A stretch of DNA of 60,528 bases, from the NCBI GenBank assembly GCA_036391995.1, contig DASVYU010000034.1, positions 1 through 60,528 of the forward strand, in the 5' to 3' direction. Positions 1 through 60,528 of the stretch are shown in pieces. Position numbers and translations under genes: made by a program. Below the pieces are notes generated by a model. It was not told the origin of the DNA. It searched no databases and was given only the letters and a program-made list of their open reading frames with translations. The DNA is from Patescibacteria group bacterium. GTDB lineage: Bacteria; Patescibacteriota; Minisyncoccia; Moranbacterales; GWC2-37-73. Each line of letters begins with the position of its first letter. The stretch's first letter is position 1.

Positions 1-115
1 GGCCGGTTTTTGGTGTTTACGCGCAAAAACAAAAGCTGCTTTTATCTCAAGTAATTCAAATTACTTTATATAATTTTGATCGGGCTCTTCGCCCAATCAA
101 TGCTCATTTGTTACT

Positions 116-1567
116 ATGAAAACAATGAAAAAAAAGCCAGCAAGGAAGGTGCAGCAAAACCGCAACAGCAAAAGCGTTAAGAAAGTCGCGGTGAAAAAAG
201 CGCCAAAGAAATCCGCTTCCAAAAGCGTAGCAAAGAAGGCAACAAAAACTTCCAAATCTAAATCTTCTCAAGTGAAAAAAACAGTGAAACAGAAAGCACA
301 GAAAAAAGCAGCATCCAAAAAGGTGGCGCCAAAGAAAGTCGTTGTCTCAAAAAAGAAGGCAGCTGTCAAAAAAGAAGCTCCAAAGGCCAAGAAGCAGGAA
401 AAGAAAGCAGTTGCCAAGGCGCCAGTACAGAAAAAGAAAGTTGTTGAAATTCCTCAAGAAGAAACGCCTGAAAAGATCGATGTAGTGGCGGAGCTTATCG
501 AGCGCGGACGCGTGCGCGGCTTTGTTACTGAGGATGAGATCATCCATCTTATTCCGGAAGTGGAAGAGGAATTGGATGAGTTGGAAAATCTTTACGAGAA
601 ATTGGAAACGGCTGGTATCAAAGTCGTGATTTCCGACGACATGCTCAAGATCGAGGCTGACAAAGAAGTGGAAGCCTACGAGAAGAGCAAGAAGGACAAG
701 ACGACAGACATGATGATTTCGGAAAGCATCGAGGATAGCTCGTCTGATCTGGTGCAGATGTATCTTAGAGAAATCGGCCGCGTGCCACTGCTTAAATCCG
801 AAGAAGAAGTCAGACTGGCCAAGCTTAATGAAAAAGGAGATCTGATGGCCAAGCAGAAATTGACTGAAGCCAATCTTCGCTTGGTTGTAAGTATTGCCAA
901 GAAATATGTAGGCCGCTCACACAACCTTTCGCTTTTGGATCTCATTCAGGAAGGCAACATCGGTCTTTTCCGCGCCGTGGAAAAATTCGATTACAGAAAA
1001 GGTTACAAGTTCTCGACCTATGCCACTTGGTGGATCCGCCAAGCCATCACACGCGCCCTGGCTGACCAATCCAGAACGATCCGCATCCCAGTGCACATGG
1101 TGGAAACGATCAACAAATACACTCAGGTAACAAGAAGATTGGTGCAGGAATTGGGACGCGAGCCATTGCCGGAAGAAATCGCCGCTGAAATGAACATGGA
1201 AGTGGACAAGATCCGTCACATCCAGAAGATTTCCCAAGAAACCGTTTCTTTGGAAACTTCAGTGGGCGACAGCGATGATGACAGCGTGCTGGGAGATTTC
1301 ATTGAGGATACTGAAACTGTCATGCCTCACCAGGTCGCTTCCAGGAAACTCCTCAAAAATCATGTGGGCGAAGTGCTCAGAGAGCTTTCTCCGCGCGAGC
1401 AGAAGATCCTTAAGATACGTTTCGGATTGGAAGATGGTGTGACGCACACTCTGGAAGAAGTCGGCAAGGAATTCGGCGTGACGCGCGAGCGTATCCGTCA
1501 GATCGAAGCCAAAGCGCTCGACAAGATCCGCGCACATCAAGCGATCAGCAAGCTGAAGGATTACTAG
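116..1567 (+). CDS. rpoD: RNA polymerase primary sigma factor RpoD with long Lys/Ala-rich N-terminal extension
   Basis: Region 1.2 [11 protein letters not shown]; region 2 [13 protein letters not shown]...[10 protein letters not shown]...[17 protein letters not shown]; region 4 [21 protein letters not shown]. Confidence 0.97.
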
Positions 1568-1588
1568 GAAATAAAGCAAATTTGATAA

Positions 1589-1620
1589 AATAAAACACAT
1601 CCTCAAAGATGTGTTTTATT
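1589..1620. terminator. Bidirectional intrinsic terminator after rpoD
   Basis: 13-bp perfect stem AATAAAACACATC / GATGTGTTTTATT with 6-nt loop; ends 3 bp before the inferred left att junction. Confidence 0.8.
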
Positions 1621-1621
1621 A

Positions 1622-1714
1622 ATGCTCTCAGTCGTGGATGAAGTTAGAACCGCAATTCAAGAAACTACAGAGCATATCCACATACCAAATCTTACCCCAA
1701 AATCATTATCCTAG
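1622..1714 (+). other. Orphan 30-codon reading frame, probably the detached C-terminal tail of recombinase 1
   Basis: Reads (M)LSVVDEVRTAIQETTEHIHIPNLTPKSLS*; aligns with WLPIVDVFRR (7392) and WLRDQDSN (10627). Confidence 0.65.
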
Positions 1715-2019
1715 CCTTAACATTTTTCTACCACACAATTCTTTCCACATTTTTCAACCCTGTTTTTCGCACTCAGTATCTTACCCTTTCTTTTCAGTAT
1801 ATAAACTGTATCAAAATAACTGCTACATTAGCCCACACTTCTTCAGCCATAACTTTCTACACTTTTACAGGAAAACCCCCTGGACGCTCAAATATGACTT
1901 CCAGCAGTGTATCCTATGACGCTAACTGGGGTGCTTATGTTACCAACAATATCTTTTTTCAAATCTAAACCATTCGCTCCTATAACTGGTTGCCACCCTG
2001 CGACGATATAGACATACTG

Positions 2020-4383
2020 TTAGGATTCAATTTTGCCATTTTTCATTTTCACTGGTAAAGTTGTTTCCAGTTTTTCGTTGAAATTTCTGTCATGGCTGAT
2101 TGATATAAAGGTCACATCCGCATTTCTCTTTTTCTCCACGTTGATTATTTCAGCAATTTTCATGGCAGTTTTCTCATCAACTGAAGCGGTAGGCTCATCC
2201 AAAAAAACAATTCTGGAATTATTCTTCCTCATTTTAAGAATCGCTCGCGCCAATCCAATTCTTGATGTTTCTCCGCCTGAGGTTGTTCCAACATCTCCGC
2301 GACCCCCTTTTAACTTTTCATTCAGATTTGGAAACCTGTCGCTTAGACCCACTTCCTTCAATACTTCTCGAATCTCACTTTCCGAAACATCTCCCGAAAT
2401 TCCAAATACCAGATTTTTCTTGACCGTATCCTCAAGTATATATGGGAACTGTGAAAGGTAGGCTATTTTACTGTAAATCGAATCACTGCCACTCTTTTTT
2501 ATATTTTCCAGTTCAGTTCCACCAACCTCAACTGTTCCCTCAGTAGGTTTGTAGTATCCTGCCAATACTTTAAGTAGGGTGGTTTTCCCCGCACCTGACA
2601 ACCCCTCAAGCGACACCAATGAACCGCCTGGGATTTCCAAATTTATGTTGTCCAGTATCTTTTTATTATCAAATTCAACCCCTACATTTTGCAGCCGTAT
2701 ATCATTACCTTTCAGTTCACCCATTCCAACTCTATCTTTTTCTTTTTCCTTTTCTTCTTCGGCATATCCGTTGAACATCGTTTCCATTTGAACTATATCC
2801 CTAAACGAAGCCATCAAATCCCGCCTAGAACTCAGTATACTAGAAATACCCTGGTTGAAATTTCCCGAATAAAGCAGTGAGGCGATAAATTTATCGGAAG
2901 TTCCACCTGCAAAGTAGGTTGCAATTCCCGCAATTATGAAGTTCAGCATCTTTGTGGATTCCGCAACCTTGTTTCTGACAACTTTTATGAAAGTTTTGTC
3001 TGACATTGCCACCCGCTCTTTGGATAACAATTCTTCAATTTCATCGGCAAATTTTTCTTTTTCCCCTGAAAGTATGACCTCCATGTGAGCATTAAGGAGT
3101 TCTTCCATTTTTTGCGCCATTTTCTCTGCCTCATTTTCAGCCCTACTTTGTTTTTCCCAGAATTTACCCTTTTTGTGAACATACCTATCAATTATCATCA
3201 TGGCTCCCGCTCCTACGGCGGTTCCTGCTGCCAATACGGGACTTTTTTCGTAAAGCATGGCAGCACTTGTAGCCAAGGTGACAGTCGCAGGCAACACACT
3301 AAAACTTATCGTCCTCAGTATTTCCTCATAACTGGATTTTGCGTTGGCAATTCTACCCTTTATTCTCTCCATACCAAATTTACCCACTTCATCACCAGGG
3401 AATTCTGATATATTTTCTGACAAATAATCGGCATACCCTTCTTTTTTCTGAAAGTTCTGGTCGAGAAAATCCTTAAACTGTCTTTCAATCAATGCGGAGC
3501 CTCCAGCTGAAGCCGCTGAGAGTAGGGCAAACAGTCCTATTTGAGCCATTTCAATCTTGTCTCCCTTAAACGCATTAGCGAGAAACATTGGGGCGTATCC
3601 CTCCAAAAAAGCAGGAACCATCAGAGCGGCTGACAGGCCGACATATTTAGTTTTGTCGCCTGACATAAATCTTGAAAAAATATCCCTCACTTTTGATAAC
3701 ACCTTTATGTCATGGATTTCAAGACTATCCAATTTTTCTATATTACAAGTTTGTATCAATTCCTCGATTTCTTTCCGTTCAAATCCAGCCTGTTCATATT
3801 TTCCATACACTTTTTCCACCAATGCGCCCTTCTTTTCGTCCTTGGAATAAAAATTCAACTTTCTAGCCTGGTTTTCCTTGATGATTAAATCTTCTGCCTC
3901 TCCCACATTATTTCTGAATTGTGCGGCGTTGTGTGCCAATCTATATGAATCGAAATATGCACGCAATTCTTCAAACAGTTCTTTTTCAGCAGGTTCAATT
4001 TTTTCCACAGACTCATCATCAAAAACAACCACCATGTTCCCCTCGGGGTCTTCACTAAAACTTTCAATTTTTTTCGTATCTTTCCCATAGTGAGCCATGT
4101 CAAACATCAACTGCTTTATTTTCTGTTCAGTTTTTGTATCAATTCCATCCACATACTCGCTCGCTACGATTTTCCCTTTTATTTCTCTCCTTATTTCAAG
4201 CATGTCCAAAACCAGTTCTTTCGGTAGTTCTTCCGTGCCAAACATTTCCCTAACTGAACCTTTGACGGATTCTAAATATTGTTTTTTTGAATCCATTAAC
4301 TCACCCCTTTCGGTGCCTAGTTCTTTTTTGGGTTCTAGTTTTGGTTTTTCTGAAACAGGCATTGGCATATATTGCTCTTTCAT
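2020..4383 (-). CDS. ABC transporter, fused permease/ATPase, with about 240-aa acidic N-terminal extension
   Basis: Hydrophobic TM block; Walker A GLSGAGKTT; signature-like TSGGE; Walker B VFLDEPT; H-loop SHD. Confidence 0.88.
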   Translation of the reverse strand: MKEQYMPMPVSEKPKLEPKKELGTERGELMDSKKQYLESVKGSVREMFGTEELPKELVLDMLEIRREIKGKIVASEYVDGIDTKTEQKIKQLMFDMAHYGKDTKKIESFSEDPEGNMVVVFDDESVEKIEPAEKELFEELRAYFDSYRLAHNAAQFRNNVGEAEDLIIKENQARKLNFYSKDEKKGALVEKVYGKYEQAGFERKEIEELIQTCNIEKLDSLEIHDIKVLSKVRDIFSRFMSGDKTKYVGLSAALMVPAFLEGYAPMFLANAFKGDKIEMAQIGLFALLSAASAGGSALIERQFKDFLDQNFQKKEGYADYLSENISEFPGDEVGKFGMERIKGRIANAKSSYEEILRTISFSVLPATVTLATSAAMLYEKSPVLAAGTAVGAGAMMIIDRYVHKKGKFWEKQSRAENEAEKMAQKMEELLNAHMEVILSGEKEKFADEIEELLSKERVAMSDKTFIKVVRNKVAESTKMLNFIIAGIATYFAGGTSDKFIASLLYSGNFNQGISSILSSRRDLMASFRDIVQMETMFNGYAEEEKEKEKDRVGMGELKGNDIRLQNVGVEFDNKKILDNINLEIPGGSLVSLEGLSGAGKTTLLKVLAGYYKPTEGTVEVGGTELENIKKSGSDSIYSKIAYLSQFPYILEDTVKKNLVFGISGDVSESEIREVLKEVGLSDRFPNLNEKLKGGRGDVGTTSGGETSRIGLARAILKMRKNNSRIVFLDEPTASVDEKTAMKIAEIINVEKKRNADVTFISISHDRNFNEKLETTLPVKMKNGKIES

Positions 4384-4493
4384 ATAGTTTGCAGTGTATT
4401 ATATTATTTCCATTGTGCTATATAGTTCGTTTTGATATATTTAGTATATAAATTTACCTGTAAAATAGCAATGATTGCAGGGAAAACAAAAAC

Positions 4494-5321
4494 ATGGAAG
4501 AAAAAGACATTGAAGAACAGGCTGGCGATACCATGAAACTTATCCTGGACCAAATTTGGCTCCATTTTTTACAGTCGCGCCAGGGTAGTGATGAAACATG
4601 GTATGAACTTGTTGACCCTGAAAAAAATCCTGTGGCAGGCTCACATAACGAACAGGAAGGTCTTTTAGATAAAATTGAACACTGGAATCCTCCCATTATT
4701 CAAGGCAGAAAATACAATTCTGAAAAGAACAGGACGGAATTTACCATTGTCCACCCACATTTTGAAAAGTTTTACAAAACTTTTGCCAATCCGCGGGAAG
4801 CCTATGCAAGATACAGAATCGGAATGGTTATCCCTATTCAGCTTCCCGACGGAACTACCTGGGAGCATATCACGGTAAAATTCCTCAATGGCAATGATGT
4901 AAAAATTACTCTGCTCAATCACCCTGAATTTTCCCACCAAACTTCCTACAACGAAATGGGGTTCAGAAACAACAAGAATCAAGCCCCAAACAAGCAATGG
5001 GAACTTCTCCTAGCATTAGCACAAAACAGCGGTTCCATATTTTGGAGTAGCACTTCCAATCTCCCTCAGAAAATGATAAACAACCTCAAATCTCAGAAAA
5101 TGCTTTTGTCCAAGAAACTTGAGGCATATTTCCAACTCAAAGATGACCCATTTTTTGATTACAATACGCAAGACGGATACAAAATCAAAATGACACTTGT
5201 TCCAGAGAAAGCAGAGAGCAAAGCACCTAAGAGCAAAGATGATGACCTCGGCATAGTTGAAGCCTACAATGAGCAAGCAACTCAAGCCTGGGAGGATGAG
5301 CCTCGAGAGGAGCAATGGTAA
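4494..5321 (+). CDS. Hypothetical protein, possible C-terminal winged-helix DNA-binding domain
   Basis: 275-aa ORF; C-terminal KQWELLLALAQ...KMLLSKKLEAYF...GYKI resembles an OmpR-type wHTH by eye. Confidence 0.65.
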   Translation: MEEKDIEEQAGDTMKLILDQIWLHFLQSRQGSDETWYELVDPEKNPVAGSHNEQEGLLDKIEHWNPPIIQGRKYNSEKNRTEFTIVHPHFEKFYKTFANPREAYARYRIGMVIPIQLPDGTTWEHITVKFLNGNDVKITLLNHPEFSHQTSYNEMGFRNNKNQAPNKQWELLLALAQNSGSIFWSSTSNLPQKMINNLKSQKMLLSKKLEAYFQLKDDPFFDYNTQDGYKIKMTLVPEKAESKAPKSKDDDLGIVEAYNEQATQAWEDEPREEQW

Positions 5322-5363
5322 AATTTAGCCTTCGGTGAATTCACCCACCAATATTTTTTTCGC

Positions 5364-5390
5364 AAAAGCCTTTTTTCAAGGGCTTTTTTG
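5364..5390 (+). terminator. Intrinsic terminator
   Basis: AAAAGCC / GGCTTTT stem followed by a T tract after the 4494-5321 ORF. Confidence 0.55.
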
Positions 5391-5443
5391 TTTTTCTCAG
5401 TTATTTTTCACCATATAGAAATAGAGAACTAAACCCTATTTCT

Positions 5444-5722
5444 ATGCAACTAACTGACAAACAAATTGAAGATTTCCAACTTCTTTGGAAAAATCGCTTC
5501 GGCTATGACCTTCCTCGCAAAGAGGCTTTTGAGCAAGGAACTAAACTTGTCCGTCTTATGGAACTTATCTATCAGCCTATGACTGTTTCCGATTATGAGA
5601 TTATCCAGAAAATGCGTGCTGAAAGAATCAATAAGTCTGAAAGGCTAAACAACACAGAAAATTCCACAGGGGGCAGACAATATGTCGTAAAGCGTATCAA
5701 GTCGGGAGCAGAAAAACAGTGA
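5444..5722 (+). CDS. Small recombinase-associated hypothetical protein (92 aa)
   Basis: Directly upstream of recombinase 1; homologous by eye to 8780-8947. Confidence 0.75.
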   Translation: MQLTDKQIEDFQLLWKNRFGYDLPRKEAFEQGTKLVRLMELIYQPMTVSDYEIIQKMRAERINKSERLNNTENSTGGRQYVVKRIKSGAEKQ

Positions 5723-5795
5723 AATTATAGGTGTGAATAAGTGCCTAAATATGGCTTGTTTTAGCCAAATTATGTGATATACTCCATCCAAACAA

Positions 5796-7490
5796 ATGAA
5801 CGAAAACAACCAAAAAATAGGATATATTGTCTATACCAGGAAGTCCACGGAAGGTGATGAGAAACAGGCTTTGAGTATAGATAGCCAGAGGGAAAAAGCC
5901 ATGGAGATTTTTCCTGATTTGCGTATTGTCGATGTTGTGGAAGAAAAAAAGAGTGCGTTCACCCCATACAATCGCCCAGTTTTTGCTGAAATGCTAACAC
6001 GGATTAAGCGCGGAGAGGCGCAAGGTATCATTGCTTGGCATCCTGACAGACTTTCCCGCAATGAAATTGACGGCGGTTTGATTACTTTCATGCTTCGCCA
6101 AAAAGAAATTTTGGATTTGAAGTTCTGTTCCTATACTTTCGACAATTCTCCTGAAGGTATCATGTTTTTGCAACTAGCACTTTCGCAGTCTCAGTATTCT
6201 TCCGCTAAATTGAGCAAGGATGTGAAACGGGGTTTGGAAAAGAAGCTAAAAATGGGGTGGCTTCCTGGGGTTGCTCCGTCTGGATATTTGAACAATAAAC
6301 TGGCACAAAAAGGTGAAAAAGAAATACTGGTTGACCCTAACAGATTTCCCCTGATACGCAAAGCCTGGGATTTGCTTTTGACAGGCAGTTATACTGTCCC
6401 TCAAATTCTCTACAAACTAAACCACGAATGGGGTTATCGAACTATCAAGCGAACTAAAGAAGGTGGCAACCCCATGTCTCGCAGTGCTTTGTATAAAATT
6501 TTCACTAATAGTTTCTACGCTGGACCCTTCGAATACAGCGGTAAGATATATCAGGGTAAGCACGACCCCATGATAACACTCGAAGAATTTGACCATGCTC
6601 AAATCATACTTGGCCGCAGTGGAAAACCTCGACCACAAAAATACTCATTTTCTTTTTCTGGAACTTTTCGTTGTGCTGAATGTGGTTGCTTGTATGTGGC
6701 TGAAAAAAAGCACAAGGTTATCAAAGGCACTGGCGAAGTCCGTTCCTATATCTATTATCATTGTTCCCATTCTAAGCCAAATTATCGTTGCTCTCAGCGT
6801 TCAAGTATAACGCAAGAGAGACTAGAACTATTAGTATCTACGGAATTAGAAAACTGGACAATTCTTCCTGAATTCAGACAGTGGGCTGTAGACGCTCTAA
6901 GTAGCTCACATAAGAAAGAGGTTGAGGCTAGGAGCAAGATATATGAAACTCTACACAAAGAACTTGTATCCCTTCAGTCAAAAGAGGATAAATTGATTGA
7001 TATGCGTTGTTCAGGACTCATTGATGACGACAAATACACGGAAAGAGCCGCTGAAATGCAAAAGAGAAAGAAAGAGGTGCAGGAACTACTACGCGACACT
7101 GAGAATCGTGCTGACAAGTGGGTTGCTCTCACTGAAAAGACTTTTGATTTCGTCACCTATGCTCTTCAGTCTTTCGTTTCTGGCGACGCTCAAATTAAAA
7201 AGGAGATTATATTAGCTCTATCATCGAACCAGAAAATAAAGGACGGAAAACTCTTTGTTTCAGCTAACAAATGGTTGCAGCCTATTGGAAACAGCTATCC
7301 TGCCCTCAAAGAAGAATATCTTACACTAGAACCGCTGGAAACAGTATCAAATAAAGCAAAAACGGAGGCTTTGGATGCTCTCCGTCTACGATGGCTCCCA
7401 ATAGTTGATGTATTCAGAAGGCTTGGACAAAGGAAAATGGAAGAATCGTTTGCAATCTTGGAAATGAATTTTGCTCAATATGCCATATAG
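5796..7490 (+). CDS. Large serine recombinase 1 (resolvase + recombinase + zinc ribbon + coiled coil)
   Basis: Catalytic YTRKST; HPDRLSRN; alpha-E LSKDVKRGL; zinc ribbon CAECG...YYHC. Confidence 0.95.
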   Translation: MNENNQKIGYIVYTRKSTEGDEKQALSIDSQREKAMEIFPDLRIVDVVEEKKSAFTPYNRPVFAEMLTRIKRGEAQGIIAWHPDRLSRNEIDGGLITFMLRQKEILDLKFCSYTFDNSPEGIMFLQLALSQSQYSSAKLSKDVKRGLEKKLKMGWLPGVAPSGYLNNKLAQKGEKEILVDPNRFPLIRKAWDLLLTGSYTVPQILYKLNHEWGYRTIKRTKEGGNPMSRSALYKIFTNSFYAGPFEYSGKIYQGKHDPMITLEEFDHAQIILGRSGKPRPQKYSFSFSGTFRCAECGCLYVAEKKHKVIKGTGEVRSYIYYHCSHSKPNYRCSQRSSITQERLELLVSTELENWTILPEFRQWAVDALSSSHKKEVEARSKIYETLHKELVSLQSKEDKLIDMRCSGLIDDDKYTERAAEMQKRKKEVQELLRDTENRADKWVALTEKTFDFVTYALQSFVSGDAQIKKEIILALSSNQKIKDGKLFVSANKWLQPIGNSYPALKEEYLTLEPLETVSNKAKTEALDALRLRWLPIVDVFRRLGQRKMEESFAILEMNFAQYAI

Positions 7491-7589
7491 AGCCTGCTCT
7501 ACTTATAAAAATATAGATATGAAATTTATAAAAAAAGTCGCCACAGGTTTCCCTAATGACGACTTGAAGGTCTTTGACTGCCAACTTCG

Positions 7590-8153
7590 TTATTCAACGA
7601 TTTCAACAGTCGGACATATTTTTTGCTTCTTAGCTTTTGCGAATTCAACAAACATCTTGTATGTTTCCGATTTTTTTACAGCTTTCGTCATACAGAGGAG
7701 TATTACAAACACCGCAACGCCTGCCACCCAGCTCCAAAAAAATCCTGAGAAGACAGTGTGCTTTGCAATGCCCACAATGGTTGACCTTCCCACCATCATC
7801 GTGTCTTTTGGGTTAAAAAGGATGAAAGCCACAGCCACCCCGTATATAGGGTATACTCTCCAGCCTTTTATCGTGGGCCACTTGTCATAAGGAATGAGTG
7901 AATCACCTTTGTAGTCACCCTTGAATACTGGTGGCCTGTGCGCTATCCAAAAACCCAAAGTATAGCCGATGGCGGGAAAGAAGATATAGAAAATAAAATG
8001 TATCGCGCAGTAGGCAATTCCTACAATAGGCCAGCCAATGAAAAACATAAGCAAAAAACGCCAGAACAGTTTGCACAGATTTGTTTTTCTTGGACACCCA
8101 CCTGACAATCCATACGCAACCTTGTAAACGAAGCCCTCTTTCTTTATTTTCAT
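7590..8153 (-). CDS. Hypothetical membrane protein (probable start 8153, MKIKKEG)
   Basis: SD AAAGGAG upstream of ATG 8153; several hydrophobic segments; cargo of element 2. Confidence 0.75.
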   Translation of the reverse strand: MKIKKEGFVYKVAYGLSGGCPRKTNLCKLFWRFLLMFFIGWPIVGIAYCAIHFIFYIFFPAIGYTLGFWIAHRPPVFKGDYKGDSLIPYDKWPTIKGWRVYPIYGVAVAFILFNPKDTMMVGRSTIVGIAKHTVFSGFFWSWVAGVAVFVILLCMTKAVKKSETYKMFVEFAKAKKQKICPTVEIVE

Positions 8154-8779
8154 AATCTGCTCCTTTCCGCCAAAGGCGAGTTTGATTTTGTAGCTACAGT
8201 AAAGCAAAAATGGAAGCGAATTGTCAAATAAACTGATGTTTGAGTATACATCCATTTTATAAAATTGTCAAGTATTGAAAATGGCTGAAATAAGCCTTTT
8301 TCAAAAAGTATATCAACAATGAGCAACAGTTTTGGCAAATTTTTTGCACAAAGCAGCTTCTTTTATGTAAAAAATGGCTTATGTAAAGCATTTCATTATC
8401 TTTCAGTGCATAAAATAGGTGCAAAATGATGAGAAAAATGTTGCTCATTCGCACTTTTGCGCTGTTCATTCGTGCTCATTCAGGGTTTATAGGGATTTTT
8501 TGACCACAAATGTCGGTTATTTCAAAAAGGGTGGCAACCTTTACAAGAGGGTCATTTCCTGCTATCATAGGGTATAGTAATTAAGCCAATTTCATAAGTT
8601 TTGGAGAACACTTGGCGTAAATCCAGGAAACAGATAGGCTCTTGAGCCAAATATCCAGCCCTGCAGTAGCTGAGGATAACAAAGCGAACGTATCATCAAC
8701 TTTAGGTTGAGGGCTTTTGTTATCATTTTTCCAAAATTCATATCTCAGAAACCAGCAACCTCAAAGTTCGCTGGTTTTT

Positions 8780-8947
8780 ATGTTATTTGATGAAAAGATA
8801 TTTTATGAAAAATTAAGCAAAAAAGAACTTTCAGGGCAGGAAGTTTTTGCAGCCAAGAGTAACTTGGTCGGCTTTTTTGATTTGCTCTACCAAATTGACA
8901 AGAAAAAGAAGGAGGATAAATCTTCAAGTTCAGCAGGCTCTACATAA
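8780..8947 (+). CDS. Small recombinase-associated protein (55 aa from ATG 8780; 76 aa from TTG 8717)
   Basis: ELSGQEVFAAKSNLVGFFDLLYQ aligns with DLPRKEAFEQGTKLVRLMELIYQ of 5444-5722. Confidence 0.7.
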   Translation: MLFDEKIFYEKLSKKELSGQEVFAAKSNLVGFFDLLYQIDKKKKEDKSSSSAGST

Positions 8948-8995
8948 TAAAAACTTGGAACGGCAGTAGAAAATAATTTTATAAATTCCAAAACA

Positions 8996-9181
8996 ATGAG
9001 TAAAGAGCAACCAATGATAAAATCCAAAAAGGAATTAGAGGCGGCAATAATGGAACTACTAAACGACTATTACAGACTTGAAATTTCAGGAAGAATAAAA
9101 AGAGGCTTGGCTAAGCGAAAAATAGTTTTAGAAAACGCCAAAAGGTCATATAATACACGCAACATTAAGACCAAAAAATGA
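8996..9181 (+). CDS. 61-aa peptide resembling the serine-recombinase alpha-E helix
   Basis: YYRLEISGRIKRGLAKR matches YSSAKLSKDVKRGLEKK of recombinase 1; ATGA overlap with the start of recombinase 2. Confidence 0.7.
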   Translation: MSKEQPMIKSKKELEAAIMELLNDYYRLEISGRIKRGLAKRKIVLENAKRSYNTRNIKTKK

Positions 9182-10668
9182 AAGCGATATTGTTGGCAAG
9201 AGTCTCGGACAAAAAACAAGACTCCAATGAAGCACAAGTTTCCAAAGTGTCAGAATATGCAAAAATCAAAAGCCTGGAAACTTGGAAGACATATGAACTG
9301 GAAGAATCTTCCACCAGAGGCGACAGGAAGAGGTTTCAGGAAATAATCAGGGACATTGAAAATTCAAAAGAACCCGTAGCCTTAGTGGTGGACACAGTAG
9401 ATAGGCTTCAGCGAAGTTTCAAGGATTCAATTATTTTGGATGACTTCAGAAAAGCTGGAAAGCTGGAAATACACTTTTGTCGTGAAAATCTAGTCCTACA
9501 CAAAGATTCAAATAGTTCTGATTTGCTTCGCTGGGATATGGCGGTTATGTTTGCTAGAAGCTATGTCCTCCAGCTTAGCGACAATGTCAAAAGAAAAATT
9601 GACCAAAAGCTAAGAAACAAAGAATGGATAGGACAAGCGTATGTAGGATATAAAAACATAACGCTGACTGACGGAAGCAAAGATGTCGTGCCAGACGAAG
9701 ACAGAGCACATCACATTCAGAAGATGTTTGAAATGTATGCCACGGGAGGATATTCAATGAAGCAATTATCAAAAGAAATGTATGCCAAAGGACTTAGGAG
9801 CAGAAGCGGGGTTAAGGTATCCACAAGTCAGATTCACAATATGCTGCGAAATCCATTTTACTATGGTCAGATGAAAGTCAAAGGAAAGCTATATGACCAT
9901 AAGTATAGACCTCTCATCCAAAAACTTCTTTTTGACAAAGTGCAGGACACAATCAATGGCTATAATAGACAAAATTTCAAAAGGAGCAATAAGCCTTATG
10001 TTTTCAGGGGACTCATAAAATGCTCCCACTGCGGTTGTTCCATAACTCCAGAGCTTCAAAAGGAATATGTCTATTATCACTGCACGAACTTTCACGGCAA
10101 TTGCCCCAACAAAAAAGTCTGGCTCAGAGAAAAGGATTTGCTGGAACAAATAAAAGTCGTGTTTCAGAGCTTGAAGCTAGAGCCTGACGCACTTGAAAAA
10201 TTGAAGGGCGAGCTAAGAGCCGCGCACGCATCAGAAAAAGAATACTATGAGCAAAACATCAATGGACTCAAAAGACAGTTGGGACAAATTGATTCCAAGC
10301 TCAAGATTATGTATAACGACAGATTGGTTGGAAGAATTACAACTGACGAATATGATGAGTTGGTCAAAGGCTATAAAGAGGAACAGCAAGACCTCCTCCG
10401 CCAATATGAGGAACATTCTGAGGCTGATAAAAATTTCTACATTACAGCCAACAAAGTATTAGACTTAACTCAGAGGGCTTGGGAGCTATTTGAAAATTCT
10501 GAACCAAAAGAAAAAACCCAACTAGTGAGTTTTCTACTTCAGAACCTTTCGCTAGAAGGGAGAAACCTTTTATTTGAGGTTAAAACTCCCTTCAATGGCA
10601 TAGTGGAATATGCCAAAACTAAAGAATGGCTCCGCGACCAGGATTCGAACCTGGAACCAATTGGTTAA
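9178..10668 (+). CDS. Large serine recombinase 2; last 13 codons are antisense to tRNA-Asn
   Basis: Catalytic ARVS; TVDRLQRS; LSDNVKR; zinc ribbon CSHCG...YYHC...C; ends WLRDQDSNLEPIG* inside the tRNA. Confidence 0.95.
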   Translation: MKAILLARVSDKKQDSNEAQVSKVSEYAKIKSLETWKTYELEESSTRGDRKRFQEIIRDIENSKEPVALVVDTVDRLQRSFKDSIILDDFRKAGKLEIHFCRENLVLHKDSNSSDLLRWDMAVMFARSYVLQLSDNVKRKIDQKLRNKEWIGQAYVGYKNITLTDGSKDVVPDEDRAHHIQKMFEMYATGGYSMKQLSKEMYAKGLRSRSGVKVSTSQIHNMLRNPFYYGQMKVKGKLYDHKYRPLIQKLLFDKVQDTINGYNRQNFKRSNKPYVFRGLIKCSHCGCSITPELQKEYVYYHCTNFHGNCPNKKVWLREKDLLEQIKVVFQSLKLEPDALEKLKGELRAAHASEKEYYEQNINGLKRQLGQIDSKLKIMYNDRLVGRITTDEYDELVKGYKEEQQDLLRQYEEHSEADKNFYITANKVLDLTQRAWELFENSEPKEKTQLVSFLLQNLSLEGRNLLFEVKTPFNGIVEYAKTKEWLRDQDSNLEPIG

Positions 10669-10701
10669 CAGCCAACTGCTCTACCGTTGAGCTATCGCGG
10701 A
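10627..10701 (-). tRNA. tRNA-Asn (GTT), CCA encoded
   Basis: TCCGCGATAGCTCAACGGTAGAGCAGTTGGCTGTTAACCAATTGGTTCCAGGTTCGAATCCTGGTCGCGGAGCCA folds into a full cloverleaf. Confidence 0.97.
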
Positions 10702-10875
10702 ATATGTAGTTTTCAAAAAATTGCCTTTTCAAGCAACAAAAACAGTATAGCAGAAGCTTTTTTGCTTGGCAAGGGCAAAATGATTGACTATGAGCATTGA
10801 CAAATAGCATTCGGAGTGCTATTTTTGTTTGTTGTTTAAAAATACTGAGCTGACGAGCCAAAACATGGAGGGCTT

Positions 10876-11172
10876 ATGCCTGGTAGTGCTGACAATGCAA
10901 CGCTTCGTAGAGTATTTGGCTATGTGGAGATGCCTGCCACAATTGAACAGCTTGAGGATAGTGCATCTCCTGCCTTTATGGGTATGGTATCTCGAGTAAT
11001 ATATACGAGATTGGGCAATGGTGTTATTAAAGACGGAGATGCATTCTGGATATCTGAGGAAGTTCTTGCTGAAGGCATTGCCTATTGGGAAGAGGATCTC
11101 AAAAAAACACAGCGGTATCTTGATTATTTGAAGGCGCAACGAGATAAACTTGAGTTGCGCAATGTCAAGTAG
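10876..11172 (+). CDS. Hypothetical protein (98 aa)
   Basis: SD GGAGG upstream; protein-like composition; downstream hairpin. Confidence 0.7.
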   Translation: MPGSADNATLRRVFGYVEMPATIEQLEDSASPAFMGMVSRVIYTRLGNGVIKDGDAFWISEEVLAEGIAYWEEDLKKTQRYLDYLKAQRDKLELRNVK

Positions 11173-11373
11173 TTTGACAGCCCACCACGGAAAACCTTCC
11201 GTCTCGGTGGGTTTTCTGTTTTTGGATAAGACATGTAATAAAGCATGTTAAGCGGTTGTATCAATGGTATGCAAATGGAAGCTAAAGGCGGGAGAGCCTA
11301 ATTATTTTTTTCAGGATCGGCTATTGCAATTGCTTTATATAATATGCACATAGGGCCGGTATCCCTCGATTAT

Positions 11374-13224
11374 ATGCCCAAAAAAATCAAAAGACAGCAA
11401 AAAAACAGCATCGTCCCAAAGACGGTTTTATTTACTGTTCTGCTTCTGCTTGCAGCTTATTTTGTTTATCACTCCGTCCGTCCAGTTCGAGATTTTGTAG
11501 ATTATCGCTTTGCTGTCATGTTTTCAAAAAAAATCAACAAGCCTTCGGGGGACACGAAGTTCTCTCAAAATCAGAATCAGATGCAAAGCGGGGCAGCAAA
11601 CATGGCTTCTTCGGAAGCGTATCTTGCCGAAAATACCAATGCTTCTGTGCAACGCGAATTCAAACATGACCAGCTGGATCCCCAAAGCTTGCAGAAATTC
11701 GTTGATCCTCTGCCGTTGCCGAGCGTTTTGAAACCGACCGGGCAAATGGGCGGGAAAGATTATTATGAAATTTCCATGAGTGAAGCCAAGCAGAAACTGC
11801 ATCGCGATATGCCAGAGACGACCATATGGGGTTATAATGGGCTTTTCCCTGGACCGACCATCGAGGCTCGCAGCGGAGTACCGATCAAAGTAAAGTGGCT
11901 GAACAATCTTCCTTACAAGCATTTTCTTCCTATAGATACTTCCGTAGATGGCGCTGAAAATCCTAATGACCCACAAGTCAGGACAGTCATCCATTTGCAT
12001 GGAGGGCACGTGCCTCCTGAAAGCGATGGGTATCCTATGGATTGGTTCGCTTCAGGTGGTTCTTCGTCTGTTATTGATTATCCCAACAATCAAGCGTCTT
12101 CAATGCTTTGGTATCATGATCATGCTATGGGAATCACGCGTCTCAATGTAGAAGCTGGCTTGGAAGGCTTGTATTTCATACGTGATTCCGTGGAAGAAAG
12201 CATGAATCTGCCCAGGGGTGATTACGAAGTTCCGCTTGTCATTCAGGACAGATCTTTCAACAAAGACGGATCGCTAGATTATCCTTCTGAGGGCAGTGGC
12301 AGCATGCAGACTAGTTCTTCAAAGATCGCGGCAGAAATGCCTAAACCTTCGATCGTGCCGGAGTTTTTTGGAGATTTCAATCTGGTAAATGGAAAGATGT
12401 GGCCGTTTTTGGAAGTAGAGCCTCGCAAATATCGCTTCAGGATTTTGAATGGTTCCAATGCACGTTTTTATGATATAAATCTTTCCAATGGCGCATCATT
12501 CTATCAGATCGGAAGCGAGGCTGGCTTTCTTAGCGCACCAGTGAAGGTCAATAGATTATTGCTTGCTCCTGCTGAGCGTGCAGATGTGATAATTGATTTC
12601 AGCAAATTCAAAGGTGCCGCAATAACCCTCAATAATGACGCATCGGCGCCGTATCCATCCGGTAGCAAGGTTGATGCAAACACTGGCAAAATCATGCGGT
12701 TCGTTGTCAAAAAAACGCTCACCGGAAACGATTCAAGTGTGTTGCCGCAAGCATTGCCCGCAGTTGAGAGATTGCAAGAAAAAGATGCTGTGACAGAAAG
12801 GAATATAGCGCTTATAGAAAAAACTGACAATTTCGGGCGTCTAATGTTGACGATCGATGGTAAGCGTTGGAATGATCAAGCTACGGAGACGCCGAAATTA
12901 GGAACGACTGAGATATGGAACATAATAAACACCACGCCTGATACGCATCCGATCCATCTGCATCTGGACTATTTCCAGATATTGGACAGGCGCTCATTCA
13001 ATGTTGCTCAATATGATAAGACGGGCAAAGTCATATTCACTGGAAAGGCTAGAAAACCGGATCCTAACGAAGCTGATTGGAAAGACACATTCAGAGCCAA
13101 TCCGGGGGAAGTTTCAAGGATAATCGTGCGTTTCACGGATTATTCAGGGAGATATTTGTGGCATTGCCACATTCTGGAGCATGAGGAATATGAAATGATG
13201 CGTCCGCTTGAAATAATGCCTTGA
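11374..13224 (+). CDS. Multicopper oxidase (CotA/bilirubin oxidase-like) with N-terminal membrane anchor; start may be 11344
   Basis: All four Cu motifs: HLHG, WYHDH, HPIHLH, HCHILEHEEYEM. Confidence 0.93.
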   Translation: MPKKIKRQQKNSIVPKTVLFTVLLLLAAYFVYHSVRPVRDFVDYRFAVMFSKKINKPSGDTKFSQNQNQMQSGAANMASSEAYLAENTNASVQREFKHDQLDPQSLQKFVDPLPLPSVLKPTGQMGGKDYYEISMSEAKQKLHRDMPETTIWGYNGLFPGPTIEARSGVPIKVKWLNNLPYKHFLPIDTSVDGAENPNDPQVRTVIHLHGGHVPPESDGYPMDWFASGGSSSVIDYPNNQASSMLWYHDHAMGITRLNVEAGLEGLYFIRDSVEESMNLPRGDYEVPLVIQDRSFNKDGSLDYPSEGSGSMQTSSSKIAAEMPKPSIVPEFFGDFNLVNGKMWPFLEVEPRKYRFRILNGSNARFYDINLSNGASFYQIGSEAGFLSAPVKVNRLLLAPAERADVIIDFSKFKGAAITLNNDASAPYPSGSKVDANTGKIMRFVVKKTLTGNDSSVLPQALPAVERLQEKDAVTERNIALIEKTDNFGRLMLTIDGKRWNDQATETPKLGTTEIWNIINTTPDTHPIHLHLDYFQILDRRSFNVAQYDKTGKVIFTGKARKPDPNEADWKDTFRANPGEVSRIIVRFTDYSGRYLWHCHILEHEEYEMMRPLEIMP

Positions 13225-13255
13225 TAATTAAGCTGCCATAAAATGCAAAGCTTAT

Positions 13256-13284
13256 GAAAAACCCGCCATTTTGGGGGTTTTTTC
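13256..13284. terminator. Bidirectional terminator
   Basis: AAAAACCC...GGGGGTTTTTT between convergent genes. Confidence 0.55.
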
Positions 13285-13290
13285 ATGTTT

Positions 13291-14577
13291 TCATCCTCCT
13301 GCATTTGTCGCGCTTTGGGAAAATTGCTCAAGCGTGTTTTTGCCGGCCAGAATACTATTGATCGTATTTTCATCTTTGCACGTATATGCCATGTCGGGAG
13401 AGTAGAATTTTCTTTTAGGCCCGCGGCAACCGCCATTGTGCTCATCAAGTACGCCGAACATGGGCATCAGGAACCCCATGTTTTGCGAAGTGAATTTTCG
13501 ATAAAGATTTTGTAGTGTCTCCGTTCGAAGTTCAGGTGTCATACGCGCGAAAATATCCAAATCATCGCTGGGGATGCCTGACCAGTCCAAGTGCAGCAAA
13601 ACATTGTTGGCTTTGGAAGCGAATTGTTGATTCCAAAGCAGGGCCCAGCAGCTGCCCCTAGTTGAAAGGCAAGGGCCGTTTTCCACACTGCCGTCGGTTG
13701 CTAGTCCAACTCCGCCTTCTATGTAATCGAAAAGTTTCAGATATTTCTCGTCCGTGATGGCTCCTGTTTGTGCGCCGATAACGATACTTACGCCTTTTTG
13801 TTTGGCATAAGAACGGATGTCGGACACGATCTGCGGAGCATAATCCTTTTTGTCGCTTTCTTGATAATATATCTGCCCGAACTCGAAACTCTGCACGCCC
13901 AGATCGATGGCTTTGTGCGTTATGTAGCTCACATAGTCGCGATATTCCTGGCTGCCGAAATCCGGCTTGCAGGTATGTGCTCCCCAGGCATTTTCGCTGC
14001 CAGCTCGGCACATGGCGGAGAAGTCGAATTTGTGCTGGCGATCCATGTCGTAATAATCGGCTTTTTCGTCGATGGCTTCCGCAATGAACATGCCATAAGC
14101 CACGTCGGGCTTTTTTATCTGTCCCATGACATAGTTGATGGCATTGAAATCGGGAGGTTGGAGCCATGTTTCAATCGCTCTGTGCATGTAGTAACACTGT
14201 GAGCGGTTGATAAGGTCCACAAACTGATTGTTTTTGGGATTATATTCCGTCAGAAGACCATCAGTAATGCAGCCCTGATTCTTCATTTTTTCCATAGAAA
14301 TTGGTTGTGGTGTGGGACGCTTGTTTGCTACAAGCGGTTCGGGTAATTTTTCTTCCTGCTGCGATGAGGGATTTTCCACAATAGGGGACTGGTTTTTTGA
14401 GAGAAAAATTTTATGTGCCAGAAAATAGCCAGCAATAGAAGCAGTTGCCAGCGATCCAAAGAGAAATAAAAGTGTTTTTTTGCGGCCTTTGTCCAATCGC
14501 TTGTTTCTTTTAAGGCTTAATGCTTGCAATTGAATAATACGCTCAAACGCGTAAGAGTATTGCGGAAAATCTTTCAA
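13291..14577 (-). CDS. Membrane-anchored hypothetical protein, possibly a TIM-barrel glycoside hydrolase (TTG start)
   Basis: 428-aa ORF; N-terminal TM (LLFLFGSLATASIAGYFLA), Pro-rich linker, Cys-containing globular domain. Confidence 0.7.
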   Translation of the reverse strand: MKDFPQYSYAFERIIQLQALSLKRNKRLDKGRKKTLLFLFGSLATASIAGYFLAHKIFLSKNQSPIVENPSSQQEEKLPEPLVANKRPTPQPISMEKMKNQGCITDGLLTEYNPKNNQFVDLINRSQCYYMHRAIETWLQPPDFNAINYVMGQIKKPDVAYGMFIAEAIDEKADYYDMDRQHKFDFSAMCRAGSENAWGAHTCKPDFGSQEYRDYVSYITHKAIDLGVQSFEFGQIYYQESDKKDYAPQIVSDIRSYAKQKGVSIVIGAQTGAITDEKYLKLFDYIEGGVGLATDGSVENGPCLSTRGSCWALLWNQQFASKANNVLLHLDWSGIPSDDLDIFARMTPELRTETLQNLYRKFTSQNMGFLMPMFGVLDEHNGGCRGPKRKFYSPDMAYTCKDENTINSILAGKNTLEQFSQSATNAGG

Positions 14578-14641
14578 ATAGGCGTCGGGATTGAAATAAT
14601 CCTAAATTTAACATGTTATTACATAACATCCTTGTCATTTT

Positions 14642-15139
14642 ATGTTTAAAAATATGCAAAAAATAACGCCTTTTTTATGGTTTGAAAAAGATGCTGAAAA
14701 AGCGGCTGATTTCTATGTTTCGCTGTTCAAGAATTCAAAAATCGTGAGCATGACCCATTATGATGCAGCTGGGGCCAAAGCCTCTGGTCAACCTGAAGGC
14801 AGCATTATGACTGTTGAATTTGATCTGGATGGCCAGAGATTTGCTGCCATAAATGGCGGGCCATTTTTCAAGATGAGTGGCGCGGTCTCCTTTGTCATCA
14901 ATTGTGAAAGTCAGCAAGAAGTCGATTATTTTTGGGAGAGGCTGTCTGAGGACGGGGAAGCCGGTGTTTGCGGATGGATCAATCGCGACAAATTCGGTGT
15001 CACCTGGCAAGTTGTGCCGACGATTCTGGGAAAATATTTGAGCGATCCCGACAAGCAAAGATCGCAAAAAGTTATGGAGGCGATGCTCAAGATGACAAAA
15101 CTCGATATTTCAGAGCTAGAAAAAGCTTATAATCAATAA
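14642..15139 (+). CDS. VOC family protein (3-demethylubiquinone-9 3-methyltransferase/PhnB-like)
   Basis: QKITPFLWF...AADFYVSLF...INGGP...CGWINRDKFGVTWQVVP. Confidence 0.9.
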   Translation: MFKNMQKITPFLWFEKDAEKAADFYVSLFKNSKIVSMTHYDAAGAKASGQPEGSIMTVEFDLDGQRFAAINGGPFFKMSGAVSFVINCESQQEVDYFWERLSEDGEAGVCGWINRDKFGVTWQVVPTILGKYLSDPDKQRSQKVMEAMLKMTKLDISELEKAYNQ

Positions 15140-15150
15140 ATTTCAATTGT

Positions 15151-15594
15151 ATGGAAAAATTATTCATCGACAAGACGATTGAGATCGAGGCGCCTATTCG
15201 AAAGGTTTGGGATGTGCTGGTAAAGCGCGAATTTACCGACGTTTGGACCAATGAATTTTCGCCAGACATGATCGTAGAGTCTGACTGGGAATTAGGCGAT
15301 CCGGTGCTATGGAAGCAGCTGGACGGCAAAGTAGTTGTGGAAGGGAATGTGACAAAGGCGGAGCCACCAAAATTCCTGCGCTACACAGTGTTCGATGTGG
15401 AAATGGGCAGGATGACAGTAGGTGAAGATGATGGTATCACATTCGAGCTGACTGAAAATGATGGAAAAACGAAACTGCATGTGCTGCATGGAGATTTCGC
15501 AGCAATGCCTGAGGGGCAGAAATATTATGACATGACTATGGATGCATGGAACAAAATTTTGCCTAAAATGAAAGAATTAGCAGAGAAAAATTGA
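15151..15594 (+). CDS. SRPBCC/AHSA1-like domain protein
   Basis: IEIEAPIRKVWDVL...W...EPPKFLRYT...TKLHVLH pattern. Confidence 0.85.
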   Translation: MEKLFIDKTIEIEAPIRKVWDVLVKREFTDVWTNEFSPDMIVESDWELGDPVLWKQLDGKVVVEGNVTKAEPPKFLRYTVFDVEMGRMTVGEDDGITFELTENDGKTKLHVLHGDFAAMPEGQKYYDMTMDAWNKILPKMKELAEKN

Positions 15595-15950
15595 CCGACA
15601 TGGACATCAGGATAAAAAGAATTTATGAAAAACCCTCTAAAGACGACGGAAAAAGAATCTTAGTCGATCGTTTGTGGCCGCGCGGAATTTCCAAAGCGGA
15701 TGCTGGGATCGACCTTTGGCTAAAAGACGCAGCACCGTCCTCCGAGTTGCGCAAGTTTCTGCATGAGAATCCGCAAAAGAATTACAAGAATTTTGCTCAA
15801 AAATACGCTGTCGAACTCAGAAAAAATAAAGTCGAAATAGTAGAAACCTTAGGGAAAACAAACAGAAATATCACACTGATTACGTCTGTTAAGGAAATAG
15901 AGCATTCGCATATTCCGACACTGGTTGAATTTATGAAAAAAATAATCTGA
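15591..15950 (+). CDS. DUF488/YeaO-family protein (TTG start)
   Basis: IKRIYEKPSKDDGKRILVDRLWPRGISK...WLKDAAPSSELRK. Confidence 0.9.
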   Translation: MTDMDIRIKRIYEKPSKDDGKRILVDRLWPRGISKADAGIDLWLKDAAPSSELRKFLHENPQKNYKNFAQKYAVELRKNKVEIVETLGKTNRNITLITSVKEIEHSHIPTLVEFMKKII

Positions 15951-15955
15951 AAAAT

Positions 15956-16264
15956 ATGGAAGAAGACATCAAGATCCTGGATCATGAAGAGATACAGGAA
16001 AAACTCAAGGATTTGCCGGGATGGATTTTTGAGAATGACAAGATAAAAAAACAATTCGTTTTTGACAGTTTCATGCAAGGCTTGGGGCTCGTAAACAACT
16101 TGGCACCTTTTTGTGAAAGGATTGATCATCATCCCGATATCCACATCTTCTACAAAAAGATCCTCTTTGAACTGCAACGCTACAGCGCGGGAGGGAAAGT
16201 GACTGATAGGGATTTCGAGGTAGCTAAGGAAATTGAAAGACTGTATGCTAAGGCAAAAGGTTGA
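15956..16264 (+). CDS. phhB: Pterin-4-alpha-carbinolamine dehydratase
   Basis: DHHPDI motif, GW...IKKQFVF, and TDRDFEVAKEI. Confidence 0.85.
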   Translation: MEEDIKILDHEEIQEKLKDLPGWIFENDKIKKQFVFDSFMQGLGLVNNLAPFCERIDHHPDIHIFYKKILFELQRYSAGGKVTDRDFEVAKEIERLYAKAKG

Positions 16265-16375
16265 TTTTTTGCTTCAATAGGGCTATTATTGAACAGGCAA
16301 AAATTATTGCCTATGTTGCGTATATCCTTTTAGATTGGGATTGGAAGAAATTAACAAGACTCAGCAATTTTTTCA

Positions 16376-17554
16376 ATGAAAAAAATATCCTATCTTGACG
16401 GGCTGCGCGGTTTGGCAGCCTTTGTTGTAGTTTTCCATCATTATATCTTGGCGTTCTATCCGGCACTGTTTTTCGGGGAAAATGCAACCAAGCATCTTCC
16501 TGGCAGTGAGGAAGTATTCGCTTCCGGCTCCTTTTTGAATCTTTTCTATAATGGCAATTTCGCGGTTGCCATCTTTTTTGTGCTTAGCGGCTATGTGCTT
16601 TCGCACAAATTCTTCCTGCAAAAGGACTATGAGATAGTTAGATCCAGTGCTTTTAAAAGATATTTGCGCCTAGTGATTCCGGTTGCGGTTTCTGTGCTTT
16701 TTGCTTTCGTGCTGATGAAAGCATCTCTTTTTGACAATAAACAAGCTGCAGCCCTGTCAGGATCTGATTGGTTGGGTTCTTTTTGGACTTTCAGTCCCAC
16801 TTTGCAAGATGCAGTAAAGCAAGCTTTTTTCGGAACTTTTTTTGTAGGAGGCAATGATTACGATGTGGTGCTTTGGACAATAGCTTACGAATTCTTCGGC
16901 TCAATGCTGGTTTTTGCTTTTCTGGCGCTTTTTGGAAAAATGAAAAACAGATACATTTTCTATATTGCTGCCATTGTTTTTTTCTTCCAGACTTATTATC
17001 TGGCTTTCGCGCTGGGGATGCTTCTCAGCGATATGATCGCGCATAACAAGCATCTCTTCAGGAAAATAGACAAAACAAAAATCATGCGTACGGCCATTCT
17101 GCTGGTTGGTTTGTTTTTGGGTTCACACCCAAATGGTCGTCCGATAGACGGAACAGCTTATGCTTTTTTGAATAGCGATCTGATAAAAGCTACGGTCGGA
17201 GATCCTTCGGTTTTTTTCCATATAATCGGAGCTTTTGCTGTCATGGCAGTTGTCTTGGAGTCCGGAAAACTGCAACGCTTCTTCTCGCACAAATATTTCT
17301 TGTTTTTAGGCGAGATTTCCTTTGCTATGTACCTGCTTCATTTTTTGGTACTCGGATCGTTCTCCAGCTTCGTGTTCGTAAAATTGGTGCCGCTCTTGCC
17401 ATATGCGGATGCGACGGCGATTTCCTTTATGCTCTCAATGGTGCTGCTCTTCGGGTTGTCTTATCTGGTGTGTATTTATGTAGACAAAAAAGCAGTCCGC
17501 TTCTCGCACCTGGTTTATGAAAAGATGTTCCCAAAGGAACACCTTGCTTCATAG
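16376..17554 (+). CDS. Acyltransferase-3 (OafA-like) membrane O-acyltransferase
   Basis: LDGLRGLAAFVVVFHH; AVAIFFVLSGYVL; LGEISFAMYLLH. Confidence 0.92.
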   Translation: MKKISYLDGLRGLAAFVVVFHHYILAFYPALFFGENATKHLPGSEEVFASGSFLNLFYNGNFAVAIFFVLSGYVLSHKFFLQKDYEIVRSSAFKRYLRLVIPVAVSVLFAFVLMKASLFDNKQAAALSGSDWLGSFWTFSPTLQDAVKQAFFGTFFVGGNDYDVVLWTIAYEFFGSMLVFAFLALFGKMKNRYIFYIAAIVFFFQTYYLAFALGMLLSDMIAHNKHLFRKIDKTKIMRTAILLVGLFLGSHPNGRPIDGTAYAFLNSDLIKATVGDPSVFFHIIGAFAVMAVVLESGKLQRFFSHKYFLFLGEISFAMYLLHFLVLGSFSSFVFVKLVPLLPYADATAISFMLSMVLLFGLSYLVCIYVDKKAVRFSHLVYEKMFPKEHLAS

Positions 17555-17576
17555 CATTTTTTGCAATCCGTTCGGT

Positions 17577-18764
17577 TTATTGCTTTGAGGAATTATTTTC
17601 CTTTAAAACAGAAAAGATCGAAGGATCTCCTTGTCCGTCCAATTTGAAAAGGCTGATGCCTTCGAGATGGTATTTTTTGGCAAGATTTATTTTTTCCTTC
17701 ACTGCTTCGCTGTCTGAAAAGGTGACAATATGTTGTCCGTCGGGGGCTTTGTAGACAAATGACATTTCTCCGCCTTTGGTGTGCTCGCGTTCAACGCCAG
17801 CATTTTGGGCTTCTTGAATGGCTTTTGGATAGCTTACACTTTGGAATCTCGTGTAGCGAAAACCACTAGCTGTTTTTTCCACCTGGAATTCCCAGCCGTA
17901 GGTTGGGATGCCAAGAACCAGCTTGGTAGGAGATATATATTTCAGAGCATATTTGACCACGTCTTCGACCCAGCGACTGTCTGCATTGGGAGCATAGGGC
18001 TGTGCTTCCTGGTTTTCAAAAACGCTTTTGGTTCCATATTGCTGGAATACTTGGTCATAGGCCATGATACGTACGCTGTCGCATTCGTTGTTGAGTGTTT
18101 TGAAATCATTGGTCCAAGCCATGGCACGCGTACCGCTCCAGCCAGTTGGAACATCATCTTGAGTTCGCGCTTCTACTGTACAACTCAGAGTCTTGTTTTC
18201 TGCCTTAAGTTTTCCATGAAGAACTCGCAGGAAATTGCTGAAATTGTCGCGATCAGTCACGTCCTTGCCTTCATAGTCGATGTCGACTCCTGAAAAATCG
18301 TGCTGCCTTAGAAAAGCGACGATTGCGTTGATGTGGCTGTCTAGGAGTCTTTGATTGGAAAAAACTTTGTGCATGGCCTTGGCGTCTCCCCAAAGAATCG
18401 TGGGCATGATTGCAATCTTGTTTTTGACCGCATTTTCTTCGAGCTGAGGCCATGGCGCTTGGCTTAATTTCAGATTGTCACTCAGGCTGCCGTCAGGATT
18501 CACTCCGAGTGCAAATGGGTTTATTTCATCAAATAGGGAGAAATTGTTTTCCAAGGCTGCTGCACCTTCAGTTTTGCTCCAATAGGGGAGCCAGGCAGTT
18601 ACGTATAAGTGACTCTGATTACCGTTGCTTGCGGGATTGTTTTGTGGTGTCGGGACTTGGACTTCAACTGATGCAAGTCTCTTTTCTGAGTGAGTTTTGA
18701 AAAAAACAAAGCCTGCGAGCGCTGTTAGGATTGAAAAAGCGATCAAAAAGAGGTTTCTTTTCAT
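17577..18764 (-). CDS. Glycoside hydrolase family 18, exported
   Basis: Signal/TM segment; FSGVDIDYE catalytic motif; IMAYD; LVLGIPTYG. Confidence 0.9.
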   Translation of the reverse strand: MKRNLFLIAFSILTALAGFVFFKTHSEKRLASVEVQVPTPQNNPASNGNQSHLYVTAWLPYWSKTEGAAALENNFSLFDEINPFALGVNPDGSLSDNLKLSQAPWPQLEENAVKNKIAIMPTILWGDAKAMHKVFSNQRLLDSHINAIVAFLRQHDFSGVDIDYEGKDVTDRDNFSNFLRVLHGKLKAENKTLSCTVEARTQDDVPTGWSGTRAMAWTNDFKTLNNECDSVRIMAYDQVFQQYGTKSVFENQEAQPYAPNADSRWVEDVVKYALKYISPTKLVLGIPTYGWEFQVEKTASGFRYTRFQSVSYPKAIQEAQNAGVEREHTKGGEMSFVYKAPDGQHIVTFSDSEAVKEKINLAKKYHLEGISLFKLDGQGDPSIFSVLKENNSSKQ

Positions 18765-19016
18765 GAAATTATTTGCTAGGTCTTATTAAGCTTGCTTTTA
18801 TTATACTCCAAAAGCGGTCTTAAAAATTCCAGATCGTTAAATTTTATTTTCGAGTATTGACTTTCGTCATTTTTTCGTGTATACTGATATGGTGTGCTAA
18901 AAACAATATAAGTTTGCTTGGCCTGCAAAAATCGGAGCAGGCAGGAAATATTTTATTTTTCAATAAGGTATTTTTTTGTTGCCAAAAATTAAATTTTTTA
19001 AATAAAAAGAAGCGTT

Positions 19017-19166
19017 ATGTCAAAGTTGGAGATGATCAAAAAGCTGGAATATCTGGTCGCATTCCAGTCTAATTGCTTGGAAAAGGGTGACTGGGAAAAT
19101 TTCGATCATCTTGAGAATGCTATCAAGAGTTTAGAATCTCAGATTCTGCGGGCAGCTAGCGAATAA
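19017..19166 (+). CDS. Small hypothetical protein, 49 aa (not in ORF track)
   Basis: MSKLEMIKKLEYLVAFQSNCLEKGDWENFDHLENAIKSLESQILRAASE*; amphipathic helical pattern; fills the gap before msrA. Confidence 0.6.
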   Translation: MSKLEMIKKLEYLVAFQSNCLEKGDWENFDHLENAIKSLESQILRAASE

Positions 19167-19217
19167 TGATGGTCTTTCGATAGTACTAGATTTAGGACAA
19201 ATAAATCCAGTACGCAT

Positions 19218-19769
19218 ATGATAAAGAAGATAAGCAAAACCGAAGAAATCGTTTTAGGAGGAGGGTGCTTTTGGTGTCTGGATGCCGTTTATTCGCGCAT
19301 CAAAGGGGTAGAAGATGTGATTGCGGGTTATGCGGGAGGCTGGCTTATGAGCCCGACTTATGAGCAAGTGTGTTCAAGTGAAACGGGTCATGCTGAGGTT
19401 GTGAAATTGGCTTTCGATCCCGACGCCATTTCTCTCGATGATATTCTGCATATCTTTTTTCTGATCCATGATCCTACGACGGCAGATAGGCAAGGCAATG
19501 ACGTGGGACCGCAATATCGTTCTATTATCCTCTATGCCAATGAAAAGCAAAAGGAAACCGCAGAAAAAGTGATACAGGAGATAACTATGCAGAAAGCATA
19601 TGAAAATCCGATCGTGACAGAGGTTGTGCCATTGGAATCGTTCTTTGGGGCCGAGGAATATCATCAGAAATATTTTGAGAAAAATCCCGAAAAGGCATAT
19701 TGCCAGATCATAATTGCTCCGAAAATAGCCAAAATGAGGGAAAAATACAAAGATTTGTATAAAAATTAA
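19218..19769 (+). CDS. msrA: Peptide-methionine (S)-S-oxide reductase
   Basis: GGGCFWC; GHAEVV; QGNDVGPQYRS; AEEYHQKY. Confidence 0.97.
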   Translation: MIKKISKTEEIVLGGGCFWCLDAVYSRIKGVEDVIAGYAGGWLMSPTYEQVCSSETGHAEVVKLAFDPDAISLDDILHIFFLIHDPTTADRQGNDVGPQYRSIILYANEKQKETAEKVIQEITMQKAYENPIVTEVVPLESFFGAEEYHQKYFEKNPEKAYCQIIIAPKIAKMREKYKDLYKN

Positions 19770-19843
19770 GCACAAAAAGACGCCTTGGCAAAAAAGGTGT
19801 TTTTCGTGTTAGAATTTAAACGATCAATTAATGAAAAAACGCC

Positions 19844-20317
19844 ATGGAAAAACTCATTATTTTTGGAGCCAAATATCTCATCTATGTCTTGATCATCATT
19901 GCCATTATCTTTTTCTTAAGACAGCAAAGAAAAAGACGGAAGGAGATCCTGATTTTTGCCATCATAACCTTGCCGCTTGCATATGTTGTTGCCAAGCTTG
20001 CTTCATTTTTTTATTTCAACCCTCGTCCATTTGTGGCAGAGCACTTTGTGCCGCTCATTGCGCATGATGCGGACAATGGTTTTCCTTCCGATCACACACT
20101 CTTGAGTAGTGCAATTGCAGCTTCGGTGTATGTTTTCAACAAGAAATGGGGAGTCGCATTATTCATTTTGGCTGTTTTGATTGGAGCTGCACGGGTCTTG
20201 GCAGGCGTGCATCACGCTGTTGATATCGTAGGTGCTTTGATCATTTCAGCTTTGGCTGCCTGGGCAGTGGCTCGATGGATTTTTCATAAAGTAATTTACA
20301 AAATTGCTTTAAAATGA
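19844..20317 (+). CDS. PAP2-family phosphatase (undecaprenyl-diphosphatase-like)
   Basis: FNPRPF; FPSDHT; ARVLAGVHHAVDI. Confidence 0.9.
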   Translation: MEKLIIFGAKYLIYVLIIIAIIFFLRQQRKRRKEILIFAIITLPLAYVVAKLASFFYFNPRPFVAEHFVPLIAHDADNGFPSDHTLLSSAIAASVYVFNKKWGVALFILAVLIGAARVLAGVHHAVDIVGALIISALAAWAVARWIFHKVIYKIALK

Positions 20318-21453
20318 TTTTTTTCTTCCAGAAAAACATAAAGAAACATCCTTTGTTCTGGATGGTAGGCGCTTGGCTCTTAGTGCTTCTTTTGATCGGT
20401 ATTTTCAGTCAGAATCTTTCTTCTTACTCAGGACTCAGGACTTGCTATAGCCGCTTGTATTCTCCATATTATCGCTGGGATTCTTCATGGTACACCCAGA
20501 TTGCGCAAAAGGGCTATTCTTTTTCAACTGAAAAAAATTCCAGTATCGCCTATTGGCCTTTGTATCCTGCAACGATCAAATTTTTCCACGCCCTTAATTT
20601 TACGAGCTTCGCACAGAGCGGCCCGATCCTGAGCATCGCGTATGCGATCGGAGCTTTTCTGATGCTTTACAAGCTTGTGCTGATCGACTATTCAAAAAAA
20701 ACAAGCTTGTACATCCTGGCTGTTGTCATGCTTTTCCCGCCGGCTTATTTTTTCGTGTCAGGCTATCCAGAATCACTATTCTTGCTATTAGTCGTCCTGA
20801 GTTTTTATTTTGCCCGAAAGCAAAGATGGCTTCTGGCTGGAATTTTTTCTGCACTTCTTTCTCTCGTAAAACCTTACGGAATTTTGATGATGCCTGCTTT
20901 ATTGTTTGAATATGTTATTGCAAATGATTGGGATTGGAAAATATTTTTTAAAAAAATTTCTTGGACTGCGCTGCTTCTGCCGCTTGCAACATTTGGATCA
21001 TTTGTGCTGTATAACTATCTGAAATTCAACAACGCTTTGGCGTTTTTAGCTACGCAAAAATCATGGGGAAGAAGTTTGGGAAATCCGATTTCAAATCTTT
21101 TGGCTGAAGCCAAGGACTATGTAACGCCGCCAGCTAAATTGCTGACTGGCTATGGTTTTCCCTATGTCATATATGTGGCCAGTTTTTTCTTTTTCCTTTG
21201 GGCGATGTATATTTCTTGGAGTCGTGTAAGGAAATCATATCTGCTGTTTACTTTTTTGGTGATGCTGGCGGCTTTTCTTACTGGGACGCTAACGAGTTGG
21301 GATCGTTATATGATGACCTCACTAGCTTCGCTCATCGGGGTAGGAGTCTATTTTTCCGAAAAGAAATATTGGAATTGGGCATATCTCATCGCTTCAGGAA
21401 TTCTTTTTTTGAGCCTAGCCAGTCTCTTTGTCCGCTGTTTTCCAGTGGAATAA
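20314..21453 (+). CDS. GT-C membrane glycosyltransferase (PIG-V/mannosyltransferase-like)
   Basis: RWDSSWYTQIAQKGY; AYWPLYP; YPESLFL; multiple TM segments. Confidence 0.85.
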   Translation: MIFFFQKNIKKHPLFWMVGAWLLVLLLIGIFSQNLSSYSGLRTCYSRLYSPYYRWDSSWYTQIAQKGYSFSTEKNSSIAYWPLYPATIKFFHALNFTSFAQSGPILSIAYAIGAFLMLYKLVLIDYSKKTSLYILAVVMLFPPAYFFVSGYPESLFLLLVVLSFYFARKQRWLLAGIFSALLSLVKPYGILMMPALLFEYVIANDWDWKIFFKKISWTALLLPLATFGSFVLYNYLKFNNALAFLATQKSWGRSLGNPISNLLAEAKDYVTPPAKLLTGYGFPYVIYVASFFFFLWAMYISWSRVRKSYLLFTFLVMLAAFLTGTLTSWDRYMMTSLASLIGVGVYFSEKKYWNWAYLIASGILFLSLASLFVRCFPVE

Positions 21454-21549
21454 ATTTAATTAAAATTGAAAAATGGCTTAACAAAACTCTCTTTTAGAGG
21501 GCTGTTATAATATTCTAGTTAATAATATTCTGGTTTTTAACAACAGCTA

Positions 21550-21581
21550 TCTCAAATATTTGCAATTGCAACAAGTTGAGA
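21550..21581. repeat. 32-bp palindrome copy 1
   Basis: TCTCA-AATAT-TTGCAATTGCAA-CAAGT-TGAGA. Confidence 0.85.
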
Positions 21582-21594
21582 CAGTTGATATAAT
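21566..21594 (+). promoter_or_regulatory. Sigma70 promoter of the PaaX-like gene, with -35 inside the palindrome
   Basis: TTGCAA (21566-71), 17 bp, TATAAT (21589-94). Confidence 0.7.
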
Positions 21595-21628
21595 ATCAAT
21601 AAGTATTATTTCTAAAAAAGAGAAAGTA

Positions 21629-21661
21629 TCTCACAAAGTTGCAATTGCAACAAATATGAGA
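21629..21661. repeat. Palindrome copy 2
   Basis: TCTCA-CAAAG-TTGCAATTGCAA-CAAATA-TGAGA (N5/N6), 11 bp before ATG 21673. Confidence 0.85.
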
Positions 21662-21672
21662 CAAAAATAAAA

Positions 21673-22287
21673 ATGGGCAAAAAAACTGAAAAGAGAAGCA
21701 CTTTTGAGAAGCTGGAAGATTTTTATAACTCAGATAGTGCTTCAGCTACGGCCACGAAATTCATTCTAGGAGCTTTGATTGCTGGACCATTGCTGTTTGT
21801 CGGTGCTGCCTTGCCTGGAATTATTACCATGGCAAATGAATTTGATGGTTCAAGGAAATATTCCAAAAAACAGTTTCAAAACTCTTTTCGAAATTTGAAA
21901 TATAGGAAGCTTATTGAGATCATTCAGGAAAAAGACGGGAAAGTGAGGGTGCAACTGACAAACAAAGGAAAAAAGCGCATCAAGGAATTCCAATTCGAGA
22001 ATCTTTCGATCGCAAAACCCAAGAAATGGGATGGGAAGTGGCGGATCCTGATTTTCGACATTCCGTCGAGACCGAAAATAAACAACCAGGCGCGAGAGGC
22101 TCTCAGGGGAAAAATAAAGGAATTGGAATTCTATCAGATGCAGAAGAGCGTCTGGGTTTACCCCTATGAATGTGAAGACGAAATCCTTCTGATTGCGGAA
22201 GTTTTCGGGGTGCAAAAGCATATAGAAATAATCACGGCGGAAAAATTGCTTCATGAAGGAAAAATAAAACACGCATTCGGCTTATAA
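21673..22287 (+). CDS. PaaX-like protein (wHTH + Cas2-like central domain)
   Basis: wHTH end VQLTNKG; WDGKWRILIFDIP...REALRGKIKELEFYQMQKSVWVYP. Confidence 0.85.
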   Translation: MGKKTEKRSTFEKLEDFYNSDSASATATKFILGALIAGPLLFVGAALPGIITMANEFDGSRKYSKKQFQNSFRNLKYRKLIEIIQEKDGKVRVQLTNKGKKRIKEFQFENLSIAKPKKWDGKWRILIFDIPSRPKINNQAREALRGKIKELEFYQMQKSVWVYPYECEDEILLIAEVFGVQKHIEIITAEKLLHEGKIKHAFGL

Positions 22288-22337
22288 AGTGTTTTTTGAT
22301 ATAAATATGCAATAAGCATGCATTTATGTGCAAATCA

Positions 22338-22369
22338 TCTCAATATTTTGCAATTGCAAATATCTGAGA
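22338..22369. repeat. Palindrome copy 3
   Basis: TCTCA-ATATT-TTGCAATTGCAA-ATATC-TGAGA, 50 bp after the PaaX-like stop. Confidence 0.85.
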
Positions 22370-22451
22370 CGGCTTTGGTTTATAGGATGCTGGGTGTGGA
22401 GCATGTAATACAAATAAAAAAGGCGGTGCCGTGATAGGCTCCGCCTTAAAG

Positions 22452-22676
22452 TCATTCTCGTCCCTTTTCTAGAAAAATTTCACCCCTTACATAAATAAAG
22501 GAATCTAGCTCGGCCGAAAGATTGATTTGGTCTAAAAGTTGGACTAACCAACCAGATTCTTCATAAATGTCTGGGATGGAAAATCCTTTTTCTTTTGCGC
22601 TGGCTAGCGCCCGCTCTACGCAATGGAAAAGAGAAGGTTTCATTCCTACGCATGCGGACACTTCAATGCGTTCCAT
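22452..22676 (-). CDS. Small hypothetical protein (74 aa)
   Basis: SD AAAAGGAG upstream; last gene of a leftward three-gene run. Confidence 0.65.
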   Translation of the reverse strand: MERIEVSACVGMKPSLFHCVERALASAKEKGFSIPDIYEESGWLVQLLDQINLSAELDSFIYVRGEIFLEKGRE

Positions 22677-22739
22677 AATATGTCTCCTTTTCTACTGATC
22701 TTTTCTGATCTAAATATATACGCCAATATACCAAGATCA

Positions 22740-22985
22740 CTAGCCGCAATCAACATCAACACCATTAACTTTCATTTTTCCTTGAAGGACAGTGAAGATT
22801 CTGCCATTCAGAACATAGAACTCAGTCTCTTCAATTAAAATATTGTCCCCAATTTTGAGATGTATGTCGATTTCGGTATTGCAATCGATAAATGCGTCTC
22901 CAAATTCGGTTGTTACGATTGCAGCAGTTTTGTTCTTGATAAAAGCTGCGATTTTTCCTTCCAGCGTTGATACTTTTGGATACAT
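22740..22985 (-). CDS. Small hypothetical beta-rich protein (81 aa)
   Basis: SD AAGGAGG upstream of ATG. Confidence 0.7.
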   Translation of the reverse strand: MYPKVSTLEGKIAAFIKNKTAAIVTTEFGDAFIDCNTEIDIHLKIGDNILIEETEFYVLNGRIFTVLQGKMKVNGVDVDCG

Positions 22986-23109
22986 GACAGCCTCCTTTTT
23001 ATTTGAGGTGATTAAATTGTGTAAGAACTTTTCTCCTATAAACCCGCCGCTGCGGTGGGCTCAATGAGAGAGGGAAGAGAAATTGGTTTTTCTCTTCCAT
23101 GATTGTTAA

Positions 23110-23337
23110 TCACCTCTTGGAGGGGTGAAATCGCAGGGTTCTTTCGTCGGTTGTTGTTTTACCACAGATTTCGACTTCGGAGAGAAAGGTGAGGTCCCAG
23201 TAATTATAAAATTGTTCTGCTCTTATGCATTCTGATTTTCCGAATTGGGCTTTGCGGTGCTGAATATATGCCATTACTTCATCCAATTCCGCTAGCTCTT
23301 TCTGCAGTTTTTCTTTTCTTTCCAGTATGGTTTTCAT
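23110..23337 (-). CDS. Small hypothetical protein (75 aa from MKTILERKEK; ORF can extend to 23409)
   Basis: SD-like AAAGGGAG upstream; N-terminal coiled coil. Confidence 0.65.
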   Translation of the reverse strand: MKTILERKEKLQKELAELDEVMAYIQHRKAQFGKSECIRAEQFYNYWDLTFLSEVEICGKTTTDERTLRFHPSKR

Positions 23338-23420
23338 GGCAATCTCCCTTTCTATGTTTGAGGTGATTAATTTATGAATGTACTTGTTAAGAGTGAATCC
23401 GTTATTCATCTTAACACCGT

Positions 23421-23449
23421 AGTATACTCCAAAATAAGTAAAATGTCAA
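23421..23449 (-). promoter_or_regulatory. Leftward sigma70 promoter
   Basis: Minus strand TTGACA, 17 bp, TATACT. Confidence 0.75.
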
Positions 23450-23519
23450 TAATGATGCCTATTAAAATAGCAATAAAATACCTAAAATAAGCCAAATAAA
23501 AAACATGTAGTCAGTATTA

Positions 23520-23548
23520 TTGACATAAATAATAACATAAGATATAAT
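23520..23548 (+). promoter_or_regulatory. Consensus sigma70 promoter; the TrmB-like gene is probably leaderless
   Basis: TTGACA, 17 bp, TATAAT; ATG at 23555, 6 nt after the -10. Confidence 0.8.
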
Positions 23549-23554
23549 AAGAAT

Positions 23555-24274
23555 ATGGAAATGGAAACCGTCTTACAGCATCTGGGACTCAATGAAAAGC
23601 AAGCCAAAGTATACTTGGCTGTTTTGCAGCTGGGCAAAGGCTCTGTGCCAGCCATTTCCATCAAAGCTGGGACCAAAAGGCCGACGACATACCTGCTTTT
23701 AGAGGAACTGCGCATGAAAGGCTTGGTCAATCTGCTGCCACGCGCCCAGAAAGTGCTCTACACTGCCAACTCTCCTGAGCAGCTCTTGGAAGAGCAACAG
23801 GAAAAGGAGCGCTTGATCAAAGCCAACATGCCTGAGCTCATGGCTATGTTCAACGCTAAGAAGGAAAAGCCGAAAGTGACTTATTACCAAGGGGAAGATA
23901 GCGTGGTGAAGCTTTACGATGAGATATTCAAAGAGAAGGAGATCTTTTTTTACGGCTCTATCGGCTCCATAAGTCCAAAAGTGTATAAGCAAGTAGAGAA
24001 ATACTTGCCGCGCATCGAAAAGGATCAGCTGGATGTGCGGGAAATCCTGCAGGCCGACGAGAAATCCATCCAGTTCGCCAAAGACACGGTTTCAGAAACG
24101 CACAGAATCAAGCTGGTGGGCCAGCAATATAAGCTTCCGACCGACAACATGATCTTCGGCAACAAGGTGGCCATCATAACCTACAAAGACGAGCCCATGG
24201 CTGTGGTCATCGAAAGCTCGGATGTGGTTGAGACATATAGGTCCATGTTTGAGATGGTGTGGAACAGCATTTGA
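23555..24274 (+). CDS. TrmB-family transcriptional regulator
   Basis: LGLNEKQAKVYLAVLQLG...TKRPTTYLLLEELRMKGLV; C-terminal IFGNKVAII...AVVIES...YRSMFEMVW. Confidence 0.88.
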   Translation: MEMETVLQHLGLNEKQAKVYLAVLQLGKGSVPAISIKAGTKRPTTYLLLEELRMKGLVNLLPRAQKVLYTANSPEQLLEEQQEKERLIKANMPELMAMFNAKKEKPKVTYYQGEDSVVKLYDEIFKEKEIFFYGSIGSISPKVYKQVEKYLPRIEKDQLDVREILQADEKSIQFAKDTVSETHRIKLVGQQYKLPTDNMIFGNKVAIITYKDEPMAVVIESSDVVETYRSMFEMVWNSI

Positions 24275-24301
24275 CACCATCCGATACTATTTCCGGTATC
24301 G

Positions 24302-24333
24302 TCTCAATATTTTGCAATTGCAAATATCTAAGA
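24302..24333. repeat. Palindrome copy 4
   Basis: TCTCA-ATATT-TTGCAATTGCAA-ATATC-TAAGA; 36/39 identical to copy 3 including flanks. Confidence 0.85.
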
Positions 24334-24400
24334 TGGTCTCATTTTGCTGAACATAGAATATAAAAAATAGGTGCGGCTGCAAAGCTGCGTTTTTTTGTGC

Positions 24401-24440
24401 TTGACAGGAACTAAGAATAATATATACTTAGAACATCTAA
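24401..24440 (+). promoter_or_regulatory. Promoter of the marR-efflux operon with putative MarR operator
   Basis: TTGACA (24401) ... TATACT (24423); imperfect palindrome TTAG-AACAT-CTAA (24428-40) over the expected TSS. Confidence 0.55.
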
Positions 24441-24458
24441 CAATTTTATATTCTAACA

Positions 24459-24869
24459 ATGAGCAAAGATATAGACAGGATTGTTTCCTTGATCTTCGCT
24501 ACTCGCAGGCTTATCCATGAGCAGACTGCGGGAAAAAGCCAGGGAAATTGCTCCTTCATGCATATGGCGACTTTAGTCTTCATTAAGGCAAAAAAGCCGC
24601 TAATGAAGGATATTGCGGACTTTTTGGGGATTGCTCCGCCCTCAGCTACTTCTTTAGTGAATACTCTGACAAAGACGGGACTGGTTAAGCGTGAACAGGA
24701 TATGCATGACCGTCGGATCGTAAGAATTACAGTTACAAAAAAAGGAGAGCAGCGCTTGGCGGGCGGCAAAAAGCATGTCGAAGAAAAAATGCGTAAGCGT
24801 TTGGAAAAACTTAGTTTGAATGAGCAGAAAGAATTAATCAAGATTTTGGAAAAAATCGTAAATGAATAA
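24459..24869 (+). CDS. MarR-family regulator
   Basis: IADFLGIAPPSATSLVNTLTKTGLVKR...DRRIVRITVTKKG. Confidence 0.93.
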   Translation: MSKDIDRIVSLIFATRRLIHEQTAGKSQGNCSFMHMATLVFIKAKKPLMKDIADFLGIAPPSATSLVNTLTKTGLVKREQDMHDRRIVRITVTKKGEQRLAGGKKHVEEKMRKRLEKLSLNEQKELIKILEKIVNE

Positions 24870-24874
24870 AGATT

Positions 24875-25741
24875 ATGAGTAAGAAAACAAGAAACATCGC
24901 ATTGGGAGCAATTATTGCTGCTGGTGTGGCTTCTAGTGCATACATTTGGGTGAGTTTCGGTTATAAGCCGAAAAGCGAAGATGCTTTGGCCATCTCGGGC
25001 GCAAAGGAGGGCAACATGGTTTTGGACGGTAGCGTGGTTGCGGAAAAAAGCGCAGATTTGGGGTTCGTGCTGCCTGCAAAGATCACTTCTATCGCGAAAA
25101 AAGTGGGAGACAGCGTGAAGGGCGGAGAGGTTCTGGCAACTGAAGACAGCAGTGATATGGCGGCGCAGGAGAATGCAGCCCAGGCCAATGTGCAAAGTGC
25201 CCAAGCTGCTTTGGACGGCCTTAGCAGCAATCTTAAGGTGCAGAAGCTGAAACTCAAGGGTTTGGATGGCAATGATCGCAAGATCCAGAAAGCTCAAATC
25301 GAAAGCGTAGAAGCCAGCATTGATGCGCAAAACAGCGCAGTTGCTGCTGCCAAAGACAGTGCCGCAAGTCTCAAAGCCCAGCTTTCCAAAGCTGTTTTGC
25401 TTGCTCCATTCGATGGCATCGTAACTCGTCAGGATGCTGAAATCGGGGAAGTGGCTGGAGCCAGTGTGCCTTCATTCATGACGATTGAATCGAATGGTCC
25501 GATGGATAAGATTGAAGCTTATGCTAGTGATTTGGATGTGGCCAATATTAAAGTTGGAGATGCTGCTCAAGTAAAATTCGATATAACCGGAACAGAAGAA
25601 TTTTCAGGCAAGATCAGTGAGATCGGCCCGGCTGCAGACAGGGGAGCAAAAAAAGGAACATATAAAGTAACTGTGATATTGGATAAAGCCAATGGTGCGC
25701 TTAGGACCGGTATGCATGCCAGTGTGATTTTTGCTAAATAA
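24875..25741 (+). CDS. Efflux membrane-fusion (HlyD/RND adaptor) protein
   Basis: N-terminal TM; VKKVGD-like lipoyl half; coiled coil; LLAPFDGIV; LRTGMHA. Confidence 0.88.
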   Translation: MSKKTRNIALGAIIAAGVASSAYIWVSFGYKPKSEDALAISGAKEGNMVLDGSVVAEKSADLGFVLPAKITSIAKKVGDSVKGGEVLATEDSSDMAAQENAAQANVQSAQAALDGLSSNLKVQKLKLKGLDGNDRKIQKAQIESVEASIDAQNSAVAAAKDSAASLKAQLSKAVLLAPFDGIVTRQDAEIGEVAGASVPSFMTIESNGPMDKIEAYASDLDVANIKVGDAAQVKFDITGTEEFSGKISEIGPAADRGAKKGTYKVTVILDKANGALRTGMHASVIFAK

Positions 25742-25767
25742 TTTCAATAGGACAACAATCAAAACAT

Positions 25768-26424
25768 ATGGAAACAATCAACGAAGAAAAAAAGCCACAG
25801 TTGCCAGCCAAAAGCAAAAGCACTCGCAGTGCGGCTGTGCTCGGAATAACGCTTTTGCTGATGATTGCTGCAATCGGTGCATTCTATCTGCTCGTAACGC
25901 GCAATCAGATCTATACGGACAAGGCGGACATTGAAGCGCCGGCAATTACGATTTCACCAGCAGAAAGCGGAACTTTGCAAAAGCTTTTGGTTGGTGATGG
26001 CGACAAAGTTGCCGCTGACACTGTCGTAGCGCAAGTCGCCGATCAAGTTTTGCGTTCACAGGACAGTGGAATCGTGATTGATGCTCCCAATAATGTGGGC
26101 AAAACAGTCAGCTCCAATGAACCTGTCGTGACAATGATAAATCCCAAAGATTTGCGCGTTGTTGCGCATGTCGATGAAGACAAGGGATTGAGCGGTATTA
26201 AAGTCGGACAATTAGTTTCTTTTACTGTGGATGCATTCGGATCCAAGAAATATGCCGGCACGGTTGATGAGATAAGTCCGACATCGCGTCAGTCAGGAGT
26301 CGTGTTCAACATTTCTGATCAAAGGGAGGTTAAGCAATTCGATGTGAAGATCAAATTCGATATCAACAAATATCCAGAACTCAAGAATGGCATGTCTGCT
26401 AAGGTGACGATCTACAAAAACTAA
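25768..26424 (+). CDS. EmrA-like HlyD-family secretion protein
   Basis: TM anchor; LLVGDGDKV; VKVGQ-type motif; TVDAFG; LKNGMSAKV. Confidence 0.88.
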   Translation: METINEEKKPQLPAKSKSTRSAAVLGITLLLMIAAIGAFYLLVTRNQIYTDKADIEAPAITISPAESGTLQKLLVGDGDKVAADTVVAQVADQVLRSQDSGIVIDAPNNVGKTVSSNEPVVTMINPKDLRVVAHVDEDKGLSGIKVGQLVSFTVDAFGSKKYAGTVDEISPTSRQSGVVFNISDQREVKQFDVKIKFDINKYPELKNGMSAKVTIYKN

Positions 26425-26435
26425 GATAAGGATTT

Positions 26436-26574
26436 TGAGAGCAGCATATTTTTTGATTTCTTTCTTTAGCCAATCCCTAAAGCCACAAAAATGTACAAGG
26501 CGAGAAACTTTTTGACAAAAGAAAACTTTAACTTGCCACGCGGCTTAAGAAATCAAAAAAATATGCTGCTCTCA
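26436..26574. repeat. About 140-bp intergenic element with 26-bp terminal inverted repeats
   Basis: TGAGAGCAGCATATTTTTTGATTTCT / AGAAATCAAAAAAATATGCTGCTCTCA (one indel). Confidence 0.75.
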
Positions 26575-26599
26575 TTTTAAAAAAAAGAAAGACTCTGCA

Positions 26600-28087
26600 A
26601 TGATAAAAAAACACGTAAACAATGACAATTTGAAGTGGTGGGTGCTTTTCACGGTGATCGTGGGAACTTTTTTGGGACGTCTGGATCAGACGATTGTGAA
26701 TCTGGCGTTGCCCAAAATCATCAGCGATTTCGGCATCACTGTTTCGTCAGCTGGTTGGATCGCGACGGCTTATATTTTGGCCAACGCAGTTTTTGTGCCG
26801 GTTTGGGGAAAATTAGGGGATGTATACGGGCAAAAAAAAGTCTACATCCTAGGTTTCAGCCTTTTCATTTTCGGTTCTATTCTGGCTGGAATTGCTTGGA
26901 ATCTGAGCTCCATGATTGTTTTCCGTGTGATCCAGGCAATCGCTGGCAGCGCTGATTATCCGACAGCCATGGCTATTTTGGCCTACACTTTCAAACCCGG
27001 CAAAGAAAGGGCGCAAGCGCTGGGCATATGGTCATCTTCATTTGCGGCAGCTTCAGTCTTTGGGCCGCTTTTAGGCGGCCCATTGATTGATAATTTCGGC
27101 TGGCGCAGCGTGTTTTTGATCAATTTGCCGATCGGTATTCTTGGAGTGTTGCTGGCAATGACATTTGTGCATGAAGGCGGCAGACATTTCAAGGAACACG
27201 CCTTTGATTGGTGGGGAGCTATCACGCTTGGGATGTCTCTCAGCTCCTTTGTTTTGGTTTTGGACAAGGGTCTGGAATGGGGATGGCTGAGTTCCAATAG
27301 CATGATCGCATATTTTGTCACTTTATTTTTCGGCTATGTTTTCGTGCGTATTGAGCAAGGACATCATGATGCCATTGTGGATCTGAAATTCTTCCGTAAT
27401 AAGATTTTTGTAAATGTGCTGGCCAATAACTTCTTGGTGTTCATGACCATGATGGGCAGCGTGTTTTTGATTCCTATTTTCGCTCAGACATACTTGGGTT
27501 ATGATGCGACGCAAACCGGCATGTTGTTCATTCCAATGGCATTCATGATTGTTTTGGCTGCGCCTTTGGGAGGTCGCCTGACTGGCAAGGTGGAGCCTCG
27601 CTGGGTAATAATGGCTAGCACTTTGGTAGCCGGGATAGGATTGTATCTTTTCTCCTTTTTGGACCCTAAGTCTTCAGCCCTGGCTATTATCATACCGCTT
27701 TCAATTATGGCTTTCGGTATGGGGTTCGGAATGGCCCAACGCACCAATATCATCGCTTCAGCCGTACCACAGAATGAGATCGGTGCAGCTTCATCAGTGC
27801 TTGCGTTGGCACGTAACATTGCGGGAGCTTTCGGTATTGCCGTGTTTGGAACCATTCTGCAGAACGTTACGAACAGCAAAGTTTTGGAAATCGCCAGAAA
27901 CAGCATTATTCACTCCGCAAACCCTGTTGATTTCAAGGTTGGCACTTCGCTCGTCATCTTGAAAGCACAGGTCGCATCCTATGATTATGTGTTTGTGGTA
28001 GCGGGAATAATGGCGATAATCGGGGCTCTGGGTTCTTATTGGATAAAGGTACAGCACGTTTCAACAGAAAAAGTCCATGTTGAATAG
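26600..28087 (+). CDS. DHA2 (EmrB/QacA) MFS efflux transporter
   Basis: 14-TM pattern; LDQTIVNLALP; GKLGDVYGQKK; GPLLGG...WRSVFLINLPIG. Confidence 0.93.
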   Translation: MIKKHVNNDNLKWWVLFTVIVGTFLGRLDQTIVNLALPKIISDFGITVSSAGWIATAYILANAVFVPVWGKLGDVYGQKKVYILGFSLFIFGSILAGIAWNLSSMIVFRVIQAIAGSADYPTAMAILAYTFKPGKERAQALGIWSSSFAAASVFGPLLGGPLIDNFGWRSVFLINLPIGILGVLLAMTFVHEGGRHFKEHAFDWWGAITLGMSLSSFVLVLDKGLEWGWLSSNSMIAYFVTLFFGYVFVRIEQGHHDAIVDLKFFRNKIFVNVLANNFLVFMTMMGSVFLIPIFAQTYLGYDATQTGMLFIPMAFMIVLAAPLGGRLTGKVEPRWVIMASTLVAGIGLYLFSFLDPKSSALAIIIPLSIMAFGMGFGMAQRTNIIASAVPQNEIGAASSVLALARNIAGAFGIAVFGTILQNVTNSKVLEIARNSIIHSANPVDFKVGTSLVILKAQVASYDYVFVVAGIMAIIGALGSYWIKVQHVSTEKVHVE

Positions 28088-28113
28088 CGTATTAACGCCT
28101 ATGGAAATAACAG

Positions 28114-28143
28114 AAAATACTCGCCTCAAGGGGCGAGTATTTT
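28114..28143. terminator. Bidirectional terminator
   Basis: 12-bp stem AAAATACTCGCC / GGCGAGTATTTT. Confidence 0.8.
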
Positions 28144-28968
28144 TGCAAAGCTTGTATCATTTGTGATTCTGAGTCGAGTTAATTCTAGGGATGGAGATTT
28201 TTCATCATCAATGCCGGAGTGTGTCGTGGTTGCTGTGATGTAACCGGCTCTCTTTACGGCTTCCAATGTTAGTTTGTCATATTTTCCTCCTGGATAGCAG
28301 AAATCATTCACTGGCCTGCCTAGCTCTTTTTCAAGTATGTTTTTGCTGGTGAAAACTTCATCCTTCAATCTCGCTGGAGAAAGATTTTGGAGTTCCACGT
28401 GATTCATCGTGTGGGAGCCGAAAATCATGCCGGCAGCTTGCATTTCTCTGATCTCATCCCAACTCAGATAACTAGGTTTATTGACGTTGTTTATGATTAT
28501 GTAGAAAACGCCGATAAAACCATGCTGTTTAAGGAGTGGAAAAGCCTCATCATAAGCATCTTGATATCCATCATCAAAAGTGAGCACAACAGGTTTTTTG
28601 TCCATGGCAACCGGATTGCTGAAGTAATCAAGTCCCACGGTCGCATAGTTGTTATCTTGTAGCCATTGCAGCTGCTTGGAAAGCGTGTCTGGGGCCACGG
28701 AAAGATTCGTGCCGATCGGATCAGCCGGATTGTTGTAGCTGCGAATAAAATGATACATCATGACCGGCAGCGAGAAAGAGGAAATTTTTTGTTCTGCGGT
28801 AGCGTTTGCCGTTGGTTTGGACTCTGAAAGAGTCTGTGACTCCTGCGCGACATAATTTTGCACAGCTATTACTTGCGGATTGCGCGAAGAAAAGAAAAGG
28901 ACTGCCGCAATGGATCCCAAAACACTGATAGTTGCAAATAATATCAAAAATTTGATTCTCATAAGCAT
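28126..28968 (-). CDS. Polysaccharide deacetylase (CE4/NodB), membrane-anchored; probable start 28968 or 28962
   Basis: PVMMYH; VLTFDDGY; GSHTMNH; FCYPGG. Confidence 0.9.
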   Translation of the reverse strand: MLMRIKFLILFATISVLGSIAAVLFFSSRNPQVIAVQNYVAQESQTLSESKPTANATAEQKISSFSLPVMMYHFIRSYNNPADPIGTNLSVAPDTLSKQLQWLQDNNYATVGLDYFSNPVAMDKKPVVLTFDDGYQDAYDEAFPLLKQHGFIGVFYIIINNVNKPSYLSWDEIREMQAAGMIFGSHTMNHVELQNLSPARLKDEVFTSKNILEKELGRPVNDFCYPGGKYDKLTLEAVKRAGYITATTTHSGIDDEKSPSLELTRLRITNDTSFAKILAP

Positions 28969-29007
28969 ATTATACAATAATAGTCGCATCACGCTAATGG
29001 ATGGATA

Positions 29008-29080
29008 TTGACTTTTGGCTCCGGATGGTGTATAATGGACATATGAAGATGAAAAAAACGGGTGAACAAAGCCCGTTTTT
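29008..29080 (+). promoter_or_regulatory. Promoter plus GGGUGA-loop leader hairpin (copy A)
   Basis: TTGACT, 17 bp, TATAAT, then AAAAACGGG-TGAACAAAG-CCCGTTTTT. Confidence 0.65.
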
Positions 29081-29157
29081 ATTATTTTCTTCAAACTACC
29101 AAGTTAATTAATTTAATTGCCAAGCTGTAGGGGCAGCTGGTACAAAAACAAAAAAAT

Positions 29158-29301
29158 ATGCAGCAGACACAACACAAGTGTCCTCATTGCACAAAACGTG
29201 CAAATGAAGAAAAGCAGCAGGAGGAAATGCACTTTGCAGTGCTTGTCTCCCTGGTCCCACTTCTAGTGTTCACGCTTTTCGGCCAAATGGGCCTCTTCTA
29301 A
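29158..29301 (+). CDS. 47-aa protein with CxxC and C-terminal TM (not in ORF track)
   Basis: MQQTQHKCPHCTKRANEEKQQEEMHFAVLVSLVPLLVFTLFGQMGLF*; has its own promoter and terminator. Confidence 0.75.
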   Translation: MQQTQHKCPHCTKRANEEKQQEEMHFAVLVSLVPLLVFTLFGQMGLF

Positions 29302-29309
29302 AAACAGAA

Positions 29310-29332
29310 TACCGCCGCGAGGCGGTTTTTGT
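29310..29332 (+). terminator. Intrinsic terminator
   Basis: ACCGCC-GCGA-GGCGGT followed by a T tract. Confidence 0.75.
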
Positions 29333-29418
29333 TTTGGTCAAATTAGAAGTTAAGCACCTAAAATGCGTATTAATAAAGTAATAATAAAGGATATTAAAAT
29401 AATGAAAGGAGGTGTTAT

Positions 29419-29697
29419 ATGATGTACGGTTACTATCCTCATATGGGATATTTAGGCTATGGCTTCGGTCTGGGCTGGATTTTCATGCTTATTTTCTGGA
29501 TATTGGTCATTTGGGCAATTATTGCGTTGGTAAGAGGTTTCAGTGGCGGGCACTGGCATGACAGACACTGCACGCATTGCGGGGAAGGCATGGAGGATTC
29601 GGCCATGAAAACTCTCAGGGAGCGCTATGCTAAAGGTGAGATCAATAAGGAGGAGTTTGAGTCCAAGAAGAAGGATCTGATGGGTAAGACTGAATAA
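29419..29697 (+). CDS. SHOCT-domain membrane protein
   Basis: Gly/Tyr-rich N-terminus, TM, then AMKTLRERYAKGEINKEEFE; SD AAGGAGG. Confidence 0.9.
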   Translation: MMYGYYPHMGYLGYGFGLGWIFMLIFWILVIWAIIALVRGFSGGHWHDRHCTHCGEGMEDSAMKTLRERYAKGEINKEEFESKKKDLMGKTE

Positions 29698-29757
29698 GTA
29701 ACGTGCCAAGCAACTCACAGGCTGCTATACTGAAAAAGGAAAAATTAACAAAAAACT

Positions 29758-29928
29758 ATGATTCCAAAATGGTTCGTTTGGTTTTGTGTCATTATTGGAT
29801 CCACAGCAGGCGCCTATTTGCCGATGCTGTGGGGGAGTGACGTCTTGTCCGTGTCCTCAGTTATATTCAGCGGTATAGGCGGGCTGCTTGGCATCTGGGT
29901 GGCTGTTAAGGTGGGAAATTTTATCTGA
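29758..29928 (+). CDS. 56-aa two-TM membrane protein (not in ORF track)
   Basis: MIPKWFVWFCVIIGSTAGAYLPMLWGSDVLSVSSVIFSGIGGLLGIWVAVKVGNFI*. Confidence 0.7.
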   Translation: MIPKWFVWFCVIIGSTAGAYLPMLWGSDVLSVSSVIFSGIGGLLGIWVAVKVGNFI

Positions 29929-30120
29929 CCGATCATTATATATTGTTATATTTGACAAGTAATGAAATTTTTCAAGAGCTGCATGTTTGAGAATCCGCAT
30001 TTCCTCTGAAATTCTTTGTTTCTTGTGTTGGGCGCACAAAGAATTTCAGTCAGAAAATGCAGGGTTAGAGTTCAGCTCGCAGAAAAATTTGCATTACTTG
30101 TCTTACAGCGCAGAGGCTTT

Positions 30121-31332
30121 ATGGCCAAAGAAAAAATAAAAACCCAATATGTTCCTTTGGCTGATCGTATGCGGCCGCAAAAACTGGCTGATTTTTTCGG
30201 GCAGCAGGAATTGGTTGGCGAAAAATCCTTTCTGCGCAAAGCTATTTTGGATGATTATGTGCCTTCGCTTATTTTGTGGGGACCTCCAGGCAGTGGCAAG
30301 ACGACTTTAGCTACGATTATTGCCAATGAGACTAATGCTGAATTTTTGCAGCTCAGCGGCGTTGTGAGCGGCAAAAAGGACTTACTTGCTGTCATCAAAG
30401 AAGCGGAAGAGAACAAAAAGCTTGGCAAGAAAACAATTCTTTTCATCGATGAAATCCATCGATGGAACAAGGCTCAGCAAGATGCGCTGCTGCCGCATGT
30501 CGAACACGGCACTGCTACTTTGATCGGAGCGACGACTGAGAATCCGAGCTTTGAAATCATCTCGCCATTGGTGTCGCGTTCGCGTGTTTTCGTGCTGAAT
30601 AAATTGGAAGCCGAAGATATTGAGAAAATATTAAGGCACGCTCTTGCTGACAAGGAAAACGGACTGGGCAAGAAAAAAATAAAAATTTCCAAGGAAATTA
30701 TTTCTGAAATAAGCAAATTGGCCAATGGCGATGCCAGGATGGCACTCAACACCTTGGAAGCAGCAGCGGAGCAGAGCTCCAATGTGACACATGATCTCAT
30801 TAAACAGGTGCTGCAAAAATCGCATCTTTATTACGATAAGACAGGTGAGGAGCATTACAACATAATCAGCGCATTGCACAAATCCATGCGCGGCGGTGAT
30901 GCTGATGCGGCTCTATATTGGCTCTCGCGTATGCTGGAAGGCGGGGAAGATCCTCTTTATGTAGCGCGCAGACTGCTGCGCTTTGCCAGCGAAGACGTGG
31001 GTTTAGCGGACAATTTCGCACTTGTGCTTGCAAACAGTGTTTTTGATTCTTGCCACAAGATCGGCATGCCCGAATGCTCTGTGCATCTGGCGCAGCTCGT
31101 TGTCTATCTTTCTCAGGCTAAGAAAAGCGTGAGCGCTTACTTGGCATACGGCAAAGCCAAAAAAGATGTGCAGGAATACGGCAACTTGCCGGTGCCTATG
31201 CATATAAGAAACGCGCCGACCAAGCTGATGGAAAAGCTGGGTTACGGCAAGGGCTACAAATACACGCCGCTTGAAGACAGCAGTGGGCAGGAATATTTTC
31301 CAGACGAGTTAGAAGGAAGAAAATATATTTAA
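30121..31332 (+). CDS. rarA: Replication-associated recombination protein A (MgsA/RarA); probable start 30121
   Basis: PLADRMRP; GPPGSGKTT; FIDEIHRWNKAQQD; SALHKSMRG; ASEDVG. Confidence 0.95.
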   Translation: MAKEKIKTQYVPLADRMRPQKLADFFGQQELVGEKSFLRKAILDDYVPSLILWGPPGSGKTTLATIIANETNAEFLQLSGVVSGKKDLLAVIKEAEENKKLGKKTILFIDEIHRWNKAQQDALLPHVEHGTATLIGATTENPSFEIISPLVSRSRVFVLNKLEAEDIEKILRHALADKENGLGKKKIKISKEIISEISKLANGDARMALNTLEAAAEQSSNVTHDLIKQVLQKSHLYYDKTGEEHYNIISALHKSMRGGDADAALYWLSRMLEGGEDPLYVARRLLRFASEDVGLADNFALVLANSVFDSCHKIGMPECSVHLAQLVVYLSQAKKSVSAYLAYGKAKKDVQEYGNLPVPMHIRNAPTKLMEKLGYGKGYKYTPLEDSSGQEYFPDELEGRKYI

Positions 31333-31350
31333 CTTGCAAATGTTTAGCTG

Positions 31351-33645
31351 TTAGATCTTTTTGCCTGGTCTTCTGCCCACAAAAGGATTGGTTAGCGGCC
31401 ATTCAATTTCCGGAAAAGCTTTCTTGAGGTGGTTTATTTGATGCCCTGTGTATATTTGCAAAGCAGAAGCACCCATATGCTGTTCAATGAAGTTTTTAAC
31501 GCCTTCTTCTCTTAGTTTTTTTAATATAATAAGCTTTGCATTGTCATAATCTCTTCGTTCCAAAAATTCACGTACGCCACCTATGTTTTTAAGTATCGTA
31601 TCCCTATAATTTCTTTCAGTAGCGGACAGATTGGACAATACGTCTTCCGGTGTTGTTTTTGGGACATTCCGCTTTCTAGAGCCGCTTTTGCTGTAGGGAA
31701 GATTGTCTGGCCAATTTATCTCTGGTAATGCTCCTTTGAGCATGTCTATCTGCTTGTTGAAAAGTCCACTGCCAGTTATTGACTTGAGGTGTTTATTTAC
31801 AAAGTTAGAAGAACCGAATTCCAGCAGATGTCCCATAATTATTTCACGCGCCTTCTCAAATTGACCATCGGCTATCAATTCTTTGGTTCCAGGAATATTT
31901 TCCAGAACCACGTTCCTGTATTTTTGACTCCAAGAAGCCTTTTTATCCTCAATGCTTGAAAATACAGTTCGGCCTCCTTTTTTTGCCAATTTTAATTCGC
32001 TTTCAGGCATCTCCGGCATGAGAGCTTTTATGATAGCTTCCTTATTGGGTAATTCCTGATCCTTTCCGTCGACTATATATTTGAGACCTATTTTATAAAA
32101 CTCTTCCGTATTGAATTGGCTGAACCACTCTGCTGCTGTAGGGTAGTCTTTTTCTTCGACAGCTTTTTCTATTTCGGGGTAATTACTGAAAATAGCATCG
32201 CGTATGTTGTCAATTTTTTCTTCTAATGGTCTATTTTTCCAATGATATTTTTTCATTCGCAATTCTTTGGCTGTAAATGAAAATTCGGGGAATATTTCCG
32301 CATAAAGCTCCTTCAAATTGCTGAAATGTCTTACGATCATTTGAATAATATTCGGAGGAAAATCGCTATGTTGCAGCTTGGCAATCAGCTCGTGGGCTTG
32401 TTCGCTGTTGCCGCTTTGCATGGCTCCGTCTATTTCAGGAAATTTTTTTAATATATATTTTTTAATTAAATCACAGAATTTTTCTTTATTTTGAAGCCAT
32501 TTTTCCATGGATACAATTTCTTCCGTATAATGCTGAAAAGGATCAGAGGCCATCAGATCAGTCAATCTTTGTTGCCAACTATCCGTACGCATAATACGAA
32601 CACAACCCATGTCTCTTAATGAACCTTTTGTTTCTCTGGCCAGTTCCTGCCAGTTTTCAGTTCGGGGCAGAACATACAGAGCATTGTTTGACCAGGGTGA
32701 AGCTATAATAACCAATTTTTCGAAAACATAAGCCCTGTATTCATTTTTATCCCCATTGCCTTCGCTTCCATTTCTGGAAATGAAGATTTTTTCTGGCTTT
32801 AAATTCTCAATAAAGGCTATTCTTTCTTCGTCAATGTAGGTTTCTCTGTGTCTTGTTTCTTTTGAACCATTTCCGTTCCTGGGCGATCCTTCGCCGGCAG
32901 GTAACATTTCCCATTGCAGGGTACTTATCTGTTGTTCTGTTCGTCCGCTTTTCAATAGTTCATTTCTTATTTTTTCAAGTTCCGGAAGATATCTTGCGTG
33001 CTGGGTGGTTTCTGAGAGCAGTTCCAGTGCTTTGTTTATGCGCAAAATATTGCGTTGCGCCATCCTGGCATCCAAGGCCTCGCTGGCATTGTTTAAAGGA
33101 TCGATATAAGCCTCGGCAAACTCTTGGTCGGCGCTCAAGAGATCTTGCAGTTTTTCTACAATATCCTGCTGTTTTTTTATTTCTGATTCTACGGATGATA
33201 ATGCTACGTCTAATTCTTTTGAGATCTCATAATATTGGCGAGATGAATCAGTCCCATATTGATTTTCATGAGGTCCTATTTTGGCGTACAGATCGGCAAT
33301 GTAGGAATCAAGATCATTGTGCAGATTTTCGGCAAAGGGTATGTCTTTAAGAAATTTTCCCGCAAGTCTGGTTTTGATGTAATTGTCTACGCCTCGTTCG
33401 AAATTTAAAGTTTTAATGCTTTCAAGTATTCTTTCTATTTTTTCTCTTATTTCGCTATAACGCTTTTCATATACTGCCGTGTTTTCCGTTGAGCTTATGT
33501 CTTGTTGAATAAGGAAATCCAAATTCTCCAATATTTTGGAGTTTTTTTCTTTTTCTTTGCCTAATTCTTTCACTTGTTCACGTTTTTGCTCAGTGGAATT
33601 TTCGAAAGTTGAAGACATAATTGATGGATTCATATTATGCTCCAA
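31351..33645 (-). CDS. Large hypothetical protein: coiled coil, central globular domain, four C-terminal repeats
   Basis: 764-aa ORF; about 90-aa repeats each ending L...[F/L/M]PE. Confidence 0.8.
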   Translation of the reverse strand: MEHNMNPSIMSSTFENSTEQKREQVKELGKEKEKNSKILENLDFLIQQDISSTENTAVYEKRYSEIREKIERILESIKTLNFERGVDNYIKTRLAGKFLKDIPFAENLHNDLDSYIADLYAKIGPHENQYGTDSSRQYYEISKELDVALSSVESEIKKQQDIVEKLQDLLSADQEFAEAYIDPLNNASEALDARMAQRNILRINKALELLSETTQHARYLPELEKIRNELLKSGRTEQQISTLQWEMLPAGEGSPRNGNGSKETRHRETYIDEERIAFIENLKPEKIFISRNGSEGNGDKNEYRAYVFEKLVIIASPWSNNALYVLPRTENWQELARETKGSLRDMGCVRIMRTDSWQQRLTDLMASDPFQHYTEEIVSMEKWLQNKEKFCDLIKKYILKKFPEIDGAMQSGNSEQAHELIAKLQHSDFPPNIIQMIVRHFSNLKELYAEIFPEFSFTAKELRMKKYHWKNRPLEEKIDNIRDAIFSNYPEIEKAVEEKDYPTAAEWFSQFNTEEFYKIGLKYIVDGKDQELPNKEAIIKALMPEMPESELKLAKKGGRTVFSSIEDKKASWSQKYRNVVLENIPGTKELIADGQFEKAREIIMGHLLEFGSSNFVNKHLKSITGSGLFNKQIDMLKGALPEINWPDNLPYSKSGSRKRNVPKTTPEDVLSNLSATERNYRDTILKNIGGVREFLERRDYDNAKLIILKKLREEGVKNFIEQHMGASALQIYTGHQINHLKKAFPEIEWPLTNPFVGRRPGKKI

Positions 33646-33747
33646 TTATAACAAAAATAAGTCATTTTATAAAATTGGTTAAGTTGAAATCTCCTTATGT
33701 TCTGCGCAGCAGAGTTCAAAGGCAAAAAACACTGGTTGCCGGAAGTT

Positions 33748-34179
33748 TTATTGTTGATTGTTTGCGCGCATGATTAGGTTTATGAGGAATTGAATGAAAG
33801 TGCCAAACCCTGCGACAGAAAGAAAGATGATGAACGGATATGCCAAAGGTGTCAGGAAAAAGAAGAATGAGATCAGCAATGCTGCCCATATGCCTGTGCA
33901 CCAAGGACAATCCAAAAGATCGTGCATGGATTTTTTGGGTCCGCTTTGAGTCTCAGAAAAATAATCGCGAATGAAATCAGCGACTGTGTCATAGACAAAT
34001 AGGCGCGTGAGACGGAATGTGGCCAAGGAAAGAAGTGAGAAGTTAAAAACGGAAATATGCGTCGGCAATTTTCCTAGAGCCCAGAGCGTGAAAACCATTG
34101 CCACGGAAATAATGGCGTATGCTGACATGGAAACGAAGTGCCAGAAATGCTGATTGTTTTTTATGTAAGTTTCATCCAT
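33748..34179 (-). CDS. DUF1360-family membrane protein
   Basis: LATFRLTRLFVYD; LLDCPWCTGIWAA. Confidence 0.88.
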   Translation of the reverse strand: MDETYIKNNQHFWHFVSMSAYAIISVAMVFTLWALGKLPTHISVFNFSLLSLATFRLTRLFVYDTVADFIRDYFSETQSGPKKSMHDLLDCPWCTGIWAALLISFFFFLTPLAYPFIIFLSVAGFGTFIQFLINLIMRANNQQ

Positions 34180-34252
34180 AGGTTTTAATTAGCTGTTCAG
34201 ATGTAATACTTTGCAATATTTTATAAATTACGTTTCCATGGTCTTGCCCCTC

Positions 34253-34331
34253 TTGATTTTTTCTCGGATTGGGTGTATAATGAAGTTAGCAAAATAGATA
34301 GAGCAAAAACGGGTGACTGCCCGTTTTTGCT
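34253..34331 (+). promoter_or_regulatory. Promoter plus GGGUGA-loop leader hairpin (copy B)
   Basis: TTGATT, 17 bp, TATAAT, then AGCAAAAACGGG-TGACTG-CCCGTTTTTGCT. Confidence 0.65.
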
Positions 34332-34346
34332 TTAATTAAGACAAAA

Positions 34347-35102
34347 ATGCCTAAAAAAACCCAAAACAAAAGAACAAAAAGCTCTCCCAAGAAGTCCAAA
34401 AAGACTTCTGTCTCCAAAAAGACTGCTGGAAAGGAGGTTGTCAAAAAGGCTGCCAAAAGGATTGCCAAAAAGACTACAAGAACCATGGCACTTGCTCGCA
34501 GGAAAAAGGAAGCCCTTTTCCATTTCGGAAATATTTCAAAGGAAAACTCACGCATCCTTGTTTTGGTCGTCATGATCATTTTTGTCTGTACGATGCTGAT
34601 CATTACCCAAATGACGCAGGCAAATGATTCAGGTGCTTCTGCAAATGTTCAGATTGTTCAGATCAAAAAAGAAACACCAATCCAAAAAGAGATCAAAGAG
34701 ATGGTTCAAGGTTATCCGATTCAGGATATGACGCCTTTCATTCTGCAGCAGGATCCGAAAGTCGCAGCTTTTCTTATTGCGATTGCCAAAAAGGAAAGTG
34801 CTTGGGGGCTCCATCATCCAGTACTTAATGGCCAAGATTGCTATAATTATTGGGGCTTCCGCTTGAAGAGCGATAAGATGGGTAGCGGAGGACACACTTG
34901 TTTTGATTCCCCTAAGGATGCTGTCGACACAGTGGCGGCTCGCCTCAATGAACTGGTGAAGGTTGAGAACATCGATTCACCTAAAGAAATGATCGTTTGG
35001 AAATGCGGCTATGGCTGCCAAGACAAGACCAAGACTGCTGAAGAGCAGAAATGGATCAAAGATGTTAATATCTATTACAGCACCCTGACGCAGAATTTAT
35101 AA
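34347..35102 (+). CDS. Membrane-anchored GH73/lysozyme-like protein, paralog 1
   Basis: Lys-rich N-terminus, TM, IAKKESAWG...YNYWGFR...CFDSP. Confidence 0.7.
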   Translation: MPKKTQNKRTKSSPKKSKKTSVSKKTAGKEVVKKAAKRIAKKTTRTMALARRKKEALFHFGNISKENSRILVLVVMIIFVCTMLIITQMTQANDSGASANVQIVQIKKETPIQKEIKEMVQGYPIQDMTPFILQQDPKVAAFLIAIAKKESAWGLHHPVLNGQDCYNYWGFRLKSDKMGSGGHTCFDSPKDAVDTVAARLNELVKVENIDSPKEMIVWKCGYGCQDKTKTAEEQKWIKDVNIYYSTLTQNL

Positions 35103-35123
35103 GAAATTCAATAGAGAAAAACC

Positions 35124-35150
35124 CGCCTGCGCTAAAGCTACGGCGAGGCG
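35124..35150. repeat. Small GC-rich palindrome (REP-like or terminator)
   Basis: CGCCT-GCGCTAAAGCTACGGCG-AGGCG. Confidence 0.45.
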
Positions 35151-35365
35151 AGTAAAAACAAAAACAAAAACAAAAACATGGTGCGCGCAAAATATCTGCG
35201 GCACCGTTTTTGTATCTAGAGCGAACGCTTGCGTGATCCCATGAATACTGATATATTTGCATGGCAATGCCAAGCCCGAAGGTTTGGTTTTTTGTTACAT
35301 TGTTGTTTCACAATTTGCTGTAAAAATATCAACGGAGTCAAAACCAGGAAAGGGAGGAAGGAAAG

Positions 35366-36847
35366 ATGACGGAAAAGTATGTGTTTAGTGAAGAGGCCGT
35401 GATGCTGCTTAATCAGAACATGACCTACAGGCATGTCCTTTCAGAGCGGTATCCATCGAAAGAGATGAAAGAGTGGTTTTCTGGCATGGCTATCATAAGC
35501 CGTTGGAGGCAGATGTGGATTGAAATTGCCAGGGGCCAGATGAATCTCGGCATAGAGAGGATTCGGCCTGAGATGCTCGAAGAGATGCAGCGCAATAAGA
35601 TGCTCATCGACTTCGTGCTAGCCAAAAAGGAAGAGGCCGCTCGCAAGCATGATGTGATGGCCCATGTGCACACCTTCGGCGCTATTTGCCCGACAGCTGC
35701 TCCGATCATTCATCTGGGCTGCACGTCATGCGAGATTACTGACAACTCTGAACTCATCGCGATGAGGGACGGCCTGCAGATGATCGCTGTCCAGCTGGCA
35801 CGTGCCATCAATTATCTCAAGAAGATAGCATTGCAATGGAAAGATCAGCCGACGCTAGCTTGGACTCATTTCCAATTCGCTCAGCCTACCACTGTCGGCA
35901 AACGGATTTGCATCTGGATCCAGGATCTCATGCTCGACCTCATGGAAATCGAAAGACTCATTGAAGAGCTGCGGTTCCGCGGCATCCAAGGGACGACCGG
36001 CACACAGGCTAGCTTCTTGGAACTCTTTGAAGGGGACCATGCCAAAGTGAAGGAATTGAACAGGATGGTCACAAAAGCTTGCGGTTTCAAAAAGTCCTTC
36101 ATCATCACAGGGCAGACATACACTCGAAAGCAGGATGCCATGATTCTTTCGCGCTTGGCTTCACTGGCGGCATCGCTGCACAAGATCGGCACGGACATCA
36201 GGTTGCTGGCCAACAAGATGGAGATGGAAGAGCCTAGTACTGAGGGCCAGGACGGCTCAAGTGCTATGCCGTTCAAGCGCAACCCCATGTTAAATGAGCG
36301 GTTGTGTTCCTTGGCTAGGTATCTCTGGAATCTTCTTCCGAATGCCAATGAGACGCATGCGCTGCAGTGGCTTGAAAGAACGTTGGATGACAGCGCTGGA
36401 AGGCGCATGTACATTTCAGAAGCGTTCCTTACGGCTGATGCGGCTTTGATCATCCTGCAGAAGATAGCTGGCGGCCTGATCGTTTATCCGAAAATGATCG
36501 AGCGCAACATGCAGGAACCCCTGCAATTTCTTGCTTCCGAAGAGATACTCATGGATGTAGTGAGAGCTGGCGGCAGCAGGCAGGAGGCGCATGAGAAGGT
36601 TAAACTGCACAGTTTGGCTGCGGGCAGGAGAATCAAGCAGGAAGGACTTCCTTGTGACCTGTTCGAACGCATCAGAAGCGATGATTTCTTTGCTCCCGTG
36701 CATGACAAGCTGGATTCTTTCCTCGACCCGAGTAGGTTTATCGGCAGAGCTCCTTTTCAAGTCGAGGAGTTCATTGAGGAAGAAATAAACCCGCTGCTTG
36801 CGAAGTATGAAGGTCAGCTCGAGAAGGAAGTGGTCATCAATGTCTGA
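35366..36847 (+). CDS. purB: Adenylosuccinate lyase
   Basis: HDVMAHV; IHLGCTS; THFQFAQPTTVGKR; GTTGT; signature SSAMPFKRNP. Confidence 0.93.
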   Translation: MTEKYVFSEEAVMLLNQNMTYRHVLSERYPSKEMKEWFSGMAIISRWRQMWIEIARGQMNLGIERIRPEMLEEMQRNKMLIDFVLAKKEEAARKHDVMAHVHTFGAICPTAAPIIHLGCTSCEITDNSELIAMRDGLQMIAVQLARAINYLKKIALQWKDQPTLAWTHFQFAQPTTVGKRICIWIQDLMLDLMEIERLIEELRFRGIQGTTGTQASFLELFEGDHAKVKELNRMVTKACGFKKSFIITGQTYTRKQDAMILSRLASLAASLHKIGTDIRLLANKMEMEEPSTEGQDGSSAMPFKRNPMLNERLCSLARYLWNLLPNANETHALQWLERTLDDSAGRRMYISEAFLTADAALIILQKIAGGLIVYPKMIERNMQEPLQFLASEEILMDVVRAGGSRQEAHEKVKLHSLAAGRRIKQEGLPCDLFERIRSDDFFAPVHDKLDSFLDPSRFIGRAPFQVEEFIEEEINPLLAKYEGQLEKEVVINV

Positions 36848-36879
36848 AAGGACTGTATGATTGAAAGGAGGCGATTGAT

Positions 36880-37050
36880 TTGAGTCTCAAAAATGCACGT
36901 GAGGATGGCTTTTCCGGACAGGATAAATGTGAATTCTGCGGGGATTGGTTTGTTAGAAATTCCGTGACGTGCGACGATGAATTCAAGAAGCATTTGATGA
37001 AATGCCTCTTGAGACCGAAGGATTCCATGGGTTGGCATGATGATTGCTGA
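36880..37050 (+). CDS. 56-aa putative C2HC zinc-finger protein (TTG start; not in ORF track)
   Basis: SD AAGGAGG 8 nt upstream; CEFC-x17-H-x3-C; followed by a 12-bp terminator stem. Confidence 0.7.
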   Translation: MSLKNAREDGFSGQDKCEFCGDWFVRNSVTCDDEFKKHLMKCLLRPKDSMGWHDDC

Positions 37051-37090
37051 CTCTGCTGTTGCTAGCTGCTCGGCGAGTGGCTATAAAAGC

Positions 37091-37127
37091 AAGCACTACC
37101 ACATGTAAATGTGTGGTAGTGCTTTTT
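37091..37127 (+). terminator. Intrinsic terminator
   Basis: AAGCACTACCAC / GTGGTAGTGCTT followed by Ts. Confidence 0.75.
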
Positions 37128-37257
37128 CTTACTCTTTTTAAAATTTTTTTAATGTGCTATGATGAAAAACGCCTGTCCTGTTAAATAATTTTGCTCTGCA
37201 AAATTGCCCGCAGGGCATTTAACAGGATAAATAACTAATAAACAAAAAAGCAAAAAT

Positions 37258-37629
37258 ATGCAGAACATCCAGGAAATTTTTAATCAGATCAGGGAGATGA
37301 AGAAGGAGCAGAAGGATCTTAAGGAAATGTATAAGGACGCGCTGGCGCAAGCTGACAAATACGATGAGATCGTGGAGGAAATCAAGGTGCTGCGCGAGAA
37401 GAAAAAAGAGATCGAGACCCGCATCCAAGGGGAACTCGGCAGAGCCTGGGAGAAACTGGATGATCTCAAGCGGGAAGTGGACATGCAGAAAGAAATGATG
37501 AATGATATTGCGCTGACGACGCTCATGAAAGGGGAGACTGTGGAAGTGAAAGACGAATTCGACAACGCCTATGAGCCGACTTGGAAAGTCAATTTCAAGA
37601 AGACAAACATGGGCAAGACGACTGAATAA
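37258..37629 (+). CDS. Coiled-coil hypothetical protein (123 aa)
   Basis: Charged helical ORF with a short beta-rich C-terminus. Confidence 0.8.
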   Translation: MQNIQEIFNQIREMKKEQKDLKEMYKDALAQADKYDEIVEEIKVLREKKKEIETRIQGELGRAWEKLDDLKREVDMQKEMMNDIALTTLMKGETVEVKDEFDNAYEPTWKVNFKKTNMGKTTE

Positions 37630-37647
37630 CATTTTTTCAGCTCACTT

Positions 37648-37747
37648 AAAGGGCCACATGAAAACTTTTTGCTTGCCTTTCCCTCGCCAATAAATGATGG
37701 GACATGGCATCGGCCGGACGGCGCAAAAAGCATTCATGTGGTCCTTT
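37648..37747. repeat. 100-bp long-stem intergenic element
   Basis: AAAGGGCCACATGAA / TTCATGTGGTCCTTT, then CTTTTTGC / GCAAAAAG, with a 50-nt interior. Confidence 0.65.
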
Positions 37748-37807
37748 TGCATAGATGGTAAGGTTTTGTCTTGCTTAAATCACAAAATTATAGGATAATT
37801 CCAATCT

Positions 37808-38767
37808 ATGGAAAATTTCTGGCAACAACTGAAAAAACCTTTTTTTGTGCTGGCGCCTATGGCGGATGTGACTGATTTTGCCCAGCGGCAGATGCTGGCC
37901 AAATATGGCAAGCCGGATGTGACCTACACGGAATTCGTCAGTGCTGATGGTCTTATGCATGAAAAGGGTAGGCAAGCTCTGCTTAAAGATCTCAAATTTG
38001 CCGAAAATGAGCGTCCTATCGTGGCGCAGATTTTCGGTGCTGATCCTGAAAATATCAAAAAGGCCGCAGCTCTGATAAGAGAGCTCGGTTTTGATGGCGT
38101 GGACATTAATATGGGTTGCCCTGACAAAGCTGTCATTAAGCAAGGAGCGGGCAGTGCGTTGATTAAAAATCCCAAATTGGCACGTGAGATTATTCGTGCC
38201 GCCAAAGAGGGAGCAGGGGACATGCCTGTCAGTGTGAAGACAAGAATTGGTTTCAATAAGAATGAGATGGAAACATGGCTGCCTGAAATTTTGGCGGAAA
38301 AACCAGTAGCATTGACTGTGCATCTGCGCACTAAAAAAGAAATGTCAGAAGTGGATGCGCATTGGGAGCTTATGCCTAGGATCGTGGAAATGGCCAGAAA
38401 GGAAGGCGTTATCATTATTGGCAATGGCGATGTGAAAAATCTTGCTGATGGTTTGCAAAAAGCTCAGGAATCAGGAGCTGACGGCATCATGGTGGGCAGG
38501 GGGGTATTCGGCAACCCTTGGTTTTTCAATAAACAGGAAGATGTCAGCGGTAAGACATTGCCAGAAAAATTGGCTGCCATGCTTGAGCATACCAAGTTTT
38601 TTGAAAAAGAAATTTCTTCTAAAAAAATCAAAGGTTTCCATGTCATGAAAAAGCATTTCAAGGCTTATATTAGCGGCTTTGACGGCGCCAAAGAAATGCG
38701 CGCCGCTTTCATGGAAGCGGAAAATGCAGAAGAAGTGGAAAGACTTGTGAAGAAATATTTGTCCTGA
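37808..38767 (+). CDS. tRNA-dihydrouridine synthase
   Basis: LAPMADVTD; TEFVS; QIFG; DINMGCP; VSVKTRIG; GNGD; IMVGRG. Confidence 0.93.
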   Translation: MENFWQQLKKPFFVLAPMADVTDFAQRQMLAKYGKPDVTYTEFVSADGLMHEKGRQALLKDLKFAENERPIVAQIFGADPENIKKAAALIRELGFDGVDINMGCPDKAVIKQGAGSALIKNPKLAREIIRAAKEGAGDMPVSVKTRIGFNKNEMETWLPEILAEKPVALTVHLRTKKEMSEVDAHWELMPRIVEMARKEGVIIIGNGDVKNLADGLQKAQESGADGIMVGRGVFGNPWFFNKQEDVSGKTLPEKLAAMLEHTKFFEKEISSKKIKGFHVMKKHFKAYISGFDGAKEMRAAFMEAENAEEVERLVKKYLS

Positions 38768-38806
38768 TGTTGTATAATAAAGTAGGTAACTTTTAAAGAA
38801 ACAAAA

Positions 38807-39169
38807 ATGAAAATTCTTATCCATTGGCTTCTTTCAGCTTTAGCGGTTGTGATCGCAGCATACCTGTTGCCGCAGGGAATATTTGTGAAAAGTTTTTTTG
38901 TGGCGTTGGTGGTCGCGGTGGTGCTGGGATTTCTCAATGCTGTCATCCGGCCGATTCTTATCGTGCTGACACTGCCGATTGAGATCCTGACGCTCGGGCT
39001 TTTCACTTTTGTCATAAATGCTGGATTAGTTATGCTGGCAAGCGCTGTCGTGCCTGGTTTCCAAGTGGCCAGCTTCTGGTGGGCGTTGGCTTTCAGCTTG
39101 ATTCTTTCAATTATCAACGCGGTGTTGCATCATTTTGAACCGCATGGAAACAGCGAGTCGGAAAAGTAG
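38807..39169 (+). CDS. YvlD/DUF360 'phage holin family' membrane protein
   Basis: LGFLNAVIRPILIVLTLPIEILTLGLFTFVINA. Confidence 0.9.
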   Translation: MKILIHWLLSALAVVIAAYLLPQGIFVKSFFVALVVAVVLGFLNAVIRPILIVLTLPIEILTLGLFTFVINAGLVMLASAVVPGFQVASFWWALAFSLILSIINAVLHHFEPHGNSESEK

Positions 39170-39188
39170 AAATTAAAAATGTAGATCA

Positions 39189-39394
39189 AAAAAGCAGGAG
39201 ATGATTTTTTGTTTTCCTAGTCTTCTTCGGACTGGACTACAAAAATGAATTCTAAACAAAAAACAGAGGTTTCATTTTTGTTCGCCTAGACTCCTTCGGA
39301 CCGGACTCCAAAAAAATCATCCCTTGCTTTTTGCGAAAGCATTCCTTTAGTCTTCTTCTGACAGGACTCCAAAAATAATCCCCTTGCTGTTTTT
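39189..39394. repeat. Three degenerate 30-bp direct repeats nested in inverted repeats
   Basis: Units at 39216, 39285 and 39346 (consensus CCTAGTCTTCTTCGGACxGGACTCCAAAAA); outer and inner inverted repeats. Confidence 0.75.
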
Positions 39395-39417
39395 AAGTGA
39401 AGCTTTATTGTTGTTTC

Positions 39418-40389
39418 TTACTTCTGCAGCTTATCATTCTCGATCTCATTGAGAATCTTCTTTATCTTCTCGATGCTATCCCAATCGTGGATGGAAATGA
39501 CCTGAACGTCGCCGCTTATCTTCTTGGCTTGCTTTATTTTCTCTTTCAATTCTTTTTCGCTTACCATGTCGCTACGGGAAATGATGATGTATTCAGGTTT
39601 TTCCAGTAGCTCCTGGTTGTATGAGTCCAGTTCTTCGCGAATAGTTTCATAGTCTTGCAGGATGTTCTCACTGTCAGCGGCTAGAAAATGGAAAAGTATT
39701 TTTGTGCGTTCAACGTGCTTGAGGAATTTGATGCCCAAGCCTTTGCCCTCGGAAGCGCCTTCGATGAGTCCTGGAATATCAGCCAGAATCAAGCCATAAT
39801 ATGCACCCAGATTGGGTTCCAAGGTGGTGAATTGGTAGTTGGCCACTTTGGCGCTGGCGTTGGTGAGCTCATTGAGCAGTGATGATTTTCCCACGTTGGG
39901 CAGACCAACGAAACCGATGTCTGCAATCATCTTGAGCTCCAATCTTATCTCGAACTCTTCGCCGGGTTTGCCTTCCTCAAATTCGGTAGGAGTGGTATTT
40001 TTGGATGAGCGGAAAAGGAAATTGCCGCGTCCACCGCGTCCACCTTTGGCGGCCACTATTTGCTGGCCATTCTTGGTTATTTCGCTGTCAACGCCAGTCT
40101 TTAGATTGTGGATTACAGTGCCGACTGGCACTTTCAAAACAAGGTCTTGTCCATCGGGTCCGTCGCAGAATTGGCCTTTGCCGTCGCGTCCATTTTGAGC
40201 GCCTAGCTGCTTTTTGTGGCGGAATTGACCCAGGGCTCCCAGGTCGTCGACACCCTCAAAAATGACGCTGCCGCCTCTGCCTCCGCTGCCTCCGGCTGGT
40301 CCAAGGCTCATTAGGTTCTTATTGAAAGCAGCAGAGCCTCTGCCGCCATGACCGGCTGTTATTTGGATTTTGACATCATCTATAAGCAT
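39418..40389 (-). CDS. obgE: GTPase ObgE/CgtA (probable start MLIDDVKI, 40389)
   Basis: Gly-rich Obg fold (GGSGGRGG); GLPNVGKS; YQFTTLEP; DIPG. Confidence 0.95.
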   Translation of the reverse strand: MLIDDVKIQITAGHGGRGSAAFNKNLMSLGPAGGSGGRGGSVIFEGVDDLGALGQFRHKKQLGAQNGRDGKGQFCDGPDGQDLVLKVPVGTVIHNLKTGVDSEITKNGQQIVAAKGGRGGRGNFLFRSSKNTTPTEFEEGKPGEEFEIRLELKMIADIGFVGLPNVGKSSLLNELTNASAKVANYQFTTLEPNLGAYYGLILADIPGLIEGASEGKGLGIKFLKHVERTKILFHFLAADSENILQDYETIREELDSYNQELLEKPEYIIISRSDMVSEKELKEKIKQAKKISGDVQVISIHDWDSIEKIKKILNEIENDKLQK

Positions 40390-40442
40390 AGGTGTGAAGC
40401 ATAACACAAAGGAGGGAAAATATCAAGAGGTCAGGGTTTTCA

Positions 40443-40490
40443 GAGGTTCAACCTTGGGCAAAGCTAAGGCGATTCAAAAGGTTGAACCTC
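40443..40490. repeat. REP-like inverted pair
   Basis: GAGGTTCAACCTT ... AAGGTTGAACCTC, a perfect 13-bp IR; each arm is self-palindromic. Confidence 0.7.
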
Positions 40491-40525
40491 GGCATAGCAG
40501 AACTATGGACATCAACTAAAATTTG

Positions 40526-40580
40526 TGCTATACTTAAGCTATAGAAACAGAGAGACGGGTGAAAGCCACGTCTTTTTGTC
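40526..40580 (+). promoter_or_regulatory. Extended -10 promoter plus GGGUGA-loop leader hairpin (copy C)
   Basis: TGc-TATACT, then AGACGGG-TGAAAG-CCACGTCT-TTTT. Confidence 0.6.
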
Positions 40581-40586
40581 TTTTTT

Positions 40587-40625
40587 ACCCCGTTAAATTC
40601 GCTTTGCGACATATTTAACTGGGGT
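40587..40625. repeat. REP-like hairpin
   Basis: ACCCCGTTAAAT-TCGC-TTT-GCGA-CAT-ATTTAACTGGGGT. Confidence 0.6.
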
Positions 40626-40655
40626 TAAGCCAAATAATAAATAAAAAACAAAAGC

Positions 40656-41240
40656 ATGAGTGAGCATAGATTTATTCCATCTATTGACGCTGGACCCGAA
40701 GAGATAAAAAAGCAGAAAGAAATAATAAACAGAGAGGGGAGTGAAGGCTCACTGGCTGTTCAAATTGGAAATGAAAGTGAGCAGGAGAAGCTTTATTTTG
40801 AGCGTAGAAATGAGGGCAAATATTTGAATTTGGAATCTTATATACGCGCGAATAAGATCATAATTGCTTCAGCTGAGGAAATCGGTACTGAGCCGTTTAT
40901 GAAAAATTTGCCGGCAGGAACAGGAGTTCTCTTGAATGGTAATTTTCTTACATGTGAGGATATAAACAAAGGTCCGAAGGAATATCAGGGGCATACTGTG
41001 ATATATGTGGATGGTCAAAAGAACCTCTCGCTCGCTTACATTAAAGAGCAAGGCATTGCATCCTTGCAGTCTAATAATCTTTCGAGAAGGAAAGAGGTAG
41101 TTGAGGAATTGAAATCGCTCAATTTCATTTTGCAAGATTATGATTCTATAGTGAAGCCTTTCGCCCATGAGGTTATCAAATATGTGAAAAGCAATAAGGA
41201 GGCGCAGGAAAAGGAAAAGAGGGACTCATTTGATTTCTAA
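40656..41240 (+). CDS. Hypothetical protein (194 aa)
   Basis: Long ORF with its own promoter; no recognisable motif. Confidence 0.75.
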   Translation: MSEHRFIPSIDAGPEEIKKQKEIINREGSEGSLAVQIGNESEQEKLYFERRNEGKYLNLESYIRANKIIIASAEEIGTEPFMKNLPAGTGVLLNGNFLTCEDINKGPKEYQGHTVIYVDGQKNLSLAYIKEQGIASLQSNNLSRRKEVVEELKSLNFILQDYDSIVKPFAHEVIKYVKSNKEAQEKEKRDSFDF

Positions 41241-41310
41241 GTGAGTTTTATGATAAGCACGCTAGGCGTGCTTTTTGCATTTTATTCGGTTATGTGTAAA
41301 GATAGGCTTT

Positions 41311-42585
41311 ATGAAAAAAATTATATCTGAACAATTCGATGTGCTAGTTATCGGCGGGGGAGCTGCTGGCCTTATGGCGGCTGGCAGAGCAGCTGAAAAG
41401 GGCGCTCGCGTGGCCTTGGTTGAGAAGAACGACCGCTATGGGATCAAGGTTCTCATGACGGGAAACGGCCGCTGCAACGTGACACAGGACGCTGACAATA
41501 TGGTGGAATTTTCCAAAGCCTACAAGAATGGCCTGCCCGAAGGCCGCGGCCAGGGTAGATTTTTGCTGTCTGCTTTCAATGCTTTTGCTCCATCCGATAT
41601 GCGGGCCTTTTTGGCAAAGCGCGGCGTGGCAACCAAGGTGGAGAAAAATGGCAAAGTTTATCCAGCCAGTGACCAAAGCAAAGACATCGTGAAAACGCTC
41701 TATCAATATTGCCGTGAGAACATGGTTACTTTTTTCAATACTGAAGATGTGCTTGATGTGGTGAGGAATGGAAATGCTATTGATAGAATAATCACCAAGA
41801 AAAAAGAGATCTCCGCTGAGAAATATATCTTGGCTACAGGCGGAAAATCCTATCCGCATACAGGTTCCAATGGGGAAGGATTCAAATGGGCGCACAAGCT
41901 TGGCCACACGATCATTGAACCTCAGCCGTGCCTGGTGCCAATCAAGGTTTCGGAAGCTTGGATTGAAAAAGCGCAAGGTATTTCTGCACACAATGTAACG
42001 CTGAATGTTTTCCAGAATAATAAGAAAATCGCCAGCGAAAATGGGGACATCATGTTAGCGCACTATGGCCTGAGTGGTCCGGCCGCGCTTAATATAAGCA
42101 GAGAAATAAGAAAGATTTTGAGTAATGGAGGGGTTAAGCTTGAAATAGATCTTAAGCCAGAACTTTCCTTTGAAAAACTGGATGAGATTATCCGCAAAGA
42201 TTTCGAATCAAACAGCAACAAGAATCTGGGCAATTGCCTCAAGGATTTCGCCAGCCCCAAAATGCTGGAGCTTATCATTGAATTGTCTGGAATCGATGAA
42301 CAATTGCACGCCAGCAGAATAAGCAAGGAGGACCGCAGGAAAATCGCGCATCTTTTCAAGAACATGACACTGACCGTTCAGGAGCTTTTCGGCTTCGAGA
42401 AAGCCATGGTGACGAGTGGAGGAATTTCCACTAAGGAAATAGACTCAAGAACAATGAAATCCAAATTGATTGAAAACCTTTTCTTTGCTGGTGAGGTTAT
42501 TGATGCCGATGGTCCGACTGGCGGATATAATCTTCAAATGTGCTGGTCTACAGGCTTTCTGGCTGGCCAGAGCGCTGCCGAATAA
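41311..42585 (+). CDS. HI0933/YhiN(BaiN)-family flavoprotein; probable start 41311
   Basis: GGGAAG; KVLMTGNGRCNVT; ATGGKSYP; VTSGG; GEVIDADGPTGGYNLQ. Confidence 0.93.
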   Translation: MKKIISEQFDVLVIGGGAAGLMAAGRAAEKGARVALVEKNDRYGIKVLMTGNGRCNVTQDADNMVEFSKAYKNGLPEGRGQGRFLLSAFNAFAPSDMRAFLAKRGVATKVEKNGKVYPASDQSKDIVKTLYQYCRENMVTFFNTEDVLDVVRNGNAIDRIITKKKEISAEKYILATGGKSYPHTGSNGEGFKWAHKLGHTIIEPQPCLVPIKVSEAWIEKAQGISAHNVTLNVFQNNKKIASENGDIMLAHYGLSGPAALNISREIRKILSNGGVKLEIDLKPELSFEKLDEIIRKDFESNSNKNLGNCLKDFASPKMLELIIELSGIDEQLHASRISKEDRRKIAHLFKNMTLTVQELFGFEKAMVTSGGISTKEIDSRTMKSKLIENLFFAGEVIDADGPTGGYNLQMCWSTGFLAGQSAAE

Positions 42586-42636
42586 ACATCTTTTGATATT
42601 TGTAGTATGTTACGTAACGATTAACGTAACAAAACT

Positions 42637-43045
42637 ATGCTTAACTTTTGGGCCGTGCTTGTTGCTGCCATCATCACTATGGTTATTGGAGGCCTTTGGT
42701 ATTCCACTGCATTGTTTGGAAAAATGTGGATGGAACATTCCGGCATGACCAGGATGAAAATAGAACAGGCCAAAAAAGAAGGCATGGGTAGCGCCTACGT
42801 GACGCTTTTTATTGGTGCCATCATCATGGCTTATATGTTGGCATATGTTATTCAAGTCGCTGCTGCAGTTACTGTCAGTCAGGGATTACTGGTGGCTTCC
42901 GGTTTATGGCTGGGTTTTGTTGCGACAACTTTTTTGGGCAGCGTGCTGTTTGAAAAAAAAGCCTTTGGGATATTATTGGATACACACATTGCATTATTTG
43001 GTGGTTCTTTTGATAGACAGCATAATCTTGATCCTTTGGAAATAA
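42637..43045 (+). pseudogene. DUF1761-family membrane protein frameshifted at an A8 run (42953-42960)
   Basis: N-part (IGGLWYS...FGKMWM...WLGFVA) runs to FEKK. The family-like C-terminus PLGYYWIHTLHYLVVLLIDSIILILWK* is in another frame; deleting one A restores a 135-aa ORF. Confidence 0.75.
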
Positions 43046-43241
43046 TAAAAATGTGCTCGATAGAGCCCAATTGTCTGCTTTATTGGATCCAGCCCAATAT
43101 CTATGTTAATGATTGACAAAGCAAGAGAATTGGCGTATACTGGGCTTAGTTGTAAGTGTCTTACTGGTTTTCGCCTTTTGTGCAGAAAATTAAGAGAAGA
43201 GGTCGCCTTACAAAGTTAACAAGTTCACAAAAGCGAAAACT

Positions 43242-43535
43242 ATGGCAACAAAGCTATACGTGGGAGGTCTTCCGTATTCAACTACGGATGCTGAGCTCCA
43301 AGAGCACTTCTCACAAGCAGGAAATGTGACTTCAGCCATCATTATCATGGATAAGATGACTGGCCGCTCGAAAGGTTTCGGATTCGTTGAGATGTCTTCT
43401 GATGAAGAAGCTCAGAAAGCGATCGAAATGTTCGACAAGAAGGAATTCGGCGGACGCACATTGACTGTCAACGAAGCTCGCCCAATGGAAGCTCGTCCTC
43501 CAAGACGTGATTTCAACGGCGGAAATAGATACTAG
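43242..43535 (+). CDS. RRM RNA-binding protein
   Basis: RNP2 LYVGGL; RNP1 KGFGFVEM; TVNEARP. Confidence 0.96.
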   Translation: MATKLYVGGLPYSTTDAELQEHFSQAGNVTSAIIIMDKMTGRSKGFGFVEMSSDEEAQKAIEMFDKKEFGGRTLTVNEARPMEARPPRRDFNGGNRY

Positions 43536-43556
43536 TCTCAGACTGATTTCTATAAC

Positions 43557-43585
43557 AAAAAACACTCCCTTGGGGAGTGTTTTTT
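43557..43585 (+). terminator. Intrinsic terminator
   Basis: AAAAAACACTCC / GGAGTGTTTTTT. Confidence 0.8.
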
Positions 43586-43608
43586 GTGTGGACAAATGCT
43601 CGAAAAAA

Positions 43609-43660
43609 TGCTAAAATAGAAGCAGATATTTGAAAAGACAGGGTGAGCTCTGTCTTTTTG
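43609..43660 (+). promoter_or_regulatory. Extended -10 promoter plus GGGUGA-loop leader hairpin (copy D)
   Basis: TGc-TAAAAT, then AAAAGACAGGG-TGAG-CTCTGTCTTTT. Confidence 0.6.
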
Positions 43661-43686
43661 TCTTTTAAATCGATTAAAACAAAAAT

Positions 43687-43968
43687 ATGATCAGAGTAGA
43701 CGGGCACACATTTTGGCGCGGAGGCGAGAAAGTCGGTTTCATTGAGGACAATCACATCAAGAATTATGATGGCGACAGGGTGGGATATTATATCGACGAG
43801 CATATTTACAACAGCCGCGATCATAAAGTCGCCTATCTTCTGGATGATTACATCTGTTTCACTGATTCTTCCAAGAAGATCAGGATTGAAGACAATAACA
43901 AAGATGTTTATGGCGGCAGCTTGAACAATGTTCAAAGAGCAGCTGTCAGAGTTTTGCTGGGGGAATAA
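43687..43968 (+). CDS. Small beta-repeat hypothetical protein (93 aa)
   Basis: Repeated G.KVG[FY]I...I / KVAYL hairpin units. Confidence 0.75.
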   Translation: MIRVDGHTFWRGGEKVGFIEDNHIKNYDGDRVGYYIDEHIYNSRDHKVAYLLDDYICFTDSSKKIRIEDNNKDVYGGSLNNVQRAAVRVLLGE

Positions 43969-43990
43969 TATCTTCAAATCTCTTAGAGTT

Positions 43991-44737
43991 ATGGGAGGTG
44001 TGGATTTCAAAAACAAAAGGCTTAATCAGAAGGTTTTTTCAAAAAAAGCCGTTAGAGCAGAATCGAAGCTTAGAAGCCGTGCCTATCGTGAGATAATGCA
44101 GGACAAAGTCACTGCGCATGTCATTGATAAGGCTGCGGAAAAGAGGGTTTTTTATGATGCGCTGCGCAAAAGAGGACTGGCCTCAGGCAAAGGTATTACC
44201 AAGAAAGTAATGAAGCAGGTCTTGGGAGACATTGAACATAGCGGTGAGTTCAGTCACAAGGAAATGCATACTTTGGGAGAGCATTTGATTGGTGGTCCAG
44301 CTTCAGGACGCATCATACGTGAACACAAGCCGCAACCTTCTCATGAGTCAAAAGAAACAGCAAAGCCACGGGTGGACATGCGTAAAATAATCGATGAAAT
44401 AAGATCAAAAAGCCCTTATGGATCGAAAGCTGTTTCAGGAAGTGAAGGCAATACTTCAAGTGCGAGCAGTAATGTATCTAAGTCTAGAATAAATACATCT
44501 TTTGGTGTTAGTGACAAAAATATTCGCGCCGCCGAAGAGCGTAAAATTTTCAAAAGTTTTGAGCCAAGAAGAGAAAGCATGGAAAACAATAGTCAGGCTT
44601 TTGGGCATATCCCCAAAACGCTGCGCAACTTCAATGATCATGCTGACATTAGTGAAGTGAGATCCATGCTTGCTAAGATCCAAGACAAGGCGGATAATTA
44701 TGACGAAGATGACGAAGACCTTAAACAAGCAGTCTAA
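43991..44737 (+). CDS. Basic hypothetical protein (probable start 43991, 248 aa)
   Basis: Long ORF following 43968; low-complexity C-terminal half. Confidence 0.7.
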   Translation: MGGVDFKNKRLNQKVFSKKAVRAESKLRSRAYREIMQDKVTAHVIDKAAEKRVFYDALRKRGLASGKGITKKVMKQVLGDIEHSGEFSHKEMHTLGEHLIGGPASGRIIREHKPQPSHESKETAKPRVDMRKIIDEIRSKSPYGSKAVSGSEGNTSSASSNVSKSRINTSFGVSDKNIRAAEERKIFKSFEPRRESMENNSQAFGHIPKTLRNFNDHADISEVRSMLAKIQDKADNYDEDDEDLKQAV

Positions 44738-44766
44738 AACTCAAAAAATAAAATAACAAAAAACAA

Positions 44767-45816
44767 ATGTTGGATAAAATTTTCTTAGCGATGTTGGTTT
44801 TCATTCCGGTCACGGCAATCGGAAGTTTTTTGCATCTTTCTCCTTCCATTTTGTTTTTTCTTTCAGCTTTAGCAATTGTGCCACTGGCCAAATATATCGG
44901 TGAGGGAACAGAGGAATTGGCAGTCTACACTGGTCCAGCGGTTGGTGGTCTGCTTAATGCGACCTTCGGCAATGCGACCGAATTCATTATCAGCATCTTT
45001 GCTTTGCAGGCTGGTTTGGTGGAAGTAGTGAAAGCTTCAATTACCGGTGCTATTATTGGCAATCTTCTTTTAGTGCTGGGAACAGCAATGTTTGTGGGTG
45101 GGTGGAACAGAAAAAAACAAGAGTTCAACAAGACTGCTTCCATGGCCACGGGATCGACGCTTTTACTAGCCGTGATTGCGCTTGTGATCCCTGCAATTTT
45201 TCTGCTGACAGCTCCCAAAGCGGGCAGCATGGTTATTGAAGAGCTAAGCATCTTCGTTTCCGTTTTCATGATCGTGCTGTACATTGCTAGCATTTTCTTT
45301 ACTCTCGTGACGCATAAGCATTTGTATGCCGAAGAAGTTGGAAAGGCGGAGGCTAATTGGAGTAAAGCAAAAAGCCTTTTGGTGCTCATTTTTGCCACTG
45401 TTGGAGTAGCTTGGATGTCGGAAATATTAGTTAGTTCGATCGAACCTATTGTGAAAAGCTTAGGATGGACGGAGCTTTTCATTGGTATTGTTGTGGTGGC
45501 TGTGGTTGGTAATGCTGCAGAACACACCAGTGCCATCGTGATGGCGATGAAAAACAAGATGGATCTGGCTATTCAAGTCAGCGTGGGAAGTGCTACGCAG
45601 ATTGTGATGTTTGTAGCGCCGCTACTTGTTATGCTTAGTCTGTTTTTCAGGGAACCTATGAGTCTTATTTTTAACACTTTCGAACTGATCGCCATTGTGC
45701 TTTCTGTGCTGATTGTCAATTTCGTAGTGGAAGATGGTGAAAGCAATTGGCTAGAAGGGTTGCAGCTTATGATGGCATACGCGATCATTGCGGTGGCATT
45801 CTTCTTTCATCCCTAA
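44767..45816 (+). CDS. Ca2+/H+ exchanger (CaCA, cax/ChaA-like)
   Basis: alpha-1 GLLNATFGNATE; alpha-2 GNAAEH...GSATQI. Confidence 0.93.
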   Translation: MLDKIFLAMLVFIPVTAIGSFLHLSPSILFFLSALAIVPLAKYIGEGTEELAVYTGPAVGGLLNATFGNATEFIISIFALQAGLVEVVKASITGAIIGNLLLVLGTAMFVGGWNRKKQEFNKTASMATGSTLLLAVIALVIPAIFLLTAPKAGSMVIEELSIFVSVFMIVLYIASIFFTLVTHKHLYAEEVGKAEANWSKAKSLLVLIFATVGVAWMSEILVSSIEPIVKSLGWTELFIGIVVVAVVGNAAEHTSAIVMAMKNKMDLAIQVSVGSATQIVMFVAPLLVMLSLFFREPMSLIFNTFELIAIVLSVLIVNFVVEDGESNWLEGLQLMMAYAIIAVAFFFHP

Positions 45817-45844
45817 ACGGGACAAAATTGTAATATAAAAATCA

Positions 45845-45870
45845 AGGCTCATGCGCTTGCGCATGAGCCT
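45845..45870. terminator. Bidirectional terminator
   Basis: AGGCTCATGCGC-TT-GCGCATGAGCCT between convergent genes. Confidence 0.75.
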
Positions 45871-45893
45871 CTTATATTTCAGATGAAAAGCAG

Positions 45894-46307
45894 TCATTGT
45901 TTCATGCTGAATTTCCTTTTGCGTGGAAACATTTCCACAACCTTGCATTCTTCTGGGGCAGTGTGTTTCTTATGTGTACATACAAATCTGCCAACGACAA
46001 ACACCCAGGTTTTGTCGCTGATAGCATTGCTGCCGCAGACGCCTCTCGTGAAGAGTCCTGCTTGCGGTGACAAATCGAAAGTGGATCCCGGAAGTATGTT
46101 GTTGATATCTCCTCCGGACGGTGTGAATGTCAAAGGACAACGTGGCAGATTATCGGCGGAGATGTTTACAAAATATATTCCATCGCAGCCTCGGCCATTT
46201 TCGTCGGGTGGCAGTATGGTGAAAACATCTCCGAAGCGCAGTTGTCTGTAGAGGCGACTGTATGCAACAGTGTTCTTGAATCTTTCGAAAGAATAGGTTT
46301 CTGACAT
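45894..46307 (-). CDS. Hypothetical protein (137 aa, Cys-containing)
   Basis: SD AGGAGG upstream. Confidence 0.7.
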   Translation of the reverse strand: MSETYSFERFKNTVAYSRLYRQLRFGDVFTILPPDENGRGCDGIYFVNISADNLPRCPLTFTPSGGDINNILPGSTFDLSPQAGLFTRGVCGSNAISDKTWVFVVGRFVCTHKKHTAPEECKVVEMFPRKRKFSMKQ

Positions 46308-46319
46308 GGCGGAACCTCC

Positions 46320-46541
46320 TTAGGGCAGCTGCGCTTCTTTCAGCGCCTCTGTGTCTATCGCAAGCATGATTTTTATAGTATCGGGAAATTTTTTCCGCAG
46401 ACGAGGATGGTCCTGAAAGATCATCTGCAAGCTTTGCATGCATATTTCAGTAGCTTCCGGATGATGCTGATGGTAATTTTGGTCAAGATTATCGCTCAAG
46501 TATTTCACCAGGACCGCTAGGTTTTCAAGGTTCTTTGACAT
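46320..46541 (-). CDS. Small hypothetical protein (73 aa)
   Basis: SD GGAGG upstream; operonic with 45894-46307. Confidence 0.65.
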   Translation of the reverse strand: MSKNLENLAVLVKYLSDNLDQNYHQHHPEATEICMQSLQMIFQDHPRLRKKFPDTIKIMLAIDTEALKEAQLP

Positions 46542-46662
46542 AACAATCCTCCCCTATGTTTTTTGGGATGCATATATATATCATAGCAGAATATGGGAAA
46601 AGGCAAGCTGCGTCAAGGCAGATGAACCCAAGGTTGATTAATATCTCTTTGTGCGTTAGGAT

Positions 46663-47238
46663 ATGGCTTATATGGAAAATATCAAATCAGCACAATTCGT
46701 GAAAGGCGTGATCGGCACAGATCCGCTTTTGGGGGACACTAGGCCGCAAATCGCATTTGTGGGCCGTTCCAACGTGGGCAAGTCCAGTGTGATAAATGCC
46801 CTGACAGGAGTGAAAGGTTTGGCAATCTCATCCTCCACGCCGGGGCGCACCTTGCAGCTCAATTTCTTTTTGGTAAATGGAAACACCTACTTCGTGGATT
46901 TGCCAGGCTATGGCTACTCCAAGACTTCTCTCAAGCAGGCTGAGAAGATGCGCCGCATGATCATGTGGTATTTGGAACAGAACGAATGCAAGCCTCAAAA
47001 AGTCGTGCTTATCATCGATGCCAATGTGGGACCGACCAAATTCGACATCGAAATGATGGAATTGCTCGAGGAGCATCAATATGAAGTCGTTGTGGTGGCT
47101 AACAAAGTGGATAAAATCAAAAGCAGCGAGTTGGTGAAAAAACAGCGCTCCATTGTGGAAAAGCTGGATACTGAAAATATAGTCTATTTTTCTTCCAAGA
47201 CAGGCAAGGGCAGACAGGAACTTTTGGGAGCCATTTGA
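46663..47238 (+). CDS. engB: Ribosome-biogenesis GTPase EngB/YihA/YsxC
   Basis: GRSNVGKS; SSTPGRT; DLPGYG; NKVD. Confidence 0.95.
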   Translation: MAYMENIKSAQFVKGVIGTDPLLGDTRPQIAFVGRSNVGKSSVINALTGVKGLAISSSTPGRTLQLNFFLVNGNTYFVDLPGYGYSKTSLKQAEKMRRMIMWYLEQNECKPQKVVLIIDANVGPTKFDIEMMELLEEHQYEVVVVANKVDKIKSSELVKKQRSIVEKLDTENIVYFSSKTGKGRQELLGAI

Positions 47239-47412
47239 AACAAAGATCATTGCATTGCGTATGAACTTTGAAGGCAAATAATGGTTCTTTTGAGAAAAAC
47301 AAACAGTCCGGAGAGCGGCTCTTTAGAAGGAAAATTTCTTCCCAAAGGAGAGCTGCCCAGCCGGCCACGTTTTGACCCCACTCGCTAAAAGAGTGGTTTT
47401 TTCAGCTCAATA

Positions 47413-47574
47413 TTGACAAGATGGACGTTTTTTGCTATATTTTGATGTAGCACTGAATGTATTGCTGCCCAGAAGGCAGCGTTTTAATTTGTTTATAATC
47501 GTAGACCTCATCTGTCCTGAGTACAGGACAGCTTCTCCTTGGAAAGGAGAAGAAAATAAGGACTAAAACTTTTT
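47413..47574 (+). promoter_or_regulatory. typA promoter and structured 5' leader
   Basis: TTGACA, 17 bp, TATATT; hairpins at 47464-80, 47512-31 and 47532-52. Confidence 0.55.
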
Positions 47575-49362
47575 ATGGAAATCAGAAACATAGCCATCAT
47601 CGCTCATGTGGACCATGGCAAAACGACACTGACGGATGCGATCATGAAGCAGACTGGCATGGTGGAAGAAGGAGTCAGCATGGACAACAACGCGCTCGAA
47701 CAGGAGCGCGGCATCACCATCTATGCCAAAAACACTTCCATTTTCTATCGTGACACTAAGATCAACATCGTAGACACTCCGGGACATGCCGACTTTGGAT
47801 CAGAAGTGGAACGCGTGCTGCGCTCCATTGATTCCGTGGTCTTGGTTGTTGATGCGCAAGAAGGGCCGATGCCTCAGACTCGCTTCGTACTCAAGAAATC
47901 CTTGGAGCTCGGACTCAAGCCTATGGTGGTCATCAACAAGATAGACAAACCGGCAGCTCAGCCTGACATCGTACAGGAACAAGTGTATGAACTCTTTTTG
48001 GATCTTGGAGCAACCGACGAGCAGCTGGATTTTACCACGCTTTATGCAATCGGACGCGAAGGCATTGCCAAGGAACATCTGACTGATGAATCCAGCAATC
48101 TGGAACCTCTGTTGGACATGATCCTTTTGAAAGTGCATCCAGCCAAGGCTGACAAGGATGCCCAGTTGCGCATGCAGCCTTTCAATCTGGGCTATGACAA
48201 CTTCTTGGGACGCTTAGCTGTAGGACGCATCCATGAAGGAACTATCAAGATGGGCGGCACATATGTGCTCAAGAAGATGGATGGCACGATTGAAAAATCC
48301 CGTGTGACCAAACTTTACTCTTTCAAGGGAACTGAAAGGGAAGAAGTGCAAGAAGCTTTTGCTGGTGACATCGTCATGGTGGCTGGTTTTCCGAAGATCG
48401 ACATCGGTGAGACGATTTGCGAAAGTGAAGATCAGGAAGCTTTGCCAGCGATCAACATCGACGAGCCGACAATCTCTTTGCGCTTCTTGGTCAATGATTC
48501 GCCGTTCGCAGGACGCGAAGGAAAATTCGTAACGAACAAGCAGATCCGCGAAAGACTGGAAAAGGAATTGGAAGTGAATGTGGGACTCAAGATCGATTTT
48601 TCCTCATCTGAATATTACATGGTTTATGGTCGTGGAGAATTGCACATTGCGGTGCTGCTTGAAAACATGCGCCGAGAGGGATATGAAATCCAGGTCTCGC
48701 AGCCTCAGGTTATCATCAAGGAAATAGACGGCGTGAAGAGTGAGCCGTTTGAGGAAGTGACTGTGGATGTGCCGAGCGAATTGGCTGGAACGGTTATTGA
48801 AACTCTGGGCAAAAGAAAAGGTATCATGACTGATATGCAGATTCATGGCTCGCAGACGCGTCTGCTTTTCGAAGCGCCAACGCGTGGTATGTTGGGTTAT
48901 CGCGGACAGTTCGTGGTGGACACCAAAGGCGAAGGTATTATGTCTTCTCGCGTGATCGGTTTCAAGCCGTATGTCGGAGACATCAAGAAACGCGAAGTGG
49001 GATCCATGATCTCGAATGGTACTGGAAAAGCTTTGGGATTCTCTTTGGCCAATCTTCAGGAGCGCGGCGTGCTCTATATTCCTGCTGCTACTGAAGTATA
49101 CGAGGGACAGGTGATTGGTAATGTATCCAAGGGTGAAGAGATGACCGTGAATCCTCTCAAGGGCAAGCAGCTCACCAACATGCGCGCCAGCGGAACTGAT
49201 GATGCGATCAACTTGACTCCACCGTGGGAACTTTCCATCGAGCGCGGATTGGAAATCATCAACGATGACGAATATCTGGAAGTCACCCCGCAGTCTGTTC
49301 GTCTCAGAAAGCAATTCCTTAAGGAAACAGACCGCGTAAAGGCAGCAAGAAAGAAAAACTAG
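47575..49362 (+). CDS. typA: Translational GTPase TypA/BipA
   Basis: AHVDHGKTT; ERGITI; DTPGHADF; NKID; GRGELH; [11 protein letters not shown]. Confidence 0.97.
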
Positions 49363-49395
49363 CTTATAGCTTCATTAGCTGCATTAGCTTTTAGG

Positions 49396-49424
49396 AAAAA
49401 TCCCGGCATAAAGTCGGGATTTTT
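49396..49424 (+). terminator. typA terminator
   Basis: AAAAATCCCGGC / GTCGGGATTTTT. Confidence 0.75.
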
Positions 49425-49515
49425 TGTTACGTAGCAAGGTACGTAACACTTTAATGTAAGATTATACACTTACAATGCGGCCGTAGATTAAGTGTATAAA
49501 ATATCTTTTCCCCTC

Positions 49516-49559
49516 AAAGAGTGTCAATTTGTTGCATATGCGTATTTTTGACACTCTTT
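49516..49559. repeat. Variant of the 32-bp palindrome
   Basis: TGTCA-N5-TTGCATATGCGT-N5-TGACA inside the 12-bp IR AAAGAGTGTCAA / TTGACACTCTTT. Confidence 0.65.
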
Positions 49560-49588
49560 TGTTTTCTCGGTTTTTTGTATTTGATCAT

Positions 49589-49628
49589 ATCGTCTCAAGA
49601 TATTGCAATTGCGTAATTTTGAGACGAT
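49589..49628. repeat. Palindrome copy 5
   Basis: ATCG-TCTCA-AGATA-TTGCAATTGCGT-AATTT-TGAGA-CGAT. Confidence 0.8.
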
Positions 49629-49686
49629 TTTTTTGTGGCATTTTGTGAAACAAAAAACCAAGGCTATGCTTGGCTGAAAAAGATGC

Positions 49687-49718
49687 GAGCCCCGACGCTG
49701 CGATGCAGGTCGGGGCTC
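49687..49718 (-). terminator. Terminator of the 49766-50206 gene
   Basis: GAGCCCCGAC / GTCGGGGCTC. Confidence 0.65.
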
Positions 49719-49765
49719 TTGAGGTTGTGGAGAATTACTGGGCGGCGTAGGGTGTCGATGTGATT

Positions 49766-50206
49766 TTACCCGGCGCCGGAAGTCTCGCTGGAATTCTTCT
49801 TGGCCTTGTTTGGCTGGAGGCAGCTGACATTTGTGGCAGTTGCTTTGCTTCCTCCGTTTCCGAACTGCACTGCGTGGCCGTTTACCATTGCAAAAGAGGA
49901 AGCGGGTTGTACGAAACAGATTTTCTCACTCCTCAAAGGGGTCACCTCGCTTCGGGTCGTCGCGGCCAGGATGGGCGTAATCCCTTTTTCACGCCGGTTG
50001 ATGTTCGAGGCAATCGCAATTCCATCCCCATTGGGGCGAGAAGTGGCGATCGCCGGCATCTGTACTTCGGGTGTTACCATGGCGGGGTAAAGTGCTGTGA
50101 GGGACTGCACCGATGCGGTCCCGTCGCGGGCGAGGGCCAAGGGCGATGCGAGTGCTCCGAGCCCGATGGACAGAGCCAGTGCAAGCAGAGTCAGCAATGT
50201 CTTCAT
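49766..50206 (-). CDS. Secreted hypothetical protein (146 aa)
   Basis: SD AAAGGAG; signal peptide MKTLLTLLALALSIGLGALASPLALA. Confidence 0.75.
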   Translation of the reverse strand: MKTLLTLLALALSIGLGALASPLALARDGTASVQSLTALYPAMVTPEVQMPAIATSRPNGDGIAIASNINRREKGITPILAATTRSEVTPLRSEKICFVQPASSFAMVNGHAVQFGNGGSKATATNVSCLQPNKAKKNSSETSGAG

Positions 50207-50541
50207 GTTGGCTCCTTTGCGTGTTGGGCCCCTGTTTGATTCTTTCTCCTTTCTCCACGTGCGGGGCGTTGTTGTGGGTATTTAAGAACTGGTTGCTGCC
50301 ATTATATATGGATTATTTTGGATATGCAATAGTTGCGGTTAAAAAACAAAAACAGGCCTAAAAGACCTGTTTTTGTTTACCCTAAAGAACTGAAGAACTT
50401 TTCAAAACATTTGCTTTCCAATTTGTTTTAATTGCTAGCGTCGTTTTGTTTTTGTGCGATGCGTTGCACCGGTGCCGCTTATCTTGGGGCACGGGGTATA
50501 CTACGTTGCGACACAAAATGTTCTTTCAATATTTTTTTTAT

Positions 50542-50934
50542 TTAATTTTTTGTGGTAACTTCTTTGGTTGAAGAAACGTCGGAGAATTTTTCGCCGTTCT
50601 TGTTCTTCTTTACTTGTACGCTGAAATCATATTTCGCGTTAGCTGAAAGACCTTTGAGAGTCACCGTGGCATCTCCGTTGGAATCTAGTGTTTTCACGAA
50701 AGTTTTGGTCTTCGTTTTTCCGTTTTTCTCGTTGGTAAAGGTAATCTTGATCTTCACTTGCGTGTTTTTGAGACTGGTGTCTTCCACTGGAATGGAAATG
50801 GAGGTCCTGGTTTCGCTGATGCCCGATTTGATAGCAGGCTTTTCTGCAGCCATTACTGGCAGAATCAGTCCGCTAGCTCCAATTGTCAGGGTTATGCCTG
50901 AGATAGCCAGGGCTTTTCTTACGGTTTGTTTCAT
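50542..50934 (-). CDS. Secreted protein with FN3/Ig-like domain (probable start 50934)
   Basis: Signal peptide; beta-rich; LKGLSANAKYDFSVQ resembles the FN3 L.P...Y strand. Confidence 0.75.
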   Translation of the reverse strand: MKQTVRKALAISGITLTIGASGLILPVMAAEKPAIKSGISETRTSISIPVEDTSLKNTQVKIKITFTNEKNGKTKTKTFVKTLDSNGDATVTLKGLSANAKYDFSVQVKKNKNGEKFSDVSSTKEVTTKN

Positions 50935-51087
50935 AGTTGGCATTTTAAGAATTAAATGCATTTTTTGTGCGCACACCCTGTGATACGCACTTGTAATATA
51001 TTTCATTCATGTACGTATTCACAATATATGGAATGATTCGAATAAGATTAATTTTTATCTTTATGGAATTTGGAGTATAATTTCAGC

Positions 51088-51900
51088 ATGCCAAAAAAGA
51101 AAATGGAAAAAGAAAAAATAATCAGCATAGAAAATCTCTACAAGAAATTCGATGGTTTCACTGCGGTCAGTGGGATTTCTTTTGAAGTTGAAAGAGGGGA
51201 AATATTCGCTTTTCTGGGTCCTAATGGTGCAGGCAAGACAACGACCATCAAGATTTTGACGACGCTTCTCAAACCCACAAGCGGTAAAATAAGAATAGAT
51301 GGACATGATCCATCTGAGAATCAACATGAAGTGCGCAAGACTTTCGGGATTGTTTTTCAGGATCCGAGTCTGGATGACGAGCTGACTGCCTACGAGAACA
51401 TGGAATTCCATGCTGTGCTTTATGGTGTGCCAAGGAAAACATATAAGCAGCGTATTAAGCAGCTTTTGGAAATCGTGGAGCTTTGGGATCGCAAAGACAG
51501 CTTGGTGAAGGAATTTTCCGGCGGTATGAAGAGGCGCTTGGAAATTGCGCGTGGTTTGGTGCATCATCCCAAGATCCTTTATTTGGATGAGCCGACCGTG
51601 GGTCTGGATCCGCAGACACGCAATCACATCTGGAACTACATCAAAGAGCTCAACAGGAAGGAAAAAATTACGGTGTTCCTCACAACGCACTACATGGAAG
51701 AAGCGGAGAAGATGGCCCACAGGATCGCTATCATGGATCATGGCAAGATAATCGCTGAAGGCAATGCTGAGCAACTCAAGAAACAAACCAAGACAGCGTC
51801 ATTGGAAGATGCCTTCTTGGCTCTTACAGGCAAGGTAATCCGTGAGCAGAAAGCGGAAAAAGGCGCCCGAATGAGACGTTTTCATGGCGCAAGAAGATAG
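51088..51900 (+). CDS. ABC transporter ATP-binding protein (DrrA-like)
   Basis: GPNGAGKTT; FSGGMKRR; LYLDEPT; TTHYMEEA. Confidence 0.95.
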   Translation: MPKKKMEKEKIISIENLYKKFDGFTAVSGISFEVERGEIFAFLGPNGAGKTTTIKILTTLLKPTSGKIRIDGHDPSENQHEVRKTFGIVFQDPSLDDELTAYENMEFHAVLYGVPRKTYKQRIKQLLEIVELWDRKDSLVKEFSGGMKRRLEIARGLVHHPKILYLDEPTVGLDPQTRNHIWNYIKELNRKEKITVFLTTHYMEEAEKMAHRIAIMDHGKIIAEGNAEQLKKQTKTASLEDAFLALTGKVIREQKAEKGARMRRFHGARR

Positions 51901-51954
51901 GGAAGACCTCATTCGTCCCTTGGGCGCTTTATCCTCAAAAAGGAGGAGAGAGTA

Positions 51955-52716
51955 ATGAAGAACAATCATATGCAAGCAATATATATTCTTTGGCTGAGAC
52001 AACTTAAAAGATATTTGCGCTCCAGGGCGCGCATCGTCGGCTCTTTGGGTCAACCGCTGCTTTTTCTGGTTGCTTTAGGTTTCGGTTTTGGTCCGATCTA
52101 TCAAAAAGCAGGTGGGGGAAATTATATTCAATTCTTGGCGCCGGGTGTTATTGCTATGGGTGTTCTTTTTACGGCCATCTTTTCTGGCATTGAAGTCATT
52201 TGGGATAGGCAATTCGGCTTTCTGAAGGAGACGCTGGTGGCACCAGTCTCGCGTTTGCAGATCATGTTAGGTAGGACTTTGGGCGGAGCAACGGTGGCAA
52301 CCATTCAAGGTCTCATTGTTTTGATTATCTCGACTTTGGTCGGCTTTCGTCCTGTGAATCCTTGGATGATTCCCTTGGCTTTGCTGGCGATATTTTTGAT
52401 AGCCCTGCTTTTTACGGCTCTGGGAACTGCCATCGCTTCTGTTTTGGAGGATATGCAAGGCTTCCAGCTTATTATGAATTTTTTGGTGATGCCGCTCTTC
52501 TTCCTATCAGGTTCGCTTTTTCCTTTGGACAGTGCGCCTAAAATTTTGGGTATCATTGCCAGATTTGATCCGCTTACCTATGGCATAGATGCGCTGCGCG
52601 GAACGCTTATCAATGCTGCGCATATCGGAGTAGCGCATGATTTTGCCGTCTTAACCATTTGCGTGGCTATTTTTCTGGCGATCGGCAGCTATCTTTTTTC
52701 CAAAATAGAGATATAG
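51955..52716 (+). CDS. ABC-2 type permease
   Basis: DRQFGFLKETLVAP; PLFFLSGSLFP; DPLTYGIDALR. Confidence 0.93.
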   Translation: MKNNHMQAIYILWLRQLKRYLRSRARIVGSLGQPLLFLVALGFGFGPIYQKAGGGNYIQFLAPGVIAMGVLFTAIFSGIEVIWDRQFGFLKETLVAPVSRLQIMLGRTLGGATVATIQGLIVLIISTLVGFRPVNPWMIPLALLAIFLIALLFTALGTAIASVLEDMQGFQLIMNFLVMPLFFLSGSLFPLDSAPKILGIIARFDPLTYGIDALRGTLINAAHIGVAHDFAVLTICVAIFLAIGSYLFSKIEI

Positions 52717-52782
52717 AAAATATTGCAATTATTGCCTGAGGAGTTTTGTAATATAGGAATAACAAGCTTTAACACAAGCAAT

Positions 52783-53172
52783 ATGGGTAAGATAATCACA
52801 GCTGTGATAGTAGTTATCTTGATAGCGCTGGGCATATATTATATTTATGGCAGGGGAAGCTATCCCTATCAGCAGCCAGCCGCGCAGCAACCTGCTTTGG
52901 AGCAATCCGCAATCTCTTCTGGGCAAAATCAGGGAGTTTCTGTTACGATAAAAAATTTCTCCTTCAGTCCCGCTTCGCTGACCATCAAAGCTGGCACAAC
53001 GGTGGTTTGGACAAACCAGGATTCCGTTGCGCATACCGTTACATTCGCATCCTTTGATTCAGGAAATATTGCTCCAGGGCAAACATTCAAGCATACTTTC
53101 ACAGCAAATGGAACGTTCAGCTACCATTGCGGCATTCATCCTGGCATGATTGGCACGATCGTTGTTCAATAA
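52783..53172 (+). CDS. Cupredoxin (plastocyanin/azurin-like) with N-terminal anchor; probable start 52783
   Basis: FSPASL...GTTVVWTN...HTV; YHCGIHPGM type-1 Cu site. Confidence 0.9.
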   Translation: MGKIITAVIVVILIALGIYYIYGRGSYPYQQPAAQQPALEQSAISSGQNQGVSVTIKNFSFSPASLTIKAGTTVVWTNQDSVAHTVTFASFDSGNIAPGQTFKHTFTANGTFSYHCGIHPGMIGTIVVQ

Positions 53173-53234
53173 TTTTTTTCCAAGTTGATACATGGAAGCA
53201 GAGGGCGCCTCACTCTTTGTTTCTTGGCAAACCT

Positions 53235-53462
53235 ATGGTGCACACCCTGGCTTATACGCTTGTTTTCGGCAAGCCGCTGGTTATGTATATGGGAATCGCG
53301 ACCCTATTTCTTTTTCTGTGTGCCGCGACCATTCCGCTGCTAACCGATGTTTTCCAAGTGCATGTTGTGCCGTTTCGTTGGCATCCGCGGATCGCAATCA
53401 CAGCATTGGTTTTCGGCGTTCTGCATGGCATCTTGGGGCTTTCGCTTTATTTAAATTTTTAG
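53235..53462 (+). CDS. Small membrane protein (75 aa)
   Basis: Two TM segments with His residues (RWHP, VLHG). Confidence 0.65.
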   Translation: MVHTLAYTLVFGKPLVMYMGIATLFLFLCAATIPLLTDVFQVHVVPFRWHPRIAITALVFGVLHGILGLSLYLNF

Positions 53463-53507
53463 AAACAAAAAACAGCCCTAGGGCTGTTTTGTTTGAAACT
53501 TTGCCGG

Positions 53508-54248
53508 TTAGAAATACTTTTTAACCCTTACGAAATCATTGGCTAGTTCTGGATGACAAGCGATTTCTAATGTGCCTTCCGGCAGATTGTTCAAAAACTT
53601 GTCTACATTTTTGATCCAATCCAGGCTTATGAGTGAATTGGAAGAAACGCATCCTGAGCGCAAACAAGCTTTCATGTTGATGATTCTGAGCCAGTGCAGG
53701 ATATGCGCTACCATCGTGTGGTGAGGCATGGAGACGCTGTCTCCGAAACGGATATAGGGAATGGAATAGTCGTTTTGCATTGCTAGGGCAATCTTGAAAA
53801 AAGGTGGGAAAAAGTGCACATGTTCGTGAGAATTGATGCCATCCGGATATTTGCCGAAAATATCATGGAATTTCTCGATCTGATTTTTCCAATCGGCAGC
53901 TACTTTTTTTGAAGAGAGCTTTCTGGTTAGGATATCGGTTATGAATTCCAAGACTCTCTTGGATGAACTGGTGCGTTTCCTGCGATTGTCATGAAATTCA
54001 TTCAGGATATCCAAGTGGATGTCGATTTTTACTCCGCTGCGCATGAGTTCATCAACTTCCTTTTCGGATATTTGCCCGTGGACCATGACTGAAACGCGAT
54101 CCAGTTTGCCTAAATCTACCAAATAAAGAATGTTGCGATTGGCGCGCGGACTCACGCCGAAATCATCAGCAGCCACAGAAATGCGGCTCCTGTGCGAGTT
54201 ATAATAACCATCCAAAGGCGTTTCCATATATTTTTGCGATTCCGACAA
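53508..54248 (-). CDS. ChbG/YdjC-family carbohydrate deacetylase
   Basis: ADDFG; IHL; DGINSHEHVHF; EIACHP. Confidence 0.88.
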   Translation of the reverse strand: MSESQKYMETPLDGYYNSHRSRISVAADDFGVSPRANRNILYLVDLGKLDRVSVMVHGQISEKEVDELMRSGVKIDIHLDILNEFHDNRRKRTSSSKRVLEFITDILTRKLSSKKVAADWKNQIEKFHDIFGKYPDGINSHEHVHFFPPFFKIALAMQNDYSIPYIRFGDSVSMPHHTMVAHILHWLRIINMKACLRSGCVSSNSLISLDWIKNVDKFLNNLPEGTLEIACHPELANDFVRVKKYF

Positions 54249-54343
54249 ACTGCTTAATTTTGAGCAAATTTTGCTACATGGTATAATTTTATCAAATTAA
54301 CGCGCAAAATCAACGCCAAGGGCATTGATATTGCGGAAAACAT

Positions 54344-55405
54344 ATGCAGCTAAAAAATTATAACGTCTATTTCTTTTTCGCAGTCCTGGTTTTTGTCAGT
54401 GTGATTACGTTTTTCATTTTCCAGCCTTTTTTGATGGCTATTGTCTTGGCTGCGATTTTGGCCACGCTTTTCCATGGCATGTATGGATTCTTGCTGAGAA
54501 TCACAAGGCAACATGAAGGCTTGAGCGCGCTTTTGACTTCTGTGGTTGCCCTTTTGGTGTTTGTAATTCCACTAACTGTTGTTATTGGTCTTGTCAGTAG
54601 CGAAATCATGACAGCTTATAATAATTCCATGGCGACAGGGGATTTTTATCAGCGCTCAATTGCTCCAATCGTGAACAAATTCGAGGCTTCAGGTCTGTAC
54701 AAAACTCCGCTGGCTCAGCAAGCCTTAAGCAAGGATGCTTTCACGCAATATTCTTCCCAAGCGGGAAAATTTCTGCTTTCGGTTGCTCAAAGCACTTACC
54801 AAAGCATAGCCAATCTCCTATTTCTTATTTTTGTGACATTCTTCTCTCTCTATTATTTCCTGAAAGATGGAAAAAAATTGGTGGAGAAGATTATGTACAT
54901 CAGTCCTCTTAAAAATGCTCATGAAAAATTGCTGCTGGAAAAATTCACCTCTATCAGCTTGGCTACAGTCAAGGGTTCTCTGGCGATCGCCGTGGTGGAG
55001 GGAGTGATCGGCGCTGTGGCTTTCCGCATTGGAGGCATTCCTTCGGTTGCGACTTGGGGCGTGGCAATCGGACTTTTTTCGCTGATTCCTTTGGTGGGAA
55101 GCGGCATTATCTGGATGCCTGCCGCTTTAATATTGCTGCTTACCGGCCATATTTGGCAGGGAATTTTCTTAGTGGCCATCGGCTTTGGAATCTTGTCTAC
55201 TATTGATAATGTCCTTAGGCCGCGCTTTGTGGGAAAAAATGTGCAGCTGCATCCTTTGCTGGTGTTTTTCGCGACCTTGGGAGGCTTGACGATGTTTGGT
55301 CCGATCGGGTTCATTGTTGGTCCGATCGTGGTTGCACTTTTTGTTTCGCTGTGGGATATTTATGGGGTAGAATTCAGGACGCAGCTAAAAAAATACAATG
55401 TTTGA
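54344..55405 (+). CDS. AI-2E family transporter
   Basis: FFSLYYFLKDG; LIPLVGS; IDNVLRP; HPLLVFFATLGG...GFIVGP. Confidence 0.92.
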   Translation: MQLKNYNVYFFFAVLVFVSVITFFIFQPFLMAIVLAAILATLFHGMYGFLLRITRQHEGLSALLTSVVALLVFVIPLTVVIGLVSSEIMTAYNNSMATGDFYQRSIAPIVNKFEASGLYKTPLAQQALSKDAFTQYSSQAGKFLLSVAQSTYQSIANLLFLIFVTFFSLYYFLKDGKKLVEKIMYISPLKNAHEKLLLEKFTSISLATVKGSLAIAVVEGVIGAVAFRIGGIPSVATWGVAIGLFSLIPLVGSGIIWMPAALILLLTGHIWQGIFLVAIGFGILSTIDNVLRPRFVGKNVQLHPLLVFFATLGGLTMFGPIGFIVGPIVVALFVSLWDIYGVEFRTQLKKYNV

Positions 55406-56261
55406 TTGGTATCAACATATTCCAAGCCATATTGATCCGGTCGCCATTGCGATCGGTTCTTTTTCTGTCCGCTGGTACGGCTTGTCATATCTGACGGGCT
55501 TGATTGTCGTTCTGGGACTTTTGCTTTGGAGGATAAAGAAAGGCGAATCGGATCATTTGCTGGCTGAAAACAAGAATTTTGGAAATCAGGCGCTGAAGAA
55601 AAAACTTGCTGATGTGACTTTTGATCTTATTTTGGTGGTTTTTTTTGCGGCCTTGATCGGTGGAAGGTTGGGGTATGTGATTTTCTACAATCCTGCTTTT
55701 TTCTTTGCTCATCCTCTGGCTATCGTTTCGCCCTATGACAGCGCGAGCGGTTTGCTGATAGGAATATACGGCATGAGTTATCATGGCGCCTTGTTGGGCG
55801 CCTTGTTTGGTGGCTGGGCATATGCCAAAAGAAGGAAGCTCGATTTTTTGCGCTGGGCTGATTTTTTGGTGAGTGCTTTGCCGCTTGGTTATTTTTTTGG
55901 GCGCATCGGCAATTTTCTCAACGGTGAACTTTATGGGCGTGCGACTTATTCTCCTTTGGGAATGTATTTTGTGAATGATCCGAAGGTGCTGCGTCACCCT
56001 TCGCAGCTCTACGAAGCAGTGTTGGAAGGTCTGGTCATTTTTTGCGTGCTTTGGCTGCTGCGTAACGGGACGCAAAAACCTGGTTTGCTGCTGAATCTTT
56101 ATATTATTTTATATGCCTGTGCCAGAATAATTGCTGAGCAGTGGCGCCAACCTGATCCGCAACTCGGTTTTTTGATGTTTGGTTTGACTATGGGGCAATT
56201 GCTCTCCATCCTCATGTTTCTTGTTGGAGCTATTTTTTTCTTTAAAGTAAGGAAAAAATAA
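55398..56261 (+). CDS. lgt: Prolipoprotein diacylglyceryl transferase
   Basis: VRWYG; GGRLGY; GMSYHG; GRIGNFLNGELYGR; HPSQLYE. Confidence 0.96.
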   Translation: MFDWYQHIPSHIDPVAIAIGSFSVRWYGLSYLTGLIVVLGLLLWRIKKGESDHLLAENKNFGNQALKKKLADVTFDLILVVFFAALIGGRLGYVIFYNPAFFFAHPLAIVSPYDSASGLLIGIYGMSYHGALLGALFGGWAYAKRRKLDFLRWADFLVSALPLGYFFGRIGNFLNGELYGRATYSPLGMYFVNDPKVLRHPSQLYEAVLEGLVIFCVLWLLRNGTQKPGLLLNLYIILYACARIIAEQWRQPDPQLGFLMFGLTMGQLLSILMFLVGAIFFFKVRKK

Positions 56262-56407
56262 TTTCTGATATTGCTAAAAATAAATCGGCTGTGAATAAAT
56301 TTCTTTCTTGAAAGTGTCACGTGTGATATAGTGTACATGACGCGTGCTTGAGATGTGGCAGCAAAAATGAAAAAAGAAGCGCGTCGTTGATTCTTTGAAT
56401 CTATCAA

Positions 56408-57430
56408 ATGAAACTGCAAAAAAAATCTTTAGATATCAGACAAAAACAAAAAAACATTCGTGATCTGAGTGGCATCAAAGCTGCGGCGTCTTCTTGCAAA
56501 TCGACGCTTTTTTCACGCGGCAGACGCAGTGAGGCTTTTTTCACTGAAGACTCGAAGCTTTATATAACCCCACGTGAGTACTCCTTGCTACGTCAAGGTG
56601 TTAAGCTTGATCGTGGAACTCACAAATGGGATAGTCTTAGTTCGCGTATCGAAAGGAATTTTCAGTATTATCAGCCGAGCAGGGCGAGCATTCTTTTGGA
56701 AGCCCTGGAAAAACGCAAGCAGCTTCTTGGTGAGTCTGTTTCCGAAGCCTCTCGAAATTTTGTCGGACAATTCACTTTGGTGCGACTTTGGAACATGTCG
56801 ATTGTTGGGGCAATCCTGTTTGGAATGGTGACGATGACGTTTGTCTACAAATATCTGGGACAGGGTGCCAGTGCGCAGCTGCGTACTGATGTAACGGAGC
56901 AGCAAGCTGAGCAGCAGATCGCTGCAATCCCTCAAGTGCTCGGAGTTGAAACAAGCAGCAATGACAAACAATCGACCCAAAATGTTTCCACAGCTTCAAA
57001 GGATACGGACCGAAAACAATTGGAGAAAGATATCCGTGCAATGCTGAAAGATTATCCGATGGAAAAGATGGCGCCCTACATTGCCAAATATGATCGCACT
57101 GTTGCTGCTTATATTGTCGGTATTGCTAAGCAAGAAAGCGGTTGGGGAGAACATCATCCCGTGCTGAATGGACAAGATTGCTACAATTACTGGGGCTATC
57201 GCGGCCAAAGGAAACTCATGGGTACAGGAGGGCACACTTGCTTCAATAGTCCTCAGGATGCCGTGGACACAGTGGCCAAGCGCATCCAATATCTTGTGGA
57301 GACAGAAGGACTCACGACTGCCAAACAATTGGTCATTTGGAAATGCGGCACTGAGTGCGCTGCTGACAAGAACGCTTCTAATTGGATTCAGAATGTCAAT
57401 GCTTATTCGCAGGAGCTGAGTGATAAGTGA
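56408..57430 (+). CDS. Membrane-anchored GH73/lysozyme-like protein, paralog 2
   Basis: TM; IAKQESGWG...YNYWGYR...CFNSP...WKCG. Confidence 0.7.
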   Translation: MKLQKKSLDIRQKQKNIRDLSGIKAAASSCKSTLFSRGRRSEAFFTEDSKLYITPREYSLLRQGVKLDRGTHKWDSLSSRIERNFQYYQPSRASILLEALEKRKQLLGESVSEASRNFVGQFTLVRLWNMSIVGAILFGMVTMTFVYKYLGQGASAQLRTDVTEQQAEQQIAAIPQVLGVETSSNDKQSTQNVSTASKDTDRKQLEKDIRAMLKDYPMEKMAPYIAKYDRTVAAYIVGIAKQESGWGEHHPVLNGQDCYNYWGYRGQRKLMGTGGHTCFNSPQDAVDTVAKRIQYLVETEGLTTAKQLVIWKCGTECAADKNASNWIQNVNAYSQELSDK

Positions 57431-57679
57431 TTCAAAAAAGCCAATGGAATTACCCCATAAATACTGCAAAAAAACAAATATATCTGAAAAAAAGCCTTAA
57501 ATTAAGGCTTTTTTTGATGCCGATGTGAGAAATAGTGATAAATAAAGGAAATAAAAGCCATAGGGTTTTGTAAAAATGTGGATAAGTGGTTTGACCCAAG
57601 GGGTTATTTTTGCTACCATAGAATGCGTGTCTTTAGTGAATAGTCCATTAAAGACATTTTAATTTTGTAAGTATACCTT

Positions 57680-58435
57680 ATGAGTGATCCCTTGTTACAT
57701 GGGGGAAAAAGGATTGCTGCGCTGGAAAATCAGGCGCGTCAAACCGTGTACGTTATCAAGCATAATCACGTTCTCTTCGCTTTGGTGTCTTTGACCATTC
57801 TGGCAGCACTGATGAGAGTATGGAACAGCCAACCGGTATTCTATGCGCATGCATATGGCGATGATGAAGCTGCTGGCAGTGCCGTACAATCGCCGCTCCT
57901 TACGCAGCCTAATTTATTCGATGGCAAACAGGGGCAAAAAAAGGACATGCCCATAAGCGTTCTGGCGGCAAAATCCGCTGCCCAGGAAGCTCAGCAACAG
58001 GCAGATTCTAATATGGGACAAAAGATTTCAGAGGTGGTCGGGGACACCCCCATCAAGGAAATGGTTCCTTATATAGAAAAAAGAGATTCTCGCGTAGCTG
58101 CTTTTTTGGTCGGAATAGCCAAAAAGGAAAGCAGTTTCGGTCTGGCCTCGCCGGCCAAGAATGGGCAGGATTGCTACAACTATTGGGGATTCAAAAGCTA
58201 TGCTGGACGCGGAGATGTGGCTGGAGGATATGCGTGCTTTGCAAGTCCTGAAGAAGCTGTGGAGAAGGTGGGTGACAGGATTCAAAAACTGACCCAAAAG
58301 AACATACTGACTCCTTCACGTATGGTTGACACCTGGAAGTGCGGCGGCAGCTGTGCAGGTGATCCAGGTGCTGACAGTTGGATTTCGACAGTATCACTCT
58401 ATTTCAATAAAATAGCTGATAGTAATAACGGCTAG
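57680..58435 (+). CDS. Membrane-anchored GH73/lysozyme-like protein, paralog 3
   Basis: TM; IAKKESSFG...YNYWGFK...CFASP...WKCG. Confidence 0.7.
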   Translation: MSDPLLHGGKRIAALENQARQTVYVIKHNHVLFALVSLTILAALMRVWNSQPVFYAHAYGDDEAAGSAVQSPLLTQPNLFDGKQGQKKDMPISVLAAKSAAQEAQQQADSNMGQKISEVVGDTPIKEMVPYIEKRDSRVAAFLVGIAKKESSFGLASPAKNGQDCYNYWGFKSYAGRGDVAGGYACFASPEEAVEKVGDRIQKLTQKNILTPSRMVDTWKCGGSCAGDPGADSWISTVSLYFNKIADSNNG

Positions 58436-58449
58436 CAGCATATGCAAAC

Positions 58450-58477
58450 AAAAGCGAGTCTTCCGGGCTCGCTTTTT
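58450..58477 (+). terminator. Intrinsic terminator
   Basis: AAAAGCGAGTC / GGCTCGCTTTT. Confidence 0.7.
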
Positions 58478-58512
58478 GTTATGCTTCAAGGGGTGTATAA
58501 TGGAGAAAATAT

Positions 58513-59445
58513 ATGACATGGATTCTGATTGCAAGCGGAGCCTATTTTTTGGGCGCTATCGCTAACATCCTGGATAAATTCTTGCTGGGTTCCAAACGCA
58601 TTTCATCAGCGGTAGTTTATGCTTTCTATGTAGGAATTTTTTCTTTGGCGGCTTTCATGTTTGCACCCTTTGGGCTCAAAATTCCTGCTGCTGACTTTTT
58701 GCTGCTTTGCCTGGTTGGAGGCGCTTTGTTTCTGTTGGGTATATTGCTGCTTTATTTTGCCATAGAGCGCGCTCAAGCCAGCAGGGTGGTGCCTGTGATT
58801 GGTGCTGTTATTCCTATTGTCACTTTTGCAATAGCTGCTGCCACAGGCATGGAGAGATTGCCAGCTATGGGCGTTGCAGGCGTCTTTTTGTTGATAATCG
58901 GTGGCTTGCTTATTTCATTTGATTTGCCATTCAAAATAGGCAAGAAGAAATTCTTCGCGGGCTTTCCTTTTGCTTTGTGGGCTGGAGTGTTTTTGGCGCT
59001 TTCATATATTGTTTTCAAATATGTTTCAGCGCATGAAAATTTCATTACCTGGTATGTGTGGACGCGTGTTGGCGGGGCTTTGGCTGTGGGCTTGTTTTTT
59101 CTTGTACCATCCTGGCGCAGCTCAATTTTGAAAAGTTTTACGCATGTTAAGGCTAAAAAAAATCGGCGCAAAGCATTTTCTACGGGGAGTATTTTTGTAG
59201 CTAATAAGATTGTGGGAGGTGCCAGCACTTTGATGCTTAATTACGCAATCGCTTTAGGTAGCGTTACTTTGCTCAATGCTATGGTTTCTTTGCAATATGT
59301 TTTCGTTTTTATTTTGGCTGTGGCGCTTTCGCATAGGAACAAAAAAATATTCGAAGAAAACCTTTATTTTTGGGATTGGGCGCAAAAGATCATGGCAATA
59401 GCTATCATAGGTGCAGGCGTTTTCTTGATATCAAATATTCAATAA
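58513..59445 (+). CDS. EamA/DMT-family membrane protein
   Basis: Ten-TM two-repeat pattern; ASRVVP; VTLLNAM. Confidence 0.85.
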   Translation: MTWILIASGAYFLGAIANILDKFLLGSKRISSAVVYAFYVGIFSLAAFMFAPFGLKIPAADFLLLCLVGGALFLLGILLLYFAIERAQASRVVPVIGAVIPIVTFAIAAATGMERLPAMGVAGVFLLIIGGLLISFDLPFKIGKKKFFAGFPFALWAGVFLALSYIVFKYVSAHENFITWYVWTRVGGALAVGLFFLVPSWRSSILKSFTHVKAKKNRRKAFSTGSIFVANKIVGGASTLMLNYAIALGSVTLLNAMVSLQYVFVFILAVALSHRNKKIFEENLYFWDWAQKIMAIAIIGAGVFLISNIQ

Positions 59446-59451
59446 ATAAAA

Positions 59452-60528
59452 ATGAAAAAGAAAAAACTGCAAATATTCAGCAAGGAAAAAAACCTAGCTG
59501 TCTTGCGCGTCATTGGGAAAATATTGGCTTGGGCGCTTGGTGTGGTTGTGGCAGTGGTAGTTGCATTGTTCATTTATGTCAATTTGCCTGTCAGTTCAGC
59601 TAGTGGCGCTGACGCGAAGCTAGGTGTGACATTTTCCTCGCGCTATGCGAGTGACATTGGGCTTGATTGGAAGCAGGCCTATGTCTCCATGTTGGATGAT
59701 CTCAAAGTGCGCAACATCCGCGTCCCTGTGTATTGGGATTTGGCAGAACCGGCGGAAGGGCAATATGATTTTTCCGACATTGACTGGCAATTGGAGCAAG
59801 CAAGGCAAAGAGATGCTAAGATTATTTTGGTGGTGGGAAGAAAAGTGCCACGCTGGCCGGAATGCTTTATTCCGAAATGGGCAGGTGATAATACGGATGT
59901 GCAACAGCAGAAACTCTTGGATTTTGAAGACGTGGTCATTCGTCGCTACAAAGATGGCCATCCTGAAATTGCTAACTGGCAGGTGGAAAACGAGCCTTTC
60001 TTGGATTTCGGAATATGTCCGACTGTCGATAATGCCAAACTTTTGGACGCGGAGATTGCCAAAGTGAAAAGCATCGACGCTAGCAAGCCGATTATTGTGA
60101 CTGATAGTGGTGAGCTGAGTCTTTGGCTGAATGCTGCCAATCGAGCGGATGTTTTCGGCACTACGATGTATCGCGAAGTATATTCTTCACGCCAGTTTTT
60201 TGGCAAACCGCTTGGACATTGGAATTATCCGATCGGACCGAATTTTTTCAAACTCAAGCAGCTTTTCATCAGGCTTTTTGCTCATCAGAACAACGCCATC
60301 GTAATCGAGCTGCAAGGCGAGCCTTGGGTGCAGGGTTGGACCACTTCAGCTCCGATCGACACTCAGCTGGCTTCCATGAATGCGGCCAAGCTTGCTGACA
60401 ATGTGCAATTCGCCAAAGAGACCGGCATGAAGGAAATATTTCTCTGGGGCGTGGAATGGTGGTACTGGATGAAAGTGCAGCAGAACAACCCAACCCTTTG
60501 GGAGCAAGCTAAAACGCTCTTTCAGCAG
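59452..60528 (+). CDS. Clan GH-A glycoside hydrolase (beta-galactosidase/GH42/GH5-like), membrane-anchored; truncated by the window end and not in ORF track
   Basis: Open frame MKKKKLQIFS...TM...IRVPVYWDLAEPAEGQYDF...WQVENEP. Confidence 0.82.
   Translation, partial: MKKKKLQIFSKEKNLAVLRVIGKILAWALGVVVAVVVALFIYVNLPVSSASGADAKLGVTFSSRYASDIGLDWKQAYVSMLDDLKVRNIRVPVYWDLAEPAEGQYDFSDIDWQLEQARQRDAKIILVVGRKVPRWPECFIPKWAGDNTDVQQQKLLDFEDVVIRRYKDGHPEIANWQVENEPFLDFGICPTVDNAKLLDAEIAKVKSIDASKPIIVTDSGELSLWLNAANRADVFGTTMYREVYSSRQFFGKPLGHWNYPIGPNFFKLKQLFIRLFAHQNNAIVIELQGEPWVQGWTTSAPIDTQLASMNAAKLADNVQFAKETGMKEIFLWGVEWWYWMKVQQNNPTLWEQAKTLFQQ

Follow-up and report, generated by a model that had tools for sequence, protein, structure and literature searches.

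Attenuator terminators in bacterial 5′ leaders (the BglG/SacY-RAT, PyrR, TRAP and ANTAR targets and the premature terminators seen by Term-seq) are the closest described counterparts of the hairpin reported here. Like them, the GGGUG leader has a GC-rich stem followed by a U tract, lies between promoter and start codon, belongs to a defined gene set and contains a sequence element that a protein could read. Unlike them, it has no competing antiterminator structure and none of the known protein-binding consensus sequences, its conserved sequence lies inside the 5′ arm and apex of the terminator itself, and the whole element, a predicted terminator, is extremely close to the promoter (within ~50 nt of the start). 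The 5′ stabilisers (E. coli ompA leader; B. subtilis aprE and ermC) share with it a stable hairpin near the extreme 5′ end and apparently strong promoters; however, known stabilisers need neither a specific sequence nor a U tract, whereas the GGGUG leaders conserve both GGGUG and a polarity of A's on the 5′ and U's on the 3′ side, and some copies would leave 8-11 nt unpaired. The nut boxB of lambda and P22, the rrn boxB-boxA and the leader hairpin bound by LoaP resemble it in their small GC stem and GA-rich tetra- or pentaloop near the start, and UGCUUUA, which follows some of our hairpins (p251 and type B leaders), is a short stretch similar to boxA. They differ in that p47 leaders have no boxA-like part, the units are short and a terminator-type U run follows the GGGUG hairpin. 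With the K-turn/K-loop sites of the L7Ae family the sole likeness is a UGA beside a G-C stem; the GGGUG hairpin has no second GA for tandem sheared G-A pairs, and 4-nt loops occur.

Members of the candidate phyla radiation (CPR, or Patescibacteria) have tiny genomes and few recognisable regulators, and few of them are cultured. To our knowledge, gene regulation in this group is almost unexplored.

Results

The window, i.e., the whole 60,528-nt stretch of DNA analysed, belongs to a Moranbacteria-like CPR genome. A preliminary description had proposed four sense-strand hairpins with U tracts in it, and all four were confirmed on the + strand. At site 1, the promoter (29008..29036) consists of the -35 hexamer TTGACT, a 17-nt spacer and GGTG + TATAAT (-10 box at 29031-29036), with 11/12 matches; the same promoter, TTGAC(T/A)...GGGTGTATAAT, is conserved upstream of the p47 orthologues. 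The leader hairpin (29045..29089) has the core AAAAACGGG-UGAACAAAG-CCCGUUUUU at 29054-29080, with GGGTGA at 29060-29065, and its stem is lengthened to the predicted 5′ end by pairing between an A tract and a U tract. It folds at -20.1 kcal/mol (z = -6.0), and the antisense fold is weaker (-13.7 kcal/mol for the 50-nt alignment stretch). The downstream gene, p47 (29158..29301, + strand; own terminator at 29311-29326), encodes a 47-aa CxxC small membrane protein with a C-terminal anchor (...TLFGQMGLF), for which no Pfam family was matched. This small protein is usually overlooked by gene callers.

The site 2 promoter (34253..34281; TTGATT, 17-nt spacer, GGTG + TATAAT, -10 box at 34276-34281) is kept in all p251 orthologues. 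Its 16-bp hairpin (34299..34334; core AGCAAAAACGGG-UGACUG-CCCGUUUUUGCU at 34302-34331, GGGTGA at 34311-34316) folds at -23.1 kcal/mol (z = -6.5), has a CM score of 57.6 bits and ends 12 nt before the start codon of p251 (34347..35102, + strand). The 251-aa product is Lys-rich at its N-terminus, contains a single transmembrane helix and carries a conserved C-terminal domain whose fold is weakly lysozyme/FlgJ-like (Foldseek E = 0.02-1 to peptidoglycan hydrolases), and every one of its 1753 homologues (clusters) is annotated as hypothetical. The p251 product is a membrane-anchored, possibly lysozyme-like protein and a putative cell-wall hydrolase of a very widespread family.

Site 3 has the promoter TGGACA, 17-nt spacer, TG-n-TATACT (40506..40534; -10 box at 40529-40534), which reads GTGCTATAAT in its orthologue from L002, where the leader itself has its counterpart at L002:9871(-). 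The hairpin (40547..40579) contains the core AGACGGG-UGAAAG-CC(A)CGUCU at 40553-40573 (bulged A at 40568; GGGTGA at 40557-40562) and a lower stem of G-U pairs with GUCUUUUUGU; its sense fold (-18.0 kcal/mol) is much more stable than the antisense one (-7.8 for the 33-nt and -10.6 for the 50-nt stretch). It precedes p194 (40656..41240, + strand), a charged protein with a terminator downstream at 41255-41273; in L002 and L104, the genes behind the type B leaders encode other E/K-rich proteins. At site 4, the promoter (43589..43617; TGGACA, 17-nt spacer, TG-n-TAAAAT, -10 box at 43612-43617) is followed by the hairpin UGAAAAGACAGGG-UGAG-CUCUGUCUUUUUG (43624..43663; stem at 43631-43660, GGGTGA at 43641-43646), which folds at -14.9 kcal/mol vs. 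-9.8 for the antisense strand. Downstream are p93 (43687..43968, + strand), a weakly beta-flower-like protein, and an overlapping 269-aa ORF (43928-44737). The orthologue of this leader, L155:16870(+), is likewise located downstream of an RRM gene. Thus the expectation that the leaders precede small, membrane or uncharacterised proteins (p47, p251, p194 and p93) held.

GGGTGA had been placed 23-30 nt after a good -10 box; the boxes are indeed good, each with a -35 hexamer at 17-nt spacing (4/4), whereas the measured gap is 22-29 nt (23, 29, 22 and 23 nt at sites 1, 2, 3 and 4). The upstream neighbours of sites 1-3 are divergent, and at site 4 the upstream RRM gene has its own terminator (43558-43590), with the site 4 promoter downstream of it; hence, none of the four hairpins can be a gene-end terminator. 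The supposition that the four leaders are unrelated to one another does not hold: the GGTGTATAAT promoter and AAAACGGGTGA..CCCGTTTTT are common to sites 1 and 2, as is AGAC.GGGTGA..GTCTTTTTGTCTTTT to sites 3 and 4.

The promoter and hairpin module precedes orthologues of two of the four window genes, p47 and p251. It was present in all 10 p251 orthologues retrieved by protein (L001-L005, L009, L151, L153, L155 and L157) and in all three p47 orthologues (L159-L161), and a metagenome pattern scan gave 27 CPR-type hits, nearly all with a p47- or p251-family gene next. All 40 aligned copies, 27 of which came from a pattern that demanded ACGGGTGA, are in sense orientation directly upstream of a gene. 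Many are evolutionarily related and represent perhaps 3-5 independent leader families, so the conservation of polarity and sequence rests on few independent lineages. Between -10 box and hairpin, p47 leaders have 18-23 nt and most p251 leaders 27-33 nt, while L160 has 55 nt. Since many p251 leaders have a gap of just 4-13 nt between hairpin and ATG, the p251 mRNA must be transcribed through the hairpin.

Covariation is extensive: both sides changed in 12 of 15 stem pairs, and 86% of the cells are paired vs. 78% after shuffling (0 of 500 shuffles match the observed values) and at most 64% in slid controls. The stem structure is under selection. Together with the spread of the module over many CPR genomes, this bears out the proposal of a shared, non-random leader motif with covarying stems. 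The loop, in contrast to the claim that it is always UGA...G, is variable. The invariant part is the 5′ arm, (A/G)AC-GGGUG, and GGGUGA spans the junction of 5′ arm and loop in all four window hairpins, while relatives have loops of 4-12 nt that include UGG.., UGU.. and GANN tetraloops closed by U-G or U-A; of the 19 copies whose retrieval used no sequence pattern, three have G or U in place of the A of UGA. No conserved GNRA tetraloop was found, as the apex UGAAAG, in which a GAAA loop closed by U-G is possible, occurs in ~10 of 40 copies, and the remaining apices are GAAC, GACC, GACU, GAAU or loops of 6-12 nt. Nor is the suggested K-loop analogy supported: among loops that include UGAG, GAAA, GACU and UGGUUG, and thus 4-nt ones, there is no second conserved GA for tandem G-A pairs.

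In 39 of 40 copies, the sense strand folds more stably than the antisense strand (mean -18.1 vs. -12.1 kcal/mol), and the polarity is fixed: the A's invariably lie 5′ and the U's 3′. For G's in the lower part of the 5′ arm, 60 pairs with U and 37 with C were counted, which indicates that the U-rich 3′ arm is maintained at the expense of stability. The element is a strand-specific RNA.

In 312 kb of sequence, a -10 box lies upstream of 15 of 17 GGGTG-apex hairpins vs. 29 of 159 other terminator-like hairpins (Fisher p = 1e-8), and the GGGUG apex was never found on gene-end terminators of the same genomes; the check proposed in the preliminary description, whether such hairpins are specific to leaders, therefore came out in its favour. 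GGGTGA by itself shows no overall enrichment (25 copies, both strands counted), while GGGTGA-N1-9-C-N0-3-GTYTTT, a pattern composed after the sites were seen, has 4 matches in the window vs. 0.15 expected by chance. In viral contigs, none of 74 ACGGGTGA..CCCGTTTT hairpins had a leader-type promoter. At the gathering threshold, Rfam 15 gave a tRNA as the only hit in the window and, at E up to 10 within 28900-43800, chance sub-threshold hits only; the literature searched held no match to the GGGUG leader hairpin. It looks like an undescribed gene-control element of CPR bacteria.

By sequence, the hairpins have the make-up of intrinsic terminators, i.e., a GC-rich stem of at least 5 bp, a 3-9 nt loop and then at least 5 U. 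Compared with 70 gene-end hairpins of the same genomes, the leaders have a median GC-core energy of -7.5 vs. -9.7 kcal/mol, 4.4 vs. 4.6 GC pairs and 7.4 vs. 7.1 T in the 9-nt tail, and all three quantities fall inside the gene-end range. In the copies inspected by eye, purines dominate the 5′ region, and no run of pyrimidines able to pair with GGGUG, and hence to act as an antiterminator partner, was found. The sole metatranscriptome holding the window genome covers the RRM coding region only.

Discussion

Our results are best explained by a conserved cis-acting RNA in the 5′ leaders of a small CPR-specific gene set. As to its mode of action, we tentatively favour, at somewhat less than even probability, a promoter-proximal attenuator of the intrinsic-terminator type whose GGGUG apex is read by a putative factor. 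A strong sigma-70-type promoter, TTGAC-N17-(G)GGTG-TATAAT, would fire at the predicted start sites, and the nascent RNA between ~+5 and +50 would fold into an A-tract/GC-clamp/U-tract hairpin with the 5′ arm (A/G)AC-GGGUG(A). Because this hairpin shares the architecture and strength of the organism's own gene-end intrinsic terminators, some polymerases most likely terminate at this point, with release of a ~45-55 nt RNA, while others would read through and give mRNAs bearing a stable 5′ stem-loop. Given that no alternative pairing partner is seen and that GGGUG is kept whatever its pairing partner, we infer that the extent of read-through is determined in trans, either by a protein recognising the apex or possibly by NTP supply, and such control would co-regulate a small envelope-related regulon. 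Several points speak against this reading. No candidate trans-acting factor was found. The GC core contains 4-5 GC pairs only, hence termination may be weak or absent, and the hairpin lies very near the predicted 5′ end (2-12 nt overhang), a closeness that a 5′ stabiliser needs and an attenuator does not.

The main alternative, though an unlikely one, is that the hairpin causes no termination and shields the 5′ end of highly expressed mRNAs from 5′-end-dependent RNases, the U-rich stretch being a pairing partner or an unstructured, SD-independent landing site for ribosomes. A stabiliser calls for a stem that starts within about 4-5 nt of the 5′ end. With a predicted +1 at 7 nt past the -10 box, the overhang would be 0-2 nt for sites 1 and 4 and, in the predicted fold, about 6 nt for site 3; moreover, the -10-to-hairpin distance is tightly kept within p47 and most p251 leaders, the promoters are near-consensus and hence probably strong, and many genes in the window genome have no SD sequence or leader. 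However, p251 leaders would leave 8-11 nt single-stranded (~11 nt for site 2 and 8 nt each for L143 and L151), and the L160 hairpin is far removed from its -10 box. A stabiliser would also need neither the invariant GGGUG nor the fixed polarity, and the preference for G-U over G-C in the lower stem runs against selection for stability alone.

A more specific proposal, which we regard as doubtful, is that the GGGUG hairpin is the site of a dedicated factor (a CPR-specific antiterminator or attenuation protein, or a Nus-type complex) switching a CPR envelope-gene regulon; this regulon would comprise the membrane-anchored lysozyme-like protein, the 47-aa membrane protein and the E/K-rich proteins. 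The RRM protein had been put forward as a partner, yet its only link is adjacency, in the window and L155 and not in L153.

Improbable, in turn, is nut-like loading for processive antitermination, in which a boxB-like hairpin and a boxA-like UUUUUG(U)CUUU(A) would recruit Nus factors or a NusG paralogue and thereby make polymerases that start at the leader resistant to downstream termination. Many of our apices, CGGG-U-GAAA/GANN-G-CCCG, resemble the boxB hairpin of lambda and P22, in which a U-A pair closes the loop; likewise, UGCUUUA, UGCUCUUU (L129) and UGUCUUUUAAA (site 4) after p251 or type B hairpins are similar to the rrn boxA, UGCUCUUUAACAA, a single-stranded element bound by NusB-S10. 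Against this, the boxA-like stretch is absent from p47 leaders and elsewhere mostly base-paired in the extended stem, and the transcription units are short, mostly monocistronic and have their own terminators, hence there is little to antiterminate. Slightly less probable still is that the ~45-55 nt hairpin RNA is itself the product of a stand-alone sRNA gene with the downstream gene as a read-through passenger. The complete promoter-to-terminator unit and the conserved promoter would suit such a gene, but all 40 copies lie in sense immediately upstream of a gene, the element recurs with the same two gene families from genome to genome, p251 has no space for a second promoter between hairpin and ATG, and the RNA would consist solely of the hairpin.

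We consider it very unlikely that the inverted repeat is a DNA operator, i.e., a palindromic repressor site at ~+10 to +50. It does lie just downstream of the promoters, and MarR/HTH_34 genes are the divergent neighbours of p251 in L151, L153, L155 and L157; such neighbours are, however, absent from the window and the p47 loci, the arms are asymmetric (5′ invariant, 3′ variable), their G-U pairs are A-C mismatches on the other strand and the loop length varies. Even less credence is due to translational control by a leader peptide, with the GUG of GGGUGA starting a tiny uORF (M-x-A-R-F-C-F-x-stop in p251 leaders). The p251 leaders would encode V(K/N/T)(A)RFCF, which in ~9 copies is followed by a stop at codon 9-10, the site 4 uORF stop overlaps the p93 start (AUGA) and one gene call (P0122) began p47 at this GUG. 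Nevertheless, the peptide sequence is dictated by the CCCGUUUUUGCUUU arm, p47 leaders vary in frame and peptide (L160 stops at codon 2), and the GUG has no SD sequence and is buried in a stem of -15 to -23 kcal/mol; we found no conserved uORF with a usable start codon. Least probable of all is coincidence, or that terminators of the ordinary kind simply came to lie behind -10-like hexamers. Loose hexamers of this kind precede 18% of all terminator-like hairpins in this AT-rich DNA, yet the comparative data contradict this reading, with promoter, spacing and hairpin conserved across dozens of genomes, in addition to the divergent upstream genes and the excess of pattern matches in the window.

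The motif is conserved, easily recognised and marks a small lineage-specific gene set, which makes it a handle for defining a regulon, and transcription starts and small genes can be annotated with its help; the hairpin RNA is, moreover, a concrete bait for an RNA-binding regulator. Should a dedicated factor indeed read the GGGUG apex, this would be, as far as the literature searched goes, the first regulon-level riboregulatory system described in Patescibacteria, and the regulon would possibly be linked to their host dependence. Even if it is merely a leader terminator or a stabiliser, the hairpin would still be a useful new RNA family for annotating CPR genomes.

Four promoter-proximal hairpins in the window

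All four leader hairpins lie on the plus strand, with GGGTGA at the junction of 5' arm and loop at 29060 (site 1), 34311 (site 2), 40557 (site 3) and 43641 (site 4) and a T run after the hairpin, which verified the position and strand of what had been described as hairpins with a U tract behind -10 boxes on the sense strand. Every -10 hexamer is matched by a -35 element across a 17-nt spacer (TTGACT/TATAAT at site 1, TTGATT/TATAAT at site 2, TGGACA/TATACT at site 3 and TGGACA/TAAAAT at site 4), and GGGTGA follows the -10 hexamer by 22-29 nt. The RNA folding energies range from -14.9 to -23.1 kcal/mol (z = -3.5 to -6.5 against shuffles). GGGTGA by itself is not enriched in the window (43% GC); the pattern GGGTGA-N1-9-C-N0-3-GTYTTT, composed post hoc when the sites were already known, has 4 matches there against 0.15 expected. 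Since the upstream genes are divergent at sites 1-3, and the terminator of the upstream RRM-protein gene precedes the site 4 promoter, the four hairpins cannot be gene-end terminators. Moreover, only 12 nt separate hairpin and ATG at site 2, hence the p251 mRNA must be transcribed through the hairpin.

The genes behind the sites are p47 (29158-29301, +), encoding a CxxC membrane protein of 47 aa with a tail anchor; p251 (34347-35102, +), whose product is Lys-rich at its N-terminus and has a single transmembrane helix as well as a conserved domain; p194 (40656-41240, +), for a charged protein; and p93 (43687-43968, +) behind site 4. No Pfam or NCBIfam family was matched at its curated cut-off by any of the four products. 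The p251 family (1753 clusters, all annotated hypothetical, mostly from Moranbacteria) is restricted to CPR and keeps an invariant Cys, His and Trp and an ...AIAKKES.WG... motif among homologues P0002-P0120. Its AlphaFold model (mean pLDDT 75, above 90 across most of the conserved domain) gave weak Foldseek matches (E = 0.02-1) to peptidoglycan hydrolases of the FlgJ/GH73 type, to g-type lysozyme and to lytic transglycosylases. The motif, which resembles the catalytic motif of lytic transglycosylases, fits these weak matches, which is no proof of function. The p47 gene is seldom called by gene finders (5 database entries were found), and one public call of an orthologue (P0122, L159 3260-3487) takes the GUG within the GGGUG hairpin as its start codon, so that the product has 75 aa and not about 47, apparently an annotation artefact arising from the leader element.

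The invariant part is the 5' arm

MAFFT with RNAalifold misaligned the 3' arms and so recovered only 3 pairs; hence, the alignment of 40 distinct copies was built on a covariance model with a stated structure. These copies, 27 of them chosen with a pattern fixing ACGGGTGA, represent few independent leader families. In the alignment 86% of cells formed pairs, against 78% after shuffling, and both sides had changed in 12 of 15 pairs; none of 500 shuffles reached these values, and slid registers gave at most 64%, bearing out the earlier suggestion that the stems covary. The sense strand folded better than the antisense in 39/40 copies (mean -18.1 vs -12.1 kcal/mol), since many G-U pairs carry their G on the 5' arm.

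GGGUG was invariant in all copies, including 19 obtained without a sequence pattern, of which 16 have A as the next base. Its 3' partner varies (CCC, CC-A, CUC, UCC, CCU), as does the loop (4-12 nt). The constant part is therefore the (A/G)AC-GGGUG arm and not, as the preliminary description had it, a UGA..G loop. The analogy drawn there with K-loop-type protein sites fails likewise, because a second GA is absent and loops can be as short as 4 nt; K-turns were rejected with it, and loop variation also rules out the GNRA tetraloop family.

Conservation and leader specificity

The Obg protein of the window is 73-80% identical to Obg of Moranbacteria MAGs, placing the window in a Moranbacteria-like CPR member. 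When orthologous loci were fetched through Obg or p251/p47 homologues, without use of the motif, promoter and hairpin were found in front of 10/10 p251 orthologues (L001-L005, L009, L151, L153, L155, L157) and 3/3 p47 orthologues (L159-L161). A metagenome scan for TGTATAAT..ACGGGTGA..CGTYTTT returned 48 loci. Of CPR type were 27 (GC 31-49%), nearly all with a p47-family or p251-family gene next and a complete TTGAC(T/A)-N-GGGTGTATAAT promoter; the others were mostly an unrelated tandem repeat of termite-gut contigs (L103, L110, L113, L116, L118-L120, L122-L127, L133, L134, L137, L138, L141, L145). The repeat unit (about 40-50 nt, containing TTAACACATTGCGGACGGGTGACGCAGATTTGCGTTTTT) stands in head-to-tail copies, and a conserved AACACGGTGAAACTCGGTACATCTGCAAG... 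segment comes next. A second subtype of the leader hairpin, AGAC.GGGUGA...GUCUUUUUGUCUUUU, comprises sites 3 and 4, with orthologues at L002:9871, L155:16870 and L104:5546; the L155 copy, like site 4, lies downstream of an RRM gene, and the genes behind these orthologues encode E/K-rich proteins that differ in each genome.

The preliminary description had made its motif depend on an excess in leaders over ordinary terminators, and such an excess was found: in 312 kb of non-redundant Moranbacteria-like DNA, a -10 box lies upstream of 15/17 terminator-like hairpins with a GGGTG apex vs 29/159 others (Fisher p = 1e-8). The two exceptions are a chance match in coding sequence and a true member whose promoter is 55 nt off. 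No clear gene-end terminator of the window contains GGGTGA, and none of 74 ACGGGTGA..CCCGTTTT hairpins in viral contigs has this promoter. The covariance model scan and Rfam comparison proposed at the outset were run: of the window, the model matched exactly sites 1-4, it found no additional members over 760 kb of CPR loci, with none in the more distant loci L010-L028, and Rfam gave no match at gathering or permissive thresholds. In full-text literature searches we found no description of the element. A DNA uptake sequence or dispersed repeat was rejected, since ACGGGTG is confined to these leaders in the window and the covariance model finds no extra copies of the element in the 760 kb.

Other features of promoters and leaders

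Behind the GGGUG hairpin, p47 leaders (window 29081-29157; L114, L132, L112, L139, L161) have in common a UAAUUAAUUUAA box rich in A and U, another small hairpin (29121-29141 in the window) and, 12-20 nt upstream of the ATG, a run of GGGGG. The site 3 leader holds an extra palindrome, CCCCGTTAAATTCGCTTTGCGACATATTTAACTGGGG (40587-40625), possibly a small mobile insertion, which is present once in the window and missing from the orthologous L002 leader; L001 has an element like it, CCTGTTAAATTCGCC...ATTTAACAGGG, at ~13570-13620. Hairpins without GGGUG stand behind two other promoters, at 47413-47553 (the BipA/TypA leader, with hairpins at 47463-47481, 47512-47531 and 47533-47553) and 57591-57657 (a 12-bp hairpin at 57627-57657, then UUUUAAUUUUG, before the gene at 57680).

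Several genes seem leaderless or nearly so, with ATG 6-14 nt past a consensus TATAAT (23543-23557, +; 28974-28960, -; 51070-51090, +; 58495-58515, +), and the polysaccharide deacetylase gene likely starts at ATG 28962 (minus strand), not at TTG 29094. Many other genes have A-rich upstream regions without SD. In the region 43113-43535, the RRM-protein gene is preceded by a separate consensus promoter (TTGACA/TATACT), and its leader measures about 100 nt; in one soil metatranscriptome its coding region was the only part of this genome present, as an exact 232-nt contig.

Directly in front of the -10 box, strong promoters of the lineage commonly carry a G-rich extension, giving (G)GGTG-TATAAT or GGAG-TATAAT (29027-29036, 34272-34281, 58495-58506 and L-loci promoters), hence GGGTG is present in the promoter and again 20-30 nt later in the hairpin. 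A sigma-dependent pause element was rejected, the downstream GGGTG copy having no -10-like continuation except at site 1.

Discussion

The element is built like the lineage's own gene-end terminators, with an A tract, 4-5 GC pairs, a loop and a U tract. Compared with 70 gene-end hairpins, the leader hairpins have a median GC-core energy of -7.5 vs -9.7 kcal/mol, 4.4 vs 4.6 GC pairs and 7.4 vs 7.1 T in the 9-nt tail. Stem polarity is constant: the 5' side always carries the A's and the 3' side the U's. In the lower 5' arm, the partner of G is more often U than C (60 vs 37), so that a U-rich 3' arm is kept despite its cost in stability. On inspection of the copies we found no antiterminator-forming segment, the upstream leader being purine-rich with nothing complementary to GGGUG. 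Taken together, these features make a promoter-proximal, intrinsic-terminator-type attenuator, with read-through set in trans, the best reading, which we hold tentatively.

A hairpin that stabilises the 5' end of the mRNA seems to us unlikely, if worth consideration: nearness to the predicted 5' end and strong promoters would fit it, but it does not account for the invariance of GGGUG, for the polarity and G-U preference of the stem, or for the 8-11 nt overhang of p251 leaders. We consider a nut-like site for Nus factors improbable; the U-GANN-G apex followed by UGCUUUA / UGUCUUUUAAA resembles such sites, but the latter stretch is absent from p47 leaders. Specific observations contradict a stand-alone sRNA, which we rate slightly lower still, and equally a DNA operator, which is very improbable, a GUG-initiated leader peptide, even more so, and chance, the least credible of all. 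An upstream ORF from the hairpin GUG is not a general feature of the copies. PreQ1-I and guanidine-II, small riboswitch hairpins that we took as conceivable identities, give no Rfam signal, and loop and tail do not match. GGUGA would be complementary to the expected anti-SD; an SD mimic or STAB-SD was discarded, since GGUGA is buried in the stem and its distance to the ATG varies (36-99 nt).

The GGGUG element is a new RNA motif, although leader hairpins and attenuators are familiar as a general class; it is unusual in having no switch structure, in its conserved 5' arm and in lying extremely near the promoter. As an attenuator, the hairpin would cause termination close to the predicted start site, at a level that a putative trans-acting factor recognising the conserved GGGUG apex, or else NTP supply, may set, and the mRNAs that read through would retain a stable 5' stem-loop.
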